Sequence record: NC_019521.1 | Direction: 5' to 3' (one strand) | DNA length: 64,000 nt | The notes under the pieces: generated by a model | Seen by the model: only the letters and a program-made list of their open reading frames with translations | Told to the model about the DNA's origin: nothing | The model's database searches: none | Position numbers and translations under genes: made by a program | Part shown: positions 1-64,000 of the stretch, piece after piece | Position numbering within the stretch: position 1 is the stretch's first letter | Layout: each line of letters begins with the position of its first letter

Positions 1-2
1 AT

Positions 3-488
3 TCTGAAGCTTGGGGAATCTGTGGAGGTATATTTTTCATGGGTCGTGAAGCTTTCATAAAAGTTGGAGGATTCAATGAAGAATATCGAGTTTATGGAAT
101 GGACGATGTTGACTTTACTAATAGATTTCTGTTAAACGATTATATCGTTAAGAAGTTTCCTGAAGTATTGTTTCATCACTTATTTCACCCTAGAACTTTA
201 GAAAATTCAGATGAAGCTGAATTGGAAAGATATAAACAGGAACTTACTTACTGGTATATCAATAAGAAAAACTTTGAAGAACAAATAGAAATTCCAAAAT
301 CTGATAGACTTGTAAGAAATCATATTTCTGAAAGATTCTTAGAATTAGCTAAACGTGATGAAAACTTCTTAGAACATGAAGTTAAATTTACTACAGATTT
401 AACAAAATTCGATCTAACTAGATTCCCAGAAAAATTCCAAAGACAAATAGGAATTCTTAAAGATGATCCAAATAAATTTTACGGATAA
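3..488 (+). CDS. GT2/GT7C-like glycosyltransferase, 5' truncated by window edge
   Basis: Frame is open from nt 3 (SEAWGICGGIFFMGREAF..). It carries GGFNEEYRVYGMDDVDF and LFHHLFH motifs and is a paralog of the next gene. Confidence 0.8.
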   Translation, partial: SEAWGICGGIFFMGREAFIKVGGFNEEYRVYGMDDVDFTNRFLLNDYIVKKFPEVLFHHLFHPRTLENSDEAELERYKQELTYWYINKKNFEEQIEIPKSDRLVRNHISERFLELAKRDENFLEHEVKFTTDLTKFDLTRFPEKFQRQIGILKDDPNKFYG

Positions 489-504
489 GACCAAAACGAA
501 ACAT

Positions 505-1500
505 ATGAAACATATTGCATTTACGATTCCATTTTGGAATGTAGGAAACGAAAAAGAAAGATTAGAAAACATAGGATACGTTAAACGTTCTTGTGACAAT
601 TTCGCAGACTATTTCAACAAAAACAATAAGAACGATTTCAAGATAGATGTAATCCTAGCTAATCTTGGTGAAGAAATCAATCCGTTATATCCTGAAGCTA
701 GATTCTATCAACATACTGGTTTAAAATATCGTTTCGAAAAACCAACCAGAATGAATACTTTGTTTCTAGATTTACTAGAAGAAGGATATGATTTCGTTGG
801 TATGTGTGATCCTGATATCATACTATTCGAAGAATACTTTGAGAAGCTAACTAAGAATATCGAAGATAATCTTGATTATTTCTCAATGCTTACATATTCT
901 GTAGCAAGAACAAAACCGGAATTACGAAAGGATTTAATTCTAGAAACTAGAGAATTTCAACATCTTTCAAATCATGAACTAATTATCGAATCTAATGCAC
1001 AAGCTGAAAACTGGCGAGTTTGTGGTGGTGCTTATTTCATGTCATTAGAATTCTTCCGTGATTTAGGAGGATGGAACGAAGATTACAGAGTTTATGGAAT
1101 GGACGATGACGATTATACTTTCAGATTCGAATTAACTGGTGGTAGCGTTGTAACAGATACATCGATTATTTGGCATCATCTTTGGCATCCAACAGTATTG
1201 GGTACAGCACCTGATTACGAATTAGAAAGATACGAATATGAATGCATGTATCGTAGACTTTCTAAGGATGTTTATGAAGAACAAATCAAATCGCATCTGT
1301 GTGATAGAACTAATCGATTGGAGCATCTTTCTGATAGATTCAATAAAGCATATAGTTATCCAGATTCATTCATTAAAGCTGCTAAGACTAACAATGTATT
1401 CAGTTACGAAATCGGTAAAAGGTCTATCGAAACTATGCCAATCGAAATCAAACGTAAATTGGGATTAGTTAATGATGATAAATTTTATGGTTCTTGTTAA
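505..1500 (+). CDS. GT2/GT7C-like glycosyltransferase (GT-A fold)
   Basis: DxD motif (CDPDII), CGGAYFM, GGWNEDYRVYGMDDDDY and WHHLWH. ATG 505 preferred over the track start at 463. Confidence 0.8.
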   Translation: MKHIAFTIPFWNVGNEKERLENIGYVKRSCDNFADYFNKNNKNDFKIDVILANLGEEINPLYPEARFYQHTGLKYRFEKPTRMNTLFLDLLEEGYDFVGMCDPDIILFEEYFEKLTKNIEDNLDYFSMLTYSVARTKPELRKDLILETREFQHLSNHELIIESNAQAENWRVCGGAYFMSLEFFRDLGGWNEDYRVYGMDDDDYTFRFELTGGSVVTDTSIIWHHLWHPTVLGTAPDYELERYEYECMYRRLSKDVYEEQIKSHLCDRTNRLEHLSDRFNKAYSYPDSFIKAAKTNNVFSYEIGKRSIETMPIEIKRKLGLVNDDKFYGSC

Positions 1501-1508
1501 TCAAATGA

Positions 1509-1538
1509 CCCTAGTATGTAACTTTCGATACATACTAG
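1509..1538 (+). terminator. 11-bp hairpin overlapping a promoter -35 box
   Basis: cctagtatgta-actttcga-tacatactagg right after the GT2 stop. Confidence 0.6.
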
Positions 1539-1545
1539 GTACTAT
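1517..1545 (+). promoter_or_regulatory. Phage promoter TGTAAC-N17-TACTAT
   Basis: Matches the window-wide consensus with exact 17-nt spacing. Confidence 0.65.
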
Positions 1546-1574
1546 ACATTCATAATCACATATTAATATATCAA

Positions 1575-2180
1575 ATGAAATTAGTTATCGTAGAAGGAAT
1601 AGATAGAATCGGTAAAACTACATTCATATCAAATCTGAAAACAAAACTTGAAGAAACTAATTCTGATGTAATCATTGATAATAGAGTTCCGGTATGGTGC
1701 CCAAGGATAGCTTTGAATCATCCACCATATTGTTATGAATATTACAATGCTTTCGCATGGTCTCAGTTTCTTGAAATGTTGAAACTTTTCAATCATAAGG
1801 ATTCGATTATTATCATGGACAGACATCATGGTAGTTCAGAAGCTTATGGAATCATAAAACGTAAATCCATAATAGAAGAACTTTACGAATCAGTTGACAT
1901 TTTCAAAGAACGTATTCAAGAATTTGAAATCGAAATGATGAAACTTCTTGGAGAATCGAATGTTCATTATGTACAGTTTATTGCTGACAAGATTGGTATC
2001 AAGGACGATATAACGAAACTTGAAGATTTGAAATCAGTTAACAAGTATTACGAAGAAACTTTCGATAATCGTAAAATCAAAAACAAGTATCTGATAAAAC
2101 TTGAATCAGATGAAAACTTTGAAACGAACATCATGACTCATTTGGATTGGTTAAGTAAATTAATCAATGAAACTAAGTAA
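1575..2180 (+). CDS. Deoxynucleoside monophosphate (thymidylate-kinase-like) kinase
   Basis: P-loop VIVEGIDRIGKTT and IMDR motif. Confidence 0.8.
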   Translation: MKLVIVEGIDRIGKTTFISNLKTKLEETNSDVIIDNRVPVWCPRIALNHPPYCYEYYNAFAWSQFLEMLKLFNHKDSIIIMDRHHGSSEAYGIIKRKSIIEELYESVDIFKERIQEFEIEMMKLLGESNVHYVQFIADKIGIKDDITKLEDLKSVNKYYEETFDNRKIKNKYLIKLESDENFETNIMTHLDWLSKLINETK

Positions 2181-2196
2181 ATCAGATAAGTATAAT
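2168..2196 (+). promoter_or_regulatory. Phage promoter TGAAAC-N17-TATAAT
   Basis: Consensus match upstream of the SSB gene. Confidence 0.7.
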
Positions 2197-2250
2197 ATTC
2201 TTTTAAAATACATATATTCATTAAACACTAAAAACCCTTAATTAAACGCC

Positions 2251-3300
2251 ATGAGTACAGAAATCCAAAACCCTTTCGCAATCTTTCAAACAAACATCGA
2301 AGACATCAAATCATTTGATGAGGTTGAAGGTGGAAATCGTATCGATTTTTCCAAAATCTTTTACGAACCAACACCCGATGAAGATGGTAAAAAGCCTTAC
2401 ATTGCTGCTATCAAATTCTTACCAAACATCTACAATCCACTTGACCCAGTTGTTCAGAAATCATTTTACAAACTAACACACCCTGATACGGGAAAACGTT
2501 TGTACTGGGATTCTCCTTCTTCAATCGGTGAAGCATGTATTGTAATGAACGAATTCTTCCGTTTGAGAAATGAAAAAGATGATGCACGTTCACAAAACCT
2601 TGCTAAGCAATATGCTCGTACTCGTCAAGCATGTGCTGTAATCCAAATTATTAAAGACCCTCAAAATCCAGAATTGGATGGTCAATTCCGTTTATTCCGT
2701 ATGCAATTAGATGGTGATGTTCACAAAGCTATCAAATCTAAAATCAAGCCTACGAAAGAGGAAATGGAACTTGATCCAGACTTGAAAGGATATGATGTTT
2801 TCAATCCATTTGGGTCACCAACTTATCGTTTAAAAGTTCTACAAACTGCTAACGGTCGTGATTTCTCTGGTTCTACTTGGCATGACACATTTGTTGGAAT
2901 GCAACTTCCAGAATTAGATAAAGAAGGTAACGAAGTTGTTAAAGATGGTAAGACTGTTTACAAACAAATCACTGCGGAAGATGCTACTAACACTGAGGTT
3001 CAAAACCGAATTGTTGAAGCATTGAAAGCTGATCACATCAACATTAAAGAACATTTCGCATATAAACCTGCGGATGCTAATCGTGTTGAACTTGTAAAAC
3101 GTGCTATCAAGAAAATGTCTAACGCTCCTGTTGATTTAGCTCCTTCAGCTGAAAGTGCACCAGATCAAAATGCTGCAAAACCTGAAGAAACTAAACAAGA
3201 AACTCCTACGGAAACTAAACCAACTGAAACAGCTCCTGAGGTTACTAAACCAACTTCCGATGATGCAAAATCAGATGTATTTGACGAATTAGGAATTTAA
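2251..3300 (+). CDS. T4 gp32-like single-stranded DNA-binding protein
   Basis: AIKFLP and IQIIKDPQNPELDGQFRLF resemble gp32 AVIRFLP and ILVVKDPAAPENEGKVFKY. Low-complexity linker and acidic tip SDVFDELGI. Confidence 0.8.
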   Translation: MSTEIQNPFAIFQTNIEDIKSFDEVEGGNRIDFSKIFYEPTPDEDGKKPYIAAIKFLPNIYNPLDPVVQKSFYKLTHPDTGKRLYWDSPSSIGEACIVMNEFFRLRNEKDDARSQNLAKQYARTRQACAVIQIIKDPQNPELDGQFRLFRMQLDGDVHKAIKSKIKPTKEEMELDPDLKGYDVFNPFGSPTYRLKVLQTANGRDFSGSTWHDTFVGMQLPELDKEGNEVVKDGKTVYKQITAEDATNTEVQNRIVEALKADHINIKEHFAYKPADANRVELVKRAIKKMSNAPVDLAPSAESAPDQNAAKPEETKQETPTETKPTETAPEVTKPTSDDAKSDVFDELGI

Positions 3301-3331
3301 TCGACAATCGACAATCGTTTGGATCAATTAA

Positions 3332-3366
3332 AAAGAAGGGTTGTGTAATTTACACAACCCTTCTTT
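3332..3366 (+). terminator. Rho-independent terminator
   Basis: 16-bp stem aaagaagggttgtgta/tacacaacccttcttt after the SSB gene. Confidence 0.8.
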
Positions 3367-3370
3367 CGTT

Positions 3371-3378
3371 TATACATA
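3371..3378 (+). promoter_or_regulatory. TATACATA late-type promoter motif
   Basis: Recurrent octamer upstream of starts; one mismatch from the T4 late promoter TATAAATA. Confidence 0.5.
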
Positions 3379-3403
3379 TTTTTCAAAACGTATTATGTGA
3401 CCT

Positions 3404-4903
3404 ATGGTACTAGAATTTGTATATAACTTTTCGTTACTAAGAGTAGTAAGTGCTACTAAAGAAGAACATGAGCAATTAATGCTTATCGCTACTGGACAAA
3501 ACTATAATTTTCAGACTAAATCATATTGGGAAGAATGTTTCTATAAGAATTATGAATATCTTCCTGCAGGTATGTGGAAACGTGTACTAGAACTTAATAG
3601 AGCTAAGAATCCATGGCATGTTCATATTACTAATCTTAACGATTTCGTTAGAACTGATATTACAAAAGAAAAACTTCAAGAATGGGTAGACTCCCAGAAC
3701 CTCATATATGATCCTTATTACTATCAAGCTGATGCTTTCTTTAAATTGATAAAGTTTCCACGATCTAAAGCTGAAATCGGTACAGGTGGTGGTAAGACTT
3801 TCACAGCGTGTTTATTAGCTAGATATTACTTACAGAATATACTAGAACCTGGACAGAAAGTATTAATCGTTGTACCACGTAGAGCTCTAGTTGATCAGTT
3901 CTTATCTGACTTAAAGAAATACTGTGATGATGGATATTTGATTATCGATTCTGAATATTCTGGAGGTAGAAACTATGCTAACTCAAATGTTATCGTTGGA
4001 ACCTTTCAGACATTAAGTAATTACGAAGCTTCATTCTTTGAAGATATCGGTTGTGCTATATTCGATGAAGCTCATACAGCTAAAACTCGTTCAATTAAGG
4101 AGGAGATCATACCAAAATTACCTTGGGCTAAATGTCGCTCATTTCATGGAATGACAGGTACTGAACCTGATGACGAAATTGGTAAGCTAATTTTAGAATG
4201 TTACATAGGCCCTACATTACAGTTTACACCTACTTCAGAACTTGAAGAAGCTGGTTCTATCGTTCCAACTAAAGTTTTAATGGTTGGAATAAAACATACT
4301 AGAAAAACTGCTGAATTGTATTATACTTCACCTGAAACATCTGAACCAAATCAAAAGAGAATAGCTTTCGAAAAACAAGTAGTTCTATATAATGAAGAAC
4401 GTTTAGCATTTATAGCTGAGATTTTGAACAAACTTCAGAAATCAACTTTAATGCTATTTAATACTGTAGAATATGCTAGATACATGATGGATCATCTAAA
4501 TCATAATTCTCATAAAAAGATTCGATTGATATACGGTGCTACACCTGATGCTGAACGTCAAAGAATATTCGAAGAACTTGAGAATCATGATGATATAATT
4601 TTGTTAGCAACTTTCGGAACAATGTCAACTGGTATTTCTATTGATAACATTCACAATTTAGCTACAGCTGATGGTGGTAAATCTACGATCATTATAAATC
4701 AGTCAATAGGTCGTGGTGTTCGTTTACATAAGGATAAAGAATTCTTACGTTATATAGATTTCTATGACATTATTCCAAAATATGATCCAGATTGGGGTGG
4801 TCCAAGAACTAACGTATTTCAAAGACAGTCTGATGCTAGACGTAAGATATATGATAAACGTAAAACTGAACATAAGACTAAGATTGTAGAACTTAAGTCA
4901 TAA
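3404..4903 (+). CDS. uvsW: UvsW-like SF2 DNA helicase
   Basis: Q motif PYYYQ, Walker A GTGGGKT, DEAH box, motif VI QSIGRGVR. Confidence 0.85.
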   Translation: MVLEFVYNFSLLRVVSATKEEHEQLMLIATGQNYNFQTKSYWEECFYKNYEYLPAGMWKRVLELNRAKNPWHVHITNLNDFVRTDITKEKLQEWVDSQNLIYDPYYYQADAFFKLIKFPRSKAEIGTGGGKTFTACLLARYYLQNILEPGQKVLIVVPRRALVDQFLSDLKKYCDDGYLIIDSEYSGGRNYANSNVIVGTFQTLSNYEASFFEDIGCAIFDEAHTAKTRSIKEEIIPKLPWAKCRSFHGMTGTEPDDEIGKLILECYIGPTLQFTPTSELEEAGSIVPTKVLMVGIKHTRKTAELYYTSPETSEPNQKRIAFEKQVVLYNEERLAFIAEILNKLQKSTLMLFNTVEYARYMMDHLNHNSHKKIRLIYGATPDAERQRIFEELENHDDIILLATFGTMSTGISIDNIHNLATADGGKSTIIINQSIGRGVRLHKDKEFLRYIDFYDIIPKYDPDWGGPRTNVFQRQSDARRKIYDKRKTEHKTKIVELKS

Positions 4904-4933
4904 ACTTTAGTAATATTTACTTACTCAACACTT

Positions 4934-4941
4934 TATACATA
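4934..4941 (+). promoter_or_regulatory. TATACATA late-type promoter motif
   Basis: Exact octamer upstream of the ORF at 4969. Confidence 0.5.
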
Positions 4942-4968
4942 TCATATAACATCATCTATTTATTGACT

Positions 4969-5436
4969 ATGACCGAACAATTTCCAGAACATATAATTGA
5001 ATCACAAATAAAGATTTCGCACAGTGATTTATCTATTGATATGGATTACGATACTCTAATCGATGAGTATGACAAAACAGAATTTCTTGAATATTTGAAA
5101 GAAGTATTACCAAGATTAATTAATAATCTTCCAGAAAGGAAGGGAAAGGTTCAACCTGAAATTCAGGTATGTTCTAATTTCTTTATTGAATGTAAGAAGA
5201 AATTTCCAGGAATTACGGCGATGATAATATTCGACGAACTTACGGAAGTTTTAGAAATATCACCGGAATTATTACTTGCTAATTTGGCTAAACCTATCAA
5301 AAATCAATTGATAATCGAATTGAAAAGGAAGATAAGTTTAGACAAATATAACAAGAAAGTTCAAAAGGAATTCATAGAAAGAAATGGTGCTATTCAGCCA
5401 ACATTCTCATCTAGATTTCATAATCAAACTTTTTAA
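4969..5436 (+). CDS. Hypothetical protein
   Basis: ORF track; ATG at 4969. Confidence 0.65.
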   Translation: MTEQFPEHIIESQIKISHSDLSIDMDYDTLIDEYDKTEFLEYLKEVLPRLINNLPERKGKVQPEIQVCSNFFIECKKKFPGITAMIIFDELTEVLEISPELLLANLAKPIKNQLIIELKRKISLDKYNKKVQKEFIERNGAIQPTFSSRFHNQTF

Positions 5437-6305
5437 TCTTTACGTGGTAACGGTTTTATAGTAATATGTTCAGGTATTGGATTTTCAACAGTACCGTCAT
5501 AATCTGTTCTAGTTTCGAAAGAATTGTTTTTATCTTTGATGTGATGAGACCATTTAACTTTGTTCTCACCATCTGTGATATCTTCTAAATCTGGGTCAGG
5601 AATTATACCACCGTTACCATTTCCATCATTATCTGGATCACCATCGAGACCGTTACCAAATGAACCTTCTGGAGGCATTCCAACACCTGGATATTTTCTA
5701 AACAGATTATAGCTTGGATATTGTAACTGTAATGATAATTCTGTAGTTATGATTCTATTACGTCTTTCATGATCATAAGACATAGTTAGATTCTTTTCTT
5801 CTCCCATATTGAAGTTGAAAATATAAGCTCCGCTATAAGTCTTACTTAGATATGTAAATTCGTAAACGTTATGTTTAGCTAGAATCATTGTAAGAATCTC
5901 CATATATTTAAGAGCTGATAAAATGTTATCAGTTATTAAATGTAAACCGATATTCATGGTCATTGGAATCCGTTGAACTTTTGTTCTGAATTCTCTTGTA
6001 CCTTCTGACATATTAAGTTTAAACTTAGCTGTTTGATGTGGATTCGTTATTTCATCTCTCTGGAAATCGATATTTTGAATATCTAATTCGATTCTAGGTC
6101 TTTGTTGATATAATGTTTCACGGTCTCTGTTACTATCTTTGAATCCGGAATTTTGATCCATTATGAAAGCTTCATCACCAGTATTCAAAACAAATACTGG
6201 AATCTTAACAGGACCCATCCATAAAGACAAATCGTTAATCATCCCAACTAACGCATTTTCTAAATAATCGTGTGAAAAACTATCTAAAACTTTGGTAATA
6301 TTCAT
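5433..6305 (-). CDS. T4 gp15-like tail terminator / sheath stabiliser
   Basis: RPRIELDIQNIDF..RIPMTMNIGLHLITDNILSALKYMEIL resembles gp15 LPRMS..VPYNLNFELSI..QIVEQILP. AATACATA lies on the - strand at 6372-6379 upstream. Confidence 0.65.
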   Translation of the reverse strand: MNITKVLDSFSHDYLENALVGMINDLSLWMGPVKIPVFVLNTGDEAFIMDQNSGFKDSNRDRETLYQQRPRIELDIQNIDFQRDEITNPHQTAKFKLNMSEGTREFRTKVQRIPMTMNIGLHLITDNILSALKYMEILTMILAKHNVYEFTYLSKTYSGAYIFNFNMGEEKNLTMSYDHERRNRIITTELSLQLQYPSYNLFRKYPGVGMPPEGSFGNGLDGDPDNDGNGNGGIIPDPDLEDITDGENKVKWSHHIKDKNNSFETRTDYDGTVENPIPEHITIKPLPRKD

Positions 6306-6323
6306 ATAACTAATAATTCAAAA

Positions 6324-6875
6324 ATGAAAGAACTTAGAATCAAATTAGATTGGCTAATAAGTCCATTGATATATGTATTTAATGCATTGTTTTTTCCAAT
6401 CCTGATAAAGGAACTTCAGTATAATCTGAGAATCTATAAACAATGTATCGATTTCATAAAACATAAGATTCAAAACGATGAGAACTTTATCAAATTTCTC
6501 GACAATCATGAATTTGAAGAAGCTTGGTTTGGAAGATTATACGCTCAACAAACGATTCCAGAACAATTAGCAAGAAATCTATCAGATGACGATTTACATA
6601 CAGGTGTTCTACAGAATTTGGCTGAGAAACATGAGTTCTTAGTTAATCAAGGATTTCTAGAAATATTGATAATGAAAACAAAAAGAATTGATCGTGAAAA
6701 TTACTTATTGATTTTAGAAATTGCTAACTTCCAAGCAATACTTTCGATAGTTTATCATCTAATATTTTCATTGATTCTTTGGACTTTCATAGGTAGAATC
6801 ATATATGTATTTTATCTTAACGAATTGATATCGATTCTAGAACCAATCAAAAACTTCTTTATACATATCTTTTAA
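6324..6875 (+). CDS. Hypothetical membrane protein
   Basis: Hydrophobic N- and C-terminal segments. Confidence 0.6.
   Translation: MKELRIKLDWLISPLIYVFNALFFPILIKELQYNLRIYKQCIDFIKHKIQNDENFIKFLDNHEFEEAWFGRLYAQQTIPEQLARNLSDDDLHTGVLQNLAEKHEFLVNQGFLEILIMKTKRIDRENYLLILEIANFQAILSIVYHLIFSLILWTFIGRIIYVFYLNELISILEPIKNFFIHIF
6860..6867 (+). promoter_or_regulatory. TATACATA late-type promoter motif
   Basis: Exact octamer upstream of 6905. Confidence 0.5.
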
Positions 6876-6904
6876 TACTAATATCAAATTACATAAATAA
6901 ACAA

Positions 6905-7540
6905 ATGAACAATCAAAACGTACAGACCGGAAAAATGAAAGCTTTTGAAACTTTAGCTCCACGAACAAAAGAAGAATTACTACAACTTTATAGTAATCAC
7001 ATGGACGCTTTGGAAGCTTTCGATCAAGCTACAAACAATCTTGAAAATCTTCAATTCGATAAGAAAGGTGATTTAAAAGAAGCTTACGATTATATCATGG
7101 GTCCTCTTTTAGATACTGTTGATTTACCTTACGATGTTGCTTATATCGTAGCTAAATTAGACGATAACGCTAAATCTAAATTCATTACAAGAAATGAAAT
7201 GACTTTGATTCAAACTGTTGTTACTAAATCTACCTTTAGAGGTCGTGAAGATGGTAAGAAATTATTCAAAGCTATGACAGCTTTAGGTAAACCAATGCAA
7301 GCTATTACTGAACTTCAAATGGAACAATCTAACATTGCACAAGATCATGTTAAACTTGAATCAGCTTTTAATACTAGAGTTGCACAAGTAAAAGCTAATC
7401 GTGATGAGATCGCTAAAGTTTGGGAAGAGTTGAATCAAGATCACCCAGCTGTTGTAAGATATTACGCTGAACGTGAAGCTGCTTTAGGTAAAACTGAAGA
7501 ACCTGCTAAAGTTAAAACAATTAAGAAAGCTGCAAAATAA
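6905..7540 (+). CDS. Hypothetical helical protein with Lys/Ala-rich tail
   Basis: ORF track; own promoter motif and terminator. Confidence 0.7.
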   Translation: MNNQNVQTGKMKAFETLAPRTKEELLQLYSNHMDALEAFDQATNNLENLQFDKKGDLKEAYDYIMGPLLDTVDLPYDVAYIVAKLDDNAKSKFITRNEMTLIQTVVTKSTFRGREDGKKLFKAMTALGKPMQAITELQMEQSNIAQDHVKLESAFNTRVAQVKANRDEIAKVWEELNQDHPAVVRYYAEREAALGKTEEPAKVKTIKKAAK

Positions 7541-7566
7541 TTACATTTTGACATATTAAATAAAGG

Positions 7567-7596
7567 AAACGATACTGATAATTATCAGTATCGTTT
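7567..7596 (+). terminator. Perfect 30-bp palindrome / terminator
   Basis: aaacgatactgataattatcagtatcgttt followed by a T-run. Confidence 0.75.
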
Positions 7597-7605
7597 TTTA
7601 GTTTC

Positions 7606-7634
7606 TGTAACTTTTTATCAATCTTTAGTACAAT
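7606..7634 (+). promoter_or_regulatory. Phage promoter TGTAAC-N17-TACAAT
   Basis: Consensus match heading the glycosyltransferase operon. Confidence 0.65.
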
Positions 7635-7656
7635 ATTTCTATAATTCAAAATCAAT

Positions 7657-8832
7657 ATGCGTAAACTATACATACTGAAATTCGATGAATCTTTGGATGA
7701 CGTCTCATGGTATTCTAAAGATTCAGATCATTTAACAGTTTCTGAAGTTAAGAACTTTGTAGAATTTGCTAAAGACGGATTCGAAATAAATCTAATTTCG
7801 TATATATCAGAAACTAGGAAACGTGACAATCTTACATTTCTAAACGTTTTCGATTTCATAGATACCGATATAAAGGAATCAGATGTTGTAATTTTCTGGA
7901 CTGGTTACAATTATTCGACTAGAGTTAAATGTGGTGTTTATGGAACTTTATGGTATACATGTTTCGCTTCACTACATAACAAACCAGTAACCCCTTACGT
8001 TTTATGTACTGATACTAGATGTTTCATGATGAATCCAGAATTCTTCATGGATAACAAAGTTTATAGTTCAGTTATCGGTAATACAATTGACAGTTTAGCT
8101 AAATCTGTTGATAAAGTAAAATTCAAATATCTAACACAGGCTAGAAATACTGAAGAATTTAAGAATCTTGTAAGAGCTAATCGAGACGCTAATCAAAATT
8201 TCTTAGAAACTATACATATTCCAACTCACTTACTTCCATTAGTTTCTCACAGAATGGAAAATATTACATATGAACATGACAATCAATATGTTTATTATGG
8301 TAGCGCTCCAATAGATTTTAGTAAGAAACGTGATTATCGTACTGAGAATATCTTTAATCTTTTCTATGCTAATAACTTTACAAATAAAGCTAAGGGTCGT
8401 TTAATCATAAATACTAAAGCTTGTGAAGTTCCAACTCAAATTACTAGTAATATCAAAGTATCTGATAGAATACCTTATTCAGAAATAAAGAATATGCTTA
8501 ATAAATCATTCGCTTCTGTTATTCTATCTGAAGAAGCTTATCAAAAGTGTGAGTTAATACCTAATCGTTTAATCGAAGGGTTAGCTGCTAAAACGTTATT
8601 ACTAATACATGAACAAGTATTGGGAGGTCTTATGAAAACTATTCATGATATTGGTTTTTCGTTATTACAGGTTATTGATATATCCAATGAAAGAGATTAC
8701 GAAACATCTAAACAGATCGATGAGCTAGCTTCAAATCATGAATTACGTAGAAGTATTATCATCAGTAATCAAAAACTTCTGAAAACTATTTTCAATCCAT
8801 TGAATCTTACAAATACAATAAATCGACTATAA
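7657..8832 (+). CDS. T4 beta-glucosyltransferase-like DNA glycosyltransferase (GT-B), paralog 1
   Basis: YVLCTDTRC vs BGT YYLFTDIRL. DRIPYSEIKNMLNKSFASVILSEEAY..IPNRLIEGLAAKTLLLI vs BGT GKIPMNMVSEKNSQAIAALIIGDKNY..TLRVWETMASDAVMLID (BGT sequence recalled). Confidence 0.7.
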   Translation: MRKLYILKFDESLDDVSWYSKDSDHLTVSEVKNFVEFAKDGFEINLISYISETRKRDNLTFLNVFDFIDTDIKESDVVIFWTGYNYSTRVKCGVYGTLWYTCFASLHNKPVTPYVLCTDTRCFMMNPEFFMDNKVYSSVIGNTIDSLAKSVDKVKFKYLTQARNTEEFKNLVRANRDANQNFLETIHIPTHLLPLVSHRMENITYEHDNQYVYYGSAPIDFSKKRDYRTENIFNLFYANNFTNKAKGRLIINTKACEVPTQITSNIKVSDRIPYSEIKNMLNKSFASVILSEEAYQKCELIPNRLIEGLAAKTLLLIHEQVLGGLMKTIHDIGFSLLQVIDISNERDYETSKQIDELASNHELRRSIIISNQKLLKTIFNPLNLTNTINRL

Positions 8833-8834
8833 AA

Positions 8835-9992
8835 ATGAATACAACAAAGAGACGACTATTTTTAATCAAATTCAAAGATTCGTTATCACCTGAATGTATC
8901 GATAAAGATACTATCAGATACAAAGAAATCTACAATGTTTTAAGATTCGTACCAACTAATGAATTCGAAATCAATCTAGTAAATTACGATAATCCGAAAG
9001 TTTCTGAAGAAAATAATCAACAGTATTACAAATACATTCATTATGAAGATTTCAAGAATCTGGAATTACTTGAAACGGATTTGTTAATTTTCTGGACTGG
9101 TTATATTTACGTTCCAACAGATGTCGATGTATCTAAAACTGATGCTTCTAATATTCGAGCATTTTATGAATGTTTAGAATCTACAAGAAATAAAGATAAC
9201 AAGCGATATCTGATTTGTACAGATACTAGATGTCCATTGATTAAGCCTGGTTTTTATTCAAGTAATGAAATATTCAAAGAAGAACTTAAGGATATCAATA
9301 TCGATGACATTCATTTGACATACCTAACACAAGCTATCGATCCTGAAGCATTTATCGAAATCGTTAAATCTTCAGAAATTAATAGTGTTCATAAAAATGT
9401 ATCAGCTATTCATATGAAGCTACATTTAGCTCCGTTAGTTTCACATGACATTCCAAAGATTAAGGAAAATCATAATGGTAAGTTTTTCTATTACGCTGGT
9501 GACTTACGTGATATCAGTAAACATAGATACGATAATATCATTAAGTTCTATTCAGTAGATTCTTCAGATTTATCAGTTAAACCATTGATAGCTTCAAACG
9601 TTCATCCAGATATTTACGATAAATTACCAAATGTTGAATTTATCAATAAGATACCATATTCTGAAGTTCCTGTAAGATTAAATGAAATGTTCGCTTCTGT
9701 TTGTTTCTCTGAAGCTGATTACGAAAAATGTAGACTTTTACCAAATCGTATTGCTGAAGGTATTGCTGCAAAAACACTTTTATTGATTCATCATAATATC
9801 GATCCAGAACGTAAGTTGAATTTAGAACCTTTACAGTATTTCGAAACTGTTGAAGACTTTAAGAAATCTTTGAAGTATTATTCAGAAAAACCTCATAGAC
9901 GTATTAACGCTATCAACAATCAACGTTATCAACTTTCGATAGAAGGTGATTTAGATGCTTTTCAGTTTTCAAGGGACTTTAGTACTATTTAA
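8835..9992 (+). CDS. T4 beta-glucosyltransferase-like DNA glycosyltransferase (GT-B), paralog 2
   Basis: YLICTDTRCP and NKIPYSEVPVRLNEMFASVCFSEADY..PNRIAEGIAAKTLLLIHHNID; clearly paralogous to 7657-8832. Confidence 0.7.
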   Translation: MNTTKRRLFLIKFKDSLSPECIDKDTIRYKEIYNVLRFVPTNEFEINLVNYDNPKVSEENNQQYYKYIHYEDFKNLELLETDLLIFWTGYIYVPTDVDVSKTDASNIRAFYECLESTRNKDNKRYLICTDTRCPLIKPGFYSSNEIFKEELKDINIDDIHLTYLTQAIDPEAFIEIVKSSEINSVHKNVSAIHMKLHLAPLVSHDIPKIKENHNGKFFYYAGDLRDISKHRYDNIIKFYSVDSSDLSVKPLIASNVHPDIYDKLPNVEFINKIPYSEVPVRLNEMFASVCFSEADYEKCRLLPNRIAEGIAAKTLLLIHHNIDPERKLNLEPLQYFETVEDFKKSLKYYSEKPHRRINAINNQRYQLSIEGDLDAFQFSRDFSTI

Positions 9993-9995
9993 TAT

Positions 9996-11228
9996 ATGAA
10001 TAAACCATTAATACTTAGAGAACTAATATTCCAACAATATTCTAGTTACGATAAGAACATCCAGATGTACAACATACATCTGGATGGTAACTTAAATGCT
10101 ACATTACATGCAATTTGTAACGATTTCAAAGTTATGACAAATGTAGCATTACATTTGAAACGTAATTTCCATCTAGAATATACAATCACTATTCCAAAGA
10201 ATACAAAACCTAATTCGTTAACATTGATTACTAATTTCGTAGAAGGTTTAGAAAAACTGATATCTAACGAAAACGTTTCATTATCCATCGTATTCAAAAA
10301 TATCAAATATAGAAACTCTGCTAAAGAAAATCGAGATAACGGTGAATGGATATTAGCAGATGGTATTAACGAAATCGATATTAACGAATTCGATTCTATA
10401 TCAACTAATTTCGAAAAATCTTTAGACTTAGTTAGTTCTTTCGAAGCTTTATACAATTGGAAATCTGAAGTATCTGAAGCTTTTAGAATCCTAGACATTA
10501 AGAAACGTAGATTCAGTTCTAGATTAAACGTTTCGTTACATTCTAAGGAAGATGAACGTGAATATCTTAAAGGTCTTGAGAAGAACTGTTCAACACTTTT
10601 CGCATTTTCAGATTCTGTGACATTACATAATCAAGCTCAATTAGATTACATAAAGAATTATTATGTTTCAGATACATATGATAAATTTAGACTTTTGAAT
10701 GGTAAAATAAACAAAGGTTTTAATGCTGAATTTATAGAATATCAAATGTCATTTTACAAATCTGTAAATACGATAAAGAAAAATCAATTGATTCAGTTCT
10801 TCGAAAACTATGATATAGAATACATATTTCCTTTTAGACTAACTGACCCGGATTGGGGATTTCAAAATCTTACTGATGAAGAGAAATCAAAAACTGTAGT
10901 AACTGATCCAACGAATTCGATACTATTAGTAACTGATGAAATACAAAAAGCTTTCATCGAATGTGTCAGAGGTTTGGATAAACGTACATTATTATTTACG
11001 TTATTCGATCTTATCAGAACTAAGAAAATAGATGTAAAGATTCCACTGTTTTCTAATCCTTTGAATATTTTACATCAGACAAGTATCGAAATACTTTATT
11101 TGATATACGATAATATCGATTTCAGATTCGATAAACATGATACTTTCGAAACTGACATTTACGATATGTTCTATGTAACTGGGAATACAACAAATTGGTT
11201 AAACAAAATAACAAAAACAAATGACTAA
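9996..11228 (+). CDS. Putative DNA arabinosyltransferase (Aat / RB69-type)
   Basis: Ordered motifs DGNLN, TIPKN, LHNQAQLDYI, IFPFRLTD, VTDPTNS and LHQTSIE match my recollection of the RB69-type Aat motifs DGNFQ, IPKN, LNPRQREYI, FWPFRISD, ITDPNDS and LHPGTIE. Needs a profile search. Confidence 0.55.
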   Translation: MNKPLILRELIFQQYSSYDKNIQMYNIHLDGNLNATLHAICNDFKVMTNVALHLKRNFHLEYTITIPKNTKPNSLTLITNFVEGLEKLISNENVSLSIVFKNIKYRNSAKENRDNGEWILADGINEIDINEFDSISTNFEKSLDLVSSFEALYNWKSEVSEAFRILDIKKRRFSSRLNVSLHSKEDEREYLKGLEKNCSTLFAFSDSVTLHNQAQLDYIKNYYVSDTYDKFRLLNGKINKGFNAEFIEYQMSFYKSVNTIKKNQLIQFFENYDIEYIFPFRLTDPDWGFQNLTDEEKSKTVVTDPTNSILLVTDEIQKAFIECVRGLDKRTLLFTLFDLIRTKKIDVKIPLFSNPLNILHQTSIEILYLIYDNIDFRFDKHDTFETDIYDMFYVTGNTTNWLNKITKTND

Positions 11229-11928
11229 AATACAAGATAAACAAGAATTCGATAGTTTAGATGAAGCTTATCTAACTTTACTAAAAAGTTTGATCGATTT
11301 AGAACCTAACGAATTAGGTGAACGTGAAATGTTTGGTATCGCTTTCGATATCAAAAATATTGATGAAACTGATCCTAAAACTAATTTCAGTAAAATCAAA
11401 GAACGTAATATCAATTTAGTATTTCAAAATGCTTTCGCTCGTTGGTTAATGTCAGGTTCTAATTCAGCTGATGAGCTTTTACCACTGAATAAACGAACTT
11501 CTCAGTTTAATGAAATCGAAGGTAGAAATCTTCTATATCCACCACGTATTCAGAATCAAATTTATGACATAGTTGATGAATTAACCGAAAATCCTATGTC
11601 AAGACGTGCTACATTATTGATACTTGACGAAAGGGATCAGATAGTTAGAAAAGAAAAACGTGAGAAATCTGATTGTAAGAAAGAATATCCTTGTACAATA
11701 GCATTACATTTCTTTATTCGTAATAACAGATTACATTCAAATGTTATGATGCGTTCTAATAATGCTGTTAAAACTATATGTTTCGATTTTTCTAATTTCG
11801 CTTTCGTACAAAATTGTATAGCTAGAGAATTAGATTTGAAAGCTGGAACTATGCATTATTACATATCAAATGCTCACATTTTACCTGAAGATTATGAACA
11901 TGCTTTAAAAATCTGTGAAGCTAACTAA
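11221..11928 (+). CDS. Thymidylate-synthase-family dCMP-modifying enzyme (dCMP hydroxylase/hydroxymethylase-like)
   Basis: SRRA, catalytic YPC158, MRSNN(178-181), Asp189 at the TS Asn177 specificity position, SNAHI. Short TS fold. Confidence 0.8.
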   Translation: MTKIQDKQEFDSLDEAYLTLLKSLIDLEPNELGEREMFGIAFDIKNIDETDPKTNFSKIKERNINLVFQNAFARWLMSGSNSADELLPLNKRTSQFNEIEGRNLLYPPRIQNQIYDIVDELTENPMSRRATLLILDERDQIVRKEKREKSDCKKEYPCTIALHFFIRNNRLHSNVMMRSNNAVKTICFDFSNFAFVQNCIARELDLKAGTMHYYISNAHILPEDYEHALKICEAN

Positions 11929-11956
11929 GAAACATTCGAATTGAGTTTGGTAATAT
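11928..11956 (+). promoter_or_regulatory. Phage promoter AGAAAC-N17-TAATAT
   Basis: Consensus-like; implies the next gene starts at ATG 11977, not TTG 11941. Confidence 0.55.
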
Positions 11957-11976
11957 TATACCAAACTCAATTTAAC

Positions 11977-13134
11977 ATGGCTAGAATAATAAAACTAGCA
12001 ATAATTGGTAACAGTGAGTATAACGATTTCGATCAGTTTACGAATCAGGTTACTGATGTATTGCAAAAATTAAAGAACACTACAGAAGACGTTTTGATCG
12101 AATATCATTACGTATCGATTGGTAGTAAATTAGGTGAATTGTCGAAGAGATTTCTAAATGCTAACCCAAAGCAACTCTATTCATCTCATACTATTCAATA
12201 CAAGAATCTTAATGCTAAACCTTGTACTGTAAGAATAGATAAGAACGGTGATTCTTATAACAGTTTAGCTCCTTTAGCTACACTTATAAATCTAATGAAT
12301 GTAGCAGATTATGTAATAGCTTTCTGGAATGGTACTGAAAAAGATTCTTTCATAAAAAGGGCTTTGACTAAATTCAAATCGAAATATTCTAAGAATTCTG
12401 AATATCGACAAAGATTACGAATAGTAAAATTCGAATCAGCTTGGATGCAAGCAAAAGGTGATTATGTTAAAGACATAGATCAGAATAAGGATTCATTGTT
12501 TTCAAAAGATTCTAAAGAATCGTATGTAACGATTAAAACTAAATTGAATACTATCAATCAGTCAGGATTAACACATGACGAGATAAACAAAAAGTTCAAT
12601 GATGTTGTAAAGAATCTAACAATAACTACTGAATCGCATTTACATGGTCCTAACTTTAAAATGTTACATGGTAATGGATCGTTAGAAGGTAAGCATACTA
12701 TCAGAATAAGTGGAACTCTCAGAAAGACTATGAATATCGAAAATCTTAACGATAATAACATAGCAACTGTAGCCTTTTATCTACCTGTAAATGAATTTGC
12801 AGATTTACTAAAGTTCATAATTTGGTGTCATGAAAACATAAAGATTATGGATGTTTCAGAAACTACAGAACTTCATAATAACGATGCTATAAATCCTCAA
12901 TGGTCTTACATGAATCATAAGGGTGAAAGTGTACATTTCTGTTACTATGAACAGAAACTTCCTGAAGTATCTTTCCAAATGATTAAGATGTATTCGATAG
13001 TTAACAATGTATCATACGAACAATTCGTAAATCTTTCACAATGGGGATTGTTTAACGCTAAAGGTTCTATCGTTTTCAAAGCTAGGAAATACTTGGAATG
13101 TTTACATGATTTGAAACTTATCCAAAAAGATTAG
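11977..13134 (+). CDS. SLOG (DUF2493/YspA-like) domain protein with unknown C-terminal domain
   Basis: KLAIIGNSEYNDF and ADYVIAFWNG resemble DUF2493 KLAIIGSRTFNDY and ADAVIAFWDG. Confidence 0.55.
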   Translation: MARIIKLAIIGNSEYNDFDQFTNQVTDVLQKLKNTTEDVLIEYHYVSIGSKLGELSKRFLNANPKQLYSSHTIQYKNLNAKPCTVRIDKNGDSYNSLAPLATLINLMNVADYVIAFWNGTEKDSFIKRALTKFKSKYSKNSEYRQRLRIVKFESAWMQAKGDYVKDIDQNKDSLFSKDSKESYVTIKTKLNTINQSGLTHDEINKKFNDVVKNLTITTESHLHGPNFKMLHGNGSLEGKHTIRISGTLRKTMNIENLNDNNIATVAFYLPVNEFADLLKFIIWCHENIKIMDVSETTELHNNDAINPQWSYMNHKGESVHFCYYEQKLPEVSFQMIKMYSIVNNVSYEQFVNLSQWGLFNAKGSIVFKARKYLECLHDLKLIQKD

Positions 13135-13165
13135 TACTTTATATTTAATCAAATACTTATACAAC

Positions 13166-13708
13166 ATGAAACATTTAATGACTATTTTCATGATGTTAAT
13201 AGTTTCATTAACGTCATGTAACAAAGAGGAAATCATAGAACCTGAACCACCAAAGAAAATCAAATACGAATTGTTTCTTTGGTCTCCCGCTAGAATGGAA
13301 ACTTATTTTCTGATACGAGATGATTCAGATAAGCAATATCAAAGTTTCTTAGATTACGCTGATTGGAATATGTTTGCAGGTCCTGAAGATCGTAATAAAT
13401 CTGAAATTACATTTTCAGGTGAAATGTTAGAATCTGAAACTTTAAGATTCCATTTACGTGGATTAGATTACGATTTAATGCCAATGGAATATAATTTCAA
13501 GGATTTCGTTTTAACTATAGACGATGAAATTGTTTATGTCGATAAAGGTATCAGAATACATGAAATTCAAATCATATATGAAGCTAAAACTGGTAAGGTT
13601 ACTGTAAACAAAAATACTAATTACGATAACGAATTACCACGTATTCCAGCTGACAGACTTGATAGCTATTATCGACCTAACTATACTATCAAAAGACCTA
13701 GAAATTAA
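13166..13708 (+). CDS. Lipoprotein (Bacteroidota-type signal)
   Basis: MKHLMTIFMMLIVSLTS-C lipobox followed by acidic NKEE. Confidence 0.7.
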   Translation: MKHLMTIFMMLIVSLTSCNKEEIIEPEPPKKIKYELFLWSPARMETYFLIRDDSDKQYQSFLDYADWNMFAGPEDRNKSEITFSGEMLESETLRFHLRGLDYDLMPMEYNFKDFVLTIDDEIVYVDKGIRIHEIQIIYEAKTGKVTVNKNTNYDNELPRIPADRLDSYYRPNYTIKRPRN

Positions 13709-13738
13709 AACTTACCGTTTCGCAATACCCTTCTCAAT

Positions 13739-13766
13739 GAAAACCTGATAGAAATATCAGGTTTTC
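13739..13766 (+). terminator. Terminator, 12-bp stem with GAAA loop
   Basis: gaaaacctgata-gaaa-tatcaggttttc. Confidence 0.75.
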
Positions 13767-13771
13767 TAGTT

Positions 13772-13800
13772 TGAAACTTTGTTCAAATCATTAGTACTAT
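13772..13800 (+). promoter_or_regulatory. Phage promoter TGAAAC-N17-TACTAT
   Basis: Consensus match upstream of rmlB. Confidence 0.7.
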
Positions 13801-13822
13801 TCATTTAAATCAAATAATAATT

Positions 13823-14845
13823 ATGTCAAATATTAAACGTTCAGTTCTTGTAACTGGTGCTCTTGGATTCATTGGTTCTAATTTCGTTAGAACTATGGCA
13901 AAAAGATATCCAGATTACTTATTCATTCCACTTGATAATTTCGGATATGCTGCAAACCTGGAACATATCCCAGTCTTTGAAAAACTTACAAACGTTACAA
14001 AAGTTCAAGAAATAACTTTAGGTAGTTTCGATGAAGCTGAAAACTTTATTCTAGCTTCAATTTTCAAAACTTATGACATTGATACTGTGGTACATTTTGC
14101 TGCTGAATCACATGTCGATAATTCGATTTCTAATCCTGACATATTCGTTTTAGCTAATGTCAAAGGTACTGTCGATTTATTGAATGTTGCTAAGAATTAT
14201 TGGGCTGATCGTAAAGATGTAATATTCCATCATGTTTCAACCGATGAAGTATTTGGGGCTCTTGGAATGGAAGGTTCATTTAACGATGATTCTAATTACG
14301 ACCCACATTCACCTTATTCAGCTTCAAAAGCTGCAAGTGATATGTTCGTTAAAGCTTATGCTACGACTTACAATATGTTAGTATCGATTTCTAATTGTTC
14401 AAATAACTTCGGACCATATCAACACAAGGAAAAACTGATTCCAAAAGTTTTAGACGCAATTAAGAACAAAACTGAAATACCTCTTTACGGACATGGTCAA
14501 AATGTTAGAGATTGGTTACATGTTTTAGATCATAACGACGCTATAGATATGATTATCCATCATACTTTGAAATCTAAAGAATCTCGTAGAACTTGGTTAA
14601 TCGGTGGAGGTGTTGAATTAACAAATATAGAATTAATCGATAGACTAACAGAATCTGCTAATGAACATGATAATACATTTGATTATAAGTCATTGATTAA
14701 ATTCGTATCAGATCGTGCTGGTCATGATTTACGATATTCAATAGATTCTAGCACCTTACGTAAAGAACTTGAATGGAAGCCAAAATACGACATTACTAAA
14801 TGTATACCTTACATGATCGGAGAAACTTTAGGATTTACGAAATAA
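13823..14845 (+). CDS. rmlB: dTDP-glucose 4,6-dehydratase
   Basis: GALGFIG Rossmann motif, HFAAESHVDNSI, HVSTDEVFG, YSASK, DRAGHDLRY. Confidence 0.92.
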   Translation: MSNIKRSVLVTGALGFIGSNFVRTMAKRYPDYLFIPLDNFGYAANLEHIPVFEKLTNVTKVQEITLGSFDEAENFILASIFKTYDIDTVVHFAAESHVDNSISNPDIFVLANVKGTVDLLNVAKNYWADRKDVIFHHVSTDEVFGALGMEGSFNDDSNYDPHSPYSASKAASDMFVKAYATTYNMLVSISNCSNNFGPYQHKEKLIPKVLDAIKNKTEIPLYGHGQNVRDWLHVLDHNDAIDMIIHHTLKSKESRRTWLIGGGVELTNIELIDRLTESANEHDNTFDYKSLIKFVSDRAGHDLRYSIDSSTLRKELEWKPKYDITKCIPYMIGETLGFTK

Positions 14846-15417
14846 TGAAAAACATACCAGCAGGAATTGAAGGATGTATTTTTATACAGAATTCACAATT
14901 TAAAGATGAACGTGGATCGTTCAGAGAAACTTTCAGTAAAGAACGATTATCGTTCATATGTAAACATGAATTTGTTCAGGACAATGTTTCGATATCACAT
15001 AAGAATGTATTACGTGGAATGCATATTCAAACAGGTGATTCTGTACAAGGTAAACTTGTTACATGTCTTAAAGGTAGATTAATCGATTTAGTTGTAGACA
15101 TTCGTAAAGATTCTCTTACTTACGGTAAGACTATTACAGTATTACTACATGAACCAAATATGTCGTTATTTGTACCACGTGGTTGTCTACATGGATTCAT
15201 ATCATTAGAAGACGATACAATCATGCATTACAAATGTGATAACTATTATTCGAAAGAACATGAAGTATCTTATGACCCTTTAAGTTTACCGGAAAATATA
15301 TTCATACAAATCGAACAGGGTTTTAATATCGGTATAGACGATTTGATTATCAATTCTAAAGACAGAACTGGTAAAATGATCTATACTAACGAAGGAATTT
15401 TAAGTTCATTCATTTAA
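14845..15417 (+). CDS. rmlC: dTDP-4-dehydrorhamnose 3,5-epimerase
   Basis: DERGSFRE, VQDNVS, VLRGMHIQ, QGKLV, HGF. TAATG coupling to rmlB gives start 14845. Confidence 0.9.
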   Translation: MKNIPAGIEGCIFIQNSQFKDERGSFRETFSKERLSFICKHEFVQDNVSISHKNVLRGMHIQTGDSVQGKLVTCLKGRLIDLVVDIRKDSLTYGKTITVLLHEPNMSLFVPRGCLHGFISLEDDTIMHYKCDNYYSKEHEVSYDPLSLPENIFIQIEQGFNIGIDDLIINSKDRTGKMIYTNEGILSSFI

Positions 15418-15420
15418 CAT

Positions 15421-16302
15421 ATGCTTACAAGAAATAGAAAAGGAATTATTTTAGCAGGTGGGTCTGGGACCCGCTTGCATCCATTGACTATCAGTGTTTC
15501 GAAACAGTTATTACCTGTATACGATAAACCAATGATTTACTATCCATTGACAACTCTTATCGAAGCTGGTATAAACGAAATACTTATAATATCAACACCA
15601 CAGGATAGAAATTCTTTCGAGAACTTACTAGGTAACGGTTCACAATTTGGTGTTAGAATAGAATACGCTGTTCAAGAAAAACCTAATGGTTTAGCACAAG
15701 CTTTCGTTATCGGTGAAGAATTCATAGGTAAATCTAAAGTAGCTCTGATTTTAGGTGACAACATTTTCCATGCTTCTAATATAGATAGATTACTTATGGA
15801 AGCTAATATGTCTGATAAAAATACGATATTTGCATATCGTGTAAATGATCCTCAGAGATATGGTGTAGTTGAATTCGATGAATATGATAACGCTGTTTCG
15901 ATCGAAGAAAAACCTTTGAATCCTAAATCTAATTACGCAGTACCAGGCTTATATTTCTATAATAACGATGTTATCGAAGTAGCTAAGACTATCAAACCTT
16001 CAGCTCGTGGAGAATACGAAATATCAGATATTAACGCATATTACTTAGATAAGAATCAATTATCAGTTAAAGCTTTTGACAGAAGTGGTACTACATGGTT
16101 AGATACTGGTACTATTCAGTCTTTAGCTGAAGCTTCTTTATTTGTTGAAGTCATGCAAAATCGTACCGGTAATTTAATAGGTAGCCCCGAAGAAGCTGCA
16201 TTTAGACATGATGAAATATCTAAAGACTCATTAATTGAATCTGCTAAGAAATATGATAAGTCTGGTTATGGTGAGTATCTTTTGAAACTTGTACAGAAAT
16301 GA
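15421..16302 (+). CDS. rmlA: Glucose-1-phosphate thymidylyltransferase
   Basis: GIILAGGSGTRLHP, SKQLLPVYDKPM, LGDNIF, EEKP, WLDTGT. Confidence 0.95.
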   Translation: MLTRNRKGIILAGGSGTRLHPLTISVSKQLLPVYDKPMIYYPLTTLIEAGINEILIISTPQDRNSFENLLGNGSQFGVRIEYAVQEKPNGLAQAFVIGEEFIGKSKVALILGDNIFHASNIDRLLMEANMSDKNTIFAYRVNDPQRYGVVEFDEYDNAVSIEEKPLNPKSNYAVPGLYFYNNDVIEVAKTIKPSARGEYEISDINAYYLDKNQLSVKAFDRSGTTWLDTGTIQSLAEASLFVEVMQNRTGNLIGSPEEAAFRHDEISKDSLIESAKKYDKSGYGEYLLKLVQK

Positions 16303-16312
16303 AAAACAAGAC

Positions 16313-16340
16313 TTGGAATGCTGTTTAAACAGCATTCCAA
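16313..16340 (+). terminator. Perfect 28-bp palindrome containing a -35 box
   Basis: ttggaatgctgtttaaacagcattccaa. Confidence 0.7.
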
Positions 16341-16353
16341 TCTTTAGTATAAT
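16325..16353 (+). promoter_or_regulatory. Phage promoter TTAAAC-N17-TATAAT (plus TATACATA at 16359)
   Basis: -35 variant at the palindrome centre with exact spacing. Confidence 0.6.
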
Positions 16354-16389
16354 CAATTTATACATATATCTATAAACTATTTAGAACTA

Positions 16390-17184
16390 ATGAAACACAG
16401 AAGTAAAATTCTAACGTGGGCTTATTGGTTAGCTTCCAGAGAAGCTGCAGCAGTCTTCGTTCTAATGGGTATCATTTCCCAATTCTCTCATGTTTATTTC
16501 ATAACATACGAAATCTCATCACTCGTTGGATTCTGGAAAATAGCTCAAGCTATTATCATGTCTTTGTTTTTCTCATGTGGTCTTGCATACTTCATTTTAC
16601 GTGGTGTAAATGAAGACGATGATTCTAAAGAAAACAAGAGGTCTAAGAATCTGATATTACTTTTCACTTGGATTGAAGCTCTTATTAACTTTGCTTATTG
16701 GGGTGGTCATTTGATTTATGATCCATTAATGAACAATGAACAAGTTAACTGGTTCCAATTTGGTATTTCTATTCCATTCGCGGTATTGATTCCAGTATTG
16801 TTGAAAGCTTATGGATTCTCTATCTTAGTTAATGAACCTTCTATGATTGAAGAAATCGAAGAAGAAACTTCAGATATCAGTGAAACTATGTACAATGAAT
16901 TACTTGATAAACTGAAAGAATCTGAAGAGAAATACAAAAATCTACAAGGTGCTTACAAAATGAAATTCACTGGTGAAACTGGCGGAAACAAAGTTATAGA
17001 TGTTGAATTACAACCTAAAGATTTATCAGTTATTGAAGAAACTAAATCTGAAGAATCGATTATAGAAGAACCTATAACTAACGAAATCGAAGAAACTGTA
17101 AAAGTTGAAGAACCTAAACGTTTATCAGTTACTGAAGAAATCGATTTAGAAATGCAAAAGATAAATGAGCAACAATCTACTTAA
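16390..17184 (+). CDS. Multi-pass membrane protein with acidic C-terminal tail
   Basis: About 4 hydrophobic helices followed by a Glu-rich region. Confidence 0.7.
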   Translation: MKHRSKILTWAYWLASREAAAVFVLMGIISQFSHVYFITYEISSLVGFWKIAQAIIMSLFFSCGLAYFILRGVNEDDDSKENKRSKNLILLFTWIEALINFAYWGGHLIYDPLMNNEQVNWFQFGISIPFAVLIPVLLKAYGFSILVNEPSMIEEIEEETSDISETMYNELLDKLKESEEKYKNLQGAYKMKFTGETGGNKVIDVELQPKDLSVIEETKSEESIIEEPITNEIEETVKVEEPKRLSVTEEIDLEMQKINEQQST

Positions 17185-17506
17185 ATCTATAGTCAATTTC
17201 GATATTGACAAAGCTACAAAAGATTATACCAAGTTCTTAGAAACAGAACAAGCTGAAACTGTTATGAACAGTATCTTGCTAAACTATTCTGAGAACTTAG
17301 GTAGAATCGTAGAAGTAGCACATAAGGAAATGTCAGAAGATATTCTTGAACAAATACTTCAAAGATATTCTAACAATATGCTAAAGCTTTGGAATAATCT
17401 TCAAAATCTACATAAAGAATCTTATTTCGAATTCAATTTAGATAATCCTTTTAAAGACGAATTAGCAAAAAACGACAAAGAACTTTCTAATCTATTATTT
17501 AAATGA
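17165..17506 (+). CDS. Hypothetical protein
   Basis: ORF track; operon packing. Confidence 0.65.
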   Translation: MSNNLLKSIVNFDIDKATKDYTKFLETEQAETVMNSILLNYSENLGRIVEVAHKEMSEDILEQILQRYSNNMLKLWNNLQNLHKESYFEFNLDNPFKDELAKNDKELSNLLFK

Positions 17507-18165
17507 CCAAAATAAATGATATCGGTTTCGCTAAACTGAATTTAATCACAGCTTATGATGCTGTAGTTACATGTTTCAAAGATGTTGAAAAACTATTTAG
17601 AAACGATGATCATCTACATGAACTTAAATCTGTAGAATATTACAAAGGACAAGGATTACCTTATGAATTGCTAATCGAACGTTTATATCACGAACTTTCA
17701 AGACATCCAGTTTTCAAAGTCTATACTAAACGTAAGCATGTGAATAATATCAGTTTGATTAAAGGATGGGCTGAATTACTTAGTAATGCTAATATAAAAT
17801 CGACTTATAGTTTAGAACAAGTTTTCAAATCTGTATTTCAAAATGTTAAAACTACAGTTTACGATGGTCAACGTTCAGCTATTCAAATATTCTCACATTC
17901 TTTTACGAACAAAGAAACTAATGTTAAAGTTTCTGATTTAACTGAGATTCCTGATAAAGCTATAAGGATAACTAAATCAGAAACTGTTGATTCTATGTAT
18001 CTTATCGAAGAAACAGAATCTTATTGTAGATACGCTTTCAAGGAATATGAAGACTCCAGAATATTCGATTTAAAGATTTTGAAAGCTTCACCATATCTAG
18101 AAAATCGTCATTATACAGGATATTCTATATCTGACGCAGTTGCTTACATTTTATTTTTACGATAA
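17503..18165 (+). CDS. Hypothetical protein
   Basis: ORF track; ATGA overlap. Confidence 0.65.
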   Translation: MTKINDIGFAKLNLITAYDAVVTCFKDVEKLFRNDDHLHELKSVEYYKGQGLPYELLIERLYHELSRHPVFKVYTKRKHVNNISLIKGWAELLSNANIKSTYSLEQVFKSVFQNVKTTVYDGQRSAIQIFSHSFTNKETNVKVSDLTEIPDKAIRITKSETVDSMYLIEETESYCRYAFKEYEDSRIFDLKILKASPYLENRHYTGYSISDAVAYILFLR

Positions 18166-18371
18166 TGAGTAGATGGAAATTATCAGACGGTTCTAGTGCT
18201 GTCGAGGAAGTATTCAATGAACTTGGAATCGTTAATGAAGAAAACATACAAGTTACTATAGATATTTGGAAAGATAGTTTAACTGATATCACTGATATCA
18301 CTTTATTGCAGAAAACTAAAGACGATATCGAAATTTTCAAAGACATGTTAAAACATATGAAAAATCTGTAA
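18165..18371 (+). CDS. Hypothetical protein
   Basis: TAATG coupling. Confidence 0.65.
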   Translation: MSRWKLSDGSSAVEEVFNELGIVNEENIQVTIDIWKDSLTDITDITLLQKTKDDIEIFKDMLKHMKNL

Positions 18372-18375
18372 ATAA

Positions 18376-18417
18376 AAACCCATGTAACTGAAACTTACAT
18401 GGGTTTCGTAGTATAAT
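18376..18417 (+). repeat. Hairpin-promoter cassette 1 (stem-CTGAAAC loop-stem + TAGTATAAT)
   Basis: aaacccatgtaa-ctgaaac-ttacatgggttt; TGAAAC-N17-TATAAT. Confidence 0.85.
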
Positions 18418-18480
18418 ACATTTAATTAATTAAATGCATTTCGTTACTTTGTAACATATATACAAAAAATACTTTCAATT

Positions 18481-18684
18481 ATGGCTAAAACTACATTAAC
18501 TCCACAAGAAATCGAAAAGGCTAAGGAATATTTCGGAAGAGGTGAATATCTTCATTTGGAAATCGTTTCGTGGAAAGACGAACCGTCATCATTCCCTTTC
18601 GTGACTTCATTGGAAGAGCTTATTAATGCTTTCAAACTTTGGGGTGACGCTAAAGATGTAAGACGTCTTTCGATCGAATGGTAA
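18481..18684 (+). CDS. Hypothetical early protein
   Basis: TTCAATT-ATG start after cassette. Confidence 0.7.
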   Translation: MAKTTLTPQEIEKAKEYFGRGEYLHLEIVSWKDEPSSFPFVTSLEELINAFKLWGDAKDVRRLSIEW

Positions 18685-18713
18685 TCTATTTCTAACTTTT
18701 ATTTTTTTCAATT

Positions 18714-19241
18714 ATGTACTTATCAAACATATACGAATCTTTCGTAGATTCTCAGATTTCTAATCCGTTTATCAATAACATGATTAAGAATCTTCCTTTC
18801 GAACAAATCACAGAAGGTAAATTTCCTGAACTGTTAAATACGTACCCCGAAGGTGTACGTAAAACTATCGAAGTTCTTCCAAATATTCTACACAAGCTAC
18901 ATACTTATTACAATGTTCCTGTAAAATGTGTTAAAGTAAATCACGAGTTGGAATTCGAACATGTTTCAAGTGAATGTACAACTGTTCAAGCCTTTCAATC
19001 TATTGTAAAGGCTGATCTTTGTACTAACTTTTCATTTACTGTCGATTTCGATAAGTTTACTGGTAGATTACCAATTAACAAATATCATCAAAAACGTACA
19101 CAGGACGATATTTTCATCATTGTAAGAAAACATTCAGGATTCATAAGTGTCGAAATCAGTGTATTCGATTACAAATCGTTTATCAGTAATGTAGAAATCG
19201 ATGAAATATTCGATCTTATCGTAGGTACTCCAAATTTCTAA
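18714..19241 (+). CDS. Hypothetical protein, paralog of 22858-23391
   Basis: Shared NLPFxxITxxxFP..YNVxV block. Confidence 0.7.
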   Translation: MYLSNIYESFVDSQISNPFINNMIKNLPFEQITEGKFPELLNTYPEGVRKTIEVLPNILHKLHTYYNVPVKCVKVNHELEFEHVSSECTTVQAFQSIVKADLCTNFSFTVDFDKFTGRLPINKYHQKRTQDDIFIIVRKHSGFISVEISVFDYKSFISNVEIDEIFDLIVGTPNF

Positions 19242-19244
19242 ATC

Positions 19245-19805
19245 ATGAACATATTCTTCCTAGATAACGATGAAACTATTTCAGCTTCATTATATACTGA
19301 TAAGCATATTATCAAAATGATTACAGAAACTTGTCAGATGCTTTCAACTTACGCTCATGAGAAATTCGAAAATCATCCTGTAGAGCTTTACAAACCTACA
19401 CATCGTAATCATCCATGTACTAAATGGTTATTCGAATCAACTAATAACGTTATACGTTTATGTAATATCGGTATTGCATTAGTTTCTGAATATCATTACA
19501 GATTCGGTAAACTTAACAATTTCTATAAAGCTAAACAAATACTTCATTATGTTTCGTTTAGAATTCTAGATTGCAGTTTCGAACTAGGTACCGAATTACC
19601 CTGTGTTGTAGCTGAATATGATGAGAATCTTTCAGTTTTCGAAAATTACGAAAAGTATTACATTACTCACAAGTTACAAAATGCTAAGTTTACTAACAGA
19701 CGTGAGTCAGAATTACATTGGACTAATAAAGCTGTAACATATTACGGGCAACAAAAGATTAAGGAAATTCAACAGATACTTCAAATACCAATAGAAAGAT
19801 TTTAA
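19245..19805 (+). CDS. Pyrimidine-dimer DNA glycosylase (DenV/Pyr_excise)-like protein
   Basis: MNIFFLD..DKHIIKMITETCQMLST and YKPTHRNHPCTKW. Confidence 0.7.
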   Translation: MNIFFLDNDETISASLYTDKHIIKMITETCQMLSTYAHEKFENHPVELYKPTHRNHPCTKWLFESTNNVIRLCNIGIALVSEYHYRFGKLNNFYKAKQILHYVSFRILDCSFELGTELPCVVAEYDENLSVFENYEKYYITHKLQNAKFTNRRESELHWTNKAVTYYGQQKIKEIQQILQIPIERF

Positions 19806-19806
19806 C

Positions 19807-20238
19807 ATGGCTAACGAAACAAAAACATTACCAGTTCCAAGTTTAATACCTGACTGTATAATATACGACTATGATGGTAGAAATCCAGAATTAGCTTGGA
19901 CTAGAGATTTAAACCGATCTGCACAATTTGCAACAATTACTACAGTAATGGGTGATACATCAGTACCATGGGATAGAATCGTATTAGTACATAGATTACA
20001 GGATCAATTACTTAATCTATTGAAATACAAATTAAGCCTAATGACTACTTGGAGTAGAGGAATTTCACATTCTGATATCATTGATGCTATTAACACCAAG
20101 AAAGCTTTGATACGTGACATTGGTTGGAAACTTAGATGGGATGTATTTAATCAAACGAAATCAGAAATTATTGAAATAATCGAATCGTTAGGTTCTATGA
20201 ACCTTGAACAAGCAATAGAATTTAGAAAGGACAAATAA
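19807..20238 (+). CDS. Hypothetical protein
   Basis: ORF track. Confidence 0.65.
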   Translation: MANETKTLPVPSLIPDCIIYDYDGRNPELAWTRDLNRSAQFATITTVMGDTSVPWDRIVLVHRLQDQLLNLLKYKLSLMTTWSRGISHSDIIDAINTKKALIRDIGWKLRWDVFNQTKSEIIEIIESLGSMNLEQAIEFRKDK

Positions 20239-20239
20239 C

Positions 20240-20596
20240 ATGAAAAACTTACATTGGTTACTCGCATACAAACTCGATCTTAGATGTGCTGAATCTATTC
20301 AGGAACTTGAAGATAACGTAAAGGATATTCTATCTATTCTTGATAAAGTTAAGAACGATATTAAACCTCTTGAGGATAAACTATCTGAAGACGTTTTCTG
20401 GGATTTACAAGAACAATTAGAATCTTGTATAGAATCGTTCGAAATTATTAAAGTAATGAGAGACATGGAATTCGAAGATGCTGCTGGAAATTACAATGAA
20501 GCTTTAGCTTGTTTGTATGATTTCTGTGATGAAAAACTATTTATAGACGATCAGGTTAGAAGATTCATTTGGTTAGAACTTTCACATACTATTTAA
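20240..20596 (+). CDS. Hypothetical acidic protein
   Basis: ORF track. Confidence 0.65.
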   Translation: MKNLHWLLAYKLDLRCAESIQELEDNVKDILSILDKVKNDIKPLEDKLSEDVFWDLQEQLESCIESFEIIKVMRDMEFEDAAGNYNEALACLYDFCDEKLFIDDQVRRFIWLELSHTI

Positions 20597-20597
20597 C

Positions 20598-21824
20598 ATG
20601 AATAAATTTAATCAAGTTTTCAAATCTTCGTTAATCAATACTATCGGATACGATCCTATCGAAGTCGAAAGATTACCACTATTACAGAAATACTATATTC
20701 GGTTATATTATAAGTTATTCAATTCAAGTCCTTCTGAAAGAATAAGAACTTTCGTAGAATTCGAATGTAGTGACGCTTATAAAGCACAATTACTAACCTT
20801 AGAATCTATAAACTTACCTGAAGAATATAGTTGTTCGTATTACAAGATATCGTTATATGATTTGTTCTTTTCTGATACACAAACGTCATATTTACTGTTT
20901 CTCGAATTAGCTACAACTGATGTAATATTCGACAAAGTATTTCAGGAAAGATTCCATTGGATTTTTGATAAAGCTTACATAAAGTTTCTAGTTGAAAGTA
21001 ATCAAACTATCGTAATACTTAATGATAAGATATTTGACGAACAGATTCTTACGAATTTCGAGCTTTCTAAATTGTACGTTAATCATATCAAATTCGAAGA
21101 TCATACATCAGAATTCTTACATGAAAGACTTACGAAATTATTTGATCCTGTTAAAAACTTAGCATTCATTAAATATTACCTTCTAACTGAATGTGAAGAA
21201 TGCATAAACGATTTAACAGAATGGATCATAAAATCTATAGAATACGATTACGAGGATAAATCAAAGTATAAATATCGTAAAGATTTCTTTAACGATCTTT
21301 TCAAAGTCATATGTATAGACGCTTTCTCAGGTAAGTTTATTCATAAGATTTACAAGATTCAGAATTTAATAAGTCTAGAAAACAGGGAAGCTTATGTTAG
21401 ATTAGTTGAAGAACATGTAAAGACTTTCGGTTCTTCAAGATATTCCATACTTCTACTTTTTCCAAGTTCTTTAACTTCTACTGAAATCGTTCAGAAAGCT
21501 TTGAACGATTTGTCAAATCGTTTAACAGACAATACTAGTAAATCTGAAAACGTTTATAACTGTATCGATTCAGTTTATAGGATTTTTACTAGTTACGACT
21601 TCAACAATACAAGGATTCGTGACGAAATAAAAAGTTCACCATATTTCGATTCATTAAAGCTATATACGATATTTGCTATATACGTTAAACATCATAATTT
21701 CAATTTTCTTATGCATATTCCTAGAAATTGTATGACTCACAATATTCTTATGAGATTTGCTAAAGATTATCCGTTTTACCTTGGACAATATATGAAAGAC
21801 TGTCCAGATTTATTTGAAGACTAA
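20598..21824 (+). CDS. Hypothetical protein
   Basis: 408-aa ORF. Confidence 0.7.
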   Translation: MNKFNQVFKSSLINTIGYDPIEVERLPLLQKYYIRLYYKLFNSSPSERIRTFVEFECSDAYKAQLLTLESINLPEEYSCSYYKISLYDLFFSDTQTSYLLFLELATTDVIFDKVFQERFHWIFDKAYIKFLVESNQTIVILNDKIFDEQILTNFELSKLYVNHIKFEDHTSEFLHERLTKLFDPVKNLAFIKYYLLTECEECINDLTEWIIKSIEYDYEDKSKYKYRKDFFNDLFKVICIDAFSGKFIHKIYKIQNLISLENREAYVRLVEEHVKTFGSSRYSILLLFPSSLTSTEIVQKALNDLSNRLTDNTSKSENVYNCIDSVYRIFTSYDFNNTRIRDEIKSSPYFDSLKLYTIFAIYVKHHNFNFLMHIPRNCMTHNILMRFAKDYPFYLGQYMKDCPDLFED

Positions 21825-22147
21825 TGGAAAATACAGACTTACAATACAGAGATAATTCTTATTTTAACGAAAAAGATTATTACATATTCGAATCACATGG
21901 TCAGTTAATGCTCAGACAAGTTGAGTTTTCTGGAACTAACTGGTTTGTAAAAGATGGTGTACCTTACAAAGCTACAACTGTTAGATGTGTAGTTTCCAAC
22001 GTTGGTAACTTTATCAAATCTATAGAAACTTTACTTGAAAGTATTAACAAGAAACGTAAATATGGTGAACGTACTGGATTCTTTTATGCTGACTTGGGTA
22101 CTGGTTTAACATTAAATTATGATATGAGTTTCATGAAATATACATAA
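21824..22147 (+). CDS. Hypothetical protein
   Basis: TAATG coupling. Confidence 0.65.
   Translation: MENTDLQYRDNSYFNEKDYYIFESHGQLMLRQVEFSGTNWFVKDGVPYKATTVRCVVSNVGNFIKSIETLLESINKKRKYGERTGFFYADLGTGLTLNYDMSFMKYT
22139..22146 (+). promoter_or_regulatory. TATACATA late-type promoter motif
   Basis: Exact octamer upstream of 22167. Confidence 0.5.
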
Positions 22148-22166
22148 TACATAAATCAAATAAGAC

Positions 22167-22715
22167 ATGAAATCAATATCAGAACTATACGAAGCTTTCG
22201 TAGAATTAAAACATATTAACAAAGACAAAGAATTTATAGCAGGTAAGGATGTAAAAATCGATTACAAATCTTTACCTAAGCATGCTCAAAAATTCTTTGA
22301 TGCTTTGTATTCGGGATTCGAACAATTAGGTAACAAGATAACATTCGAAGCTAATGAATCTAAATTAAACTTGAATAATGCTAGTTATAATCTTGTAAGA
22401 GTTTCAAAACCTGGATCAGACTATGGAACTATTCTTACTAGAGAAGAAGTTCTAGAACATAACGCTAAAAAGGTTGTACATTTGACTTCAGGATTTTACA
22501 TTCATTCAGCCTCAAATGATAAACCTATTTATATTACGTTATTCCTTAACATGGGTCCTAAAGGTGACGCTTCATTCAAGCTTAGCTTTAACATGGATTC
22601 AACTAAAGATTTGAAATATGCTCCAGGAATGGATGGCTTAAAATTAGCGACATCTGTAGTTAAGGCTATGATATCAAAGAACAAAGCTTATCAGAATAGT
22701 TTCTTCAATATGTAA
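22167..22715 (+). CDS. Putative internal head protein (capsid-targeting-like N-terminus)
   Basis: MKSISELYEAF N-terminus and late-type motif upstream. Confidence 0.45.
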   Translation: MKSISELYEAFVELKHINKDKEFIAGKDVKIDYKSLPKHAQKFFDALYSGFEQLGNKITFEANESKLNLNNASYNLVRVSKPGSDYGTILTREEVLEHNAKKVVHLTSGFYIHSASNDKPIYITLFLNMGPKGDASFKLSFNMDSTKDLKYAPGMDGLKLATSVVKAMISKNKAYQNSFFNM

Positions 22716-22739
22716 GAAAAATTAAGAAAAAATGTAAAA

Positions 22740-22783
22740 GAAACCCTCGGAAACTGAAACTTTCGAGGGTTTCGTAGTACTAT
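22740..22783 (+). repeat. Hairpin-promoter cassette 2
   Basis: gaaaccctcggaaactgaaactttcgagggtttcgtagtactat. Confidence 0.85.
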
Positions 22784-22857
22784 ACATTTATAAATAAATG
22801 GATTCCGTTACTTTGTAACGTATATACTAAATTAATAAATAAATATATCTTTCAATT

Positions 22858-23391
22858 ATGACAACTATCAAATCAAAACTTTGGCAAGAACATGTAACTT
22901 CAGTAACAGAAAACTTTCATGTTGTAGAATATCTTTGGAATCTTCCATTTTCAGAAATTACAAACGCTAACTTCCCAGATTTCTTCAATTATGGTTCTAT
23001 TGACAGAACTAACGAAATCGTTAAACAAATAATCTGTCACTTTCTGAAATACAATGTTGATGTTATTTTGACATACGATAACATGATTACTCAACGTATT
23101 TCAAATGTATTCGAATTAAAAGATTTAAGTAAGTTCGTAAACCTTAAACAAGTTTGTATCGTAGATTTACAGGGTCAATTCAGAAACGAGAAAGAAGAAT
23201 CTAAACGATATGGTGACGCTTTTACTATCGCTTTCGATACTCTTACCGATTTGGAGAAATCTAAACAAGATTACCGTCCTAACTTAGATGTAAGATGTTT
23301 CCGAATTATGGATATTGAAATGGAATCGTTCATCAAAGCTTCGGAAGTTGAAGAAATATCTGACCTAATTATTGACAGTCTTCAAAAATAA
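22858..23391 (+). CDS. Hypothetical protein, paralog of 18714-19241
   Basis: WNLPFSEITNANFPDFFN..KYNVDV. Confidence 0.7.
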   Translation: MTTIKSKLWQEHVTSVTENFHVVEYLWNLPFSEITNANFPDFFNYGSIDRTNEIVKQIICHFLKYNVDVILTYDNMITQRISNVFELKDLSKFVNLKQVCIVDLQGQFRNEKEESKRYGDAFTIAFDTLTDLEKSKQDYRPNLDVRCFRIMDIEMESFIKASEVEEISDLIIDSLQK

Positions 23392-23408
23392 AAAGTAAAA
23401 AATAATTA

Positions 23409-23452
23409 AAAACCTACGGAAACTGAAACTTTCGTAGGTTTTGTAGTATAAT
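23409..23452 (+). repeat. Hairpin-promoter cassette 3
   Basis: aaaacctacg-gaaactgaaacttt-cgtaggtttt then gtagtataat; compensatory stem changes. Confidence 0.85.
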
Positions 23453-23488
23453 ATACTCAAATAACAAATTTATAAATATATTTCAATT

Positions 23489-23803
23489 ATGGCTTTATTA
23501 TCAATGTCTAACGGACCAAAACAAACATTAAACGTTAACTACGCGTTAGAAACTCTTCGAAATTCTGGAATCGATGCAATGAAACATTGCTTCAAACTTA
23601 CTGTTATGACTGATAACGGTTACGAGGAAGTTAAAACCTTCACTCATAAATCCATTCAAAAATGTTATGTTGTAACTTTAGCTGGTGGAAAATCTTTCAC
23701 ATTGTCTGAATTACTTCACTTACAAAAGGAATTAAAACAAGCTCGTATTAAAAATAACGAATCTTTAAACTGCAAAAAAGTTTACAGATATGAAGCAAAA
23801 TAA
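23489..23803 (+). CDS. Hypothetical early protein
   Basis: TTCAATT-ATG start. Confidence 0.7.
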   Translation: MALLSMSNGPKQTLNVNYALETLRNSGIDAMKHCFKLTVMTDNGYEEVKTFTHKSIQKCYVVTLAGGKSFTLSELLHLQKELKQARIKNNESLNCKKVYRYEAK

Positions 23804-24113
23804 TTTCGAGATTTTGGAGATTAACGGAAGACAATTAGTCTTCTGTTCTCCATCTTATGCTGAAACTTTATATGATTCTAAGATATTAGACATATCACCA
23901 GTAGGTCAAGCTACTACTCTTTCAAAAGAAGTTTATGAAGCATTAACACCTGTTCGTCTAAATACAGTTTATTACGATTACCTTAATAGTGGTAAATATT
24001 TCTTAGACCCTCGTGACAGTTTTATGTCATTCATGGAAGCTTCAGGAATGACTAAACGTTTTCCAAAAGAACCACCTTTCATTTTCATCATTCGTCAAGA
24101 CTTTTTAAACTAA
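23790..24113 (+). CDS. Hypothetical protein
   Basis: ORF track. Confidence 0.65.
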   Translation: MKQNNFEILEINGRQLVFCSPSYAETLYDSKILDISPVGQATTLSKEVYEALTPVRLNTVYYDYLNSGKYFLDPRDSFMSFMEASGMTKRFPKEPPFIFIIRQDFLN

Positions 24114-24125
24114 ATACTTTCAATT

Positions 24126-24326
24126 ATGCAAGACCAATCAGTAATAGTCTGGAACTCTGAGACTAATCAAAACGATACTTTAGTAATCGATCAACAAGTA
24201 ATCGATTTCGCAAAGAACTACAAACAAGATCAAAAGAATTTCGACATTCTTTACCTTTCGTCAATTTCCACATTAATCGTTATAGCAATTGTAGTATCGT
24301 TAATCAAAAAATCTAGAAGAAAATAA
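24126..24326 (+). CDS. Small membrane protein
   Basis: One TM helix followed by a basic tail. Confidence 0.65.
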   Translation: MQDQSVIVWNSETNQNDTLVIDQQVIDFAKNYKQDQKNFDILYLSSISTLIVIAIVVSLIKKSRRK

Positions 24327-24328
24327 TC

Positions 24329-24919
24329 ATGAAAATAACTCCGAAAATCCACCTAAGAATCTTCATTTCTATGATTGTAATTGTAGCTCTTTGTGCTGCT
24401 ACAGGTAATCCGTATTTAGCTGTTCTTTCTCTATTTCTAGCTTTATTCGTTTTGAAAGCTTTAGTAAACGAAAGGATTCTTTCCAGAATCGAAAGTTTCA
24501 ATATTGATTTCTTTTCAGAATCTAGAAGTAAACGATTAGAACGTTCGCAACTTAAGAAATACAAAGAACTTCTTAAAGACGGTTTTACTGAAGTTGAGAA
24601 TTCACCAGAATATCTGTTACGTCAAGATAATGGTACGAATACGTACGCATTAAATCCTAAGAATTACAATACGTTATCGAAGCTTATCATAATCAAGAAT
24701 CCTATTACGAAAGGTGGTTATACATCTCGTAAGATTGATAAAGTTTACGTAGAACATAATTTAGCTACTAACGAAATCGATATGTACTGTACAGATTCTA
24801 AAGATCGTTTGTATTTGAAATCTGAGATAAGAATATTCGAAGATTTCGATATTAACGAATTGTATGTCATATTAATGAAACGTCTAACTAAATCTATCGA
24901 ACATGGAAGATATAACTAA
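24329..24919 (+). CDS. Membrane-anchored hypothetical protein
   Basis: Two N-terminal hydrophobic segments. Confidence 0.65.
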   Translation: MKITPKIHLRIFISMIVIVALCAATGNPYLAVLSLFLALFVLKALVNERILSRIESFNIDFFSESRSKRLERSQLKKYKELLKDGFTEVENSPEYLLRQDNGTNTYALNPKNYNTLSKLIIIKNPITKGGYTSRKIDKVYVEHNLATNEIDMYCTDSKDRLYLKSEIRIFEDFDINELYVILMKRLTKSIEHGRYN

Positions 24920-25151
24920 GCATGCTAATTTGATTACAAGTATAACTCTCGTATTAGCTTGGGTTATTTGTATAGTTTCTGTACTTACTATTGGTTTTAT
25001 GAACGACAAGATTTCAGGTAAAAGTCTTATTATCATAATACTAATAGGATTAATGACAGCTTTACTAATGATTGGTATCAAATATGTTTTCAATGAAATG
25101 TCAGCAATCATATTTAAATTGAATCAGGAACTAAAAGAATTTAAACAGTAA
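24903..25151 (+). CDS. Small 2-TM membrane protein
   Basis: Two hydrophobic helices. Confidence 0.65.
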   Translation: MEDITKHANLITSITLVLAWVICIVSVLTIGFMNDKISGKSLIIIILIGLMTALLMIGIKYVFNEMSAIIFKLNQELKEFKQ

Positions 25152-25152
25152 C

Positions 25153-25181
25153 TGAAACTTTTTGACAATCTGTAGTATAAT
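25153..25181 (+). promoter_or_regulatory. Phage promoter TGAAAC-N17-TATAAT
   Basis: Consensus match upstream of the ligase. Confidence 0.75.
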
Positions 25182-25215
25182 ACATCTATATATTTAAACT
25201 ATAATCATTTCAATT

Positions 25216-27090
25216 ATGCAATTCGAAAAACATTCTGTTCAATTTCTTATCGATCTTTACAACAATGCTAAAGAACAGTATTACAATACTGGAAATTCCC
25301 CACTTACCGATTCAGAATTCGATGAATTAGAGGATTATTTGCTATCTAATGAATACGTCGAGAAATATGTTGGTACTGAAGAAATCAAAGGTACTAAATC
25401 ACCTCATGTAACTCCAATGTTATCTCTTGACAAAGTTCAAGTATTTACTGATGGATTTGAAGGGCATCATTTCGATCATGTTCTTGCAGCTCTTGGTAGA
25501 TATGATCAATTTGTTACTCATAAACATGGTGATCATATGCTTCAAGCTTCATTTAAATTAGATGGTTTAGCTGCAAATATCACATATGCTGATGGAGTTC
25601 TTAAAACTATCGCAACACGTGGTAACGGTAAAATAGGTTCTGATATTACTGAAAAATGTAAACATTTAGTTCCAAACAAATTATCAACAAATTTCAGTGG
25701 TGAGGTTCGTGGTGAAATCTTTATCAAGAAATCTACATTCATTCAGAAATATTCTGAATACAAAAATCCAAGAAACTTAGCTGCCGGTATTGTTGGTCAA
25801 AACGATATCAAGGACCCAAGATTAAAAGATTTGAATATCTTCTTATTTGAAGTGAAAGGTTCGGTTAAGACTTTATTCGAAATCGTTGACTTACGTCCAT
25901 TGATAATCGATTCTATTTCGTTCTTCAATACATTCGATGAAATGTCGAAAGCTTATCATGAATTACTTGATAAACGTACAAATCTCGATTATCCAACAGA
26001 TGGTATCGTAATTAGATTATCAAGTGCTGTTGAACATCGTGATAATGGTTTAGCACCACTTTACTCAGTAGCTGTTAAATTCCCTCCAATGTTAGCAAGA
26101 ACTAAAATTGCTAAAATCTCATGGAATCTTCGTAAATCTGGAAAATTCATTCCACATGCAACATTAGAACCTGTAGAATTGGATGGAACTATCGTAACTC
26201 ATGCAGCTTTACATAACTATGGATGGGTTAATGAAAGAGGTTGTTGGGAAGGTGCTGAGGTTGTAATTGGTAAAAATGGTGACATCATTCCACAAATTCA
26301 ATCAGTAGTAACAAAATCAGAACCTTCTAATCTACCAGAAAATCATGTAATTTCTGATAACGGTCTTCATATGTTACCATCGGGTGATATGTCTGACGTT
26401 ATTAATCGCAACAAATTCGTTCAAGGTTTTTATACTTTAGGAATGTTTGGATTCGGTGGTGCTACATTCATCAAACTTTATGATTTGATGGAAGGTAAAA
26501 TCGAAAACATCTTTAACGATGATTTGTTTACTAAGAAAAATCTAGCACCAATACTAGGTTTAGGAATGACTGGTCCTAAATTCCTTAAGGAACGTCAACA
26601 TGTTTTAGTAAATATGAATCTTCCTAAGTTGCTATTAGCTATGCAATTCGATTCTTGTGGCTGGAGACATTGTTTGAAACTGTCTAAAGCGTATTCGAAA
26701 CCGGATGCTGAACTTGATACATCTGGATTAAATTCTAAAGTTGTATATTCAGTAACACAGGATCAAAACAATATCTATCGTATAACTTCAGCAATTCAAT
26801 TAGCGTTAAGAAACGGTATCGAACTTGAAGATATCGAAGAAAAAGTTATCGAAAAAGGTTCAGTTACTTTTGAAATGACTGGATCACCTAAATTAGCTGG
26901 ATTCAAATCTAAGGAAGCTTTCGTACAATATGTATCAACTTGGAATCATACGAAACTTAAGAAAGATACCACTTATCTGATAACAGATGATAAGGTTTCG
27001 AAAACTTCAAAAATGAAATTCGCGGACGCTAACAATGTAACAGTTTTAACTTACGAAGAAGCTGTAGCTAAATTTAAAGAATCTTTGTAA
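25216..27090 (+). CDS. ligA: NAD-dependent DNA ligase
   Basis: N-terminal YYNTG..SDxEFD, KLDG adenylation motif, TRGNG, RGE, DGIV, AVKF, GDIIP, C-terminal BRCT-like domain. Confidence 0.9.
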   Translation: MQFEKHSVQFLIDLYNNAKEQYYNTGNSPLTDSEFDELEDYLLSNEYVEKYVGTEEIKGTKSPHVTPMLSLDKVQVFTDGFEGHHFDHVLAALGRYDQFVTHKHGDHMLQASFKLDGLAANITYADGVLKTIATRGNGKIGSDITEKCKHLVPNKLSTNFSGEVRGEIFIKKSTFIQKYSEYKNPRNLAAGIVGQNDIKDPRLKDLNIFLFEVKGSVKTLFEIVDLRPLIIDSISFFNTFDEMSKAYHELLDKRTNLDYPTDGIVIRLSSAVEHRDNGLAPLYSVAVKFPPMLARTKIAKISWNLRKSGKFIPHATLEPVELDGTIVTHAALHNYGWVNERGCWEGAEVVIGKNGDIIPQIQSVVTKSEPSNLPENHVISDNGLHMLPSGDMSDVINRNKFVQGFYTLGMFGFGGATFIKLYDLMEGKIENIFNDDLFTKKNLAPILGLGMTGPKFLKERQHVLVNMNLPKLLLAMQFDSCGWRHCLKLSKAYSKPDAELDTSGLNSKVVYSVTQDQNNIYRITSAIQLALRNGIELEDIEEKVIEKGSVTFEMTGSPKLAGFKSKEAFVQYVSTWNHTKLKKDTTYLITDDKVSKTSKMKFADANNVTVLTYEEAVAKFKESL

Positions 27091-27506
27091 TGATAGAACT
27101 AAGTAAATATAGTTATTCTAATGTATTCGATAATACCGTAAGATTGGATTCTTACGGTAATCTTTCAATAATCCGTAAGTTTAATACTGTAGAATCTAAT
27201 ATTACTGTTAAACTTAATGTTAAGGATATCCAAAATCTTATCGATATTCAAGAGAAAATACTAGCTTTATATGGTAACGTATTTTCAGATTCTTTAACTT
27301 GGTATGTAAATTCTGAAGATTATCATATCAATGTCAATTTTCGAAGACATTTAAGAATCGATAATACTAGTTACGGTAATGTTTCAGTATTCGATAATCG
27401 TAAGAATCTTATCGTTTCATTTCCATGCTTTAATAAAGTCGATAAATCTGTAATCTATGAATTACTTCCAATAATCGACAGACTTAACAAATCAAAACAA
27501 TCTTAA
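27090..27506 (+). CDS. Hypothetical protein
   Basis: TAATG coupling. Confidence 0.65.
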   Translation: MIELSKYSYSNVFDNTVRLDSYGNLSIIRKFNTVESNITVKLNVKDIQNLIDIQEKILALYGNVFSDSLTWYVNSEDYHINVNFRRHLRIDNTSYGNVSVFDNRKNLIVSFPCFNKVDKSVIYELLPIIDRLNKSKQS

Positions 27507-27544
27507 TAATACATATTATCTATAAACTATAACTGTAACTTATC

Positions 27545-28090
27545 ATGAATACGCACGACTCACAACAGAAAATCAATATTTTAGAAAAAGCCTTGTACAA
27601 TCAACTTTATGTACATGGTACTATTCAAGCCGATACTTTAGTAAAACTTATTCCAGATCGCAATACTAACGAAACCACTGCTATCTTATTTATTGAAAGT
27701 AATAATATTACTAAACAAAACTTTTCGATAGCTTTCAGAGTAACGATAAGTAACGATTACACAACAATCATAACTTCTGATAACAGATATAATCGAAATC
27801 TGATAATACTTGATATCGATAATACTGGAACAGAAAAACGCAATACTGAAACATTGAATGTCATGTTATCGAAACTTGACAATACGTTAAGAACTTACAG
27901 AATTCAATATTCAAACACTCCGTTAATGCTTTCTGGATATAATGATTTCATTGACGAAAATGGTGAGAAATCATTGTTTCCAATGTTCTCTGAACGTAAG
28001 TTTAAATTGTATGCGTCATTGAACACAGTATTACATACTATCAAGAAAATCAATATCGAACATCCTAACCTAAAAGTTACATGGATATAA
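27545..28090 (+). CDS. Hypothetical protein
   Basis: ORF track. Confidence 0.65.
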   Translation: MNTHDSQQKINILEKALYNQLYVHGTIQADTLVKLIPDRNTNETTAILFIESNNITKQNFSIAFRVTISNDYTTIITSDNRYNRNLIILDIDNTGTEKRNTETLNVMLSKLDNTLRTYRIQYSNTPLMLSGYNDFIDENGEKSLFPMFSERKFKLYASLNTVLHTIKKINIEHPNLKVTWI

Positions 28091-28581
28091 CAGTAGTTTT
28101 CGAATCGAAAGAAGACAAAAATAGATTACAGGTATCATTGAAAGACGATACCTTATCTGTTTGGAATTCATTATTCGAGATAGAAGAAAGAGCATATAAT
28201 CCAATACATAAAGAAGTAGTTAGAACTGATTTTGTATTTGAAGGTATTGGAACTTCTATGCAATTTATTTCGGACATAATCGAATTACCAACTAACGAAT
28301 TGTTTCAAGTTGAAATACTTAGAAGAAATCTAACAGAACCATTTGTATGCTGTGTCAAACCTTCGACAACGTTCGCAATATGTGTTGAAACGACTAACGC
28401 AATATTAGCTTTCGTAAAGACTATAGAAGTTTTCATATCAAAAATGGATTCGTATAAACAATTTCAAAGTGTCTTTGGTCAATCTTGGGACGGTTCGGTG
28501 CTAAGAAATCTAAACGATTTCATCATAAAAAGTCTACTAAAAGACTGTCATTCTTATAAACAATCAATCAATCAAAAATGA
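28081..28581 (+). CDS. Hypothetical protein
   Basis: ORF track. Confidence 0.65.
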   Translation: MDITVVFESKEDKNRLQVSLKDDTLSVWNSLFEIEERAYNPIHKEVVRTDFVFEGIGTSMQFISDIIELPTNELFQVEILRRNLTEPFVCCVKPSTTFAICVETTNAILAFVKTIEVFISKMDSYKQFQSVFGQSWDGSVLRNLNDFIIKSLLKDCHSYKQSINQK

Positions 28582-29087
28582 TCTTTTTACTTATTTTACT
28601 TATTGTCGGAGCTATAGCTTCGTTAAACAGAAAATCAAATCCGTTCTATGGTAAACAGGAAGGTTTGTCAAGAATAGTTGGTGGTGCTTTTGTAGGGTTT
28701 CTATTATGGCTATTCATATTGAATCCAGTTTTAAGTATCGTTTCTAAAAATATCAAGTTTACAAAAACTAGTCAAATAGATTCGATACAAGCTATTACTG
28801 TTGATACTGATTTCGATACTTTCAAAATATCTTTAAAGGATTCTTCTTTACTAATGAATTCTAGTAGTCCAGCTTTATTCATAGTTAATGACAGTTTAAT
28901 CTTTGAAGGTGATACAATTATTAATATTTCCAAATTAGTGAAAGTTACTAGTAAGTCATCTAATAAACTACTTTATATCGATATGAACATTGTTCCAGAT
29001 TATGAAATACATCTAACTGAATCAGATTATTCGAAACTAAATCCAATGTATAGAAACGAATTCAGTCATATGTTTATCAGAAGATAA
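28578..29087 (+). CDS. Membrane-anchored hypothetical protein
   Basis: Two N-terminal hydrophobic segments. Confidence 0.65.
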   Translation: MIFLLILLIVGAIASLNRKSNPFYGKQEGLSRIVGGAFVGFLLWLFILNPVLSIVSKNIKFTKTSQIDSIQAITVDTDFDTFKISLKDSSLLMNSSSPALFIVNDSLIFEGDTIINISKLVKVTSKSSNKLLYIDMNIVPDYEIHLTESDYSKLNPMYRNEFSHMFIRR

Positions 29088-29116
29088 GGAAACGATAATA
29101 CATACTTAAGTAATAT
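29088..29116 (+). promoter_or_regulatory. Phage promoter GGAAAC-N17-TAATAT
   Basis: Consensus-like, exact spacing. Confidence 0.55.
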
Positions 29117-29151
29117 ACATCTATATTTCAATTTCAAAACATAAGAAACGT

Positions 29152-29970
29152 ATGACCCAACGATTAGATAAATTTCTCTATAACGGAGAAGTATATGACA
29201 AAAAGAATCATTTCGTATTCACAACGATAGTTGATAGAAATGGATTCGCTTTGACAAAATATCCATTCATTCAAGAATACTTTACAAGAATTCATGACTT
29301 TATCAAAAATGACACTCAAATCATTTGCGATAGATACGCATTCGATGATTCGAAACTTCATGAAATTCTAACATCAAATTTCTTCAGAGTAGTACATTCT
29401 AAGAAAATACTAGAACATTGGAAAGACCCTGAAATGGAACGTGCTAGAGTTCCGAAAACTAATCATATGTTCTTCAAAAGTTTAGCAGGTGCTTTACATT
29501 CGACTGAAGAATATTTCGATGGAATCATTTGGTTCTTTGGTAATTTCAAAATGTTTGAAACTATAGCACCAATGATAAACCGAGTTTTTATCGTAAGACT
29601 TAACTGTGATTTTGGTGAATTATGTCCAGAACTTCTAGACATTGACGGTGTTTATGACGAACATCTTTTCAGTAGTTTCAATCTTACTCATAAGAAAATC
29701 ATGGAATCTGAACAATCCATCGAATGGGTTAAAACTATGAATAAACCTGTCGAAACTCGTGTAGAGGTTGTAAGTGAACATATGAAACTTGTAACTAAAG
29801 CTGCTGATGTTCGTGAAGAACGTAAAGACATTCCAATGTTTCATGATTATCAATTCGAAGAATATGCATTAACTTCTAAATTTAAATTGTCTCGTAAGAG
29901 ACAGAAAGAAGTTGAAGCTCGTAAAGAAGCAAAATTACATGAATCCGAAGAACTTCAAGAAATCGACTAA
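29152..29970 (+). CDS. Degenerate dihydrofolate-reductase-fold protein (tentative)
   Basis: TTIVDRNG, QIICDRYAFD and IIWFFGNFKMFETIAPMINRVFIVRLNCDF..CPE echo DHFR IAAVDENG, PVIMGRKTWE and [29 protein letters not shown]..FPE. Confidence 0.4.
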   Translation: MTQRLDKFLYNGEVYDKKNHFVFTTIVDRNGFALTKYPFIQEYFTRIHDFIKNDTQIICDRYAFDDSKLHEILTSNFFRVVHSKKILEHWKDPEMERARVPKTNHMFFKSLAGALHSTEEYFDGIIWFFGNFKMFETIAPMINRVFIVRLNCDFGELCPELLDIDGVYDEHLFSSFNLTHKKIMESEQSIEWVKTMNKPVETRVEVVSEHMKLVTKAADVREERKDIPMFHDYQFEEYALTSKFKLSRKRQKEVEARKEAKLHESEELQEID

Positions 29971-30024
29971 TAGTAAAGAACTATTAGTCTTCATAAATGG
30001 TAAAATCCAAATAATCAAAAACAA

Positions 30025-30744
30025 ATGAACAAACAAACTAATCTCCTGTTTGACGACAGACAAGACTTAGCTAAATCATTGGAACATAGACTGACCAATG
30101 TGAACAACCAACTTAACCAATTTGTAGCTGAATTCCGTAAACTTGTACAAGACCCGCAAAGTAATGTATTACACATGTTCGATATGATTATCAACAAAAA
30201 TGATAGAATCGATATCGATCATACAATCTATTTATGTGGTATCGGTAAGAACATTCCATCACTTCGTAAAGCTTCAGCAACTTTTAAATCGTTAGGTCTT
30301 AAATGTGAAGTACTTGACGCAGTTGATGCTTTACATGGTGATTTAGGTTGTATCAGGGATTATGATACTGTAATATTCTTTTCGAAATCTGGTAATACTT
30401 CAGAATTGTTAAGAACTATGCAATATTTAGATTCCATAAACACTGTAATTGATGGTGAAAGTTCTGTATCGAATAAATCTATTTGTATAGATATGTTTGC
30501 AGTTTCAATGAATAGCGAATTCGATTCAGGTTTTGAAAACTTCAAAACCATCAATCATGTAGTATTACCGAAAACCGGTGAAGCTGACGAATTCAATAAA
30601 GTCCCAACCACTTCACCGATAGCCTTCCAAATCTTCTTAGACATGTTAGCTTGTGAATATGCTTCTGTTTATGATTTGACTTTAGAAGATTTCGGTGGTA
30701 ATCACCCGGGTGGTGACATTGGAAAATTCATAAACAAAAACTAA
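30025..30744 (+). CDS. KdsD/GutQ-like SIS-domain arabinose-5-phosphate isomerase (no CBS domains)
   Basis: CGIGKN..RKASATFKSLG, ALHGDLG, FSKSGNTSEL, VPTTS, NHPGG at the C-terminus. Confidence 0.8.
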   Translation: MNKQTNLLFDDRQDLAKSLEHRLTNVNNQLNQFVAEFRKLVQDPQSNVLHMFDMIINKNDRIDIDHTIYLCGIGKNIPSLRKASATFKSLGLKCEVLDAVDALHGDLGCIRDYDTVIFFSKSGNTSELLRTMQYLDSINTVIDGESSVSNKSICIDMFAVSMNSEFDSGFENFKTINHVVLPKTGEADEFNKVPTTSPIAFQIFLDMLACEYASVYDLTLEDFGGNHPGGDIGKFINKN

Positions 30745-30749
30745 ATACC

Positions 30750-30947
30750 ATGTCAACATTTTTAGAACGACTGATAACAGAACAAAAGGAATTGTCTGAA
30801 AAGATTTCTAAGCTTCATGATTATATTTCGAATAATTCACATTTCGAAACATTAACTGAAAGAAATCAAGAATTACTTGAAGATCAATACGAAACTATGA
30901 GTAATTACAATTCAATTCTTTTAGAACGAATCAAAATCAATCGTTAA
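30750..30947 (+). CDS. Small coiled-coil protein (crAss001_48-like family, tentative)
   Basis: FLERLITEQKELSEKISKL..LLEDQYETMSNYNSILLERI pattern. Confidence 0.5.
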   Translation: MSTFLERLITEQKELSEKISKLHDYISNNSHFETLTERNQELLEDQYETMSNYNSILLERIKINR

Positions 30948-30950
30948 ATC

Positions 30951-30979
30951 AAAAGTCGTATCGAATAGATACGACTTTT
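30951..30979 (+). terminator. Terminator, 12-bp stem
   Basis: aaaagtcgtatc-gaata-gatacgactttt. Confidence 0.75.
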
Positions 30980-30993
30980 TCATTCTTTCAATT

Positions 30994-31416
30994 ATGAACA
31001 AATACGATTTCAATTGGGTAAGGGATGAATCCTTAGACACTTATGATGGTTATTATCATGCTTATATCGTTACTAGAAAGTTTGGAAACGTTAAAGCTAG
31101 ACTAGGAATAAATCTAGACCCTTACATGAATTGTTATGTTTCTTTAAGTAGTGGTAGGAAACGTAAGCAATTAAGTATTTACGAAGACAAACCTGAAAAG
31201 AATTCATGTGGAATCGAAATATTGATATGGACTAAGGAGGCTATGCTAGATTTCCCTATTTGGTTTAATGACCGTCATATCAATAAACTTAATTCTATGC
31301 TAGTTACAGGTTCTGATACTAGACGTTTCAAAATATACAAGCGTTATTTGATACCTCATGGATTCTATACACAAAAACAGCATGACGGTGGAATCTATCT
31401 GTTCAAGAAACTTTAG
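30994..31416 (+). CDS. Hypothetical protein
   Basis: TTCAATT-ATG start. Confidence 0.65.
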   Translation: MNKYDFNWVRDESLDTYDGYYHAYIVTRKFGNVKARLGINLDPYMNCYVSLSSGRKRKQLSIYEDKPEKNSCGIEILIWTKEAMLDFPIWFNDRHINKLNSMLVTGSDTRRFKIYKRYLIPHGFYTQKQHDGGIYLFKKL

Positions 31417-31434
31417 TCAGTTTCTTAGTAATAT
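31406..31434 (+). promoter_or_regulatory. Phage promoter AGAAAC-N17-TAATAT
   Basis: Consensus-like, upstream of the nucleotidyltransferase-kinase gene. Confidence 0.55.
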
Positions 31435-31466
31435 TCAATTATAAAAACTTAACAAAAACAAATTTA

Positions 31467-33197
31467 ATGGAGCATGTAGTTATATTGGCTGGTGGTCTTG
31501 GTTCTAGACTTCATAAATTTACAGCTAATCTTTATCCTAAGATTTTGATTTCGATGGGTAACGAAACTATGTTAGACAAACTTGTAAATTACTATTCAGT
31601 TTACAAGGATTTGAAATCGTTTAACATTGTCGTTTCGACTGAAGAAAATCAAAGACTTATATCTAATTATCTGAATCGATATCATTCTAACGCTTTCGGA
31701 AAAAATACAAAAATCGATGTATTACTTTACAAAAAGTTAGATGGTTCTTTCAATACGATTTACAACCTATTCAAGGGTCAGGGATTGAAGAATGTAGTAT
31801 TCAATTGGTCTGATATCATTCCAACATCACATCTTCAGGTAACAAAATTATTGACTAACGAATTCAAGATAATTACTGATGTTCAAAAACGTCATAGGAT
31901 GGGTATCGAATTTAGACAAGGTACAAGAACTTATGAAGTTGTCAAATATTCGAAAGATGATATGAAGGGTAACATTCCAGGATATTTCTTTATAGGTGAT
32001 TTCGATAGTATATTCGATCATGTATTCGTTGATAACTTAAGACTATATCATAATCTGTCACCAGAAATAGATTTGATGGATGCTTTAGAAGCACAAATCG
32101 AAAAGAATAGATGTATAGTTTCAACTAATGAAATAGATTTTATCGATATCGGAGATGTTGAAAAATATGAAAAATACATGGAAACGATATCGTTAGAAAC
32201 TAGATATTTCAATAGTTTAGAAATTACTGAAAATACAGTTCGTAAGAAAGCTTTAAACGAAAAAGGTATGTCAGTAATCGATAATGAATTGAATTGGTAT
32301 TCTACAGTTGGTAGATTCTTTCCAGATACTAAAAATCGTCCAGCTATTCCAAGAATTTCTAATATTCAAAAGAATTATGATTATCCTCAAGGTGAACAGA
32401 AATTTCATTCTATTGAATTTTCAATGAATCGTATTGACGGTAAAACTGTTGACGAATATCTTTGGAACGATCCTTTAGAAATGTATAATGTATTACGTTT
32501 ATTTGATACTGAGATTTCTAAGTTTCATAATATCGAACAATCGAATAAACCTGAAAAACGTTGGAATGAACATCATATGCATGAATATTTCAAAGTTACA
32601 TATCAACGTTTAGATGAAATATTCTTCATGTTACAAGCTGATGTACATCATTTCAAAATCGGTGATAAGATTCATAGTTTCAAAGGTGATACTATTCATT
32701 TACTTGAACATACTATGAAATATCTTTATGACGCTTATTCTAAATCTGAAGCTAATGAATGGGGATTGATTCATGGTGACCCAAACACTTCTAACGTAAT
32801 GATTTCTAATGATGGTACCGAAATGTTCTTTATCGACCCAAGAGGATTATTCGGACATTCTTTGATGTTTGGTGATATTTATTACGATTGGGCTAAATTC
32901 ATATATGGACTTCAAGGTTATTCTAGATTCAATTTAGATAAGACTTTCGAATTACATTATGACGAACATAGTAAAACTATGCAAGTAGATTTCTTCAAAT
33001 ATGGAATCTATGATATCGATACAGTGTTACATACTGTAAAACAGATTAGACCTGATTTAGATATCAAGCGTTTACGTGTTATCGTTGGTTTGATTCATGT
33101 TAAATTAGCACAGTACATAAGAAACAATCCATCAAAAATGTACGCAACTTATTATTACGGTAAATACTTATTAGAAACAACCTTATCTGAAAAATAA
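31467..33197 (+). CDS. Sugar-1-phosphate nucleotidyltransferase fused to APH/choline-kinase-like sugar kinase
   Basis: N-terminal VILAGGLGSRL..PKIL, NWSD and DIGD. C-terminal LIHGDPNTSN and FFIDPRG kinase motifs. Confidence 0.8.
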   Translation: MEHVVILAGGLGSRLHKFTANLYPKILISMGNETMLDKLVNYYSVYKDLKSFNIVVSTEENQRLISNYLNRYHSNAFGKNTKIDVLLYKKLDGSFNTIYNLFKGQGLKNVVFNWSDIIPTSHLQVTKLLTNEFKIITDVQKRHRMGIEFRQGTRTYEVVKYSKDDMKGNIPGYFFIGDFDSIFDHVFVDNLRLYHNLSPEIDLMDALEAQIEKNRCIVSTNEIDFIDIGDVEKYEKYMETISLETRYFNSLEITENTVRKKALNEKGMSVIDNELNWYSTVGRFFPDTKNRPAIPRISNIQKNYDYPQGEQKFHSIEFSMNRIDGKTVDEYLWNDPLEMYNVLRLFDTEISKFHNIEQSNKPEKRWNEHHMHEYFKVTYQRLDEIFFMLQADVHHFKIGDKIHSFKGDTIHLLEHTMKYLYDAYSKSEANEWGLIHGDPNTSNVMISNDGTEMFFIDPRGLFGHSLMFGDIYYDWAKFIYGLQGYSRFNLDKTFELHYDEHSKTMQVDFFKYGIYDIDTVLHTVKQIRPDLDIKRLRVIVGLIHVKLAQYIRNNPSKMYATYYYGKYLLETTLSEK

Positions 33198-34186
33198 TGA
33201 AATTTAAAGGAACTGACCAAAAAACTTCAAGACTGATATTCACCGACTTCGATGGTATCTTCAGTCATGATATGCAATACTCATATATTGACAGAACTAG
33301 TAACGGTCCTGAGAAAAATGCAAAAACTGTAGCATTCGGTATTCGTGATGTTGTTAAGATTCTGAATTACGCTGGTTTCGAAATTCATATTGTTTCGGGT
33401 GATTCTACAGAAAAAGGTCAAGCTTTAACTAAGAAGTTTTTACATAACATTCATGTGGAATCTGTAAACTTTGTACCAACCGATCAAAAACTTGATAGAA
33501 TTCTTGAACTAGCTAATGGTAGGGATTTCATCTGGATCGGTGAGGACTTGATTGACTTACAAATCAAGGAATTCGCCATGAATTACATAACTACCGATAA
33601 CGCTCCAAACATGTTGAAGGAATTAGCTGATGCTAACTTTAGACAAGATTATTTTTGGCACGATTTGTTATCATATTTAATGAAAACTAAAATCTTCAAT
33701 GTTGTTGACGAAGATACACATTGTCTGATAAAATACGCTTTACAGAAATACATCAAACCAGATTTCTTCAAGTTAGTAAGTTACGGATTGATTGATAAAA
33801 ACTATCTAATCGAATCCTTAGAAACATATCGAGGTGTTGAAGAACTTAACGAAATCAAAGTTAACGATATTGAAGACTTCATGGATAAGATAAAAACTAC
33901 AGAAGTTCTAAAAACTGTACCAGTCTTTGGTAAACTCGATTTGATTTCATCTATGAAAGTTTTAGTCAATAACATTTGTAAACATGAACTTAAGTTTGTA
34001 TATACTAAGAACGTTCATTTGTTTTCAGACACTGTAAATATCGGTGACATATTCGAAGTTCTTTCATCATTAAGATTTACAGAATCTTCTAACAGTTTCC
34101 ACGATTACTATATCTACGGATTTACAAAAATCGTAGAAGGTAAGATTGAAAACATGTTAAACGAGAAGTTAGGAGCTAAATTCTAG
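33197..34186 (+). CDS. KdsC-like HAD phosphatase with C-terminal extension
   Basis: FTDFDG motif I, IVSGD motif II, WIGEDLIDL motif IV (KdsC YIGDDLIDW). Confidence 0.75.
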   Translation: MKFKGTDQKTSRLIFTDFDGIFSHDMQYSYIDRTSNGPEKNAKTVAFGIRDVVKILNYAGFEIHIVSGDSTEKGQALTKKFLHNIHVESVNFVPTDQKLDRILELANGRDFIWIGEDLIDLQIKEFAMNYITTDNAPNMLKELADANFRQDYFWHDLLSYLMKTKIFNVVDEDTHCLIKYALQKYIKPDFFKLVSYGLIDKNYLIESLETYRGVEELNEIKVNDIEDFMDKIKTTEVLKTVPVFGKLDLISSMKVLVNNICKHELKFVYTKNVHLFSDTVNIGDIFEVLSSLRFTESSNSFHDYYIYGFTKIVEGKIENMLNEKLGAKF

Positions 34187-34219
34187 GAAACTATTATTAC
34201 AGTGTAGGTATTATACATA
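34186..34219 (+). promoter_or_regulatory. Promoter GGAAAC-N17-TATTAT overlapping TATACATA
   Basis: Both motif classes present upstream of the glucosaminidase. Confidence 0.55.
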
Positions 34220-34287
34220 TCTACTAATAATTAATTAGGGAGACATTTGATCTTGTCTCCCTTCATGGTTTCACTAAAATAAAAATA

Positions 34288-34923
34288 ATGTTTAGTTCAA
34301 AAAATGAAAAATCAGATCAGAAACACCCAATCTTAAAATTAATCGAATCTATAAAGAAATTCTTTGATTTCGATACAGTACTGTCAATTATTATAATGGT
34401 ATTCATACTATGGTTACTATTAGCTTCTAAAGGTTCAGCAAAGGCTGAAATGCTGTCAACAGATTCTGATATTGTTGACGTAAATCTCCCAGAAAAATTC
34501 AATGAAAAATCTACTTCAAGTAAAATCAAGAACAAAGAGGATTTGTATGTTTACATGAAGAAAGCTGGAATTAAGTTTCCTGAGCTTGTATGGTCTCAAG
34601 CTATGATGGAATCTGCTTGGATGAATTCAGCAGTTTTTAATCGTTCTAATAATCTTTTTGGAATGAAGAAATCTGGAAAACGTGACCATTTACAAATACA
34701 TAAACGTAACGATTCTTATTCACATTTCGAAACAATCAAGAAGTGTGTATTAGATTACAAGTTACATCAAGAACAAGTTCTTAAAATCGAAAACATTAAA
34801 AACGAATCTCAATATATGAGAAGGTTAATCAAAACTGGTTATTGTCCTGATGAAGGATATGCTAGAAAGATATTAGCTATTCGTAAGAATACAGATTTTA
34901 ACGAATTGAAAAAATCTAGTTAG
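34288..34923 (+). CDS. Glucosaminidase (GH73-like) peptidoglycan hydrolase with N-terminal TM segment
   Basis: SQAMMESAW..NNLFGMK, YSHF and GYCPDEGYARKI. Confidence 0.75.
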   Translation: MFSSKNEKSDQKHPILKLIESIKKFFDFDTVLSIIIMVFILWLLLASKGSAKAEMLSTDSDIVDVNLPEKFNEKSTSSKIKNKEDLYVYMKKAGIKFPELVWSQAMMESAWMNSAVFNRSNNLFGMKKSGKRDHLQIHKRNDSYSHFETIKKCVLDYKLHQEQVLKIENIKNESQYMRRLIKTGYCPDEGYARKILAIRKNTDFNELKKSS

Positions 34924-34954
34924 TAATACATATTCAAATAAAAAATATACTATC

Positions 34955-35284
34955 ATGACCGAACAAGAAATTAATATTCGTATAGCTGAAGATAACAAGG
35001 TTATCAAACTTCAGGAAGAAACTGTAGAAACTCCAATCGTAAAGTATTACGAAGTTGTTAAAACTTCATGTAGTTCTGAGATTCTATTTTATGGTAATAA
35101 TCCAAAACTTAAAGAAGGTGATTTATTCGAATGTTCGAATTCTTTACAATCTAACGTGTTAGGTGTAAGTAAATGGTTACTACCGAATCATCTTGAATTT
35201 TCTGGATTGAATTCTATAGCTTTAGAATGCTGTCAAGAATTGACAGAAATGGAATACAAACAAAAATTAGCAAGACGTGATTAA
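34955..35284 (+). CDS. Hypothetical protein
   Basis: ORF track; AATACATA at 34925. Confidence 0.65.
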   Translation: MTEQEINIRIAEDNKVIKLQEETVETPIVKYYEVVKTSCSSEILFYGNNPKLKEGDLFECSNSLQSNVLGVSKWLLPNHLEFSGLNSIALECCQELTEMEYKQKLARRD

Positions 35285-35561
35285 ATCTTTTGAAGAACGT
35301 AAATCAGAATTTCTTCGAAATTTCAAAGATTTTAGATTACCTAATGAAGCTAATTACGATACTAAGATTCGATATGTTGTAGCTTACGAATTTCTAAACA
35401 ACATTATGATAAACCGTAATGTTAGTTTCGATGGTAATGTATTCAAACTATCTAACGGTATGATAGTAAACAAAATAATAGCATTACGAAGGGCTAAACC
35501 TTACGAACCTAAGAACGCTTTTCATATTACTAACGAAATTCTAAAATCTGGAAAACTATAA
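35277..35561 (+). CDS. Hypothetical protein
   Basis: ORF track. Confidence 0.6.
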   Translation: MIKSFEERKSEFLRNFKDFRLPNEANYDTKIRYVVAYEFLNNIMINRNVSFDGNVFKLSNGMIVNKIIALRRAKPYEPKNAFHITNEILKSGKL

Positions 35562-35938
35562 TGAAAACTTTAACAAAACTTTTTGAAAGTTCTATATATG
35601 TTGTTTCTTCAAAAGAAGCTTCTGAACAATATACCATGATTTCCGGTAACGAGTATGGTACGAAAAAGGGTATTGATATTTACGTAAATGACGTTTTAGT
35701 ATGTAAGACTAGAAAATATAAGATGTACATAGCTAAAGGCTACAGTCAAGTACTTAAAACTGTATCAGATACTGATTATGATCATAATAATTTAGCTAAA
35801 GCTTTGAACTCAGACGTCAATGTTGTACAAAAATACTTCAGGTCTGATTTTCATAATACTAGAGTATGGAATCCTGGTACTTATACAACAGTTAAAAATT
35901 TCAAAGAAAAGCTAGAATTCTTTTTAAAGCATAATTAG
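35561..35938 (+). CDS. Putative internal head protein (capsid-targeting-like N-terminus)
   Basis: MKTLTKLFESS N-terminus. Confidence 0.45.
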   Translation: MKTLTKLFESSIYVVSSKEASEQYTMISGNEYGTKKGIDIYVNDVLVCKTRKYKMYIAKGYSQVLKTVSDTDYDHNNLAKALNSDVNVVQKYFRSDFHNTRVWNPGTYTTVKNFKEKLEFFLKHN

Positions 35939-35943
35939 TAAAA

Positions 35944-35988
35944 CGAAACCCTCGGAAACTGAAACTTTCGAGGGTTTCGTAGTAATAT
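35944..35988 (+). repeat. Hairpin-promoter cassette 4
   Basis: 40 bp identical to cassettes 2 and 7; -10 TAATAT. Confidence 0.85.
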
Positions 35989-36016
35989 ACATTTATAACT
36001 TTATAATTTATCAACT

Positions 36017-36502
36017 ATGGGACTATCTACAAAGGTTATCATTAACCCAAAGACCAAACTATCTGAAATCATTACATTTCTGGAAACTAAATTCAAAACT
36101 AAGGTAGAATTACGTGAAGCTGCTTCAGGTATGTTCAGCTTAATGTTTACTATAAACTTAGACAAATCCGGAACAAAAGAACAAAGAGTTTTATACGTTT
36201 TCATGGATCGGACAACATGTCGATATGATTTCGAAATCGATGGAATTCTTATAAGTTTCAATTGCTGGGGGATGTTTAAATCTATAGCAGATTCACTATG
36301 TAACGAATTTGGTGGAATGGTTGACTATAACGATTGTGACGATGAAGGATTCATAACTATCTGTCCTGAAAAATTCTTTAATTCTGAAGCTCCAGAAAAC
36401 AAAGAACTTGATTCTGTATTACATGAAATCATATTAGCTTTCGGTAATGACAAAGTTAATAAGTTCATAGAATTATCTAACAAATATCAAAACGTAAAGT
36501 AA
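36017..36502 (+). CDS. Hypothetical early protein
   Basis: Directly after cassette. Confidence 0.7.
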   Translation: MGLSTKVIINPKTKLSEIITFLETKFKTKVELREAASGMFSLMFTINLDKSGTKEQRVLYVFMDRTTCRYDFEIDGILISFNCWGMFKSIADSLCNEFGGMVDYNDCDDEGFITICPEKFFNSEAPENKELDSVLHEIILAFGNDKVNKFIELSNKYQNVK

Positions 36503-37023
36503 TGAAATACGAAATGAAAACTTGGAAGTTATCTACAGAAATTGAAACTTCTAATTTATTCAAAGCTATTAGAACATTAGCTGATAGATACATGTCAGCT
36601 TCAAGATTCGACGCTCCAGGAAATTCAATAATCGAAGGTTTGACTGGTACAGAATTAACTGGAAAACAAGCTAAATATATGTTCCTGTTCAAAGAACTTG
36701 AACTATTCGGTAAGAAACAAATGGTGAACTATATGTCTTTATCTTCTCAACCGTTTTCAAGAAATCATTATTGGAAAGAAGAACCTGAAGATAAAATTCC
36801 AGCAATGGATGGAATTCTTAGATGTGAAATAAAGGATTATGGTAACGAATTACCTGACAAATCTTATCCTACTTTAATGTATTTCGAAATTGATGATAAA
36901 TTCAAATGTATCAAAGTCGAAGCTTACAGTAAAGATGGTAAAGTAATTGGTACTATGACGAATCCAACACAGAAACGTTTCGAGAAAACATTCGAACATG
37001 CTTTAGAACATTTTAAATCTTAA
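36502..37023 (+). CDS. Hypothetical protein
   Basis: TAATG coupling. Confidence 0.7.
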   Translation: MKYEMKTWKLSTEIETSNLFKAIRTLADRYMSASRFDAPGNSIIEGLTGTELTGKQAKYMFLFKELELFGKKQMVNYMSLSSQPFSRNHYWKEEPEDKIPAMDGILRCEIKDYGNELPDKSYPTLMYFEIDDKFKCIKVEAYSKDGKVIGTMTNPTQKRFEKTFEHALEHFKS

Positions 37024-37027
37024 CATC

Positions 37028-37639
37028 ATGAATTTCCATAATCCACTATCGTTTACATTCAGATGTAAGAAAACAAACTCTACGTCTGATATAGCTATTC
37101 AAGACATTGATATCGCATACAGTTTTCTAAAGATGTTAGATAACATCGAAATGACACCTGATGATATTTACAAAGTCTATAAATATCTTGAGAAGGCGTT
37201 TCCAGATCATTCATTAAAGGATAAGATATTCTGGGAGGATTTCGATATGTTAGTTTCTGTTACTAGAATGTATGATGTATCGATTTTACAAATAGAACCT
37301 ATTCAGTTATCGAGATTCAATAGTTCATTTAACGTACAGAACTTTAGACATGAAATATGTGTCAGAACATTAGCGATATTAACAGATTCTTATGACTGTG
37401 AGAAAATAGTCAACATTCTTAATGATAGTATCTTTTCATTCTTTACAAAATATTTAGATGTTTCGATCGAAACTGAAAGAAGTATTTCGTATCTAGTGAG
37501 CAATGTTGAGAATAACGAAACTATAGTTCTAAAGAATCTTGACGAAACAGATGAAATCCATTTCAAGTATTCGACTATCGAAGAAGTAAAAACAATCAAA
37601 CGTAAACTATACATCTATAAAAATGACAGTAATTCCTAA
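37028..37639 (+). CDS. Hypothetical protein
   Basis: ORF track. Confidence 0.65.
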   Translation: MNFHNPLSFTFRCKKTNSTSDIAIQDIDIAYSFLKMLDNIEMTPDDIYKVYKYLEKAFPDHSLKDKIFWEDFDMLVSVTRMYDVSILQIEPIQLSRFNSSFNVQNFRHEICVRTLAILTDSYDCEKIVNILNDSIFSFFTKYLDVSIETERSISYLVSNVENNETIVLKNLDETDEIHFKYSTIEEVKTIKRKLYIYKNDSNS

Positions 37640-38030
37640 TCAATCGAATTTAGTAGATTCTAATATCCAATCCGAACTTCAAGTTAAACAAGAAAAACCT
37701 TCGAAGTTATTGTTAGTAGATTGTATCAAACCTCATAACAATCATTCAGTATTCGAAATTAACTTGTCTGAACAAACTATTCAAGTAGCTTCATTCGTTT
37801 CTAAAGATACTATCACTTGGTGGGAAGCTTTAGATGGTTCTTACAAGAATCTTGAGATTATCCGTAAACCTAATTGCGTTTATCATACAGCTTTGAATGT
37901 TGAAAATTTGGCAAAAAGAGTCAAAAGGGATTACGACTACGATTTATCAGGATTCGAATACATTGCTGACAATTCAAATGGTGGTAGTAACCTGAAAGTT
38001 AATGTTAATGATTTAGTAAGTTCAGTTTAA
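37623..38030 (+). CDS. Hypothetical protein
   Basis: ORF track. Confidence 0.65.
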   Translation: MTVIPNQSNLVDSNIQSELQVKQEKPSKLLLVDCIKPHNNHSVFEINLSEQTIQVASFVSKDTITWWEALDGSYKNLEIIRKPNCVYHTALNVENLAKRVKRDYDYDLSGFEYIADNSNGGSNLKVNVNDLVSSV

Positions 38031-38042
38031 AGCATTATATCA

Positions 38043-38429
38043 ATGTCATACGAAAGATTGAACAAAATTATAGAACTTGAATCTGATGGATTCAGATATA
38101 AGTTAATGCAATTACGTTGGAATACTTTCATGAGTTCGAATCCACCTGAAAAGTTTCATCCAGAAAACGTATTACTGGATGACAATGAAACGATAATGAT
38201 TCTATCTGTTTATAGCTTACCATTCACTTTAGAAATCTCTAATGTTGATTTACATGCTAACAGATTAGTTTTCGAAAATTCTGGAAACAATAAAAGTAAA
38301 ATGGCTAAACGTAACAGTATTTACGAGCAAGATTATCGAATCTTTGGTTGTGAACCTGAAATGAAAAAGATTTCATATCATCCTAGCATCTGTTATAAGA
38401 TTTTAGAAAAAGTTCAAATTAATACATAA
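38043..38429 (+). CDS. Hypothetical protein
   Basis: ORF track. Confidence 0.65.
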   Translation: MSYERLNKIIELESDGFRYKLMQLRWNTFMSSNPPEKFHPENVLLDDNETIMILSVYSLPFTLEISNVDLHANRLVFENSGNNKSKMAKRNSIYEQDYRIFGCEPEMKKISYHPSICYKILEKVQINT

Positions 38430-38505
38430 TTCATGGTACCATATATCTTCACTTTCATGTGTCAAGAACAGTAATAGTTCAATTGCTGTTCTATGACTTA
38501 TTATC

Positions 38506-38754
38506 ATGAAAGAAAATAGAACAATCGCTTATCGTAGACATAAAGCTTCTACGAAACTAAACAGAAAAATCAAACTAACTTATGACATAGATTTAATACA
38601 TGAAGAAATGTCATATTCTGATTACAGTAAATCAGTATTATCAGGTAAGTTACATACTTGGATGCGTTCAATGAACACTGCATGCTCCTGTTACATGTGT
38701 TCAGGATATTACAAGTATAAACGTATCAAGTTTGATTTCGATTCAGAAATGTAA
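38506..38754 (+). CDS. Small basic protein with CSCxMC motif
   Basis: TACSCYMCSG; possibly metal binding. Confidence 0.65.
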   Translation: MKENRTIAYRRHKASTKLNRKIKLTYDIDLIHEEMSYSDYSKSVLSGKLHTWMRSMNTACSCYMCSGYYKYKRIKFDFDSEM

Positions 38755-38756
38755 AA

Positions 38757-38800
38757 GAAACCCTCAGAAACTGAAACTTCTGAGGGTTTCGTAGTATAAT
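38757..38800 (+). repeat. Hairpin-promoter cassette 5
   Basis: gaaaccctcagaa-actgaaac-ttctgagggtttc then gtagtataat. Confidence 0.85.
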
Positions 38801-38829
38801 AATCAATATAATCTATAAACTATATTCGT

Positions 38830-39381
38830 ATGTCAACTATTATCAATACTAAAGAGCTTAGAACTCGTATCGAAAGCAATCAAACTAAGTATCAAGATGT
38901 GAGATACATTCACAATCTTCTAGAATCTAAGGTTCTTGAAGAAGAGAACTTACGATACTTGCTACAATTACCATTATCGAATTTACGATCTGAATCTACA
39001 GAACATTTGAATTTCGTTTCAGAAACTCTTAACAATTTAGGATATCACGTAAAAACTGACAGTAATCATATATATGTTAAGTATGCTGATAGAGTTATGG
39101 ATTCTATATTCAAATCTAAATCTTTATATTTTCTATATTCGATTTCAGCTGATAGACTTTCCATCAAGTACAATAATGTTCAGAAAGCTAAGGAACTTTA
39201 TCATAGACTAATGAAGGTTATGGAAATCGAATTGTTCTTTAATGGTAGTCAATACGATCAAATTTTAGACAATGATCTCGTTCTTAAAGAATTAATCGTT
39301 TTGTTACAAATAAATGGTTTCAGAACTGAGAAAACTGTTATATCTGACAAGAAAGCTAACCTTAAAATTTCTTTAATATGA
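38830..39381 (+). CDS. Hypothetical early protein
   Basis: After cassette. Confidence 0.7.
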   Translation: MSTIINTKELRTRIESNQTKYQDVRYIHNLLESKVLEEENLRYLLQLPLSNLRSESTEHLNFVSETLNNLGYHVKTDSNHIYVKYADRVMDSIFKSKSLYFLYSISADRLSIKYNNVQKAKELYHRLMKVMEIELFFNGSQYDQILDNDLVLKELIVLLQINGFRTEKTVISDKKANLKISLI

Positions 39382-39854
39382 AAAGTGTAAACTGGTACGA
39401 TTTCGGTGCAATGGAAGTTAATCCTCCAGCTAATCGTAGAACTGAACATGGATTTAGATCATATGATTTTCGAGCACCTAAACGAAACGATAAGAAAAAC
39501 TGGAAAAAGTTCTTATTATGGTTTCTAACATTTCGAGAGGAAAACGTCGTACGTTTCAAAGACGTAATGAAACTTTATGGTGTAACTTTGGAAAATGTTG
39601 AACGTGAACGTAAGTCCTCTTACAACAGAATTAAACGTAATAACGTTGAAGCAAGGAGATTAAACAAAAGGATTAGAACCCCCGAAACTGCTGCGAAACT
39701 TGACATAGAATTTCAATACCATTCTTATCGCTTAGACTGGATGAAAGAAAATCCAAAGAAAAATGATAAAGCGATCAAAAAATTGAAAACTAAATGTGAA
39801 CGATTAAATTCACCTTCTAGAAGGAAACGAATTCAGAAAATCCTAGAATCATGA
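39378..39854 (+). CDS. Hypothetical basic protein
   Basis: ATGA overlap. Confidence 0.65.
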   Translation: MKSVNWYDFGAMEVNPPANRRTEHGFRSYDFRAPKRNDKKNWKKFLLWFLTFREENVVRFKDVMKLYGVTLENVERERKSSYNRIKRNNVEARRLNKRIRTPETAAKLDIEFQYHSYRLDWMKENPKKNDKAIKKLKTKCERLNSPSRRKRIQKILES

Positions 39855-40267
39855 TAATAACAGTATTCATAATATTAGCAGTAATGATTACTGCAGTATC
39901 TTTCATAACTATTAATGAAGAACCATCGAAAGTTAACAAACATGGACTGAAATATAAACTTGAAGAATTTGCTTCTACAAGTTACAATCTAGCATTTTGG
40001 GACGAATCTAAGAAAAAGTTAATTTGGATATTATACGTTGGTATCGATGTAGATAATTTCAATAGAAATCTTGTAACATATCCTCCGAAACTTGATAGAG
40101 CTTTCTTCGAAATGGGTAGAAAAATCGATTATGCGATTGACAAATTCGAAACTATCGAACAAGTTTACGAATATAACAAAGTTAGAGAATCAGAAGCTAT
40201 AAGAGCTAATGAAAGATACGAAAATAGGGTAAAACAATTCGAGGAACAAAGATCAAAATATGAATAA
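39851..40267 (+). CDS. Membrane-anchored hypothetical protein
   Basis: N-terminal TM helix. Confidence 0.65.
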   Translation: MIITVFIILAVMITAVSFITINEEPSKVNKHGLKYKLEEFASTSYNLAFWDESKKKLIWILYVGIDVDNFNRNLVTYPPKLDRAFFEMGRKIDYAIDKFETIEQVYEYNKVRESEAIRANERYENRVKQFEEQRSKYE

Positions 40268-40300
40268 TTCTATACATTCGTTATAATAAACTAAAGAAAC

Positions 40301-40915
40301 ATGAAAAATATTAAAAACGCTGACATACTAACTGACTACATATTACGTACATTCAAAGAATTAGATAACATTAGATTTACTTCTAACTATATCAAGGGTT
40401 CGATGACTAAACGTACTTTATGTGACACTGTTCAAGTAAATGACAATCTTGAAATATTTACAGCTTTATCTGGAAAACGTTTGTCACATGTGACAAAACT
40501 TGGATTAGTTTTCAAGGATGTGAATACTATTGTAAAAATCGACATTAACGAAATCAATTCAGAAAATCTTTCATTCGTTATAGCACATCTTAGTAATAGA
40601 ACTGTTAGTAAACTAATGAAAGTCATAACTAATACTAAGATGACAGAATCTACGAAATGTCGTGAAATTTCGAACCATTTCGTAAAGAAATACAAATTAC
40701 ATTTAGTAGATTCTGATGGTCATTTATGTTGGATTAAATGTTTGCATTCGAATACATATCTTAATAACTATCATTCGAAATGTCATAGTAATGACAACGT
40801 TCTTGAAAAACTAAGGAAGGAAAGAACTAGTCTAATTCTAGAACTTGATATTGTCAATGCTAAAATAGAAATGATAGAAAACAAAAATGCAATTTTAGAA
40901 AAACTAAATACTTAA
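40301..40915 (+). CDS. Hypothetical protein
   Basis: ORF track. Confidence 0.65.
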   Translation: MKNIKNADILTDYILRTFKELDNIRFTSNYIKGSMTKRTLCDTVQVNDNLEIFTALSGKRLSHVTKLGLVFKDVNTIVKIDINEINSENLSFVIAHLSNRTVSKLMKVITNTKMTESTKCREISNHFVKKYKLHLVDSDGHLCWIKCLHSNTYLNNYHSKCHSNDNVLEKLRKERTSLILELDIVNAKIEMIENKNAILEKLNT

Positions 40916-40919
40916 AATT

Positions 40920-41066
40920 ATGCAATCGATCCTATATCTACCAATGACAATTTTATTCTTCACAGCTTTATCATTCTTCACGATTTGGGGATCGTACAAG
41001 ATTGGTAAATTAATCTTTCAATTATGCTCAGAAAAACTTCGAAATCTCAGAAACGTAAGTCTTTAA
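40920..41066 (+). CDS. 48-aa membrane microprotein (not in ORF track)
   Basis: MQSILYLPMTILFFTALSFFTIWGSYKIGK.. fills the gap after 40915; overlaps the next gene by 43 nt. Confidence 0.45.
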   Translation: MQSILYLPMTILFFTALSFFTIWGSYKIGKLIFQLCSEKLRNLRNVSL

Positions 41067-41269
41067 TTCGTAAAGTTTTCATCAGTTTATATCCTGATGG
41101 AATGACTAATAACGCTCATAAATCTATGACAGAAATCATAGAATCTGGATATTGTAATAATCGAAAACGTTTGAGATGGTTTATCAAGAAAGGTTTGACA
41201 AGTTTCCAGAAATCTGGAATGGTTGCAACCCGTAAGAAAATTATCAATCGTCTTATAGCTTCAATTTAA
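41024..41269 (+). CDS. Small very basic protein
   Basis: TTCAATT-ATG start; Lys/Arg-rich. Confidence 0.6.
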   Translation: MLRKTSKSQKRKSLIRKVFISLYPDGMTNNAHKSMTEIIESGYCNNRKRLRWFIKKGLTSFQKSGMVATRKKIINRLIASI

Positions 41270-41274
41270 TCGAA

Positions 41275-41670
41275 ATGTCAGTATCAGAACAAACTATAAT
41301 AAATTCATTACATGATTTGAAACAGTTATTAGAAAGAAATCATTTAATAGACAATTTCGATTCTTTAGACAATTCAATTTTTTCAAAACATTTGAAACTT
41401 ACTAGTAGTATATACACTCACTGTCTTTATATAAATCTATTTCTTTTTGATTCTACTTGGTATAAAATCGATAATACTGTAATAGGTTTGATAAAACGAA
41501 TAGAATATGTAAAATGGTTCTTTCAGAATAGAAAGGAATCGTTTTATAGTAGTTATACTACATTGATGCGATTAAACTCAGAACTTAAATCAATTCAGAC
41601 ACGATACTGGGATAAACCTATTCAAATGTTTTTAGAATTCGACAAGCTTGCTAAATTTCCAAGAAGATGA
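41275..41670 (+). CDS. Hypothetical protein
   Basis: ORF track. Confidence 0.6.
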   Translation: MSVSEQTIINSLHDLKQLLERNHLIDNFDSLDNSIFSKHLKLTSSIYTHCLYINLFLFDSTWYKIDNTVIGLIKRIEYVKWFFQNRKESFYSSYTTLMRLNSELKSIQTRYWDKPIQMFLEFDKLAKFPRR

Positions 41671-42053
41671 AAACGTTAATATTATCAATATTCATAGCTT
41701 TGATGTTTCTTAGCTGTGAAGACAAAATCGAAATACTTTCTATCAATAAGAATTCTGTTATAGATTCTAAAGATATCGAAAAGTTCAATACTGTAACAAC
41801 TTACTATTCTGATAGTACTGTTACCTTGTATTACAACAGTCCTACAAAAACTGTTAATATTAAATCGAAAGGTTCTTATACGATACTTGATACTTTGGAA
41901 TCTGGTAGTAAGATTACAACTTACTTGGGTGATTTGAAACGTAAAACAGGTACTTTGAAATTCTCGATATCTGATAACAAATCAACAAAACTAAATTGTA
42001 CAGCCACTGATTCTATATTCGTAGCTGGTGTAAAGATAGTAAATTATAACTAA
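41667..42053 (+). CDS. Lipoprotein (Bacteroidota-type signal)
   Basis: MKTLILSIFIALMFLS-C-EDK lipobox. Confidence 0.7.
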   Translation: MKTLILSIFIALMFLSCEDKIEILSINKNSVIDSKDIEKFNTVTTYYSDSTVTLYYNSPTKTVNIKSKGSYTILDTLESGSKITTYLGDLKRKTGTLKFSISDNKSTKLNCTATDSIFVAGVKIVNYN

Positions 42054-42060
42054 ACTATTT

Positions 42061-42109
42061 ACAAAAAGTTTCATCGTAAGTGAAACTTTTTGTCGTTTCG
42101 TAGTATAAT
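42061..42109 (+). promoter_or_regulatory. 13-bp hairpin with TGAAAC in the 3' arm, then N17-TATAAT
   Basis: acaaaaagtttca-tcgtaag-tgaaactttttgt; -35 at 42081, -10 at 42104. Confidence 0.75.
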
Positions 42110-42171
42110 ATACTAAATAAATCAAATATACTTCATTTATGAAGCGCATTAGCTTCGCTAATTTTTCAACT

Positions 42172-42279
42172 ATGGAAATTCTTCAAACAATCGTTCAAAC
42201 TGTAATGACAGGATTATTCGTTACAGCTTTAGTTCTTTTCGTTACTATCGGAATCAGAAATCTTATTAAACTTTTCTAA
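42172..42279 (+). CDS. 35-aa single-TM microprotein (alternative start 42139)
   Basis: MEILQTIVQTVMTGLFVTALVLFVTIGIRNLIKLF; TTCAACT-ATG context; first gene after a promoter. Confidence 0.65.
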   Translation: MEILQTIVQTVMTGLFVTALVLFVTIGIRNLIKLF

Positions 42280-42280
42280 T

Positions 42281-42361
42281 ATGTTTAAGTTCTGTAAGAA
42301 ATGCTGTACTATGGTACTGGTTAAATCATCTAAATGTACAATCTGTAAACGTAGCATATAA
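42281..42361 (+). CDS. 26-aa CxxC-CxxC zinc-ribbon microprotein
   Basis: MFKFCKKCCTMVLVKSSKCTICKRSI; its TAA overlaps the next ATG (TAATG). Confidence 0.55.
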   Translation: MFKFCKKCCTMVLVKSSKCTICKRSI

Positions 42362-42564
42362 TGTCATCTATCAAAGAAGTAAACGCTAAGGTAAGAGCTA
42401 ACAAAATAATCGAAAAATTAGAATTTCTTAAATCTAATGGATGTGATCAAAGAATTTATGTTCCAAATACTATCGATAAATTAATTATCGAAGAATTAGA
42501 AAGTCGAAACTATGTAGTTGAAGACAACTTTCATGATTTAATCGTTTATCCTAAAATCAAATAA
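42361..42564 (+). CDS. Hypothetical protein
   Basis: ORF track. Confidence 0.65.
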   Translation: MSSIKEVNAKVRANKIIEKLEFLKSNGCDQRIYVPNTIDKLIIEELESRNYVVEDNFHDLIVYPKIK

Positions 42565-42565
42565 C

Positions 42566-42910
42566 ATGTACTTACTTCTTAAAAACAATATCTCAGATTC
42601 ATCGAACTGGGAAGCTATAGCTACTTACGAAATTATTCCTTCACCTGAAGAACTTCTAAATCTTGAATGTTTCGGAGAAGGTTCTGATGCTAAACATAAA
42701 GAAACTGGTGAATCTTTAAACGAATTACTATGTAAACAGTTATCAGAAAAACTAATTACTAGTACGTTTCAATTTTCTTCAAGTTTTAGATTCGAATATA
42801 TGCTAATAGAATTCAAACATGGTGAAGATTTGAATTTACATGATTATCTTCTAACAGGTTATACAGATATCAATCCTGGAATCGGATTCGATTTGGATAA
42901 TTTTTGTTAA
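42566..42910 (+). CDS. Hypothetical acidic protein
   Basis: ORF track. Confidence 0.65.
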   Translation: MYLLLKNNISDSSNWEAIATYEIIPSPEELLNLECFGEGSDAKHKETGESLNELLCKQLSEKLITSTFQFSSSFRFEYMLIEFKHGEDLNLHDYLLTGYTDINPGIGFDLDNFC

Positions 42911-42927
42911 CTTTATTTTTCAGCAAC

Positions 42928-42956
42928 TGAAACAATCTAAACTTTCGTAGTATAAT
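42928..42956 (+). promoter_or_regulatory. Phage promoter TGAAAC-N17-TATAAT
   Basis: Consensus match. Confidence 0.75.
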
Positions 42957-42994
42957 ATCTTCATAAATATCATAAATAAAAAACATTTTCAACT

Positions 42995-43978
42995 ATGGCT
43001 AAGGTAAAACTTACAAAAAACGAACAATCAATTCTTGATGCTATAAAAAACGGTTCAACAACTATCGAATCGATCTCAGAAAAAGCTAACGTTGCTAAAA
43101 ACGTAGCACATCTTCTTGCAGGTTCACTTGTTAAGAAATCATTAGTTCGTAAAAATCCAAACGATAAAACTTTCTCAATTGTTCCAGAAGGTGCTGATAC
43201 TTCTAAAATCGTATGTTACGGTAACTTGTTATTACCGGTTCGTTTCTATGTAAACAAACAAACTAAACAACGTTACGCTATTCGTGGAACTTGGAATCCA
43301 GTTGAGGATCATATTACTGAAGATGATATTCAATGGATCGATGATACAATTTCTCAGAAATCTAAGAAAGGTAAAACTGAATCTAAAAATCGTGATGGTT
43401 TAGCTAAACCAAGATTACGTGTAATAACACCTTCAAAATTCCAAGTTTGGTCAGAATTACCTTTAACTGATAAACAATTATCGGGTGAATACAAAGGTAA
43501 AACAGGTGATTTCAATATTGATTTCAAGGTCAAGGAATCTCGTGGTGAACAAACTCATATCGAAGCTTGTATCAATTTCAAAATCGGTAAAATTACTTGG
43601 AGCATGTACCCAGTAACTAAAACTGATGTTCTTGTTGATACTGATAAATTGGAAAAATTCATCAAAGGAAAGGGTGAATCTATCTTCACTTTGGAACAAT
43701 TCATTTGGCGAAATCCAGACCAAGTAATTCAATATCCAGTCGATATCAAAGTTAACGAAGACACATCTTTGATTGGTACAACAATTCAATTCGTTAAATG
43801 GAAAGATATTAATAATCTTTCTTGGAATGTTTTCCAAATCACTTGTGCTGCTACAAACGGTAACTGTAAATTCAAGAAAATGTCATCTGGTACTGGGTCA
43901 TTAGAGGAAGCTTTGAAATCTGTAAATGGAATGCCAGCATTTGTATCAGCTTTAGAAGCTTTCAAAATCGTAAAATAA
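42995..43978 (+). CDS. Winged-helix (MarR/TrmB-like) N-domain protein
   Basis: LTKNEQSILDAIKNGSTTIESISEKANVAKNVAHLLAGSLVKKSLVRK wHTH pattern. Confidence 0.55.
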   Translation: MAKVKLTKNEQSILDAIKNGSTTIESISEKANVAKNVAHLLAGSLVKKSLVRKNPNDKTFSIVPEGADTSKIVCYGNLLLPVRFYVNKQTKQRYAIRGTWNPVEDHITEDDIQWIDDTISQKSKKGKTESKNRDGLAKPRLRVITPSKFQVWSELPLTDKQLSGEYKGKTGDFNIDFKVKESRGEQTHIEACINFKIGKITWSMYPVTKTDVLVDTDKLEKFIKGKGESIFTLEQFIWRNPDQVIQYPVDIKVNEDTSLIGTTIQFVKWKDINNLSWNVFQITCAATNGNCKFKKMSSGTGSLEEALKSVNGMPAFVSALEAFKIVK

Positions 43979-43999
43979 TAACACACTACTAAATCCTAA

Positions 44000-44027
44000 G
44001 ATTCGGAAGATTTTTATCTTCCGAATC
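44000..44027 (+). terminator. Terminator, 12-bp stem
   Basis: gattcggaagat-tttt-atcttccgaatc then atttt. Confidence 0.7.
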
Positions 44028-44052
44028 ATTTTTAAAAGCTAAAAACGAAATA

Positions 44053-44676
44053 ATGATTAACACACCATACGAAAAACAAGTTGCGATTTTTGAAGAACTT
44101 AAAGAAGATTTTACTGACAGATTAGCACTTTTACTTGATAGTGAATTTGGACAAGACACTCAAGATTTACTTGATGTAAAATTCCTAGAAACTGGTATCA
44201 TAATCTGTGACAAAGTATTTGTCGAATACGATCAAACTGTTATAACACCAACTTTCAATATCAAACCATTATCTTCGTTTGAAGATTTCAAAATCATTAA
44301 TGCTGTACTTTCGAATAAAGATGAAATCAAAGATTTCGTTAAGAAATATCATATAACTTTGGAAACTATTAAATCGTTTTCGAACAAATCAATTTCTGAG
44401 GAAAATCCAATCATTGAAGAAATCAAAAACGAAATCCAAGCTGGAATCTTGGAAGGTGATATCACTGATAACGTTTACGAAATCAATGAAAACTTGTTCT
44501 TGAAAATCTTATCATATGGTACTTCAAGACAATTACATGTAACTGTTGGATTTTTCAGAGACATTCAATTAGAAGAAAATCCTTTCAGAATAGATCGAAT
44601 CAATAAAGATGATTTATTCGAAAGACTAACATATCTTATCAATCACGAATTAGACAATACTACTTTAGTAGACTAG
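44053..44676 (+). CDS. Hypothetical acidic protein
   Basis: ORF track. Confidence 0.7.
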   Translation: MINTPYEKQVAIFEELKEDFTDRLALLLDSEFGQDTQDLLDVKFLETGIIICDKVFVEYDQTVITPTFNIKPLSSFEDFKIINAVLSNKDEIKDFVKKYHITLETIKSFSNKSISEENPIIEEIKNEIQAGILEGDITDNVYEINENLFLKILSYGTSRQLHVTVGFFRDIQLEENPFRIDRINKDDLFERLTYLINHELDNTTLVD

Positions 44677-44711
44677 GTTGTAGTTGACCATTTTATATTT
44701 TTGTTATTTTT

Positions 44712-44743
44712 AAAGAACTGGATATTAACGTATCCAGTTCTTT
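44712..44743 (+). terminator. Terminator, 13-bp stem
   Basis: aaagaactggata-ttaacg-tatccagttcttt. Confidence 0.75.
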
Positions 44744-44770
44744 TCGATTAGATCAAATCGTTATTCAGAT

Positions 44771-44799
44771 TGAAACGATTTCATATTTGTTAGTATAAT
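44771..44799 (+). promoter_or_regulatory. Phage promoter TGAAAC-N17-TATAAT
   Basis: Consensus match upstream of the helicase. Confidence 0.75.
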
Positions 44800-44838
44800 A
44801 TATTTCAATACAAATATATTTACACTAATGTCATACAA

Positions 44839-46767
44839 ATGAACGACAAAGATTTTATCGACGACCTAGATGCGTTATTATCCCCAAAACCTGAAAATGT
44901 TTCAACGGAAACTGAAGAAACAAAAGAACTTGTAGAAAAACGTTCAAGGATTCTTGAATGTCTTGATAAAGTAATCGATAAGCTATGCGAGAATCCTGGA
45001 ATCTTACGAGAAAGAATCGAACAAACTCAGAAACCTATTATCGAAAAAGCTCTTAACGCTTATATCAAAGGTGTTAAGAATTACATTGTAGAAGCACCTA
45101 CAGGTGCTGGTAAATCAATCATTGGATTACTTATTAACGAATCAATCTATCTTTACAACAATAAAGATATTGCAGCTTATACGTTAACACCTACAAAGAT
45201 TTTACAGGATCAGTTAGATGAAGACAACAAACGTTTGAATCTTGGATGGGCTTTGTTAAAGGGTCAAGGTAATTACATGTGTCTTGAAAACAATGAAAAC
45301 TTTACGAAAAGAGCTTGCCATAAGTTAGCTATTTCTAAAGCAGCTCAATTACCTTGTGCTGAAACATGTGAATACATTCAAAAACGTAAAGCTGCTATTT
45401 TGTCACATAACGCTGTATTATCTTACGCTTATTGGTTATCTGCTATGAATTACATGTATAACATGCTTGGAGATAATTCACCATTTCAACCGAGAGAAGT
45501 TACAGTATTTGATGAATGTCATATGTTAGCTGATACAGTTCAAAGTATGTTTCAAGTTGAAATATCGAATCAAGTTCAGGATAGAATCGTTAAGCTAATT
45601 TCATTCTATGAATCTGTTGAAAAAGATGTTTACAAGCTTGAAAGAATGTTTGGACTCACTAAAGATTTCAAGAAATGTTTCGATCATCTTTTCAAGATTA
45701 CTAACGAACAATCATTGAAAGATGTTTACGATACTATGCTAATGACTACAGCATATATTCATAGGATTTCGAATATGTTCTTAGACTTCATTCAAGAATA
45801 TTTTCCTAAGAATACTAACCTTTGGTCTGTTGGTCAACAAGAATTCGATAAGAACTTTGAAAGATTCGCATCAGTTTCTTCAAACATGAAATTCTTCTTA
45901 TCAAATAACAAAGATATTGAAAACATTGTTGCAGATAAAACAGTTTTAGATGATGGTACCGTAGTTCTACTATTTAGAACTCTTAACGAATCTAGTTTAA
46001 TGGCTAGACATGTTCATAAGTATACACAATTCGCAGTATGGACTTCAGCTACATTAGGTGGACGTAAAGGTTTAGAATCTTGGGCTGAACAAAATGGTAT
46101 TACGAATTACGAATATACTATCATGGAATCTAATTTCGATTTCGAAAATTGTCCTATCAATATCTGTTCACCTACTATTTCAATGTCATTCAAAGATAAG
46201 GCGAATAACATGAATGCTTTAATGATGCGAATCATGACTTTGATCAATTGTCACGAAGATGAACGTGGTATCATTCATACTGGTAATTTCGAAATAGCTA
46301 GAAATCTTAAGACTCGTACTGAAAAAGGTAATGACAGATTCATTTTCTATAACAATTCATTTGAAAAAGCTCACGCTATCGAAGAACTTAAACGTTCTAA
46401 AAATGGTATTATCGTTGGACCTTCGTTATCAGAAGGATTGGATTTGAAAGATGATTTAGCCAGATTCGCTATTCTCGCTAAAGTACCTTATCCGTCACTA
46501 GCTGATTCATTGAACAAATTAAAACTTGAAAGAATTCCAGGATGGTATGATTGGCAAACAGTTGTAACTGTTCAACAGCAGTTAGGTAGACACGTAAGAC
46601 ATAAAACGGATTGGGGTACAACTTATATGTTAGATTCGGGATTCGAAAGAGTTATAACTAATTCTACATTCCCGAATTACATTGCTAACCGTTTTACAAA
46701 AATCAATGTCAATAAATTAGTAACAGATTTCCAAAATCAAGATTCAGATTTCGATGACTTATACTAA
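44839..46767 (+). CDS. DinG/XPD-family Fe-S DNA helicase
   Basis: EAPTGAGKS, LKGQGNYMC plus three further Cys, DECH, SATL, KVPYP, QQLGR..RH. Confidence 0.85.
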   Translation: MNDKDFIDDLDALLSPKPENVSTETEETKELVEKRSRILECLDKVIDKLCENPGILRERIEQTQKPIIEKALNAYIKGVKNYIVEAPTGAGKSIIGLLINESIYLYNNKDIAAYTLTPTKILQDQLDEDNKRLNLGWALLKGQGNYMCLENNENFTKRACHKLAISKAAQLPCAETCEYIQKRKAAILSHNAVLSYAYWLSAMNYMYNMLGDNSPFQPREVTVFDECHMLADTVQSMFQVEISNQVQDRIVKLISFYESVEKDVYKLERMFGLTKDFKKCFDHLFKITNEQSLKDVYDTMLMTTAYIHRISNMFLDFIQEYFPKNTNLWSVGQQEFDKNFERFASVSSNMKFFLSNNKDIENIVADKTVLDDGTVVLLFRTLNESSLMARHVHKYTQFAVWTSATLGGRKGLESWAEQNGITNYEYTIMESNFDFENCPINICSPTISMSFKDKANNMNALMMRIMTLINCHEDERGIIHTGNFEIARNLKTRTEKGNDRFIFYNNSFEKAHAIEELKRSKNGIIVGPSLSEGLDLKDDLARFAILAKVPYPSLADSLNKLKLERIPGWYDWQTVVTVQQQLGRHVRHKTDWGTTYMLDSGFERVITNSTFPNYIANRFTKINVNKLVTDFQNQDSDFDDLY

Positions 46768-47038
46768 AATCAAAGAACAATTCAAAGATCGATACAATCA
46801 GATTTGTATCGATCTAATGGAAATGATAATCGAGGAAGTTCTATACATAAACGTTTCTATAAACGAATCCGATCAAATGGAAAGCATTTTAGATTCTATG
46901 GAACTATCAGCTTTAAGTTCTGTAATCGATAAATACTATCAAGTTTCGATAAGTAATACTGAAATAAGTTATAAGACTTTCGAAGAGTTAGTATGTCGAA
47001 TCATTTACTTACAAGTAACACCACAGTCAAGGTTATGA
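46754..47038 (+). CDS. Acyl-carrier-protein-like protein (retains DS motif)
   Basis: LDSMELSALSSVIDKYYQVSI..KTFEELV resembles ACP LDSLDLVELIMEIEDEFGIEI..TVGDLV. Confidence 0.45.
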   Translation: MTYTKIKEQFKDRYNQICIDLMEMIIEEVLYINVSINESDQMESILDSMELSALSSVIDKYYQVSISNTEISYKTFEELVCRIIYLQVTPQSRL

Positions 47039-47295
47039 AAAAGACACATAGTGAAATCATCTCTACTATAAATTCAGATTTAGAAGATTTTATGCGATCT
47101 AATAGCATGAATACTAGATTTTCGTATAATGAATATCTTTATAGACTTTGGAGAAGAGAAGATTACGAAGCTTTCTGTGAACATGTAATACATAAGTACG
47201 ATGGATATAACATCAAACGTCAGTTTTTCATGACTATGAACACACTTATAACTAATCTAGCGAACAGGGAAATTATTAAACAACAAAATTCTTAA
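47035..47295 (+). CDS. Hypothetical protein, possibly ACP-like
   Basis: ATGA overlap gives start 47035; EDYEAFCEHVIHKYDGYNI..MTMNTLI pattern. Confidence 0.5.
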   Translation: MKKTHSEIISTINSDLEDFMRSNSMNTRFSYNEYLYRLWRREDYEAFCEHVIHKYDGYNIKRQFFMTMNTLITNLANREIIKQQNS

Positions 47296-47300
47296 AAACT

Positions 47301-47564
47301 ATGATATCAAAGAAACGTTATCAATCAAAATATGACGAAATCAGGTTAGACTTGAATTTCTTCTTAGTAACAGAATTAGATCAGTCTAAAGACTTACAGG
47401 ATTCTGATGTTCTAAACAAAGTATTAGATCATATGGAAATTGCTGATTTGAAAGACTATTTAGAATCAGAATATAACTGTAAAGTTGGAATCGATGCTAT
47501 GACTTATCATGATCTTATCGATCTTCTAACTTTAAGATACTTCGTAAATATAGATTCCGAATAG
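47301..47564 (+). CDS. ACP-like protein (Ser replaced by His)
   Basis: LDHMEIADLKDYLESEYNCKV..MTYHDLIDLL. Confidence 0.4.
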   Translation: MISKKRYQSKYDEIRLDLNFFLVTELDQSKDLQDSDVLNKVLDHMEIADLKDYLESEYNCKVGIDAMTYHDLIDLLTLRYFVNIDSE

Positions 47565-47566
47565 AC

Positions 47567-47878
47567 ATGGAAAATTTCAAAGAAGTTTGCGATTATCTAA
47601 AGTCTGAACTAAAAGAAGTATGTTCTTTAGATTACGAAATATATGCTTACGAAACTCTTTCAGACTTTATCGACGATTATGATATCTTGAATTTCATTTC
47701 AATAATCAAACATAAGAATCGAGGTTTATGTAATATCGAAGTATCGGATTACAGGAAACTGACATTAACTGATATAGCGAACAATATTCTATATAATAAA
47801 AATAGATTGGAACTTTTCGATCTATTTTCTAAAGCTAGTAAAAGAATGAGAGAATCTTGTAAAATCTTGTACACGTAA
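47567..47878 (+). CDS. ACP-like protein (Ser replaced by Asp)
   Basis: IDDYDILNFISII..CNIEVSDYRKLTLTDIANNI. Confidence 0.35.
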   Translation: MENFKEVCDYLKSELKEVCSLDYEIYAYETLSDFIDDYDILNFISIIKHKNRGLCNIEVSDYRKLTLTDIANNILYNKNRLELFDLFSKASKRMRESCKILYT

Positions 47879-47939
47879 ACATAAAATATCAAGTTTAGTA
47901 TAATACATATAATTCAATATATAAATTCAGACAAAGAAC

Positions 47940-48206
47940 ATGACAGAACCTATCATTACAGTGTTGTCTAAAAACGGTTGCGTTCCCTGCGAAACTGTTA
48001 AAGCTACACTTAAATCGAGTAACATAAAGTTTGAAGAAATCAACTTATTCGATAACGCACATATTGCTACCAAATTCAAAATTCGAAACGTACCAACTGT
48101 AATGTTTACTAATAAACCATTAACAGATGATACAGCTATAGAAGTTTCGGAAAAATTCACAGGTCCTGGAACATTGGACAAAATTCAACAATACGTTTCT
48201 AAATAA
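47940..48206 (+). CDS. nrdH: NrdH-like glutaredoxin
   Basis: CVPC, IRNVP; first gene of the nrdHIE block. Confidence 0.8.
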   Translation: MTEPIITVLSKNGCVPCETVKATLKSSNIKFEEINLFDNAHIATKFKIRNVPTVMFTNKPLTDDTAIEVSEKFTGPGTLDKIQQYVSK

Positions 48207-48577
48207 TGACTATCGTTTATGACTCAAGGACTGGGAATATTGAACGATTCATTAACAAAGTAAAAGAACAAACTGGATGGACTTTCGTTAAGATTGATAA
48301 GAATCTTGTCATCGATGAGAAAGTCCATCTTGTTACTTATACTACAGGTTTCGGACACCTCCCAAATCCTACAAAGGCTTTTCTAGCAAATCAATCTAAT
48401 GTAAACAATTTACTTTCTGTATCAGTAAGTGGTAATCGTAACTGGGGACCTAATTTCGGTAAGGCTGGTGATATCATCTCAGATGAATACAACGTTCCGT
48501 TACTATTGAAATTCGAATTATCTGGTAATCCCTCTGAAATAGAAGCATTCATTGAAAACATTCAAAAATTCTCTTAA
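48206..48577 (+). CDS. nrdI: Class Ib RNR flavodoxin NrdI
   Basis: YDSRTGNIERF, TYTTGFG, SGNRNWGPNFGKAG, KFELSG. Confidence 0.92.
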   Translation: MTIVYDSRTGNIERFINKVKEQTGWTFVKIDKNLVIDEKVHLVTYTTGFGHLPNPTKAFLANQSNVNNLLSVSVSGNRNWGPNFGKAGDIISDEYNVPLLLKFELSGNPSEIEAFIENIQKFS

Positions 48578-48583
48578 TACAAT

Positions 48584-51166
48584 ATGAACAATCCTTGGAT
48601 TTTACTTAACAACCAGCTGTTAAATCGAGCTGAAGGAACAATCGATTTAGAAAAAGACAAAGAAGCCGCGAGACAATTCTTCCTAGGATATGTAAACAAG
48701 AATATGGTTTGGTTCCATTCGTTACATGAGAAACTATGTCATTTGGTTAACGAAGGTTACTATTTCGATATGTTTCAGAATTACGAATATGAAGAAATCA
48801 AGGAGGTATTTTCATTCGTATATTCTAAGAAATTTCGTTTCCAATCGTATATGGCTGCATTCTTATTTTACAAGAACTATGCAATGCGTGATGGAGAAAC
48901 AGATCAATTCTTTGAAAGATATGAAGATCGTATAGCTACAGTAGCATTATATACTTCAATTGATCTTAAAACTGGTAAAGGTGATTTACAAAAAGCTTTA
49001 GCACAAGCTGAAATCATGATTAATCAGGAATATCAACCTGCTACCCCGACATTCTCAAACGCTGGAAAACTTAAAGGTGGTGAATTGGTATCATGTTTCT
49101 TAGATGAAATCGGTGATTCTAAAGTTGGAATATCCAAATCTATTCAAGCCGCATTGGATTTATCTTCGATGGGTGGAGGTGTATCGTTTAACGTATCTAA
49201 ATTACGTGCACGTGGTGAAGCTATTAAAGGAATCGACGGAAGAGCTTCAGGTGTTTTACCAGTAATGAAAATCCTTGAAGATGCTTTTTCATATGCTAAT
49301 CAATTAGGACAACGTCCAGGTGCTGGAGCTGCTTATATCAATATCTTCCATTCAGATGTTGAAGAATTTCTAGATTCTAAGAAAATCAACGCTGACGAAA
49401 AATCACGTCTTAAATCGCTTTCGTTAGGTGTTATCGTTCCTGACAAATTCATGGAATTAGCTGAGAAGGATGAACCATTTTATGTTTTCTATCCATATAC
49501 AGTTAAGAAAGAATACGGTAAACATCTAGATGATTTGGATATCGATACAATGTATTCCGAATTAGTTTCTAATCCTAATGTTAAGAAACGTAAGTTAAAT
49601 GCTAGACGTATGTTAACTAAGATTGCACAAGTTCAGAAAGAATCAGGTTATCCATATTTCTTCTTGAAAACTAATGCTAACGAATATCATCCTTTGAAGA
49701 ATTTGGGAGACGTTAAGTTTTCTAATTTATGTTTTACTGGTGATACTTTAGTTAACATAATTACTAGAGATGGTCAATATGTTAAACGTACTATTGAAGA
49801 TTTATCTACAAATTTCGATCATGAAAAAGAAGGATGTATAACAGTACAGGGTGCGTATTGGTCCGATGATAAAGGTCAATGGGACTATGAATGGTTTTAT
49901 GCTACAGCTTTCCAGACAGGTTGGAAAAAAGTAATAAAACTTGAACTATCTAACGGTGGTAATATAAAATGTACACCCAATCATGAAATAGCTACAATTC
50001 ATGGAAAGTATGTCAAGGCTTCAGAATCGATTGGTTCTATTTTAGCTTCAGATTCTAATAATGTATATGTAACTGATATTAAAGAATTAAACGAATGTGT
50101 TCCAGTGTACGATTTGAATGTACAAGGCCCCCATAATTTTACTATTTCTGTAAGTGATAACGAATCGGTTTTAGTTCATAACTGTACCGAAATCATGCAA
50201 TATTCAGAAGTGTCAGAATACAATGATTACGATAAGCAACATAACGATAAAATCAATTACGGTATTTCATGTAACTTAGGTTCTCTAAACATCGCAACTG
50301 TTATGAAGAATTCTAAAGATACTAATCGTTTCGAAAGGATCATAAGTACTGCAATGGATTCTTTAACTCATGTAACTGATCGAACTAACATTGCTGCTGT
50401 TCCTGCTATTGCTAGAGCTAACAAACATTTCAGGTCTGTTGGATTAGGTGCTATGAATTTACATGGTTATCTTGCACAAAATGAAATCATGTTCGAATCT
50501 GATGAAGCTTTAGATTTCGTTAATGTATTCTTCGGAATGGTAAATTACTATTCATTGAAACGTTCCATGGAAATTAGTAGAGAACGTGATTGTGACACTT
50601 TCGAAGGATTTGATGAATCTGAATATGGAAATGGTAAGTACTTTGACAGATACATAGATAACTTCAATCTAGAACCTAAATTCGATAAAACTAGTGAGTT
50701 ATTCGAAGGTATCGAAATTCCAAGTTTACAAGATTGGGTTGACTTAAAGGATGATGTAATGAATTACGGTATCTATCATGCATATCGTTTAGCTATTGCA
50801 CCTAACCAGTCAACAGCTTACATTATGTCAGCCACTCCTTCGATAATGCCAATATCTGATCAAGTTGAAGTACGTGAATATGATCATTCGACAACCTTTT
50901 ATCCTATGCCTGGAATGAACGATGATAACATGTTCTTCTATAAATCAGCATACGATATGGATCAGTTTAAGGTATTACGTTTAGTATCAGTTATTCAACG
51001 TCATATCGATCAAGGAATTTCATGTATTTTACATACAAATTCTGAAGATGATACCGCATTAATGGCAAGATATTACATCTACGCTTGGAAGATGAAACTG
51101 AAATCGTTGTATTATACACGAACTCGTAAATCCTCTATTGACGGATGTATATCCTGTTCAGCTTAA
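48584..51166 (+). CDS. nrdE: Class Ib ribonucleotide reductase alpha subunit, intein-containing
   Basis: YQPATPTF, LVSCF, GGGV, GQRPGAG, SNL-C..TE, LYYTR, C-terminal CISC; no ATP cone. Confidence 0.93.
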   Translation: MNNPWILLNNQLLNRAEGTIDLEKDKEAARQFFLGYVNKNMVWFHSLHEKLCHLVNEGYYFDMFQNYEYEEIKEVFSFVYSKKFRFQSYMAAFLFYKNYAMRDGETDQFFERYEDRIATVALYTSIDLKTGKGDLQKALAQAEIMINQEYQPATPTFSNAGKLKGGELVSCFLDEIGDSKVGISKSIQAALDLSSMGGGVSFNVSKLRARGEAIKGIDGRASGVLPVMKILEDAFSYANQLGQRPGAGAAYINIFHSDVEEFLDSKKINADEKSRLKSLSLGVIVPDKFMELAEKDEPFYVFYPYTVKKEYGKHLDDLDIDTMYSELVSNPNVKKRKLNARRMLTKIAQVQKESGYPYFFLKTNANEYHPLKNLGDVKFSNLCFTGDTLVNIITRDGQYVKRTIEDLSTNFDHEKEGCITVQGAYWSDDKGQWDYEWFYATAFQTGWKKVIKLELSNGGNIKCTPNHEIATIHGKYVKASESIGSILASDSNNVYVTDIKELNECVPVYDLNVQGPHNFTISVSDNESVLVHNCTEIMQYSEVSEYNDYDKQHNDKINYGISCNLGSLNIATVMKNSKDTNRFERIISTAMDSLTHVTDRTNIAAVPAIARANKHFRSVGLGAMNLHGYLAQNEIMFESDEALDFVNVFFGMVNYYSLKRSMEISRERDCDTFEGFDESEYGNGKYFDRYIDNFNLEPKFDKTSELFEGIEIPSLQDWVDLKDDVMNYGIYHAYRLAIAPNQSTAYIMSATPSIMPISDQVEVREYDHSTTFYPMPGMNDDNMFFYKSAYDMDQFKVLRLVSVIQRHIDQGISCILHTNSEDDTALMARYYIYAWKMKLKSLYYTRTRKSSIDGCISCSA
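49730..50182 (+). mobile_element. 151-aa mini-intein in NrdE (no homing endonuclease)
   Basis: SNL|CFTGDTLV (block A), CTPNH (block B), VYDLNVQGPHNF (block F), VLVHN|C (block G); the +1 Cys is the RNR catalytic Cys. Confidence 0.93.
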
Positions 51167-51171
51167 AAACT

Positions 51172-51213
51172 AAACCCATGTAACTGAAACTTACATGGGT
51201 TTCTTAGTAAGAT
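51172..51213 (+). repeat. Hairpin-promoter cassette 6 (TATACATA at 51213)
   Basis: 32 bp identical to cassettes 1 and 8; -10 TAAGAT. Confidence 0.85.
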
Positions 51214-51237
51214 ATACATACTATTAAAAATAACTAA

Positions 51238-51915
51238 ATGAAAACACTTACTAAGATATACGAAAGTCTTTCATAGATTAATGTCGGTGATTATGTAAAA
51301 CTTACAGGATATGATAAAGATTACAGAGAAGCTGTAAGAGATTCTATAACACAAAATTTACTTGGTTTCGAATTCAATGGTGATAGAATTGCATGGGTAG
51401 CTGCTGCTAAATACATAAACGATGCTGTAATGCAAGTTACAGGAATAGAAGATTCTAATTGGGGTGTTCGTGCTAATCTTGAATTGTCGACAGGTGTAAG
51501 TCCTGAGAAACGTAGAATGTCTATCCCTTTAACATTCTTATCACCTGCTTCAAAATCGGAAGTTAAATCATGGTATGACATGAAATTCGATGACTATATC
51601 AAAGAATATGGTACACCTAAAATTCTATCAGAAAAAGAATTTAAAGAAAGACAATCAGTACCAAGTTCTAAAATGTTCCTAGTAACAAAACCATTTACGT
51701 TTAAAGGTAAACATGGTCAACTTAAATTCAGTAAGAATGATATAGCTAAATACTGGAATCAGAGTGGTAGTTTGGGTGACTTATTTACAGTAACTAATGT
51801 TACCACTGATAAATCTGATTCTAAAATGGAAACCGGTTATTCTGATACTCAAAATACTTCTGACAATCTTAAAGAATTGACTTATAAAGATTACGTAAAG
51901 TACATAAATAAATAA
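51238..51915 (+). pseudogene. Internal-head-protein-like gene interrupted by one in-frame TAG (51274-51276)
   Basis: MKTLTKIYESLS*INVGDYVKLTG.. continues in frame into the track ORF 51430-51915. Confidence 0.7.
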
Positions 51916-51935
51916 TTGTTTTAGTATTTTTAAAA

Positions 51936-51979
51936 GAAACCCTCGGAAACTGAAACTTTCGAGGGTTTCGTAGTATAAT
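51936..51979 (+). repeat. Hairpin-promoter cassette 7
   Basis: gaaaccctcggaaactgaaactttcgagggtttcgtagtataat. Confidence 0.85.
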
Positions 51980-52007
51980 ATATACTAATAACAAATATAT
52001 TTCAACT

Positions 52008-52712
52008 ATGAATACTATTTACAATCACCCATGTACTAATGAAGAACTTTTAACTATCGCTCTAGACAGAGTTAACTCTAACATTAAAGGAAAATGGCTT
52101 CATGTTTCAAGTCAATTCAATAACTTTGACAATGATTTTGAATACTATCTAGAAAAACCTATCTATACAGAATTCAAAGACAAATACGGAAACATTAATA
52201 CTGGTTATATTACTGTAATCGAATGTGAGAAATCACTATTCATTAATAAGTGGGAATTCAGTTTATTAGTAATATCTTCAGAAGGTCATGACAAAACTGT
52301 TACAAAAACGAATTCAGGTTTTCATTATACGAAAACTGATAACATAAAAGATCATTATCTTTTCAATTCTAGAAATGCTGTTGTAAGCTGTTCTAAACGT
52401 AACACTTTAAACAAAGCTGATTGGGATTTAATCGTTAGCATAACTAAAACTTTGAAAGTTGACGATTTCTTAAATTCTGGAAATGTATCACCTGAAACTA
52501 AACGTGATATAGTTAATAACAGAATTACATCAGATGGTGGAAATGTTACCTTTCATGATCATGATGATTTGATTCTTTTCACAGAACCGGATAATAGTAA
52601 GGTTTACACTTACTTAGATGTTGAACCTTCTGAAATGTTTCCAGATGGAAAACATAAGTTTCTAGCATCTAACGAACAAATAGATATCGCTTACAATAAA
52701 ATCGTAAAATAA
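52008..52712 (+). CDS. Hypothetical early protein
   Basis: TTCAACT-ATG start; bracketed by two cassettes. Confidence 0.7.
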   Translation: MNTIYNHPCTNEELLTIALDRVNSNIKGKWLHVSSQFNNFDNDFEYYLEKPIYTEFKDKYGNINTGYITVIECEKSLFINKWEFSLLVISSEGHDKTVTKTNSGFHYTKTDNIKDHYLFNSRNAVVSCSKRNTLNKADWDLIVSITKTLKVDDFLNSGNVSPETKRDIVNNRITSDGGNVTFHDHDDLILFTEPDNSKVYTYLDVEPSEMFPDGKHKFLASNEQIDIAYNKIVK

Positions 52713-52715
52713 ATC

Positions 52716-52759
52716 AGAAACCCATGTAACTGAAACTTACATGGGTTTCTTAGTATAAT
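52716..52759 (+). repeat. Hairpin-promoter cassette 8
   Basis: agaaacccatgtaa-ctgaaac-ttacatgggtttct then tagtataat. Confidence 0.85.
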
Positions 52760-52788
52760 ATTTCTTTATCAATGGTATATTAAACATC

Positions 52789-53163
52789 ATGAAATTCGAA
52801 ACAGTTACATTAGGTATTTCAAATAAGGAAATCGAAAGTCTAAAGACTTATAATATAGACCCTCAAACAGAACTTAAACGTAGACTTCTTGAAGAATTTG
52901 CAGCAGAGTTAGCTAATACTGAATTAGATTTGACAAAGGATCATATAGTCAAACTATCAGTTGAAGAATCTGAATATGTTAACTTTCATCACTTACAAGT
53001 TGGCGAAACCTATCATGTTGTAAATGGTTGTTGGGATTTCAAAGTTCTTGAATTACATGAAAAGTCTGTTAAGATTCTTATATACGATGGTGATGACACT
53101 GAAAAGACTTGGACTAGAAATGAATTTTCTTCTAACAACGTAACATTATCATCAAATGATTAA
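52789..53163 (+). CDS. Hypothetical protein
   Basis: After cassette. Confidence 0.65.
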   Translation: MKFETVTLGISNKEIESLKTYNIDPQTELKRRLLEEFAAELANTELDLTKDHIVKLSVEESEYVNFHHLQVGETYHVVNGCWDFKVLELHEKSVKILIYDGDDTEKTWTRNEFSSNNVTLSSND

Positions 53164-53467
53164 ATTCGTAAAATCTTTATTCGAACCTAAACCGTTCACT
53201 ATCGAAACTCTTATAGCTGATTCAGACGGAACTTGGAATGTTTCTGTATCAAGATTATCAGAAAACTCTTATTCGTATAAAGCTGCTGGATATTTCTTTA
53301 GTTCACATAATAACGAAATAATAGATATTGACAAAGTTAAGAAAGTCATGAAGAAATCTAGATGGGGTTATCTAGCAATTGAACGTGACGGTAAGATGAA
53401 AACATTTACAGATTCTGATAAAATTCGAGAGTTTCTTAAATCGAATGAACATTTAATTCAAAGATAA
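53156..53467 (+). CDS. Hypothetical protein
   Basis: ORF track. Confidence 0.65.
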   Translation: MIKFVKSLFEPKPFTIETLIADSDGTWNVSVSRLSENSYSYKAAGYFFSSHNNEIIDIDKVKKVMKKSRWGYLAIERDGKMKTFTDSDKIREFLKSNEHLIQR

Positions 53468-53814
53468 TGAATACAATATACTTTAGAGGTAAAGACATTT
53501 TAACAGGATCATGGGTTTACGGTTACTACTATAAACATAATGAAGTTCATGGTATATTTACACCCGGTCGAGGTTCTGAAAGAGTAACTTTAGAAACTGT
53601 TGGTCAACTAGTTTACGAATTAGATGATACTATGGTTTTCGTTGGTGATATTATGACTAATCCGAGAGGTCAGAAATTTGAAGTCGTAATATACGACAAC
53701 TTACCTAGCCTTAAACCAATCGATAGACAACAGTATAATGCTATGTCTAACGGTTATATGCAGAACAAAACATTGATTGGAAACAAATTCGATAATCCTG
53801 AATTACTTAAATAA
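53467..53814 (+). CDS. YopX-family protein
   Basis: IYFRGK..WVYG, VFVGDI, IGNKFDNPELL. Confidence 0.75.
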   Translation: MNTIYFRGKDILTGSWVYGYYYKHNEVHGIFTPGRGSERVTLETVGQLVYELDDTMVFVGDIMTNPRGQKFEVVIYDNLPSLKPIDRQQYNAMSNGYMQNKTLIGNKFDNPELLK

Positions 53815-54047
53815 TGAAACCAGAAAATTTCGATATAGAAAAAGTAAAAGAACATTTACAAGGTACTTGCATGTCTTTAGATGAAGGCTTATCAGACTTA
53901 TATCCAGACATGGATCAGTTTGACTTAGAAATGTCAGATCATGAAGCTATAGACATGGAAATGTTTAGATGTGATGGTTGTGGATGGTGGTTTGATAACT
54001 CAGAAATGGGTGAAGAAGAATGTCAAGATTGTGAAGAAACAGAATAA
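53814..54047 (+). CDS. Small acidic zinc-finger protein
   Basis: FRCDGCGWW..ECQDC. Confidence 0.65.
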   Translation: MKPENFDIEKVKEHLQGTCMSLDEGLSDLYPDMDQFDLEMSDHEAIDMEMFRCDGCGWWFDNSEMGEEECQDCEETE

Positions 54048-54049
54048 AA

Positions 54050-54577
54050 ATGAAAAACGAATCAAAAACTATATCAGCTAAAGCTATAGCAACTGGAAAG
54101 GTTTATCATTCAGGTGAAAATAAATGCATCAGACTAAAAGATTTAACAATCGGGGAATTAGCTGACAAACTTAAAACTTCTTCAGATTTTCGAGATAATT
54201 CAGAATCGTATCATTTTCGCTTGTTCTCTGATAACGAAATTGAAATGATAAGGGATAATTATCCACATTTATTAGAAGGTCATGAAGTTATCGACATACC
54301 CTTAGAAGTAGGTTACTGTGTGATTGATAGAGAAATTGATCAGTTATACAAGATTTATAGAAATGATATAATATCCGAAGAAGATGGAGAACTTTATACA
54401 GTTGTTAGAAAGTATAACGGTTCTAATCTTAAATCGATTATGAACGGATTTTCTTCTGAATTGTATTTTGTTAAATCCTCAAAACTTGAATTCATTTCTA
54501 CCGAAGAACTTAGAAATCTTAGAAATCTTGGATATCATATGAAACATGATCGCGGTGATTCATATCTAGTTTGCTAG
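54050..54577 (+). CDS. Hypothetical protein
   Basis: ORF track. Confidence 0.65.
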   Translation: MKNESKTISAKAIATGKVYHSGENKCIRLKDLTIGELADKLKTSSDFRDNSESYHFRLFSDNEIEMIRDNYPHLLEGHEVIDIPLEVGYCVIDREIDQLYKIYRNDIISEEDGELYTVVRKYNGSNLKSIMNGFSSELYFVKSSKLEFISTEELRNLRNLGYHMKHDRGDSYLVC

Positions 54578-54579
54578 AT

Positions 54580-54587
54580 TATACATA
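54580..54587 (+). promoter_or_regulatory. TATACATA late-type promoter motif
   Basis: Exact octamer upstream of nrdF. Confidence 0.5.
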
Positions 54588-54608
54588 TTACTGATACTTA
54601 TTTTTAAC

Positions 54609-55604
54609 ATGACCGATAAAAAATATACTGCTGTAAACTGGAACAATCCAGATAACGATTATGCCCAAATGTTCTGGGATCAAAATATTAAACAATTCTG
54701 GATCGATACAGAATATGTACCTTCTAACGATATAACTTCTTGGAAGTCGTTAGAACCTGAAATGAAGAAAACATACATGAGAGCTTTAGGAGGTCTTACA
54801 TTACTTGACACTTTACAAAGTCATACAGGTATGCCTAAGATCATAGATCATATCGACTCTCTACAAAACAAAGCTGTATTATCGTATATGTGTATGATGG
54901 AAGCGATACATGCTAAATCATACTCAACGATATTTACAACAGTAGCTAATAAAGATGAAATCGATGAAATCTTTAGTTGGATAACTACAAACCCTCAGAT
55001 TCAATATAAAGCTAGTGTTATCGATTCTTACTATCAAAAGTTAGCAAATCCTGAAGTCGATCCAAAGGATTTATTCATGGGGTTAGCTGCATCAGTAATG
55101 TTAGAATCATTTCTATTTTATTCTGGATTCTTTTTACCATTATATCTTTCTGGTAACGGTAAGATGAAAGCTTCAGCTGATATCATTAAGAAAATCGTAG
55201 CTGATGAATCTATTCATGGTGTATTCGTTGGATTACTTGCACAAGAAGTTTACAACACTTTCGATGATACTACAAAGAAAGAATTAAAAGATGAACTGTT
55301 AAGAACTATTTACAGTTTATACGAAAACGAAGCTAAGTATACTGATTACATTTATACCGAAGTTGGATTATCTTCAGATGTAAAAGAATACGTTAAATAC
55401 AATGCTAATAAAGCTTTGATGAATCTTGGATTCGATCCAGAATTCACACATGGTGAAATAAATCCAATCGTATTGAATGGACTTAACACCGAAACAACTC
55501 AACATGATTTCTTTTCTATGAAATCTACTAATTACGAAATGGCTATTAATGTAAAACCAGTACATAATGAAGATTTCGAATTAGACTTAAGCTGTCCAAT
55601 CTAG
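54609..55604 (+). CDS. nrdF: Class Ib ribonucleotide reductase beta subunit
   Basis: AVNWN, GLTLLD, EAIHAKSY, ESFLFYSGF, DESIHG; all metal ligands intact. Confidence 0.93.
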   Translation: MTDKKYTAVNWNNPDNDYAQMFWDQNIKQFWIDTEYVPSNDITSWKSLEPEMKKTYMRALGGLTLLDTLQSHTGMPKIIDHIDSLQNKAVLSYMCMMEAIHAKSYSTIFTTVANKDEIDEIFSWITTNPQIQYKASVIDSYYQKLANPEVDPKDLFMGLAASVMLESFLFYSGFFLPLYLSGNGKMKASADIIKKIVADESIHGVFVGLLAQEVYNTFDDTTKKELKDELLRTIYSLYENEAKYTDYIYTEVGLSSDVKEYVKYNANKALMNLGFDPEFTHGEINPIVLNGLNTETTQHDFFSMKSTNYEMAINVKPVHNEDFELDLSCPI

Positions 55605-55648
55605 GCAAATTATCAATCGACGTTTTGGAACAACGTTCATATCCTTCG

Positions 55649-55674
55649 AACCCTTACATTAACTTGTAAGGGTT
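55649..55674 (+). terminator. Terminator, 10-bp stem
   Basis: aacccttaca-ttaact-tgtaagggtt then a T-run. Confidence 0.75.
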
Positions 55675-55682
55675 TTTCTGTT

Positions 55683-55690
55683 TATACATA
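55683..55690 (+). promoter_or_regulatory. TATACATA late-type promoter motif
   Basis: Heads the structural gene block. Confidence 0.55.
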
Positions 55691-55694
55691 ATCT

Positions 55695-56936
55695 ATGATA
55701 GGAATATTAAACGATAGTAATTTTTCTTTAGCTAGTCTTGATAACGTTCATAACTATGAACTTATGGTTAGGGCTATAGCTAATAAAACTGTAACACATC
55801 ACGTTTCAGCAATTGAAAGATTCAAATCAAGCCCTTACGTAGACGATCCATTATTTCTAGGATATCGACCACTGTTTCATTATACGGTAAATTCTGGATT
55901 ATTAGCACCAGAGGAATTCACAGATTCAGCTTTAGCTTATCTGAAAAGAATCGGTGAGGAAACTAGATATGAAGCGTTAAAACAGTTTATCAGACAATTA
56001 CAAAAAGTTAATGTCGATATGCCATACATGTTTCAAACTATCGAAGGGTTAGCAGAAGCTAAGAATAACTTCAATAAAACTATATTGAAAGAAAACAATA
56101 TAATTTCTTTTGGTATGCTTGAAACTTTAGATATGCGAATTCAAGGATTGATTCAATCTTATCAAAACATAGCATATGATTCGATAAGACATGTATGGGT
56201 TCTTCCAAGAAATCTTAGACAATTTTCTATATCTATTGTCGTATATCCTATCGGTGTTTATAATGTTGGAACTAATCTTGAAGCTGAATCAATCCCAAAC
56301 GCTAAATCGGATGGAACTGGATTCAAGAAACCTGCTGACAATATTTTAGCGTTTAATCATTTAATGTTTGAATTCGCTCAATGTGAATTCGATATTGAAA
56401 GTTCAGGGCAGACATTTATAGAAAGTGTTAATAACGCTGAGATAGAAATGGCTACAACTTCATTAGCTTTCAAATATACTAGAGTAAGACAATCCGGTGT
56501 ATTCAAATCTTTACTTGGTCAAAAAGTAATATCACCTTCCTCTTTCGCTATCATAAATGCTGTAAAAGAAAAACAATCAGGTAACAGAATTCTCAATTTT
56601 GTTAAGGATGCAGCAGCACCAGTTCTAAGAGATATAAATCAGTTAAAGGAAAGATTCAAATCGTTAGAAGATTTCAAAGCTGGTTTCGGTGAACTATTTG
56701 GATCAGCTAGAGAATATCTTGAAAGGAACGCACAAGCCTTTCTAACGAATCAAATCAATAGATTATATCTTGGAAACGTTTACGAAACTTCACCCGCTGA
56801 TATAGTAGCTATGGCTAATTCTAGAACATTTGAAAATCTATTGATAAATTCTGGAAGAGCCTTTAATAACGATTCTAGACGTGGAACTTCTGGACAAGGT
56901 ACACCACCAAACGAAAACATATATGGACAATCTTAA
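55695..56936 (+). CDS. Probable virion structural protein (tail-tube/baseplate-related, tentative)
   Basis: 413-aa ORF in the late block; family not recognised with confidence. Confidence 0.4.
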   Translation: MIGILNDSNFSLASLDNVHNYELMVRAIANKTVTHHVSAIERFKSSPYVDDPLFLGYRPLFHYTVNSGLLAPEEFTDSALAYLKRIGEETRYEALKQFIRQLQKVNVDMPYMFQTIEGLAEAKNNFNKTILKENNIISFGMLETLDMRIQGLIQSYQNIAYDSIRHVWVLPRNLRQFSISIVVYPIGVYNVGTNLEAESIPNAKSDGTGFKKPADNILAFNHLMFEFAQCEFDIESSGQTFIESVNNAEIEMATTSLAFKYTRVRQSGVFKSLLGQKVISPSSFAIINAVKEKQSGNRILNFVKDAAAPVLRDINQLKERFKSLEDFKAGFGELFGSAREYLERNAQAFLTNQINRLYLGNVYETSPADIVAMANSRTFENLLINSGRAFNNDSRRGTSGQGTPPNENIYGQS

Positions 56937-57141
56937 TAATGCTTTAAATCGTTTACAGGAAAGTACTAAACGGTTAAATGCTTCATATGAATCAATAATA
57001 AAACGATTCGATGAATTAGATGAAAGTATTTCAGAATTGAAGAATCTAAATACTGAAATATTGTTCAAATCTGTAACTAAGTTACATGAAGTCGAAACAG
57101 AATTACATAAACAAATAACAGAAATCAAACAACTAATATAA
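56923..57141 (+). CDS. Small coiled-coil protein
   Basis: Heptad pattern; ATG 56923 preferred over GTG 56881. Confidence 0.6.
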   Translation: MDNLNNALNRLQESTKRLNASYESIIKRFDELDESISELKNLNTEILFKSVTKLHEVETELHKQITEIKQLI

Positions 57142-57143
57142 AA

Positions 57144-59153
57144 ATGAAAACTCAGAAACTATTAATATCGTTAGTTCTATTTATTACGACATTAACGACA
57201 TTCGCTCAAAACGATTTGAAAGTTCGTACAAGATCAGCAGATGGATATCTTCAAACTGATTACTTTCTAAACGTTCCAAAAAGATTAACAATTCCTTCAG
57301 GTCCTACTGAAACATTAAATTCGAGTTTAATCGATACTACTAAACAAGCTTCATTATTCTTCAACACTACAACTAAGAAACTTAGAGCATTCGATCCAGT
57401 TGGAATGTCATGGGCTGATGTTGTAGCTGGAGGAAGTGACAGTCCTATTAAACTTAACAATAGCACTATTTACGATTCTAGAACTTCTAATTACTCAAAC
57501 AATAACAGTATTTTTCTAGGTGATATGGCTGGAAGAAATGCCACTAATGCTAACAATTCGATAATACTTGGTTATTATTCTGGTAATAATGCAACTAATT
57601 CTAGAAATTCTGTATTTATTGGTAACAGTACAGGTAATGGTGCTACAGCCGCAAACGAATCTGTATTTCTAGGTAGCTACGCAGGTGATGGTGCTACAGG
57701 TGCACATAGCTCAATAATGTTAGGAGAAAATGCAGGTTATAATGCAACAGGTGCTAGTATGTCTATTCTTTTAGGGAAACAGGCAGGTAAAGGTTTTACT
57801 GATAATGGTAATGTAAATACTATAGGAACTAATAATATCATCATTGGTAGAAATATATCATTACCAAACGCATTCACGAATGGTATAAATATCGGTGGTA
57901 TTCTTTTTGGTACTGGAACTAATGCTATTACAGGACTTAATCCAGTAATAACCCCAGTAATTGGTGGTAAAATTGGTATAGGTGTTATACCAACAACTAG
58001 TACTTTTGAAGTTGCTGGAACTGGTTCGTTTACTGGAACTGTTAAAGGTTCTAACGCAATAAATGCTAACGAATTCGCAACAAAAGGTCAAATGGACGCT
58101 CAATCAGTTATAGAAGGTGTTGACGTCAGTGGTAGATTAGCTTATAGATTGAGAGGTATTGGAGCGTTAGCTGGTGGTGCTGGATCAATAAATCTTTCAT
58201 CTGCTCCAGTTAGTCAAGCTGTTGGTGAAAATTCAGTAATCATAGGTGTTGGTGCTGCTGATGCAACATCGTCAATAAAAGCCAATGGGAACAATTCCGT
58301 TATCATTGGAGGTAATGCAGGACAGGGTGGTACATTAAGTACAACAGGTAACGGTATTTTATTAGGAGGTAATGTATATGCAGGTGGAAAAATATCATCA
58401 AATGGTACGACTATAAAATTAGATGCAGCTAATAGTAATGTAACAAACAATGGTACTATCATAGCATCAAGTATATCACAGGGTACGCATACATTTGAGT
58501 CAGCTACATCGATTTTTTCATCATATTTAACGTCACCTTCGTTCGAATTTAATCTTAGACCTAATATACTTTTGGGTGTTAGATTTGATAGAGGTGCTAT
58601 TAAACTAGGTAAAGGTACAAACGAAGACAGTGAATCAAATGCTACTATGATAGGTGGGTATTATCATGCTAGTATCTCAGACATGTCAACCAATATAACA
58701 TCAAATGGTAGAGGTAATGTCATCATTGGAGGTTTTGAACAAACATCATCTACTAACAAAACTATTAATAAATTTGCATACGGTAATGGTTCAGTTTTAC
58801 TTGGTGGTACTGGATTACAATCTAATACACATGCGGCTGTTACTATGGGTGTATATAACGATCCAATAATAACAACTAAACGAAACAGTTATGTTGCTAC
58901 TGATCCTATTTTCATAATAGGTAATGGTACAAGTGATGTAGCACGTAGTAATTCGTACGTGATGCATGGTAACGGTAATTCTTTACAGATTGGAACAGCT
59001 ACAGCTAAACAATTTAACGTATCTAATCTTAATGAAGCACCAACCTCAGCTACAGACACAGGTACGATAGGTGAGATAAGAATAACAGCTGATTACATTT
59101 ACATATGCGTTGGTGCTAACGAATGGAAACGTACAGCATTATCAACTTGGTAA
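57144..59153 (+). CDS. Gly/Asn/Ser-rich fibre/adhesin-like protein with signal peptide
   Basis: MKTQKLLISLVLFITTLTTFA-Q signal, beta-roll repeats, C-terminal APTSATDTGTIGEIR..YIYICVGANEWKRTALSTW module. Confidence 0.6.
   Translation: MKTQKLLISLVLFITTLTTFAQNDLKVRTRSADGYLQTDYFLNVPKRLTIPSGPTETLNSSLIDTTKQASLFFNTTTKKLRAFDPVGMSWADVVAGGSDSPIKLNNSTIYDSRTSNYSNNNSIFLGDMAGRNATNANNSIILGYYSGNNATNSRNSVFIGNSTGNGATAANESVFLGSYAGDGATGAHSSIMLGENAGYNATGASMSILLGKQAGKGFTDNGNVNTIGTNNIIIGRNISLPNAFTNGINIGGILFGTGTNAITGLNPVITPVIGGKIGIGVIPTTSTFEVAGTGSFTGTVKGSNAINANEFATKGQMDAQSVIEGVDVSGRLAYRLRGIGALAGGAGSINLSSAPVSQAVGENSVIIGVGAADATSSIKANGNNSVIIGGNAGQGGTLSTTGNGILLGGNVYAGGKISSNGTTIKLDAANSNVTNNGTIIASSISQGTHTFESATSIFSSYLTSPSFEFNLRPNILLGVRFDRGAIKLGKGTNEDSESNATMIGGYYHASISDMSTNITSNGRGNVIIGGFEQTSSTNKTINKFAYGNGSVLLGGTGLQSNTHAAVTMGVYNDPIITTKRNSYVATDPIFIIGNGTSDVARSNSYVMHGNGNSLQIGTATAKQFNVSNLNEAPTSATDTGTIGEIRITADYIYICVGANEWKRTALSTW
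57507..57812 (+). repeat. Six 17-aa coding repeats S[IV]x[LI]GxxAGxxATxAxx
   Basis: 51-nt period confirmed between S codons at 57507 and 57762. Confidence 0.8.
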
Positions 59154-59156
59154 AAA

Positions 59157-59164
59157 TATACATA
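59157..59164 (+). promoter_or_regulatory. TATACATA late-type promoter motif
   Basis: Exact octamer upstream of 59187. Confidence 0.5.
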
Positions 59165-59186
59165 TATCAATTAAACAAAATAGACC

Positions 59187-59711
59187 ATGAAAAGTTTTAT
59201 AGTTAAGCATTTAGTTTTCGATTGGAAATTCAAAACTAATGTATTCTTCATTTTTGCAAATATTTTCATATTTGCTGTTCCACATGCTTATATTACGTCA
59301 TTACGTGTTGGAAACATATTCGCATGTTCTGTAGCATTACTGTATTTGATAGCAATGATTCTAAAGAAACGTGAGAAAGCTGTAATAGTTTCTTCAGTAC
59401 CTAGACCATATCTTATCATATTTGGAGGTCTGTCTATAGTAGCTGCGATTAGTATAGCTTTAGATTTACCGACAATACCAAGTTTTATAGCAGCGTTCTT
59501 AGTATCATGGGTTATCTATTTACTTCCTTTGATTTATCAAAAGATTTTTGGTAGATTCACTTGGAATGATTTAGATGACTCTCAAAAATGGCAATTAGGT
59601 TTAGCTGAAGGTGGTGGTTACATAACTCCTGGAAAGGAAATTATGACGGAAGAAAACTGGAAAGAATGGAGGGATTTAGATCATAAATTTAAACTAGAAT
59701 TATTCGGATAA
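59187..59711 (+). CDS. 4-TM membrane protein
   Basis: Four hydrophobic segments; late block. Confidence 0.65.
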   Translation: MKSFIVKHLVFDWKFKTNVFFIFANIFIFAVPHAYITSLRVGNIFACSVALLYLIAMILKKREKAVIVSSVPRPYLIIFGGLSIVAAISIALDLPTIPSFIAAFLVSWVIYLLPLIYQKIFGRFTWNDLDDSQKWQLGLAEGGGYITPGKEIMTEENWKEWRDLDHKFKLELFG

Positions 59712-59712
59712 A

Positions 59713-60456
59713 ATGTCTCATCAAACATACGGAATTGTAGCAGATATCTCTGACCCTATGAAGAAATCTAGGGTCAGAGTTCGTGTGTTTACTAGAACAG
59801 ATGACGAGAGTAAAATCTCAACAGACCTGTTACCTTGGTACACACTTCATGGTAACACGAATTTACATTCATTACCAGCATTGAACGAAATCGTTAAAGT
59901 ACATTTATACGATGACGATATTCATGTTGGTGAATACGAAAGAATAAAATCAACTTATCTAGCTTTATCTGATGAAGATTACAAATCTGGTAGAATTCTA
60001 TTGTCAGAAAATCTTGACAACTTCGAAGATTCTGGCATAGTAGAAGTATCATATCGTAAAGAAACTGGATTAGAACTACAACTTCGTGAATCTAAAGTAA
60101 CAATTAGAAAGGACGGATCGATTTCGTTATACAATAAAGAATATGACAAGTACATACATCTTTCTAACGAATCGATTTCATTAGGATCGGATCAAAAATC
60201 TGCAGAACCTGGAACTCTTGGTCAGACTAACGTTGATATGCTAAATCAATTAAATGATACTATCAATACGTTAAGAGATGACTTATCAAGCTTTCTTAAG
60301 GATCAAGCTAAATTAGCTTTATCGAATCCTAGAACCGCACATTTAGCAAAGGGTTACATAAAATGTGATGCTACGATAACTAAACTTACATCAACTTTCA
60401 AAAAGAATAGTAGCGATTTCGAAAAGACTAAATCTAAAATAGTAACATTGGATTAA
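59713..60456 (+). CDS. gp5-like baseplate hub/spike protein (OB-fold N-terminus)
   Basis: YGIVADISDPMKKSRVRVRVF..LLPW typical of gp5/GpV N-termini. Confidence 0.65.
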   Translation: MSHQTYGIVADISDPMKKSRVRVRVFTRTDDESKISTDLLPWYTLHGNTNLHSLPALNEIVKVHLYDDDIHVGEYERIKSTYLALSDEDYKSGRILLSENLDNFEDSGIVEVSYRKETGLELQLRESKVTIRKDGSISLYNKEYDKYIHLSNESISLGSDQKSAEPGTLGQTNVDMLNQLNDTINTLRDDLSSFLKDQAKLALSNPRTAHLAKGYIKCDATITKLTSTFKKNSSDFEKTKSKIVTLD

Positions 60457-60471
60457 AATAATACATATATC

Positions 60472-61437
60472 ATGAACACAAATTATTCATTACCTACAGT
60501 TCCAGAAGTTAAATCTAATGTTACATATACATTATCTGAATCAGCTTCAAAGGGTTCTAATTTTGTATTACTAGATCGTAAACTTGACGAACGATTTGAA
60601 ATCGTTAGTGTTCAAGGTAACGTTCATATGATCGTAAGCTCCGTTAAAAGGGAAAACGGTAAAGTATATAACGAAATATATCCAGCTTTATTATCTAACG
60701 TATCTTCAGGTTATGAAATTTCATGTTTATTATATAATCGAAACAATAACAATCTGATACTATCTTCTGAGAATAATTATGATCTGATTTCAAGATTCAT
60801 GATTTTAGCTGAAGAACTTAAATCTCTGTTCAAACAGTTATCTTCAGTTACTCTTAAATTACCTGATGATGCTTATAAGATAGCAGTTCGTAACGGTTTT
60901 ACAGGAACTGAACAACAATGGTTATCTTCGTTAAAAGGTAAGGATGGTATATCTCTTGATCCAGCTTTATATGTTACTTCTATTATCTTTAATCAAACAG
61001 TTAACGATCTTAATGCTAGAATAGATGCTATCGAAATTCCAAGTATATCAATGACATTGAACACTTGGGATAATCAAAGATCATATTCTGAAAACGAATT
61101 CTGTTCTAAAATATTAACTAACGGATTTGAATTAATGTTCAAATCTAAAACTGATGATAATTTAGATAATGATCCTATTTCAGATTCAACTAATTGGGAA
61201 TGTATAAACAATTCTAAAAAGGTAATATTTGATGCTGACAATACTAAAGATGAAACTGAAATAATCGTAGATTCTGAACTAAGATTATTATTCGGTAACT
61301 ATCCTACTGTTAATACTTACGAAGATGGTATCGAACAAATGTCATGTATCGTAAGACGTGAAGTTGACGTTAACGATGATTTAGTTAAACTTATCATAGT
61401 AACAAACAAATTAAATTACAAAATCATATTATCGTAA
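60472..61437 (+). CDS. Probable structural protein
   Basis: AYKIAVRNGFTGTEQQWLSSLKG motif common in phage tail/fibre proteins; AATACATA at 60460. Confidence 0.55.
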   Translation: MNTNYSLPTVPEVKSNVTYTLSESASKGSNFVLLDRKLDERFEIVSVQGNVHMIVSSVKRENGKVYNEIYPALLSNVSSGYEISCLLYNRNNNNLILSSENNYDLISRFMILAEELKSLFKQLSSVTLKLPDDAYKIAVRNGFTGTEQQWLSSLKGKDGISLDPALYVTSIIFNQTVNDLNARIDAIEIPSISMTLNTWDNQRSYSENEFCSKILTNGFELMFKSKTDDNLDNDPISDSTNWECINNSKKVIFDADNTKDETEIIVDSELRLLFGNYPTVNTYEDGIEQMSCIVRREVDVNDDLVKLIIVTNKLNYKIILS

Positions 61438-62192
61438 TGGATTTATTAGTAATAAGAGATTTAGCTACAGATAACGAAACATTAGGTAAACTATATATCG
61501 ATGGTAAGTTTTTCTGTTATACATTGGAAGACGTTTCAAGACCTGTAAAATTGTACGGTGATACTTGTATTCCTTATGACGATAACTATAAAGTTAAGAC
61601 TACTAATTCACCTAGATTCGGTAGACCTTTACCTTTAGTTTGGAATAACTCTAAAGACGAATCCGTAACTAATAGAAATGGTGACAGATGGTCGGGTATT
61701 CGTTTCCATGGTGGTAATCATCATATGCATACTTTAGGATGTTTATTAGTAGCTAAGAATAGATACGATAATAAACCTACGAAATTCGATTACAAAGGAA
61801 AGACTTATACTTTCGATAATTGGATTCAAGGTAGTATGATTGATCCGTTAGTTGCAAAACTTGGAAAGAATACTTCGAATATGAAGATAGTTTTATCAGA
61901 TAGTTTCAAAGATTTAAGAACTATCAATACTGATAAAATCAATTTCAGTTTTAAAGTAAACGAATTAGATAATTCAGATACTTTAAAAATTAAGAACGCT
62001 TTGATTAAACATGGATATCCAATTGAAGATAGTAAGTTCGATTGGGTTATGCAAGAATACGTATACATGTTTCAGAAAGCTAATGGAATAAATCCAAACG
62101 GTATCGTTAACAAAGAAACTATGACAGCTTTAGGTCTGTTATGGGATGATTACGAATTAGTTGAACCAATCGATCATTTAAAAATCAAATAA
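61437..62192 (+). CDS. DUF5675-like putative peptidoglycan hydrolase with C-terminal PG-binding domain
   Basis: TLGKLYIDGKFFCYTLED, IRFHGGN..TLGCLLV, FQKANGINPNGIVNKET. Confidence 0.7.
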   Translation: MDLLVIRDLATDNETLGKLYIDGKFFCYTLEDVSRPVKLYGDTCIPYDDNYKVKTTNSPRFGRPLPLVWNNSKDESVTNRNGDRWSGIRFHGGNHHMHTLGCLLVAKNRYDNKPTKFDYKGKTYTFDNWIQGSMIDPLVAKLGKNTSNMKIVLSDSFKDLRTINTDKINFSFKVNELDNSDTLKIKNALIKHGYPIEDSKFDWVMQEYVYMFQKANGINPNGIVNKETMTALGLLWDDYELVEPIDHLKIK

Positions 62193-62476
62193 TGTCACTA
62201 TCTAGTAAAGTAACAGCTTTAGGAAAGGATATAGAAAAAGCTAGTAAAGAAGCTATGAAATCAGCAATGAAATCAGCTGACAAAATTTCAGTGGTTGAAG
62301 CTAATACTTCTGATGATATATCTGAAACTTATTCTGAAAGATTCGCTTCGGAATTTGGAAAATCGTTTGGTCCTAAATTAGCTGAATTGATAAAGGACTA
62401 TGTTCAGGATGCTGAAGTAAAACACGTACTAACTGCACCTAACGGTCCAGTTAAAGGAGAAATAAAATTGCTATAA
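62192..62476 (+). CDS. Hypothetical late protein
   Basis: TAATG coupling. Confidence 0.65.
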   Translation: MSLSSKVTALGKDIEKASKEAMKSAMKSADKISVVEANTSDDISETYSERFASEFGKSFGPKLAELIKDYVQDAEVKHVLTAPNGPVKGEIKLL

Positions 62477-62478
62477 AA

Positions 62479-63303
62479 ATGACAGAACCTCAAAATCCAG
62501 ATTTCGGTGGTATACAGCTAACAGAAGCTGATTACTCTTTCATGACTTTCATACAATCTGAGATTTCAGAAGACGGTCAAATACCTTTCGAATATCCATT
62601 AGAATCTATGCCAAAAGTCATAAAGAAATGTGCATTGTTTTTCTATACAGAATACGATTTAGCTGTTCAAGAAGAATGGCTAATGATAAAGTATTCTGAT
62701 ATTCGTGACACTAATCAAAATCAATCTATAAGATTACCTGATGATATTCAAAACGTTTACGAATTGAAGGTTATCAATCAAAATAGTTGTATGGCTTGTG
62801 GTAACATGGCTAAGTTCGCACCTTGGGGTATGTTATCGTATATGTCAGGACCTATGAACGGTTCATATTCTTCTATAAGTAGACAACGTTCAACTATGTT
62901 CAATAACTTATATGACAGAGAAATGGGATTTCAGGAAGGTCTTATAAGAATGTTTGAAGTTCAGCAATATGAATCTCTGTTTACAAAAGGAGTAAGATTT
63001 AATTACAATCAGAACACGCATAAACTATTGATACAAGGTGCTTATAACGGTGATTTAGTTCTTTCAGTATTTAAACGAATTCCTCCGGAAGATTTGTATA
63101 ACGATAGATTGTTCATCGAATATGTTACAGCAGCATGTCTAATGCGTGTTAAACGTATCATAAATTCTTTCGATTTCCAATATCCTGGAAATGTTAAACT
63201 GAATGTCGATGAAATCACAGCTGACGCTAAAGAACGTTTCGATAAAGTTGAAGATTATATCAAGGAAACTAGTAACGGTTCCGATTTGATACTAATGAGT
63301 TAA
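62479..63303 (+). CDS. T4 gp13-like neck protein
   Basis: YNDRLFIEYVTA..YPGNVKLN..DAKER resembles gp13 YNDRWVKDYATA..LPGGVTID..EAR. Confidence 0.7.
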   Translation: MTEPQNPDFGGIQLTEADYSFMTFIQSEISEDGQIPFEYPLESMPKVIKKCALFFYTEYDLAVQEEWLMIKYSDIRDTNQNQSIRLPDDIQNVYELKVINQNSCMACGNMAKFAPWGMLSYMSGPMNGSYSSISRQRSTMFNNLYDREMGFQEGLIRMFEVQQYESLFTKGVRFNYNQNTHKLLIQGAYNGDLVLSVFKRIPPEDLYNDRLFIEYVTAACLMRVKRIINSFDFQYPGNVKLNVDEITADAKERFDKVEDYIKETSNGSDLILMS

Positions 63304-63324
63304 AAGTTACATGATCATTAATAC

Positions 63325-63354
63325 GAAACCTGTTAGAGAAATCTAACAGGTTTC
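63325..63354 (+). terminator. Terminator, 13-bp stem with GAAA loop
   Basis: gaaacctgttaga-gaaa-tctaacaggtttc then ttt. Confidence 0.8.
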
Positions 63355-63361
63355 TTTGTTT

Positions 63362-63369
63362 TATACATA
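63362..63369 (+). promoter_or_regulatory. TATACATA late-type promoter motif
   Basis: Exact octamer upstream of 63405. Confidence 0.5.
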
Positions 63370-63404
63370 AACTATAACGCATAAAAGAATAGATATTTGA
63401 ACTT

Positions 63405-64000
63405 ATGGCTAACAATCAAACTAGGGCTGAAAACTCACTATCTGAACAACTTAGACAATTGAATCTTAATTCAAACAATATCGTTGATATTATGAATGCT
63501 ATTCAAGAAGCTATAACTTCTGATAAAGTTTCTGTACCTTTTACAATTAAACATCCTGATGGAACTGAAACAACTATTCAGTTACCTACGAATACTTCAT
63601 TGTATAACGAATTAAAAATAGTCTTATCGAATCAAAAGCAAATACTTGGTCTTAATGAATCTGGTCAAAAAGCTGTAGTATTTCAAGATGGGGTAAGACG
63701 TAGTATTGTTCTTTCGTCATATGATAGAATGTTACAGAATTGGCAAAACATAACAAGACTTGAAGACGTTAAGTTATTGAACAAGTCTATTGTTATGAAC
63801 TTTATGAATCCAGTTTCTTCAGTAGCTTTCGATTTACCTTCAAACATTCTATCGACAAATCAAGTATTCGTAAAGAAAATAACTGTATCTAAAGAATTCA
63901 TAACGAATAATACTAACGAATTCGAATATTACGATTTAATACAAGCACTTAGAAATAGTGATACAGTTTTCAAAGAATATGAAGACGTATATGACACTGA
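63405..64000 (+). CDS. Probable structural protein, 3' truncated (not in ORF track)
   Basis: MANNQTRAENSLSEQLRQLNLN.. open for 198 codons to the window end. Confidence 0.75.
   Translation, partial: MANNQTRAENSLSEQLRQLNLNSNNIVDIMNAIQEAITSDKVSVPFTIKHPDGTETTIQLPTNTSLYNELKIVLSNQKQILGLNESGQKAVVFQDGVRRSIVLSSYDRMLQNWQNITRLEDVKLLNKSIVMNFMNPVSSVAFDLPSNILSTNQVFVKKITVSKEFITNNTNEFEYYDLIQALRNSDTVFKEYEDVYDT

Follow-up and report, generated by a model that had tools for sequence, protein, structure and literature searches.

A repeated intergenic hairpin cassette with a -35-like hexamer in its loop in the jumbo phage PAU

Sixteen intergenic cassettes in the PAU genome

The DNA analysed here (the window, 64,000 nucleotides) represents bases 124001–188000 of Sphingomonas phage PAU (219 kb). 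Despite this name, PAU is a jumbo phage whose true host is a Sphingobacterium (Bacteroidota) (PMC3738902), and published work assigns it, in a loose sense, to the T4 superfamily (PMC4621102). The phages closest to it, pT24, PTm1 and MA9V-1, have about 25–32% protein identity (PMC10537231); no close relative was found in the searched collections of phage records, viral contigs, metagenomes and genomes. An earlier note on this DNA had listed eight copies of a hairpin cassette, all of which were located as claimed. With a covariance model, exactly 16 cassettes were detected in the whole genome, eight of them within the window. All 16 are intergenic units of about 45 bp on the + strand, in AT-rich surroundings (about 31% GC). 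The stem starts 4–26 nt downstream of the upstream stop codon and the -10-like box ends 18–78 nt upstream of the next ATG in 15 of the 16 cassettes. The 5' flank is A-rich, often with a TAA stop inside.

Cassette 1 (18376–18417, 57.1 bits) lies between gp191 (stop 18371) and gp192 (ATG 18481). Its hairpin (18376–18406; -14.7 kcal/mol, z -4.3) has 12 bp and the loop CTGAAAC, with a -35-like TGAAAC at 18389–18394 and a -10-like TATAAT at 18412–18417. Cassette 2 (22740–22783, 72.5 bits), between gp199 and gp200, has a hairpin at 22740–22773 (13 pairs including one G·U, loop ACTGAAAC; -20.0 kcal/mol, z -5.6) and boxes at 22755–22760 and 22778–22783 (TACTAT). Cassette 3 (23409–23452, 69.1 bits), between gp200 and gp201, carries the stem variant CCTACGG/CGTAGG (hairpin 23409–23442; -15.5 kcal/mol, z -4.7), its boxes being at 23424–23429 and 23447–23452 (TATAAT). 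The most stable hairpin is that of cassette 4 (35943–35988, 72.1 bits) between gp220 and gp221: it spans 35943–35980 with 15 pairs (-23.7 kcal/mol, z -6.1), and the boxes are at 35960–35965 and 35983–35988 (TAATAT). In cassette 5 (38757–38800, 73.0 bits), between gp226 and gp227, the stem variant CCCTCAG/CTGAGGG is entirely Watson–Crick (hairpin 38757–38790; -21.4 kcal/mol, z -6.8), with boxes at 38772–38777 and 38795–38800 (TATAAT).

Cassette 6 (51172–51213, 47.3 bits; hairpin 51172–51202) is located downstream of nrdE (gp246, stop 51166). It has a -35-like box at 51185–51190 and a degenerate -10, TAAGAT (51208–51213), which is overlapped by a late-type box TATACATA at 51213–51220. Cassette 7 (51936–51979, 74.8 bits; hairpin 51936–51969, -20.0 kcal/mol, z -5.6) lies between gp247 and gp248, with boxes at 51951–51956 and 51974–51979 (TATAAT). 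Cassette 8 (52716–52759, 51.6 bits), between gp248 and gp249, has a 14 bp hairpin (52716–52750; -19.1 kcal/mol, z -6.1) with the loop CTGAAAC, and boxes at 52731–52736 and 52754–52759 (TATAAT). The constant loop and the fixed 17 nt between TGAAAC and TAnnAT, both noticed earlier, were confirmed: all eight copies share the block AACTGAAACTT without a single difference.

Stem pairing and a probable RNA hairpin

The window copies fold with -14.7 to -23.7 kcal/mol (z -4.3 to -6.8) and 12–15 pairs. Their stems differ yet stay paired, as had been claimed. For the 12 genome copies whose loop has 8 nt, all cells (100%) pair and compensatory changes are seen at 5 of 12 pairs, a level of covariation reached by none of 500 shuffles and by no slid register. 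The four CCCATGTAA copies have 12 perfect pairs around a 7-nt loop. Under RNA rules, the loop is the 8-nt ACTGAAAC with a closing G·U pair in 12 of the 16 copies. At genome positions 90612 and 203431, pairing is kept only via G·U.

The outer half-sites, GAAACCC ... GGGTTTC, hardly vary and flank the -35 symmetrically, and gp194, annotated as ‘DNA binding protein’, is encoded nearby. This could speak for an operator for a dimeric DNA-binding protein of the phage that, by overlapping the -35, would exert negative or positive control on the promoter. We consider this highly improbable: recognition of half-sites needs no compensatory changes of the inner arms, yet these co-vary, the spacing of the half-sites differs by 1 nt between two subfamilies, and AAACCC ... 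GGGTTTC is common to many unrelated terminator-like hairpins of PAU.

The non-Watson–Crick pairs of the family stems are, read on the + strand, 11 G·T versus no A·C, a tally in which the family copies are non-independent events. When all intergenic PAU stems are pooled the numbers are 28 and 12; outside the family there is a modest excess of G·T (17 versus 12 A·C). Because all such pairs in the cassette stems are G·T on the + strand, the data point to a hairpin that acts at the RNA level.

The 42-bp unit had been described as an upstream terminator combined with a promoter. The layout agrees with this, as the hairpin follows directly on the stop codon and a two-box signal precedes the ATG, but the U-tract expected of a terminator is weak. 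Behind the GC core, the + strand continues with UUUCGUAG, which has only four U in eight positions; the tails of the window cassettes are TTTCGTAG or TTTCTTAG. A generic scan, asking for at least five U in eight after a GC-rich stem, called none of the eight window cassettes as + strand terminators, while three of them were called terminator-like on the - strand. No Rfam family matched at its gathering score across the whole window. In view of the weak U-tract, ‘terminator’ may mean an attenuator or a stabilizer of 3' ends.

One alternative is that the RNA hairpin does not terminate at all, but keeps exonucleases from degrading the upstream message at its 3' end, or serves as a mark for processing within long read-through transcripts. 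The weak U-tract, the strand-specific pairing of RNA type and the position directly after stop codons are consistent with this, and from sequence alone it is indistinguishable from attenuation. We nevertheless regard it as rather unlikely: other intergenic hairpins of PAU, notably those before late-type boxes, have canonical U-runs such as GGGUUUCUUUGUUUU, which suggests that the cassettes derive from a general class of true intrinsic terminators. With such terminators, which are often bidirectional, the cassettes share a GC-cored stem with an upstream A-run and a downstream T-run a few nucleotides after the stop codon, as well as structural conservation, the position behind a CDS and RNA-type pairing including G·U. 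They differ in that the + strand U-run is interrupted (UUUCGUAG) and does not amount to a U-rich tract, probably because it must run into an extended -10, and in the unusually large loop of 7–8 nt, which would be due to the -35 hexamer it carries.

A two-box promoter-like motif with and without hairpins

The motif TGAAAC-N17-TAnnAT occurs 15 times in the window as compared with 0.8 expected (maximum of three in 100 shuffles), and CTGAAAC 29 times as compared with 9.6. AAC is found exactly 17 nt upstream of 46 of 59 intergenic TAGTAnnAT sites, versus one of 30 in coding DNA, and AAC-N14-TAGTAnnAT has 47 occurrences on the + strand and three on the - strand. In a generic promoter scan, CTGAAA-18-TATAAT scores 10/12. 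The motif stands before genes of replication and nucleotide metabolism and before ORFans. The late-type box TATACATA stands before structural genes, 50 times on the + strand (42 intergenic) and twice on the - strand.

Many of the approximately 50 tGnAAC-N17-TAnnAT sites of PAU have no hairpin. The two-box motif lacks one at about 20 intergenic sites, and at about five the hexamer is inside an arm. A hairpin-less TGAAAC-N17-TATAAT is located upstream of the DNA ligase gene gp206 (25153–25181, + strand); other + strand copies at 2168–2196, 13772–13800, 42928–42956 and 44771–44799 are hairpin-less or differently folded, those at 42928 and 44771 being among the copies that lack a hairpin altogether. 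A variant geometry is seen at 42061–42109 (+), where the -35-like GTGAAAC forms the 3' arm of the hairpin (42061–42093) by pairing with an upstream GTTTCAT, followed by TATAAT at 42104–42109.

Hairpins of unrelated sequence have a similar layout. The hairpin at 16308–16344 abuts TAGTATAAT (composite 16308–16353, +; -10 at 16348–16353) and has TTAAAC 17 nt upstream, in the loop and 3' side; downstream of it, at 16359, is a late-type TATACATA box. The hairpin at 1510–1539, in front of the thymidylate kinase gene, abuts TACTAT (1540–1545; composite 1510–1545, +) and contains TGTAAC 17 nt upstream of it. Among the 66 strong intergenic hairpins of PAU, at least 28 abut an early-type -10 (the 16 of the family and 12 of unrelated sequence) and at least 12 the late-type box TATACATA. 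The distance from the loop end to the box is 17 nt in the family, 19.4±3.2 nt in unrelated early-type and 20.2±2.6 nt in late-type composites, which have no -35, and the loop measures 7–8 nt in the family versus a mean of 4.1 nt ahead of late boxes. The arrangements form a continuum of overlap, from a hairpin upstream of the -35, through a -35 in the loop, to a -35 as the 3' arm. Within this wider layout, in which a hairpin abuts a box, the cassettes stand out as the most frequently repeated members.

The earlier note had also proposed that a loop-centred -35 allows cruciform- or single-strand-dependent control, which the above data disfavour: the motif occurs without hairpins, the pairing is of RNA type, and the geometry is alike for hairpins of unrelated sequence and at late boxes. 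According to this proposal, extrusion of a cruciform or folding of single-stranded DNA would present or hide the -35, so that early transcription depends on supercoiling or on a single-stranded state. In its favour, all 16 copies have the -35-like hexamer at the loop, whose sequence is invariant, the surroundings are AT-rich, and the heavy modification reported for PAU DNA (PMC7824862) makes unusual DNA behaviour possible. However, loop invariance is already accounted for by -35 function, and a TATAAT-like box at a constant spacing of 17 nt is the signature of duplex recognition by the sigma-70 family. Moreover, a G·T on the + strand, present in 12 of 16 copies, is an A·C on the other cruciform arm, and a central spacer of 7–8 nt disfavours extrusion. 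With about 20 hairpin-less sites and about five having the hexamer in an arm, we judge such control very unlikely.

The hairpin promoters of the phage N4 virion RNA polymerase and the single-strand promoters of conjugative plasmids depend on being folded, and their loops are small or their boxes are located in the stem. In PAU, as in both of these, part of the promoter falls within an inverted repeat; PAU differs from them in the RNA-like pairing and in the existence of the two-box motif without hairpins. An obligatory-hairpin promoter of this kind was rejected on account of the approximately 20 hairpin-less intergenic sites.

The promoter-like boxes of PAU are unlike the consensus of the primary sigma factor of Bacteroidota, TAnnTTTG at -7 (PMC9723704). 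PAU itself encodes a sigma-70-family protein with regions 2–4, gp1, which is annotated as internal capsid protein. Conceivably gp1, perhaps delivered with the DNA, rather than the host primary sigma factor, directs the host core polymerase to TGAAAC-N17-TAtAAT and reads the -35 on an extruded loop. This is the least probable of the readings considered; if it were true, early transcription from supercoiled, modified DNA would be topology-dependent, an N4-like principle with a sigma factor.

A probable composite module related to PeSL cassettes

What the sequence shows directly, a motif biased in strand and position, co-varying stems and a common geometry, would be best explained, with a probability of about 0.6 in our estimate, by a composite module of attenuator or terminator plus promoter, in which the -35 came to lie in the loop by packing and which was spread by copying or gene conversion. 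In the upstream message, a hairpin of 12–15 bp would form at the 3' end and attenuate or terminate transcription, or stabilize that end. As double-stranded DNA, the 45-bp unit would act as a two-box promoter, with cTGAAAC at -35, TAtAAT at -10 and a 17-nt spacer ending in TAG, and would start transcription anew for the gene that follows, in most cases an ORFan. As the promoter leaves the sequence of its spacer unconstrained, this could be filled by the 3' arm of the hairpin and a short U-run. The -35 hexamer would then fit only in the loop, enlarged to 7–8 nt, or more rarely as one arm. Its place in the loop would thus be a consequence of pushing a terminator-like hairpin against the -10, not a device for display. 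The near-identity of the dispersed copies suggests that they arose by copying or gene conversion.

PeSLs are the promoter-early stem-loop cassettes of RB49/phi1, T4/PST and KVP40/nt-1 (PMC2839356, PMC4122927). Contrary to what had been noted earlier, PAU is not an RB49-like phage, being a jumbo phage of a Bacteroidota host; the proposed relation to PeSLs, however, fits, as the cassette is likewise a composite of a hairpin and a promoter-like unit (PMC2839356, PMC4122927). Like PeSLs, the PAU cassettes are short repeated intergenic units that extend from the stop codon of one gene, in A-rich sequence, up to the start codon of the following gene, with sigma-70-like -35 and -10 boxes 17 nt apart and an adjacent or overlapping stable stem-loop which tolerates G·T. 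Their many copies are dispersed ahead of unrelated small ORFans.

In RB49/phi1, promoter and terminator activity of PeSLs has been tested experimentally, and the stem-loops frequently overlap the -10 or are situated between it and the -35 (PMC2839356), so that there is precedent for a hairpin that overlaps a promoter; for the PAU cassettes we infer promoter activity, termination and recombination from the sequence. They differ from PeSLs in that the hairpin straddles the -35, the hexamer being the loop and the 3' arm filling the spacer, and in that the -35 is TGAAAC and not TTGACA, TTTACW or TTGYVH. Further, hairpins in PAU abut a second class of promoters as well, the late type with a single box, and the 219-kb jumbo phage appears only remotely related to T4 and has a Bacteroidota host with a different sigma consensus.

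For PeSLs of RB49, mini-circles were demonstrated experimentally (PMC2839356). It is possible, although doubtful, that the PAU cassettes too are primarily handles for shuffling, the 38–45-bp repeats mediating excision and insertion of the flanked single genes by homologous recombination and mini-circles, while the regulatory content merely makes the inserted gene self-sufficient. The repeats themselves are exact, as had been claimed: 40 identical bp at 22740, 35945 and 51936, and 32 at 18376, 51172 and 52718. Cassettes 6 and 8 share a perfect 38-bp direct repeat (51172 and 52718) 1.5 kb apart. Within the window, gp200, gp247 and gp248 are each bracketed by two cassettes. Ten flanking proteins tested gave no Pfam match and one weak PHROG match, indicating ORFans, and the flanking genes are not paralogues of one another. 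The stem CCCTCGG/CGAGGG is common to six copies dispersed over 140 kb, while five other stem versions indicate that the inner stem is free to vary. Stem type and -10/leader type are combined in a mixed fashion; these combinations, however, differ by single transitions, which could recur without recombination, and the nearest phages, about 30% identical at the protein level, are without the cassette. Shuffling is plausible as an added role compatible with the composite module, whose 38–40-bp direct repeats would likely also be substrates for PeSL-like deletion or insertion of flanked genes.

Among the stretches inspected, no repeated cassette family was found in pT24 or MA9V-1. TGAAAC-N17-TAnnAT is absent from the gene strand in 50 kb of Tenacibaculum phage pT24, and the covariance model gave nothing convincing in a stretch of Chryseobacterium phage MA9V-1 (best score 26.7 bits, PAU copies at least 47 bits). 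Both phages resemble PAU in having short intergenic regions with T-run terminator hairpins directly or closely upstream of promoter boxes; their boxes differ in resembling the Bacteroidota TAnnTTTG type. We conclude that the PAU cassette is a compact PeSL variant and no new kind of control. On our best reading, what is new with respect to PeSLs is the geometry, the phage lineage and the host phylum.

The cassette family in the PAU genome

The window matches Sphingomonas phage PAU (NC_019521 / JQ362498, 219,372 bp) at 100% identity, positions 124001-188000 on the + strand. The PAU record gives the host as Sphingomonas paucimobilis HER1398, but this strain has proved to belong to Sphingobacterium, in the phylum Bacteroidota (PMC3738902). 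The DNA of the window has about 31% GC. Almost all PAU genes are carried on the + strand, and 7.4% of the genome is intergenic.

An earlier note had described eight cassettes, 42-bp hairpin units with the promoter -35 box (TGAAAC) in the loop. All eight are present at the positions claimed (window 18376, 22740, 23409, 35944, 38757, 51172, 51936 and 52716), and the exact shared blocks of 40 bp in three copies and 32 bp in three were recovered as well. Cassettes 6 and 8 (51172 and 52716) have 38 bp in common, and the core AACTGAAACTT is invariant across the eight copies. The two-box motif TGAAAC-N17-TAnnAT, referred to here as early-type, occurs 15 times in the window versus 0.8 expected. Folding of the window copies gave hairpins of 12-15 pairs with energies of -14.7 to -23.7 kcal/mol (z -4.3 to -6.8 against shuffles).

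A covariance model was built from 12 copies, and the rest of the PAU genome was fetched and searched. The genome contains exactly 16 full cassettes (47-75 bits); the best non-cassette match reached 39 bits. All 16 are intergenic and on the + strand, and eight of them lie in the window. An Rfam search of the window returned no match. A selfish repeat of the MITE or REP type was considered and set aside, as there are no target duplications and no terminal repeats besides the functional hairpin, and the orientation is always co-directional with the genes.

The stem starts 4-26 nt past the upstream stop codon, often within a conserved A-rich flank containing TAA. In 15 of the 16 cassettes the next ATG is found 18-78 nt beyond the end of the -10 box. 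The cassette at window 51208 is the only one with a 216-nt 'leader', which is explained by an ATG in the gp247 frame at 51238, 24 nt past the cassette -10 and ahead of the annotated start. It is followed by an in-frame TAG (51274-51276), after which 51 open codons, none of them a start codon, lead up to the annotated gp247 ATG at 51430. The gp247 gene is probably longer than annotated (51238-51915), and the TAG, which ends 31 other PAU genes as an ordinary stop, would be due to an amber mutation or else to an error in sequencing.

Ten cassette-flanking proteins of the window had no Pfam match, and a single weak match to PHROG was obtained. Paralogy of the downstream genes was rejected as a source of cassette similarity: there are just six paralogue pairs genome-wide, none joining two cassette-driven genes. 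The inner stem CCCTCGG/CGAGGG is common to six copies across 140 kb although this region is free to vary, which implies copying or gene conversion and not convergence. Some copies with differing stem types have a leader of 40-60 nt in common.

One such leader of about 40 nt, 88% identical, is found in three cassettes with different stems (window 18427-18467 and 22791-22831; positions 40618-40660 of L003, a PAU stretch outside the window). It holds a small hairpin, CGTTAC-NNN-GTAACG, whose loop reads TTT in two of the cassettes, AAA in the remaining one. Another common leader, with a GATTC...GAATC hairpin, belongs to the cassettes at genome 26340 and 91514. Repeat families D5 and D6 are due to tandem paralogues, namely the glycosyltransferase-like gp169/gp170/gp171 (window 1-1500; closest pair gp170/gp171, 50% identical) and gp179/gp180 (window 7657-9992; 34% identical). 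A 51-nt tandem duplication in gp257 (window 57609-57710; 71% identical) is a glycine/alanine-rich coding repeat.

Compensatory changes in the stems

The claim that the stems co-vary was borne out. The subfamilies differ by 1 nt in length, and MAFFT placed this gap 5' of the stem and not in the loop; covariation was therefore counted only in the 12 copies whose loop has 8 nt, and the other four were judged by inspection. All 108 cells of the 12 copies are standard pairs, and both sides have changed in 5 of 12 pairs; neither the 500 shuffles nor the six slid registers came close. The remaining four copies (CCCATGTAA/TTACATGGG), whose loop has 7 nt, are another version in which all changes are compensated. 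Taken together, these results indicate that pairing is selected. A palindromic operator would explain neither the compensatory changes of the inner arms nor the 1-nt spacing difference between the subfamilies, and is very unlikely.

Non-Watson-Crick pairs in the family are G·T on the + strand only. Each CGG-type copy has one G·T. One or two extra are present at genome 90612 and 203431, where the copies stay paired only via wobble. A symmetric search for G·T and A·C gave 11 versus 0 in the family and 28 versus 12 in all intergenic stems; family copies are non-independent events, and outside the family G·T exceeds A·C modestly. With G·T but not A·C on the + strand, an RNA hairpin formed by + strand transcripts is favoured over a DNA cruciform, since the opposite arm of the latter would bear A·C. 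The earlier note had proposed that the loop-centred -35 may allow control at the DNA level, via a cruciform or single-stranded DNA. This appears very unlikely: in addition to the G·T asymmetry, early-type promoter-like sites exist without hairpins, the central spacer between the arms is 7-8 nt, and the putative one-box late promoters show identical geometry.

Our main reading, drawn from the sequence and given a probability of about 0.6, is that the upstream message would be ended, attenuated or stabilized by the RNA hairpin, that transcription would be restarted by the fused two-box promoter, read as duplex DNA, and that the whole unit would have multiplied through copying. A generic sigma-70/terminator scan found fewer promoter-like sites than in shuffles; because it is unfit for promoter detection in DNA of 31% GC, it was used solely as a U-tract criterion. 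It called + strand terminators at none of the cassettes, whose + strand tail is UUUCGUAG, and strong termination is disfavoured on both counts. On the - strand, three cassettes are terminator-like by the same generic rule (window 38757-38790, 51172-51202 and 52716-52750), because the A-rich 5' flank reads as a U-run there. Antisense transcription may also be stopped by the cassettes.

It was on the basis of such features, dispersed copies and unrelated flanking genes among them, that Arbiol, Comeau and Krisch proposed shuffling mediated by PeSLs, the promoter-early stem-loop cassettes of T4-like phages (PMC2839356, PMC4122927). The presence of these features in PAU is circumstantial evidence for a secondary role of the cassettes as recombination substrate. 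Such a role is plausible, if rather doubtful, and would be compatible with the main reading.

Two promoter-like classes and a common layout

The early-type motif extends beyond the cassettes. In the PAU genome, AAC is located exactly 17 nt upstream of 46 of 59 intergenic TAGTAnnAT sites versus 1 of 30 coding sites, and AAC-N14-TAGTAnnAT has 47 + strand copies compared with three on the - strand. The family hairpin accompanies 16 of the roughly 50 early-type sites. About eight have an unrelated strong hairpin with the hexamer in or at its loop (e.g. genome 15207, 86411, 140348, 209540, 213537 and 218592; window 1540 and 16348), at about five the hexamer is the 3' arm of the hairpin (e.g. genome 30965; window 42104), and about 20 are without hairpin (e.g. 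window 25176, 42951 and 44794). Downstream are genes of replication and nucleotide metabolism (ligase, helicases, topoisomerase, polymerase, thymidylate kinase) and many ORFans.

Genome-wide, the start-codon context TTCAAyT-ATG has 21 + strand sites and a single one on the - strand (in the window at 18474, 18707, 22851, 22984, 23482, 24119, 25209, 30987, 41017, 42165, 42988, 52001 and 62889). Thirteen sites are located 29-81 nt downstream of an early-type -10, and late-type boxes are followed by none. The context may signal translation initiation for the early class, in a host that makes no use of Shine-Dalgarno sequences.

Intergenic regions without the early-type motif contain the box TATACATA. 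There are 50 such boxes on the + strand, of which 42 are intergenic, and two on the - strand. Its positions in the window are 3371, 4934, 16359, 34212, 46842, 51213, 54580, 55683, 59157 and 63362. As it precedes the genes for major capsid, portal, protease, sheath, endolysin and similar structural or lysis proteins by 12-80 nt, it is probably the late-type promoter of PAU. A terminator hairpin is often located immediately before it.

A brute-force search of PAU intergenic DNA, with a limit of -9 kcal/mol or better, revealed 66 hairpins. An early-type -10 lies 2-13 nt past the hairpin end in 28 of these and the late-type box 3-13 nt past it in at least 12; the others are free-standing. Loop end and box are 17 nt apart in all family copies, 19.4±3.2 in unrelated early-type composites (hairpins abutting a promoter-like box) and 20.2±2.6 in those of the late type, where a -35 is absent. 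Loop size is 7-8 nt for the family, 4-7 for the other early-type composites and 3-6 (mean 4.1) for hairpins before late boxes. Many PAU intergenic hairpins have the outline AAACCC...GGGTTTC in common, and those preceding late boxes are followed by a U-run, e.g. TTTCTTTGTTTT. The shared outline, U-runs and distances lead to a general PAU rule, in which the stop codon is followed by hairpin and T-run and these by the promoter core box. With two boxes, the 3' arm and T-run would take up the unconstrained spacer, and the -35 would then be forced into an enlarged loop or built into an arm. The loop placement of the -35 is, on this rule, a consequence of packing.

Relatives, gp1 and comparison with PeSLs

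Megablast with the window matched PAU alone, as did a degenerate cassette pattern in IMG/VR. Elsewhere this pattern gave one chance match in metagenomes (L006) and one in bacterial genomes (L022, Clostridia), both without hairpin; L006 proved to be unrelated. In L009, an IMG/VR contig with 55% identical NrdE, the genes are tightly packed and the cassette is absent. The nearest phages, pT24, MA9V-1 and MA9V-2 (PMC10537231), have a ligase identity of about 29-32%. Like PAU, MA9V-1 and pT24 have terminator hairpins just upstream of promoter boxes. Unlike those of PAU, their intergenic boxes resemble TAnnTTTG, the Bacteroidota consensus (PMC9723704), and the cassette family is absent. This host-type -7 box shows no intergenic enrichment in PAU (8 of 113 + strand sites), which seems to have departed from the host promoter consensus.

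The PAU record annotates gp1 (positions 94-1182 of L002, a PAU stretch outside the window) as an internal capsid (vertex) protein. It matches the NCBIfam sigma-70 family TIGR02937 over regions 2-4 (52.8 bits; cut-off 42.9) and RpoD in PDB at 2e-5, and weak homologues are found in MA9V and PTm phages. Early-type and late-type boxes both precede gp1, at the genome end (219308, 219331). The protein may be a virion-carried sigma factor, and it is a candidate for reading one of these two classes of promoter, both unlike the host type.

The nearest known kind to the PAU cassettes is the PeSL. Its sequence-defined features are present in the PAU cassettes; geometry, box sequence, phage lineage and host phylum differ. 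PeSL stem-loops of PST and nt-1 sit just upstream of the promoter (PMC4122927), while the PAU hairpin straddles the -35, and the PAU layout is also used by a second promoter class.

With PAU, the range of composite cassettes of promoter and stem-loop, previously described only from T4-like phages of Proteobacteria and Vibrio, extends to a jumbo phage with a Bacteroidota host. The PAU cassettes follow a clean packing rule, with the loop as -35 and the spacer made of 3' arm and U-run. The early-type two-box and late-type TATACATA classes provide a first sequence-level map of likely PAU transcription signals. Both are unlike the host consensus, which raises the question of which sigma factor reads them, and gp1 offers a way to ask. 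If the recombination role is true, the cassettes would mark sites of ORFan gain and loss in a poorly sampled phage group.

Follow-up and report, generated by a model that had tools for sequence, protein, structure and literature searches.

A predicted UDP-D-arabinofuranose donor pathway with a variant phosphatase in Sphingomonas phage PAU

Three genes of Sphingomonas phage PAU, gp212, gp215 and gp216, probably encode this phage's version of the UDP-D-arabinofuranose pathway of the Afh/RB69 type, a reading that we draw from sequence comparisons. They lie in a window of 64,000 nucleotides (JQ362498.1, bases 124001-188000), to which all positions below refer; the genes given with coordinates are on the plus strand. 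The open reading frames at 30025-34186 sit exactly where the original prediction had placed them and are identical to annotated PAU gp212-gp216. Its observations, of an arabinose-donor module built from Kdo-pathway folds, were confirmed overall, whereas its interpretation was borne out in part: the kind of pathway stands, but not the order of the steps, the phosphatase match or the promoters. Work of 2025-26 on RB69-like phages established a phage arabinose-donor pathway (He et al. 2026; Mahler et al. 2025; Lee et al. 2026, PMC13326640). The interpretation, although right in kind, is therefore not new, the route being already published for RB69, DLP3 and HY126.

The isomerase gene, gp212 (30025-30744; 239 aa), is predicted by homology to encode a single-SIS, CBS-less D-arabinose-5-phosphate isomerase. 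Pfam finds one SIS domain and no CBS domain, as had been proposed, the NCBIfam matches are to KpsF/KdsD/GutQ models only, and GmhA models from NCBIfam give no match at E 0.01 or better. The protein also matches phrog_5670 ('arabinose 5-phosphate isomerase', E 4e-79) and the isomerase of Escherichia phage HY126 (30% identity, E 7e-16), while its best PDB matches (5uqi, 3fxa, 3etn and 2xhz) are all of the A5P-isomerase type. The catalytic residues of KdsD, from the bacterial Kdo pathway (K59, H88, E111, E152 and H193, numbered as in E. coli KdsD), do not vary across alignment A8 and gp212 has all five, so that it retains the single-SIS KpsF/KdsD-type architecture and intact catalytic set expected of an Afh isomerase. 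KdsD itself carries a tandem CBS pair after the SIS domain, whereas gp212 stops about six residues past HPGG, E. coli KdsD running some 130 residues further. The GKN that replaces the GKS of E. coli, singled out by the original prediction, is real, but it occurs in every aligned phage homologue (HY126, MA9V-2, L019, L021 and S-SRM01) and is a trait of the clade rather than an oddity of PAU.

The second enzyme, gp215 (31467-33197; 576 aa), is a predicted AfhE-like bifunctional protein, in which residues 1 to about 235 form a sugar-1-phosphate nucleotidyltransferase and residues from about 240 to 576 an APH-like kinase, putatively an arabinose-5-phosphate 1-kinase. Pfam and NCBIfam agree with the nucleotidyltransferase-kinase fusion proposed earlier, placing an NTP_transferase domain at the N-terminus and an APH/choline-kinase-like domain at the C-terminus, the latter matching APH/EcKL/Bud32-type kinases only. 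HY126 AfhE, described in PMC13326640 as a characterised arabinose-5-phosphate 1-kinase/UDP-arabinose pyrophosphorylase, is homologous over the full length (27% identity, E 2e-37), and the PHROG match is phrog_4098 (E 2e-158). Across the seven phage homologues/lineages of alignment A3, the nucleotidyltransferase residues G10, R14, K25 and D116 (GxGxR...K) and the kinase residues K260, E274, H436-G437-D438, N443 and D457 are invariant; gp215 is thus an AfhE-type fusion with both active sites intact, lacking the C-terminal tail of about 55 residues found in the AfhE-type enzymes of Straboviridae.

The phosphatase is where PAU differs. The N-terminal domain of gp216 (33197-33670, of a gene spanning 33197-34186; 329 aa) is proposed, from its fold and motifs, to be a KdsC/YrbI-fold HAD enzyme acting as an arabinose-1,5-bisphosphate 5-phosphatase. 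Its top 50 Foldseek matches in the PDB are all KdsC/YrbI or KDN-9-P phosphatases, with E values of about 1e-7 and TM scores, normalised to target length, of 0.62-0.74, in keeping with the KdsC-like phosphatase of the original prediction, and the fold model has pLDDT >90 across residues 10-165. The HAD motifs fall within residues 1 to about 150, with D17, D19, K98, D117 and D120 conserved and E116 at the first motif-IV Asp position, where relatives have Asp. The domain thus shares with KdsC/KDN-9-P (YrbI) enzymes the HAD C0 fold with its beta-hairpin flap and motifs I-IV, but it does not reach the curated family score: its best NCBIfam hit, NF058599, scores 21.6 bits where the cut-off is 180, and KdsC models give no match with E of 0.01 or below. 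Neither gp212 nor gp216 attains the curated equivalog cut-offs of bacterial KdsD and KdsC. Since PF00793 and PF02348 are unmatched across the whole 219-kb PAU genome in a search in which the control genomes matched, KdsA and KdsB are missing, as had been noted, and gp216 therefore has no Kdo context.

Beyond the HAD domain, and extra relative to KdsC, gp216 carries the extension of about 180 residues reported earlier (residues 150-329; 33644-34183), which is predicted to be helical, with pLDDT of 66-77 for residues 161-210 and <50 across most of 211-329. Outside PAU it was detected in P0005 and P0006, the two nearest homologues, and in no others, and it has no profile similarity to the gp181-type glycosyltransferase domain; we would guess that it serves as a docking or capping module specific to this lineage. 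Against HY126 AfhF, gp216 shows no similarity (E 0.24), no AfhF-like sequence occurs in the PAU genome, and TIGR01689 is matched by AfhF and Thanatos TH1_061 but not by gp216. In PAU, then, the position taken in HY126 by a 128-aa EcbF/BcbF-type AfhF is filled by a KdsC-fold HAD with a 180-aa extension, whose N-terminal domain we propose to be an analogue, not an orthologue, of AfhF. This lack of homology weighs against the proposed role, as does E116 at the motif-IV position.

Gene linkage ties the three genes together. The order isomerase, AfhE-like enzyme, phosphatase is the same in PAU and HY126, and the start codon of gp216 overlaps the stop of gp215 just as that of AfhF overlaps the stop of AfhE. 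According to PMC13326640, the HY126 isomerase, AfhE and AfhF correspond to gp55, gp52:53 and gp51 of RB69 and to gp83, gp82 and gp81 of Acinetobacter phage DLP3. In two further phage contigs gp216 homologues lie directly 3' of gp215 homologues, and a gp216-type HAD gene adjoins AfhE-like genes in PAU, L004, L006, L019 and L021. A phosphatase always follows the AfhE-like gene in HY126, Thanatos, S-SRM01, PTm1 and PAU, yet its family differs: HY126 and Thanatos have a TIGR01689 HAD, S-SRM01 a small HAD-IIIA protein, PTm1 a histidine phosphatase and PAU a KdsC-fold HAD. The match to the RB69-type route thus holds for the three genes as the PAU counterpart of a path from ribulose-5-phosphate to NDP-D-arabinose, and breaks down at the phosphatase. 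PAU has no homologue of the gene (386 aa) lying next after AfhF in HY126.

The likely user of the donor is gp181 (9996-11228), identified by profile match as a homologue of the Straboviridae 'arabinosyltransferase 1'. A profile of gp181 together with the fused glycosyltransferases aligns with the HY126 glycosyltransferase encoded beside its ThyA homologue (hhalign probability 98.9%, E 2e-17, 265 columns), and gp181 matches the C-terminal part of the HAD-glycosyltransferase fusion P0007 (27% identity, E 1e-20). Next to it lies gp182 (11221-11928), a ThyA homologue (28% identity to the HY126 enzyme, E 4e-22) with the signature of a 5-hydroxy-dCMP synthase in residue alignment: E. coli ThyA D169 is replaced by Asn and N177 by Asp, as in the homologues of HY126, PTm1, Thanatos, L019 and L021, the diagnostic residue being taken from PMC13326640. 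PAU thus has, as HY126 does, a D169N ThyA homologue together with an arabinosyltransferase 1 homologue. PAU DNA has been shown experimentally to contain a modified cytosine and migrates 26% slower than lambda DNA (PMC5646251). The modified base of the published route is given as 5-hydroxycytosine (PMC13326640), and judging by gp182, 5-hydroxycytosine, not hmC, is the most likely acceptor in PAU.

As the original prediction had it, the module stands about 19 kb from this Aat-like gene (the end of gp181 is 18.8 kb upstream of gp212). That distance, and the two genes that interrupt the module, count against the proposed pathway, and the two-locus arrangement distinguishes PAU from the Afh phages, as do a host lineage and a phage family unrelated to Straboviridae. 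The same genes are joined in relatives. L019 and L021 have compact operons in which a D169N ThyA homologue is followed by a HAD-glycosyltransferase fusion, a SIS gene and an AfhE-like gene, and eight metagenomic cluster representatives (at 50% identity), the L019 and L021 fusions among them, combine a gp216-type HAD and a gp181-type glycosyltransferase in one polypeptide. Together, the operons and the fusion indicate that gp212, gp215 and gp216 belong with the distant gp181 and gp182.

Substrates, choice of nucleotide, order of steps and product on DNA can be proposed by extension from these relatives. Host ribulose-5-phosphate would be converted by gp212 to arabinose-5-phosphate, which the C-terminal kinase of gp215 would phosphorylate at C1 to give arabinofuranose-1,5-bisphosphate; the HAD domain of gp216 would strip the 5-phosphate, and the N-terminal nucleotidyltransferase of gp215 would turn arabinose-1-phosphate into NDP-arabinose, probably UDP-arabinose. 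The enzyme gp181, and possibly further glycosyltransferases of PAU, may then use the donor to add arabinose to 5-hydroxycytosine, a base that gp182 would supply at the mononucleotide level. The original prediction had instead put free arabinose between arabinose-5-phosphate and arabinose-1-phosphate, an order without support from the HY126 route as reported, which runs from arabinose-5-phosphate to the 1,5-bisphosphate (AfhE kinase), then to arabinose-1-phosphate (AfhF) and UDP-Araf (He et al. 2026, via PMC13326640).

The interleaving of the module with two unrelated genes was also seen. One, gp213 (30750-30947; 65 aa), is crAss001_48-related (PF21825, E 7e-20; phrog_774), and the other, gp214 (30994-31416; 140 aa), is an orphan with no Pfam, NCBIfam, PHROG or PDB match, occurring among 50,697 phage records in PAU itself only; for neither is there evidence of a part in the pathway. 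A small ORF likewise separates the isomerase and AfhE genes of HY126. Claims of dedicated promoters were not upheld, sigma-70-like sites numbering 34 against 38.7 expected from shuffles. A scan for terminator-like hairpins found four, against 1.7 expected; hairpins lie after gp211 just upstream of gp212 (29965-29989), after gp213 (30951-30979) and after gp216 (34237-34262), and one read directly from the sequence covers the gp214 stop (31405-31426). The exact 11-mer CAAAAACAAAT runs into the gp212 start codon (30016-30026, plus strand) and recurs at the gp182 start (11212-11222) and 4 nt before the gp215 start (31453-31463). These three copies in the window compare with 0.40 expected, three being reached in 1 of 100 shuffles; the whole genome has four, the fourth inside gp155, and conservation of the motif does not extend to relatives.

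Most alternatives turn on gp216. Its HAD family differs from that of AfhF, so gp216 need not share the AfhF substrate, and the enzyme might act after transfer, with gp215 making UDP-arabinose-5-phosphate from arabinose-1,5-bisphosphate, gp181 placing 5-phospho-arabinose on DNA and the HAD dephosphorylating the DNA-bound sugar. The direct fusion of HAD to glycosyltransferase in the eight cluster representatives would suit such a scheme, as would the sucrose-phosphate and trehalose-6-phosphate synthase/phosphatases (SPS/SPP and TPS/TPP), in which a GT-B glycosyltransferase and a HAD share one polypeptide and act in that order. The phage fusions differ in having the HAD N-terminal, hence the reverse order, and an acceptor that is presumably DNA, and in PAU the genes are separate. 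Moreover, fusion proves a shared pathway only, not consecutive steps, PAU and its two closest relatives couple the HAD gene to the AfhE-like gene rather than to the glycosyltransferase, and the HY126 phosphatase reportedly takes the free bisphosphate as its substrate, ahead of activation with the nucleotide (PMC13326640). We regard action after transfer as unlikely. Slightly more doubtful still is a nucleotide phosphatase role for gp216, acting for example on canonical or intermediate dNMPs to aid cytosine replacement, with the arabinose route using a host phosphatase or none. It is prompted by MA9V-2, L016 and L020, where the HAD gene has no adjacent AfhE-like gene and stands, counter to our reading, among nucleotide-metabolism genes (ThyA homologues, ribonucleotide reductase, dUTPase/dCTP-deaminase-like and thymidylate kinase genes). 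The ThyA homologues themselves belong to glycosylation clusters, though, the fold and nearest cellular relatives of gp216 are sugar-acid phosphate phosphatases (KdsC, KDN-9-P) and not nucleotidases, and the HAD is elsewhere fused to a glycosyltransferase or, in the five genomes and loci named above, beside AfhE-like genes.

The module might alternatively activate another sugar, be it heptose, Kdo or a different pentose, or supply the donor for something other than DNA, for instance glycans of the virion or the host. The ADP-/GDP-heptose pathway (GmhA, HldE or HddA/HddC, GmhB) follows the identical chemical logic: a SIS isomerase and an anomeric kinase act first, a HAD enzyme takes the distal phosphate off a bisphosphate, and nucleotidyl transfer comes last; HldE fuses kinase and nucleotidyltransferase as gp215 does. 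In cyanophage S-SRM01 the triad lies among sugar epimerases and fucosyl-/glycosyltransferases with no ThyA homologue in the 8.3 kb covered, and PAU also encodes RmlA, RmlB and RmlC. The parts themselves speak otherwise: the module does not combine a GmhA-type isomerase with a PfkB- or GHMP-type kinase. Its isomerase is of the KpsF type, with the catalytic residues of A5P isomerases, the HPGG histidine among them, retained, its kinase is APH-like where that of the heptose pathway is PfkB, and its nucleotidyltransferase is RmlA/GlmU-like rather than cytidylyltransferase-like. With KdsA and KdsB absent, and operons of relatives linking the module to a 5-hydroxy-dCMP synthase and a DNA arabinosyltransferase homologue, we consider another sugar or target the least probable of these readings.

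The arabinose-donor pathway acting before transfer is thus the reading that we favour for PAU, where, with identities to characterised enzymes of just 27-30%, sugar or nucleotide specificity could differ. We class it as a system of known kind in which the phosphatase is the variant part. New here are the PAU phosphatase, which is not of the AfhF type, the unrelated histidine phosphatase that PTm1 carries at the same gene position, and the fusion, in eight metagenomic protein clusters, of a gp216-type HAD to a first arabinosyltransferase of the gp181 type.

The 576-residue open reading frame in the window matches gp215 of Sphingomonas phage PAU (JQ362498.1, 219,372 bp) at 100% in a tblastn search, and the window spans positions 124001-188000 of this record. 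The open reading frames named in the original prediction coincide exactly with the annotated genes gp212 to gp216. Among these, gp212 alone is given a function in the record's annotation ('carbohydrate isomerase'). A related pathway has been described in other phages. RB69 and DLP3 DNA contains mono- and poly-arabinosylated 5-hydroxycytosine, for which a ThyA homologue supplies the base in mononucleotide form, and three phage enzymes convert ribulose-5-phosphate to NDP-arabinofuranose (Lee et al. 2026, PMC13326640). For Escherichia phage HY126, the summary of He et al. [quoted passage not shown] PAU itself had been recorded as the most distant phage homologue of RB69 ORF53_52c, at 24% identity, in a study that also reported Butyrivibrio proteins in which a SIS domain is added to the two-domain ORF53_52c-type enzyme (Thomas et al. 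2018, PMC6024577).

PAU is a distant member of this pathway, published in 2025-26, and carries a non-orthologous phosphatase; it does not constitute a new kind of system. The new information lies in fusions of the HAD phosphatase to a glycosyltransferase (GT) and in the variable phosphatase position. The original observation was confirmed overall, with amendments. The outline of its route from ribulose-5-phosphate to NDP-arabinose holds, except for the step through free arabinose, since the characterised HY126 route, as summarised, passes via the bisphosphate. Likewise, its match to an RB69-type donor route named the right kind of pathway, while the phosphatase match, the order of steps and the acceptor base need correcting.

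The first enzyme, gp212 (30025-30744, + strand), has a single SIS domain and lacks the CBS pair (Pfam). In NCBIfam it matched KpsF/GutQ/KdsD models only, under their curated cut-offs, with no match to any GmhA model, and it matched phrog_5670, 'arabinose 5-phosphate isomerase', at E 4e-79. Its sequence matches in the PDB were restricted to A5P-isomerase-type SIS proteins (5uqi, 3fxa, 3etn and 2xhz, the last being the SIS domain of E. coli KdsD). In an alignment of gp212, five phage homologues and KdsD of E. coli, residues K59, H88, E111, E152 and H193 (KdsD numbering), which we take to be the catalytic set of KdsD, were invariant, as were the phosphate-binding Ser/Thr positions. The GKN found in place of the expected GKS is real, but is no peculiarity of gp212: it is present in 6/6 phage proteins, the HY126 isomerase included; it marks the phage clade and gives no hint of function loss. 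KdsA and KdsB, noted as missing from the module, are encoded nowhere in the PAU genome, and this absence, together with the family assignments, led us to reject readings of the module as a heptose or Kdo pathway.

The second enzyme, gp215 (31467-33197, + strand), combines an N-terminal nucleotidyltransferase domain with an APH/choline-kinase-like domain in its C-terminal half (Pfam, NCBIfam), and matches phrog_4098 over the whole protein (E 2e-158). Homologues occur in 356 phage records, chiefly from T4-like phages of Escherichia, Acinetobacter, Klebsiella, Serratia and others, and the alignment with AfhE of HY126 runs end to end (27% identity, E 2e-37). Across an alignment of seven lineages (PAU, one PAU relative, MA9V-2, PTm1, HY126, Thanatos and S-SRM01), the nucleotidyltransferase residues G10, R14, K25 and D116 and the kinase residues K260, E274, H436-G437-D438, N443 and D457 are invariant, so that both active sites of gp215 appear, from sequence, to be intact.

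The phosphatase gene, gp216 (33197-34186, + strand), has a start codon that overlaps the gp215 stop, the same arrangement as AfhE/AfhF in HY126. Similarity between gp216 and AfhF was undetectable (E 0.24), and searches elsewhere in PAU found neither an AfhF-like sequence nor a homologue of the 386-residue HY126 gene. TIGR01689, the EcbF/BcbF capsule phosphatase model, is matched by AfhF and by the corresponding Thanatos protein; the only NCBIfam match of gp216 was a weak one to a KDN-9-P phosphatase model. A three-sequence alignment yielded a gp216 fold model with a mean pLDDT of 41, and a 46-sequence alignment raised the N-terminal 165 residues above 90, resolving the HAD domain alone. All of the top 50 Foldseek matches of this model in the PDB were KdsC/YrbI or KDN-9-P phosphatases, and the weaker members of a gp216 profile search were short KdsC-like proteins. 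The description 'KdsC-like' is hence correct for PAU gp216, as a trait of the PAU lineage and not of the RB69 route. The HAD motif residues D17, D19, K98, D117 and D120 are conserved; at position 116 gp216 has Glu where its relatives have the first motif-IV Asp.

Homologues of gp216 are rare. A word search of 5.8 billion proteins returned two, both encoded immediately after a gp215 homologue (41-44% identity) on separate metagenomic contigs, one of which has a gp217-like muramidase gene next. Among 1.84 billion representatives, profile searching returned 73 proteins, 33 of them at E 1e-10 or better, and in eight representatives an N-terminal gp216-type HAD is fused to a domain homologous to gp181, the arabinosyltransferase 1 homologue of PAU (P0007, P0009, P0010 and five more, P0011, P0018, P0023, P0054 and P0065; loci L019:6001-7650, L021:6001-7656 and L015:17-1678). 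By profile comparison the fused GT domain corresponds to the HY126 GT adjoining the ThyA homologue (98.9% probability, E 2e-17), itself the counterpart of RB69 'arabinosyltransferase 1'. In both L019 and L021 the genes run in the order ThyA homologue (D169N), HAD-GT fusion, SIS isomerase and AfhE-like enzyme, the last 33% identical to gp215 (E 3e-81), which means that functions split over two PAU loci 18.8 kb apart form one operon in relatives. Neighbourhood, fusions and operons thus provide several independent lines of evidence that gp216 belongs to the arabinose pathway. No mention of the HAD-GT fusion was found in the accessible literature; it ties synthesis of the donor directly to glycosylation of DNA at the genomic level, and could help to annotate such clusters in metagenomes. 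We also observed a divergent FMN reductase/flavodoxin-like gene adjoining the D169N ThyA homologue of L021 (L021:4781-5251); this fits the flavin dependence of the RB69 5-hydroxy-dCMP synthase, a property examined previously (PMC13326640).

The gene following the AfhE-like gene differs between phages. HY126 and Thanatos have a TIGR01689 HAD there, cyanophage S-SRM01 has a small HAD-IIIA protein, and PAU has a KdsC-fold HAD. In Tenacibaculum jumbo phage PTm1 the gene, ORF-166 (L007:7559-8263), encodes a histidine phosphatase (PF00300, E 9e-23) and is flanked by the AfhE-like gene and a ThyA homologue with D169N; a search for a SIS isomerase in PTm1 found none. Chryseobacterium phage MA9V-2 (L002:12816-14159 and L011:4719-7694) has its isomerase and AfhE-like genes together, and a KdsC-like HAD within a 456-residue protein 72 kb away. 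One gene position is shared by at least three kinds of phosphatase (AfhF-type HADs, the histidine phosphatase and the KdsC-fold HAD), and the comparison shows that it is this step of the pathway that can be replaced. We infer that such a pattern, a recurrent phosphatase of varying family, would be expected if the pathway removes one phosphate from a bisphosphate, and the variability at this position thereby lends indirect support to the bisphosphate route.

A different order of events would place the phosphatase after glycosyl transfer. Here UDP-arabinose-5-phosphate would serve as donor, the GT would place 5-phospho-arabinose onto 5-hydroxycytosine of DNA, and the HAD would afterwards strip the phosphate from the DNA-bound sugar, so that the KdsC-fold HAD of the PAU lineage would partner the DNA arabinosyltransferase instead of acting on free sugar. 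The HAD would act fused to the GT in the eight metagenomic clusters and as a separate protein in PAU, perhaps docked via its 180-residue extension. If true, this would amount to a synthase-phosphatase mechanism on DNA, with a transient phosphorylated glyco-DNA intermediate; we regard it as improbable. The extension (residues 150-329) is detectable in the two closest homologues only (261 and 303 residues long). Fold prediction, proposed for this region, resolved the HAD domain but not the extension, for which a helical structure is predicted, at pLDDT 66-77 as far as residue 210 and at less than 50 for most of residues 211-329. A protein-atlas search with residues 150-329 yielded nothing usable (feature scores at most 0.78, TM at most 0.37). 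A match to Vp25_capsid (Pfam E 3e-4, below the cut-off; PDB 7chk, E 0.019) was taken as chance, and the idea that the extension is a degenerate remnant of the fused GT was rejected (hhalign probability 0.2%). A docking or capping role is our guess.

Hairpins follow gp211, gp213, gp214 and gp216. The claim that the module has its own promoters was not borne out, sigma-70-like sites being no commoner than in shuffled sequence under a model that may not suit PAU. The exact 11-mer CAAAAACAAAT occurs in four copies in the 219-kb genome. Three of them, against an expectation of 0.40 for the window, adjoin the starts of genes of this one pathway, at the start codon itself or 4 nt upstream of it: gp182 (11212-11222), gp212 (30016-30026) and gp215 (31453-31463). 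Either a common operator or translation-initiation element, or coincidence in A-rich leaders, could account for this; relatives do not conserve the 11-mer, and we therefore rejected it as a conserved regulatory element and treat it as a PAU-only observation.

The ThyA homologue gp182 (11221-11928, + strand), which follows gp181 (9996-11228, + strand), has Asn in place of D169 and Asp in place of N177 when aligned with E. coli ThyA. The same D169N/N177D pattern is found in the ThyA homologues of HY126, PTm1, Thanatos, L019 and L021, and D169N has been proposed as diagnostic of 5-hydroxy-dCMP synthases, with validation on nine diverse enzymes (Lee et al., PMC13326640). The homologues of MA9V-2 and L016 retain Asp169. 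In MA9V-2 this 447-residue protein combines the hydroxymethylase-like Asp169 with Asp177, so that its pentose might go onto hydroxymethylcytosine and not 5-hydroxycytosine.

Further candidate glycosyltransferases are present in the window (gp171 and the paralogues gp179 and gp180), as are RmlA/B/C genes, and the final PAU adduct may for this reason exceed arabinose alone in complexity. The tandem paralogues gp179 and gp180 (7657-9992) lie just upstream of gp181/gp182, each matching phrog_32512 (E below 1e-200) but no Pfam family, and are candidates for additional sugar transferases. Near the ThyA homologue and GT genes, gp185-gp187 (13823-16302) are annotated as RmlB, RmlC and RmlA, with no RmlD annotated within the 60.5 kb of the record examined (111500-172000); this second nucleotide-sugar route may supply a deoxyhexose for the DNA adduct. 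Separately, the recorded host is Sphingomonas paucimobilis, set against a PAU G+C content of ~31% and closest sequenced relatives for the pathway genes on Bacteroidota (Chryseobacterium, Tenacibaculum); given this, the host assignment may be worth re-examining.

Among jumbo phages, it was in PAU that heavy DNA modification was first noticed. In constant-field gels PAU DNA lags behind that of lambda, running 26% slower, and it contains a partially modified cytosine (PMC5646251); both properties fit a neutral, bulky glycosylation. Taken together, gp212, gp215 and gp216 with gp181 and gp182 give a concrete, testable chemical proposal for PAU DNA, arabinosylated 5-hydroxycytosine, and carry the RB69/HY126 pathway beyond the T4-like phages of Proteobacteria into an unrelated lineage of jumbo phages with Bacteroidota-infecting relatives.
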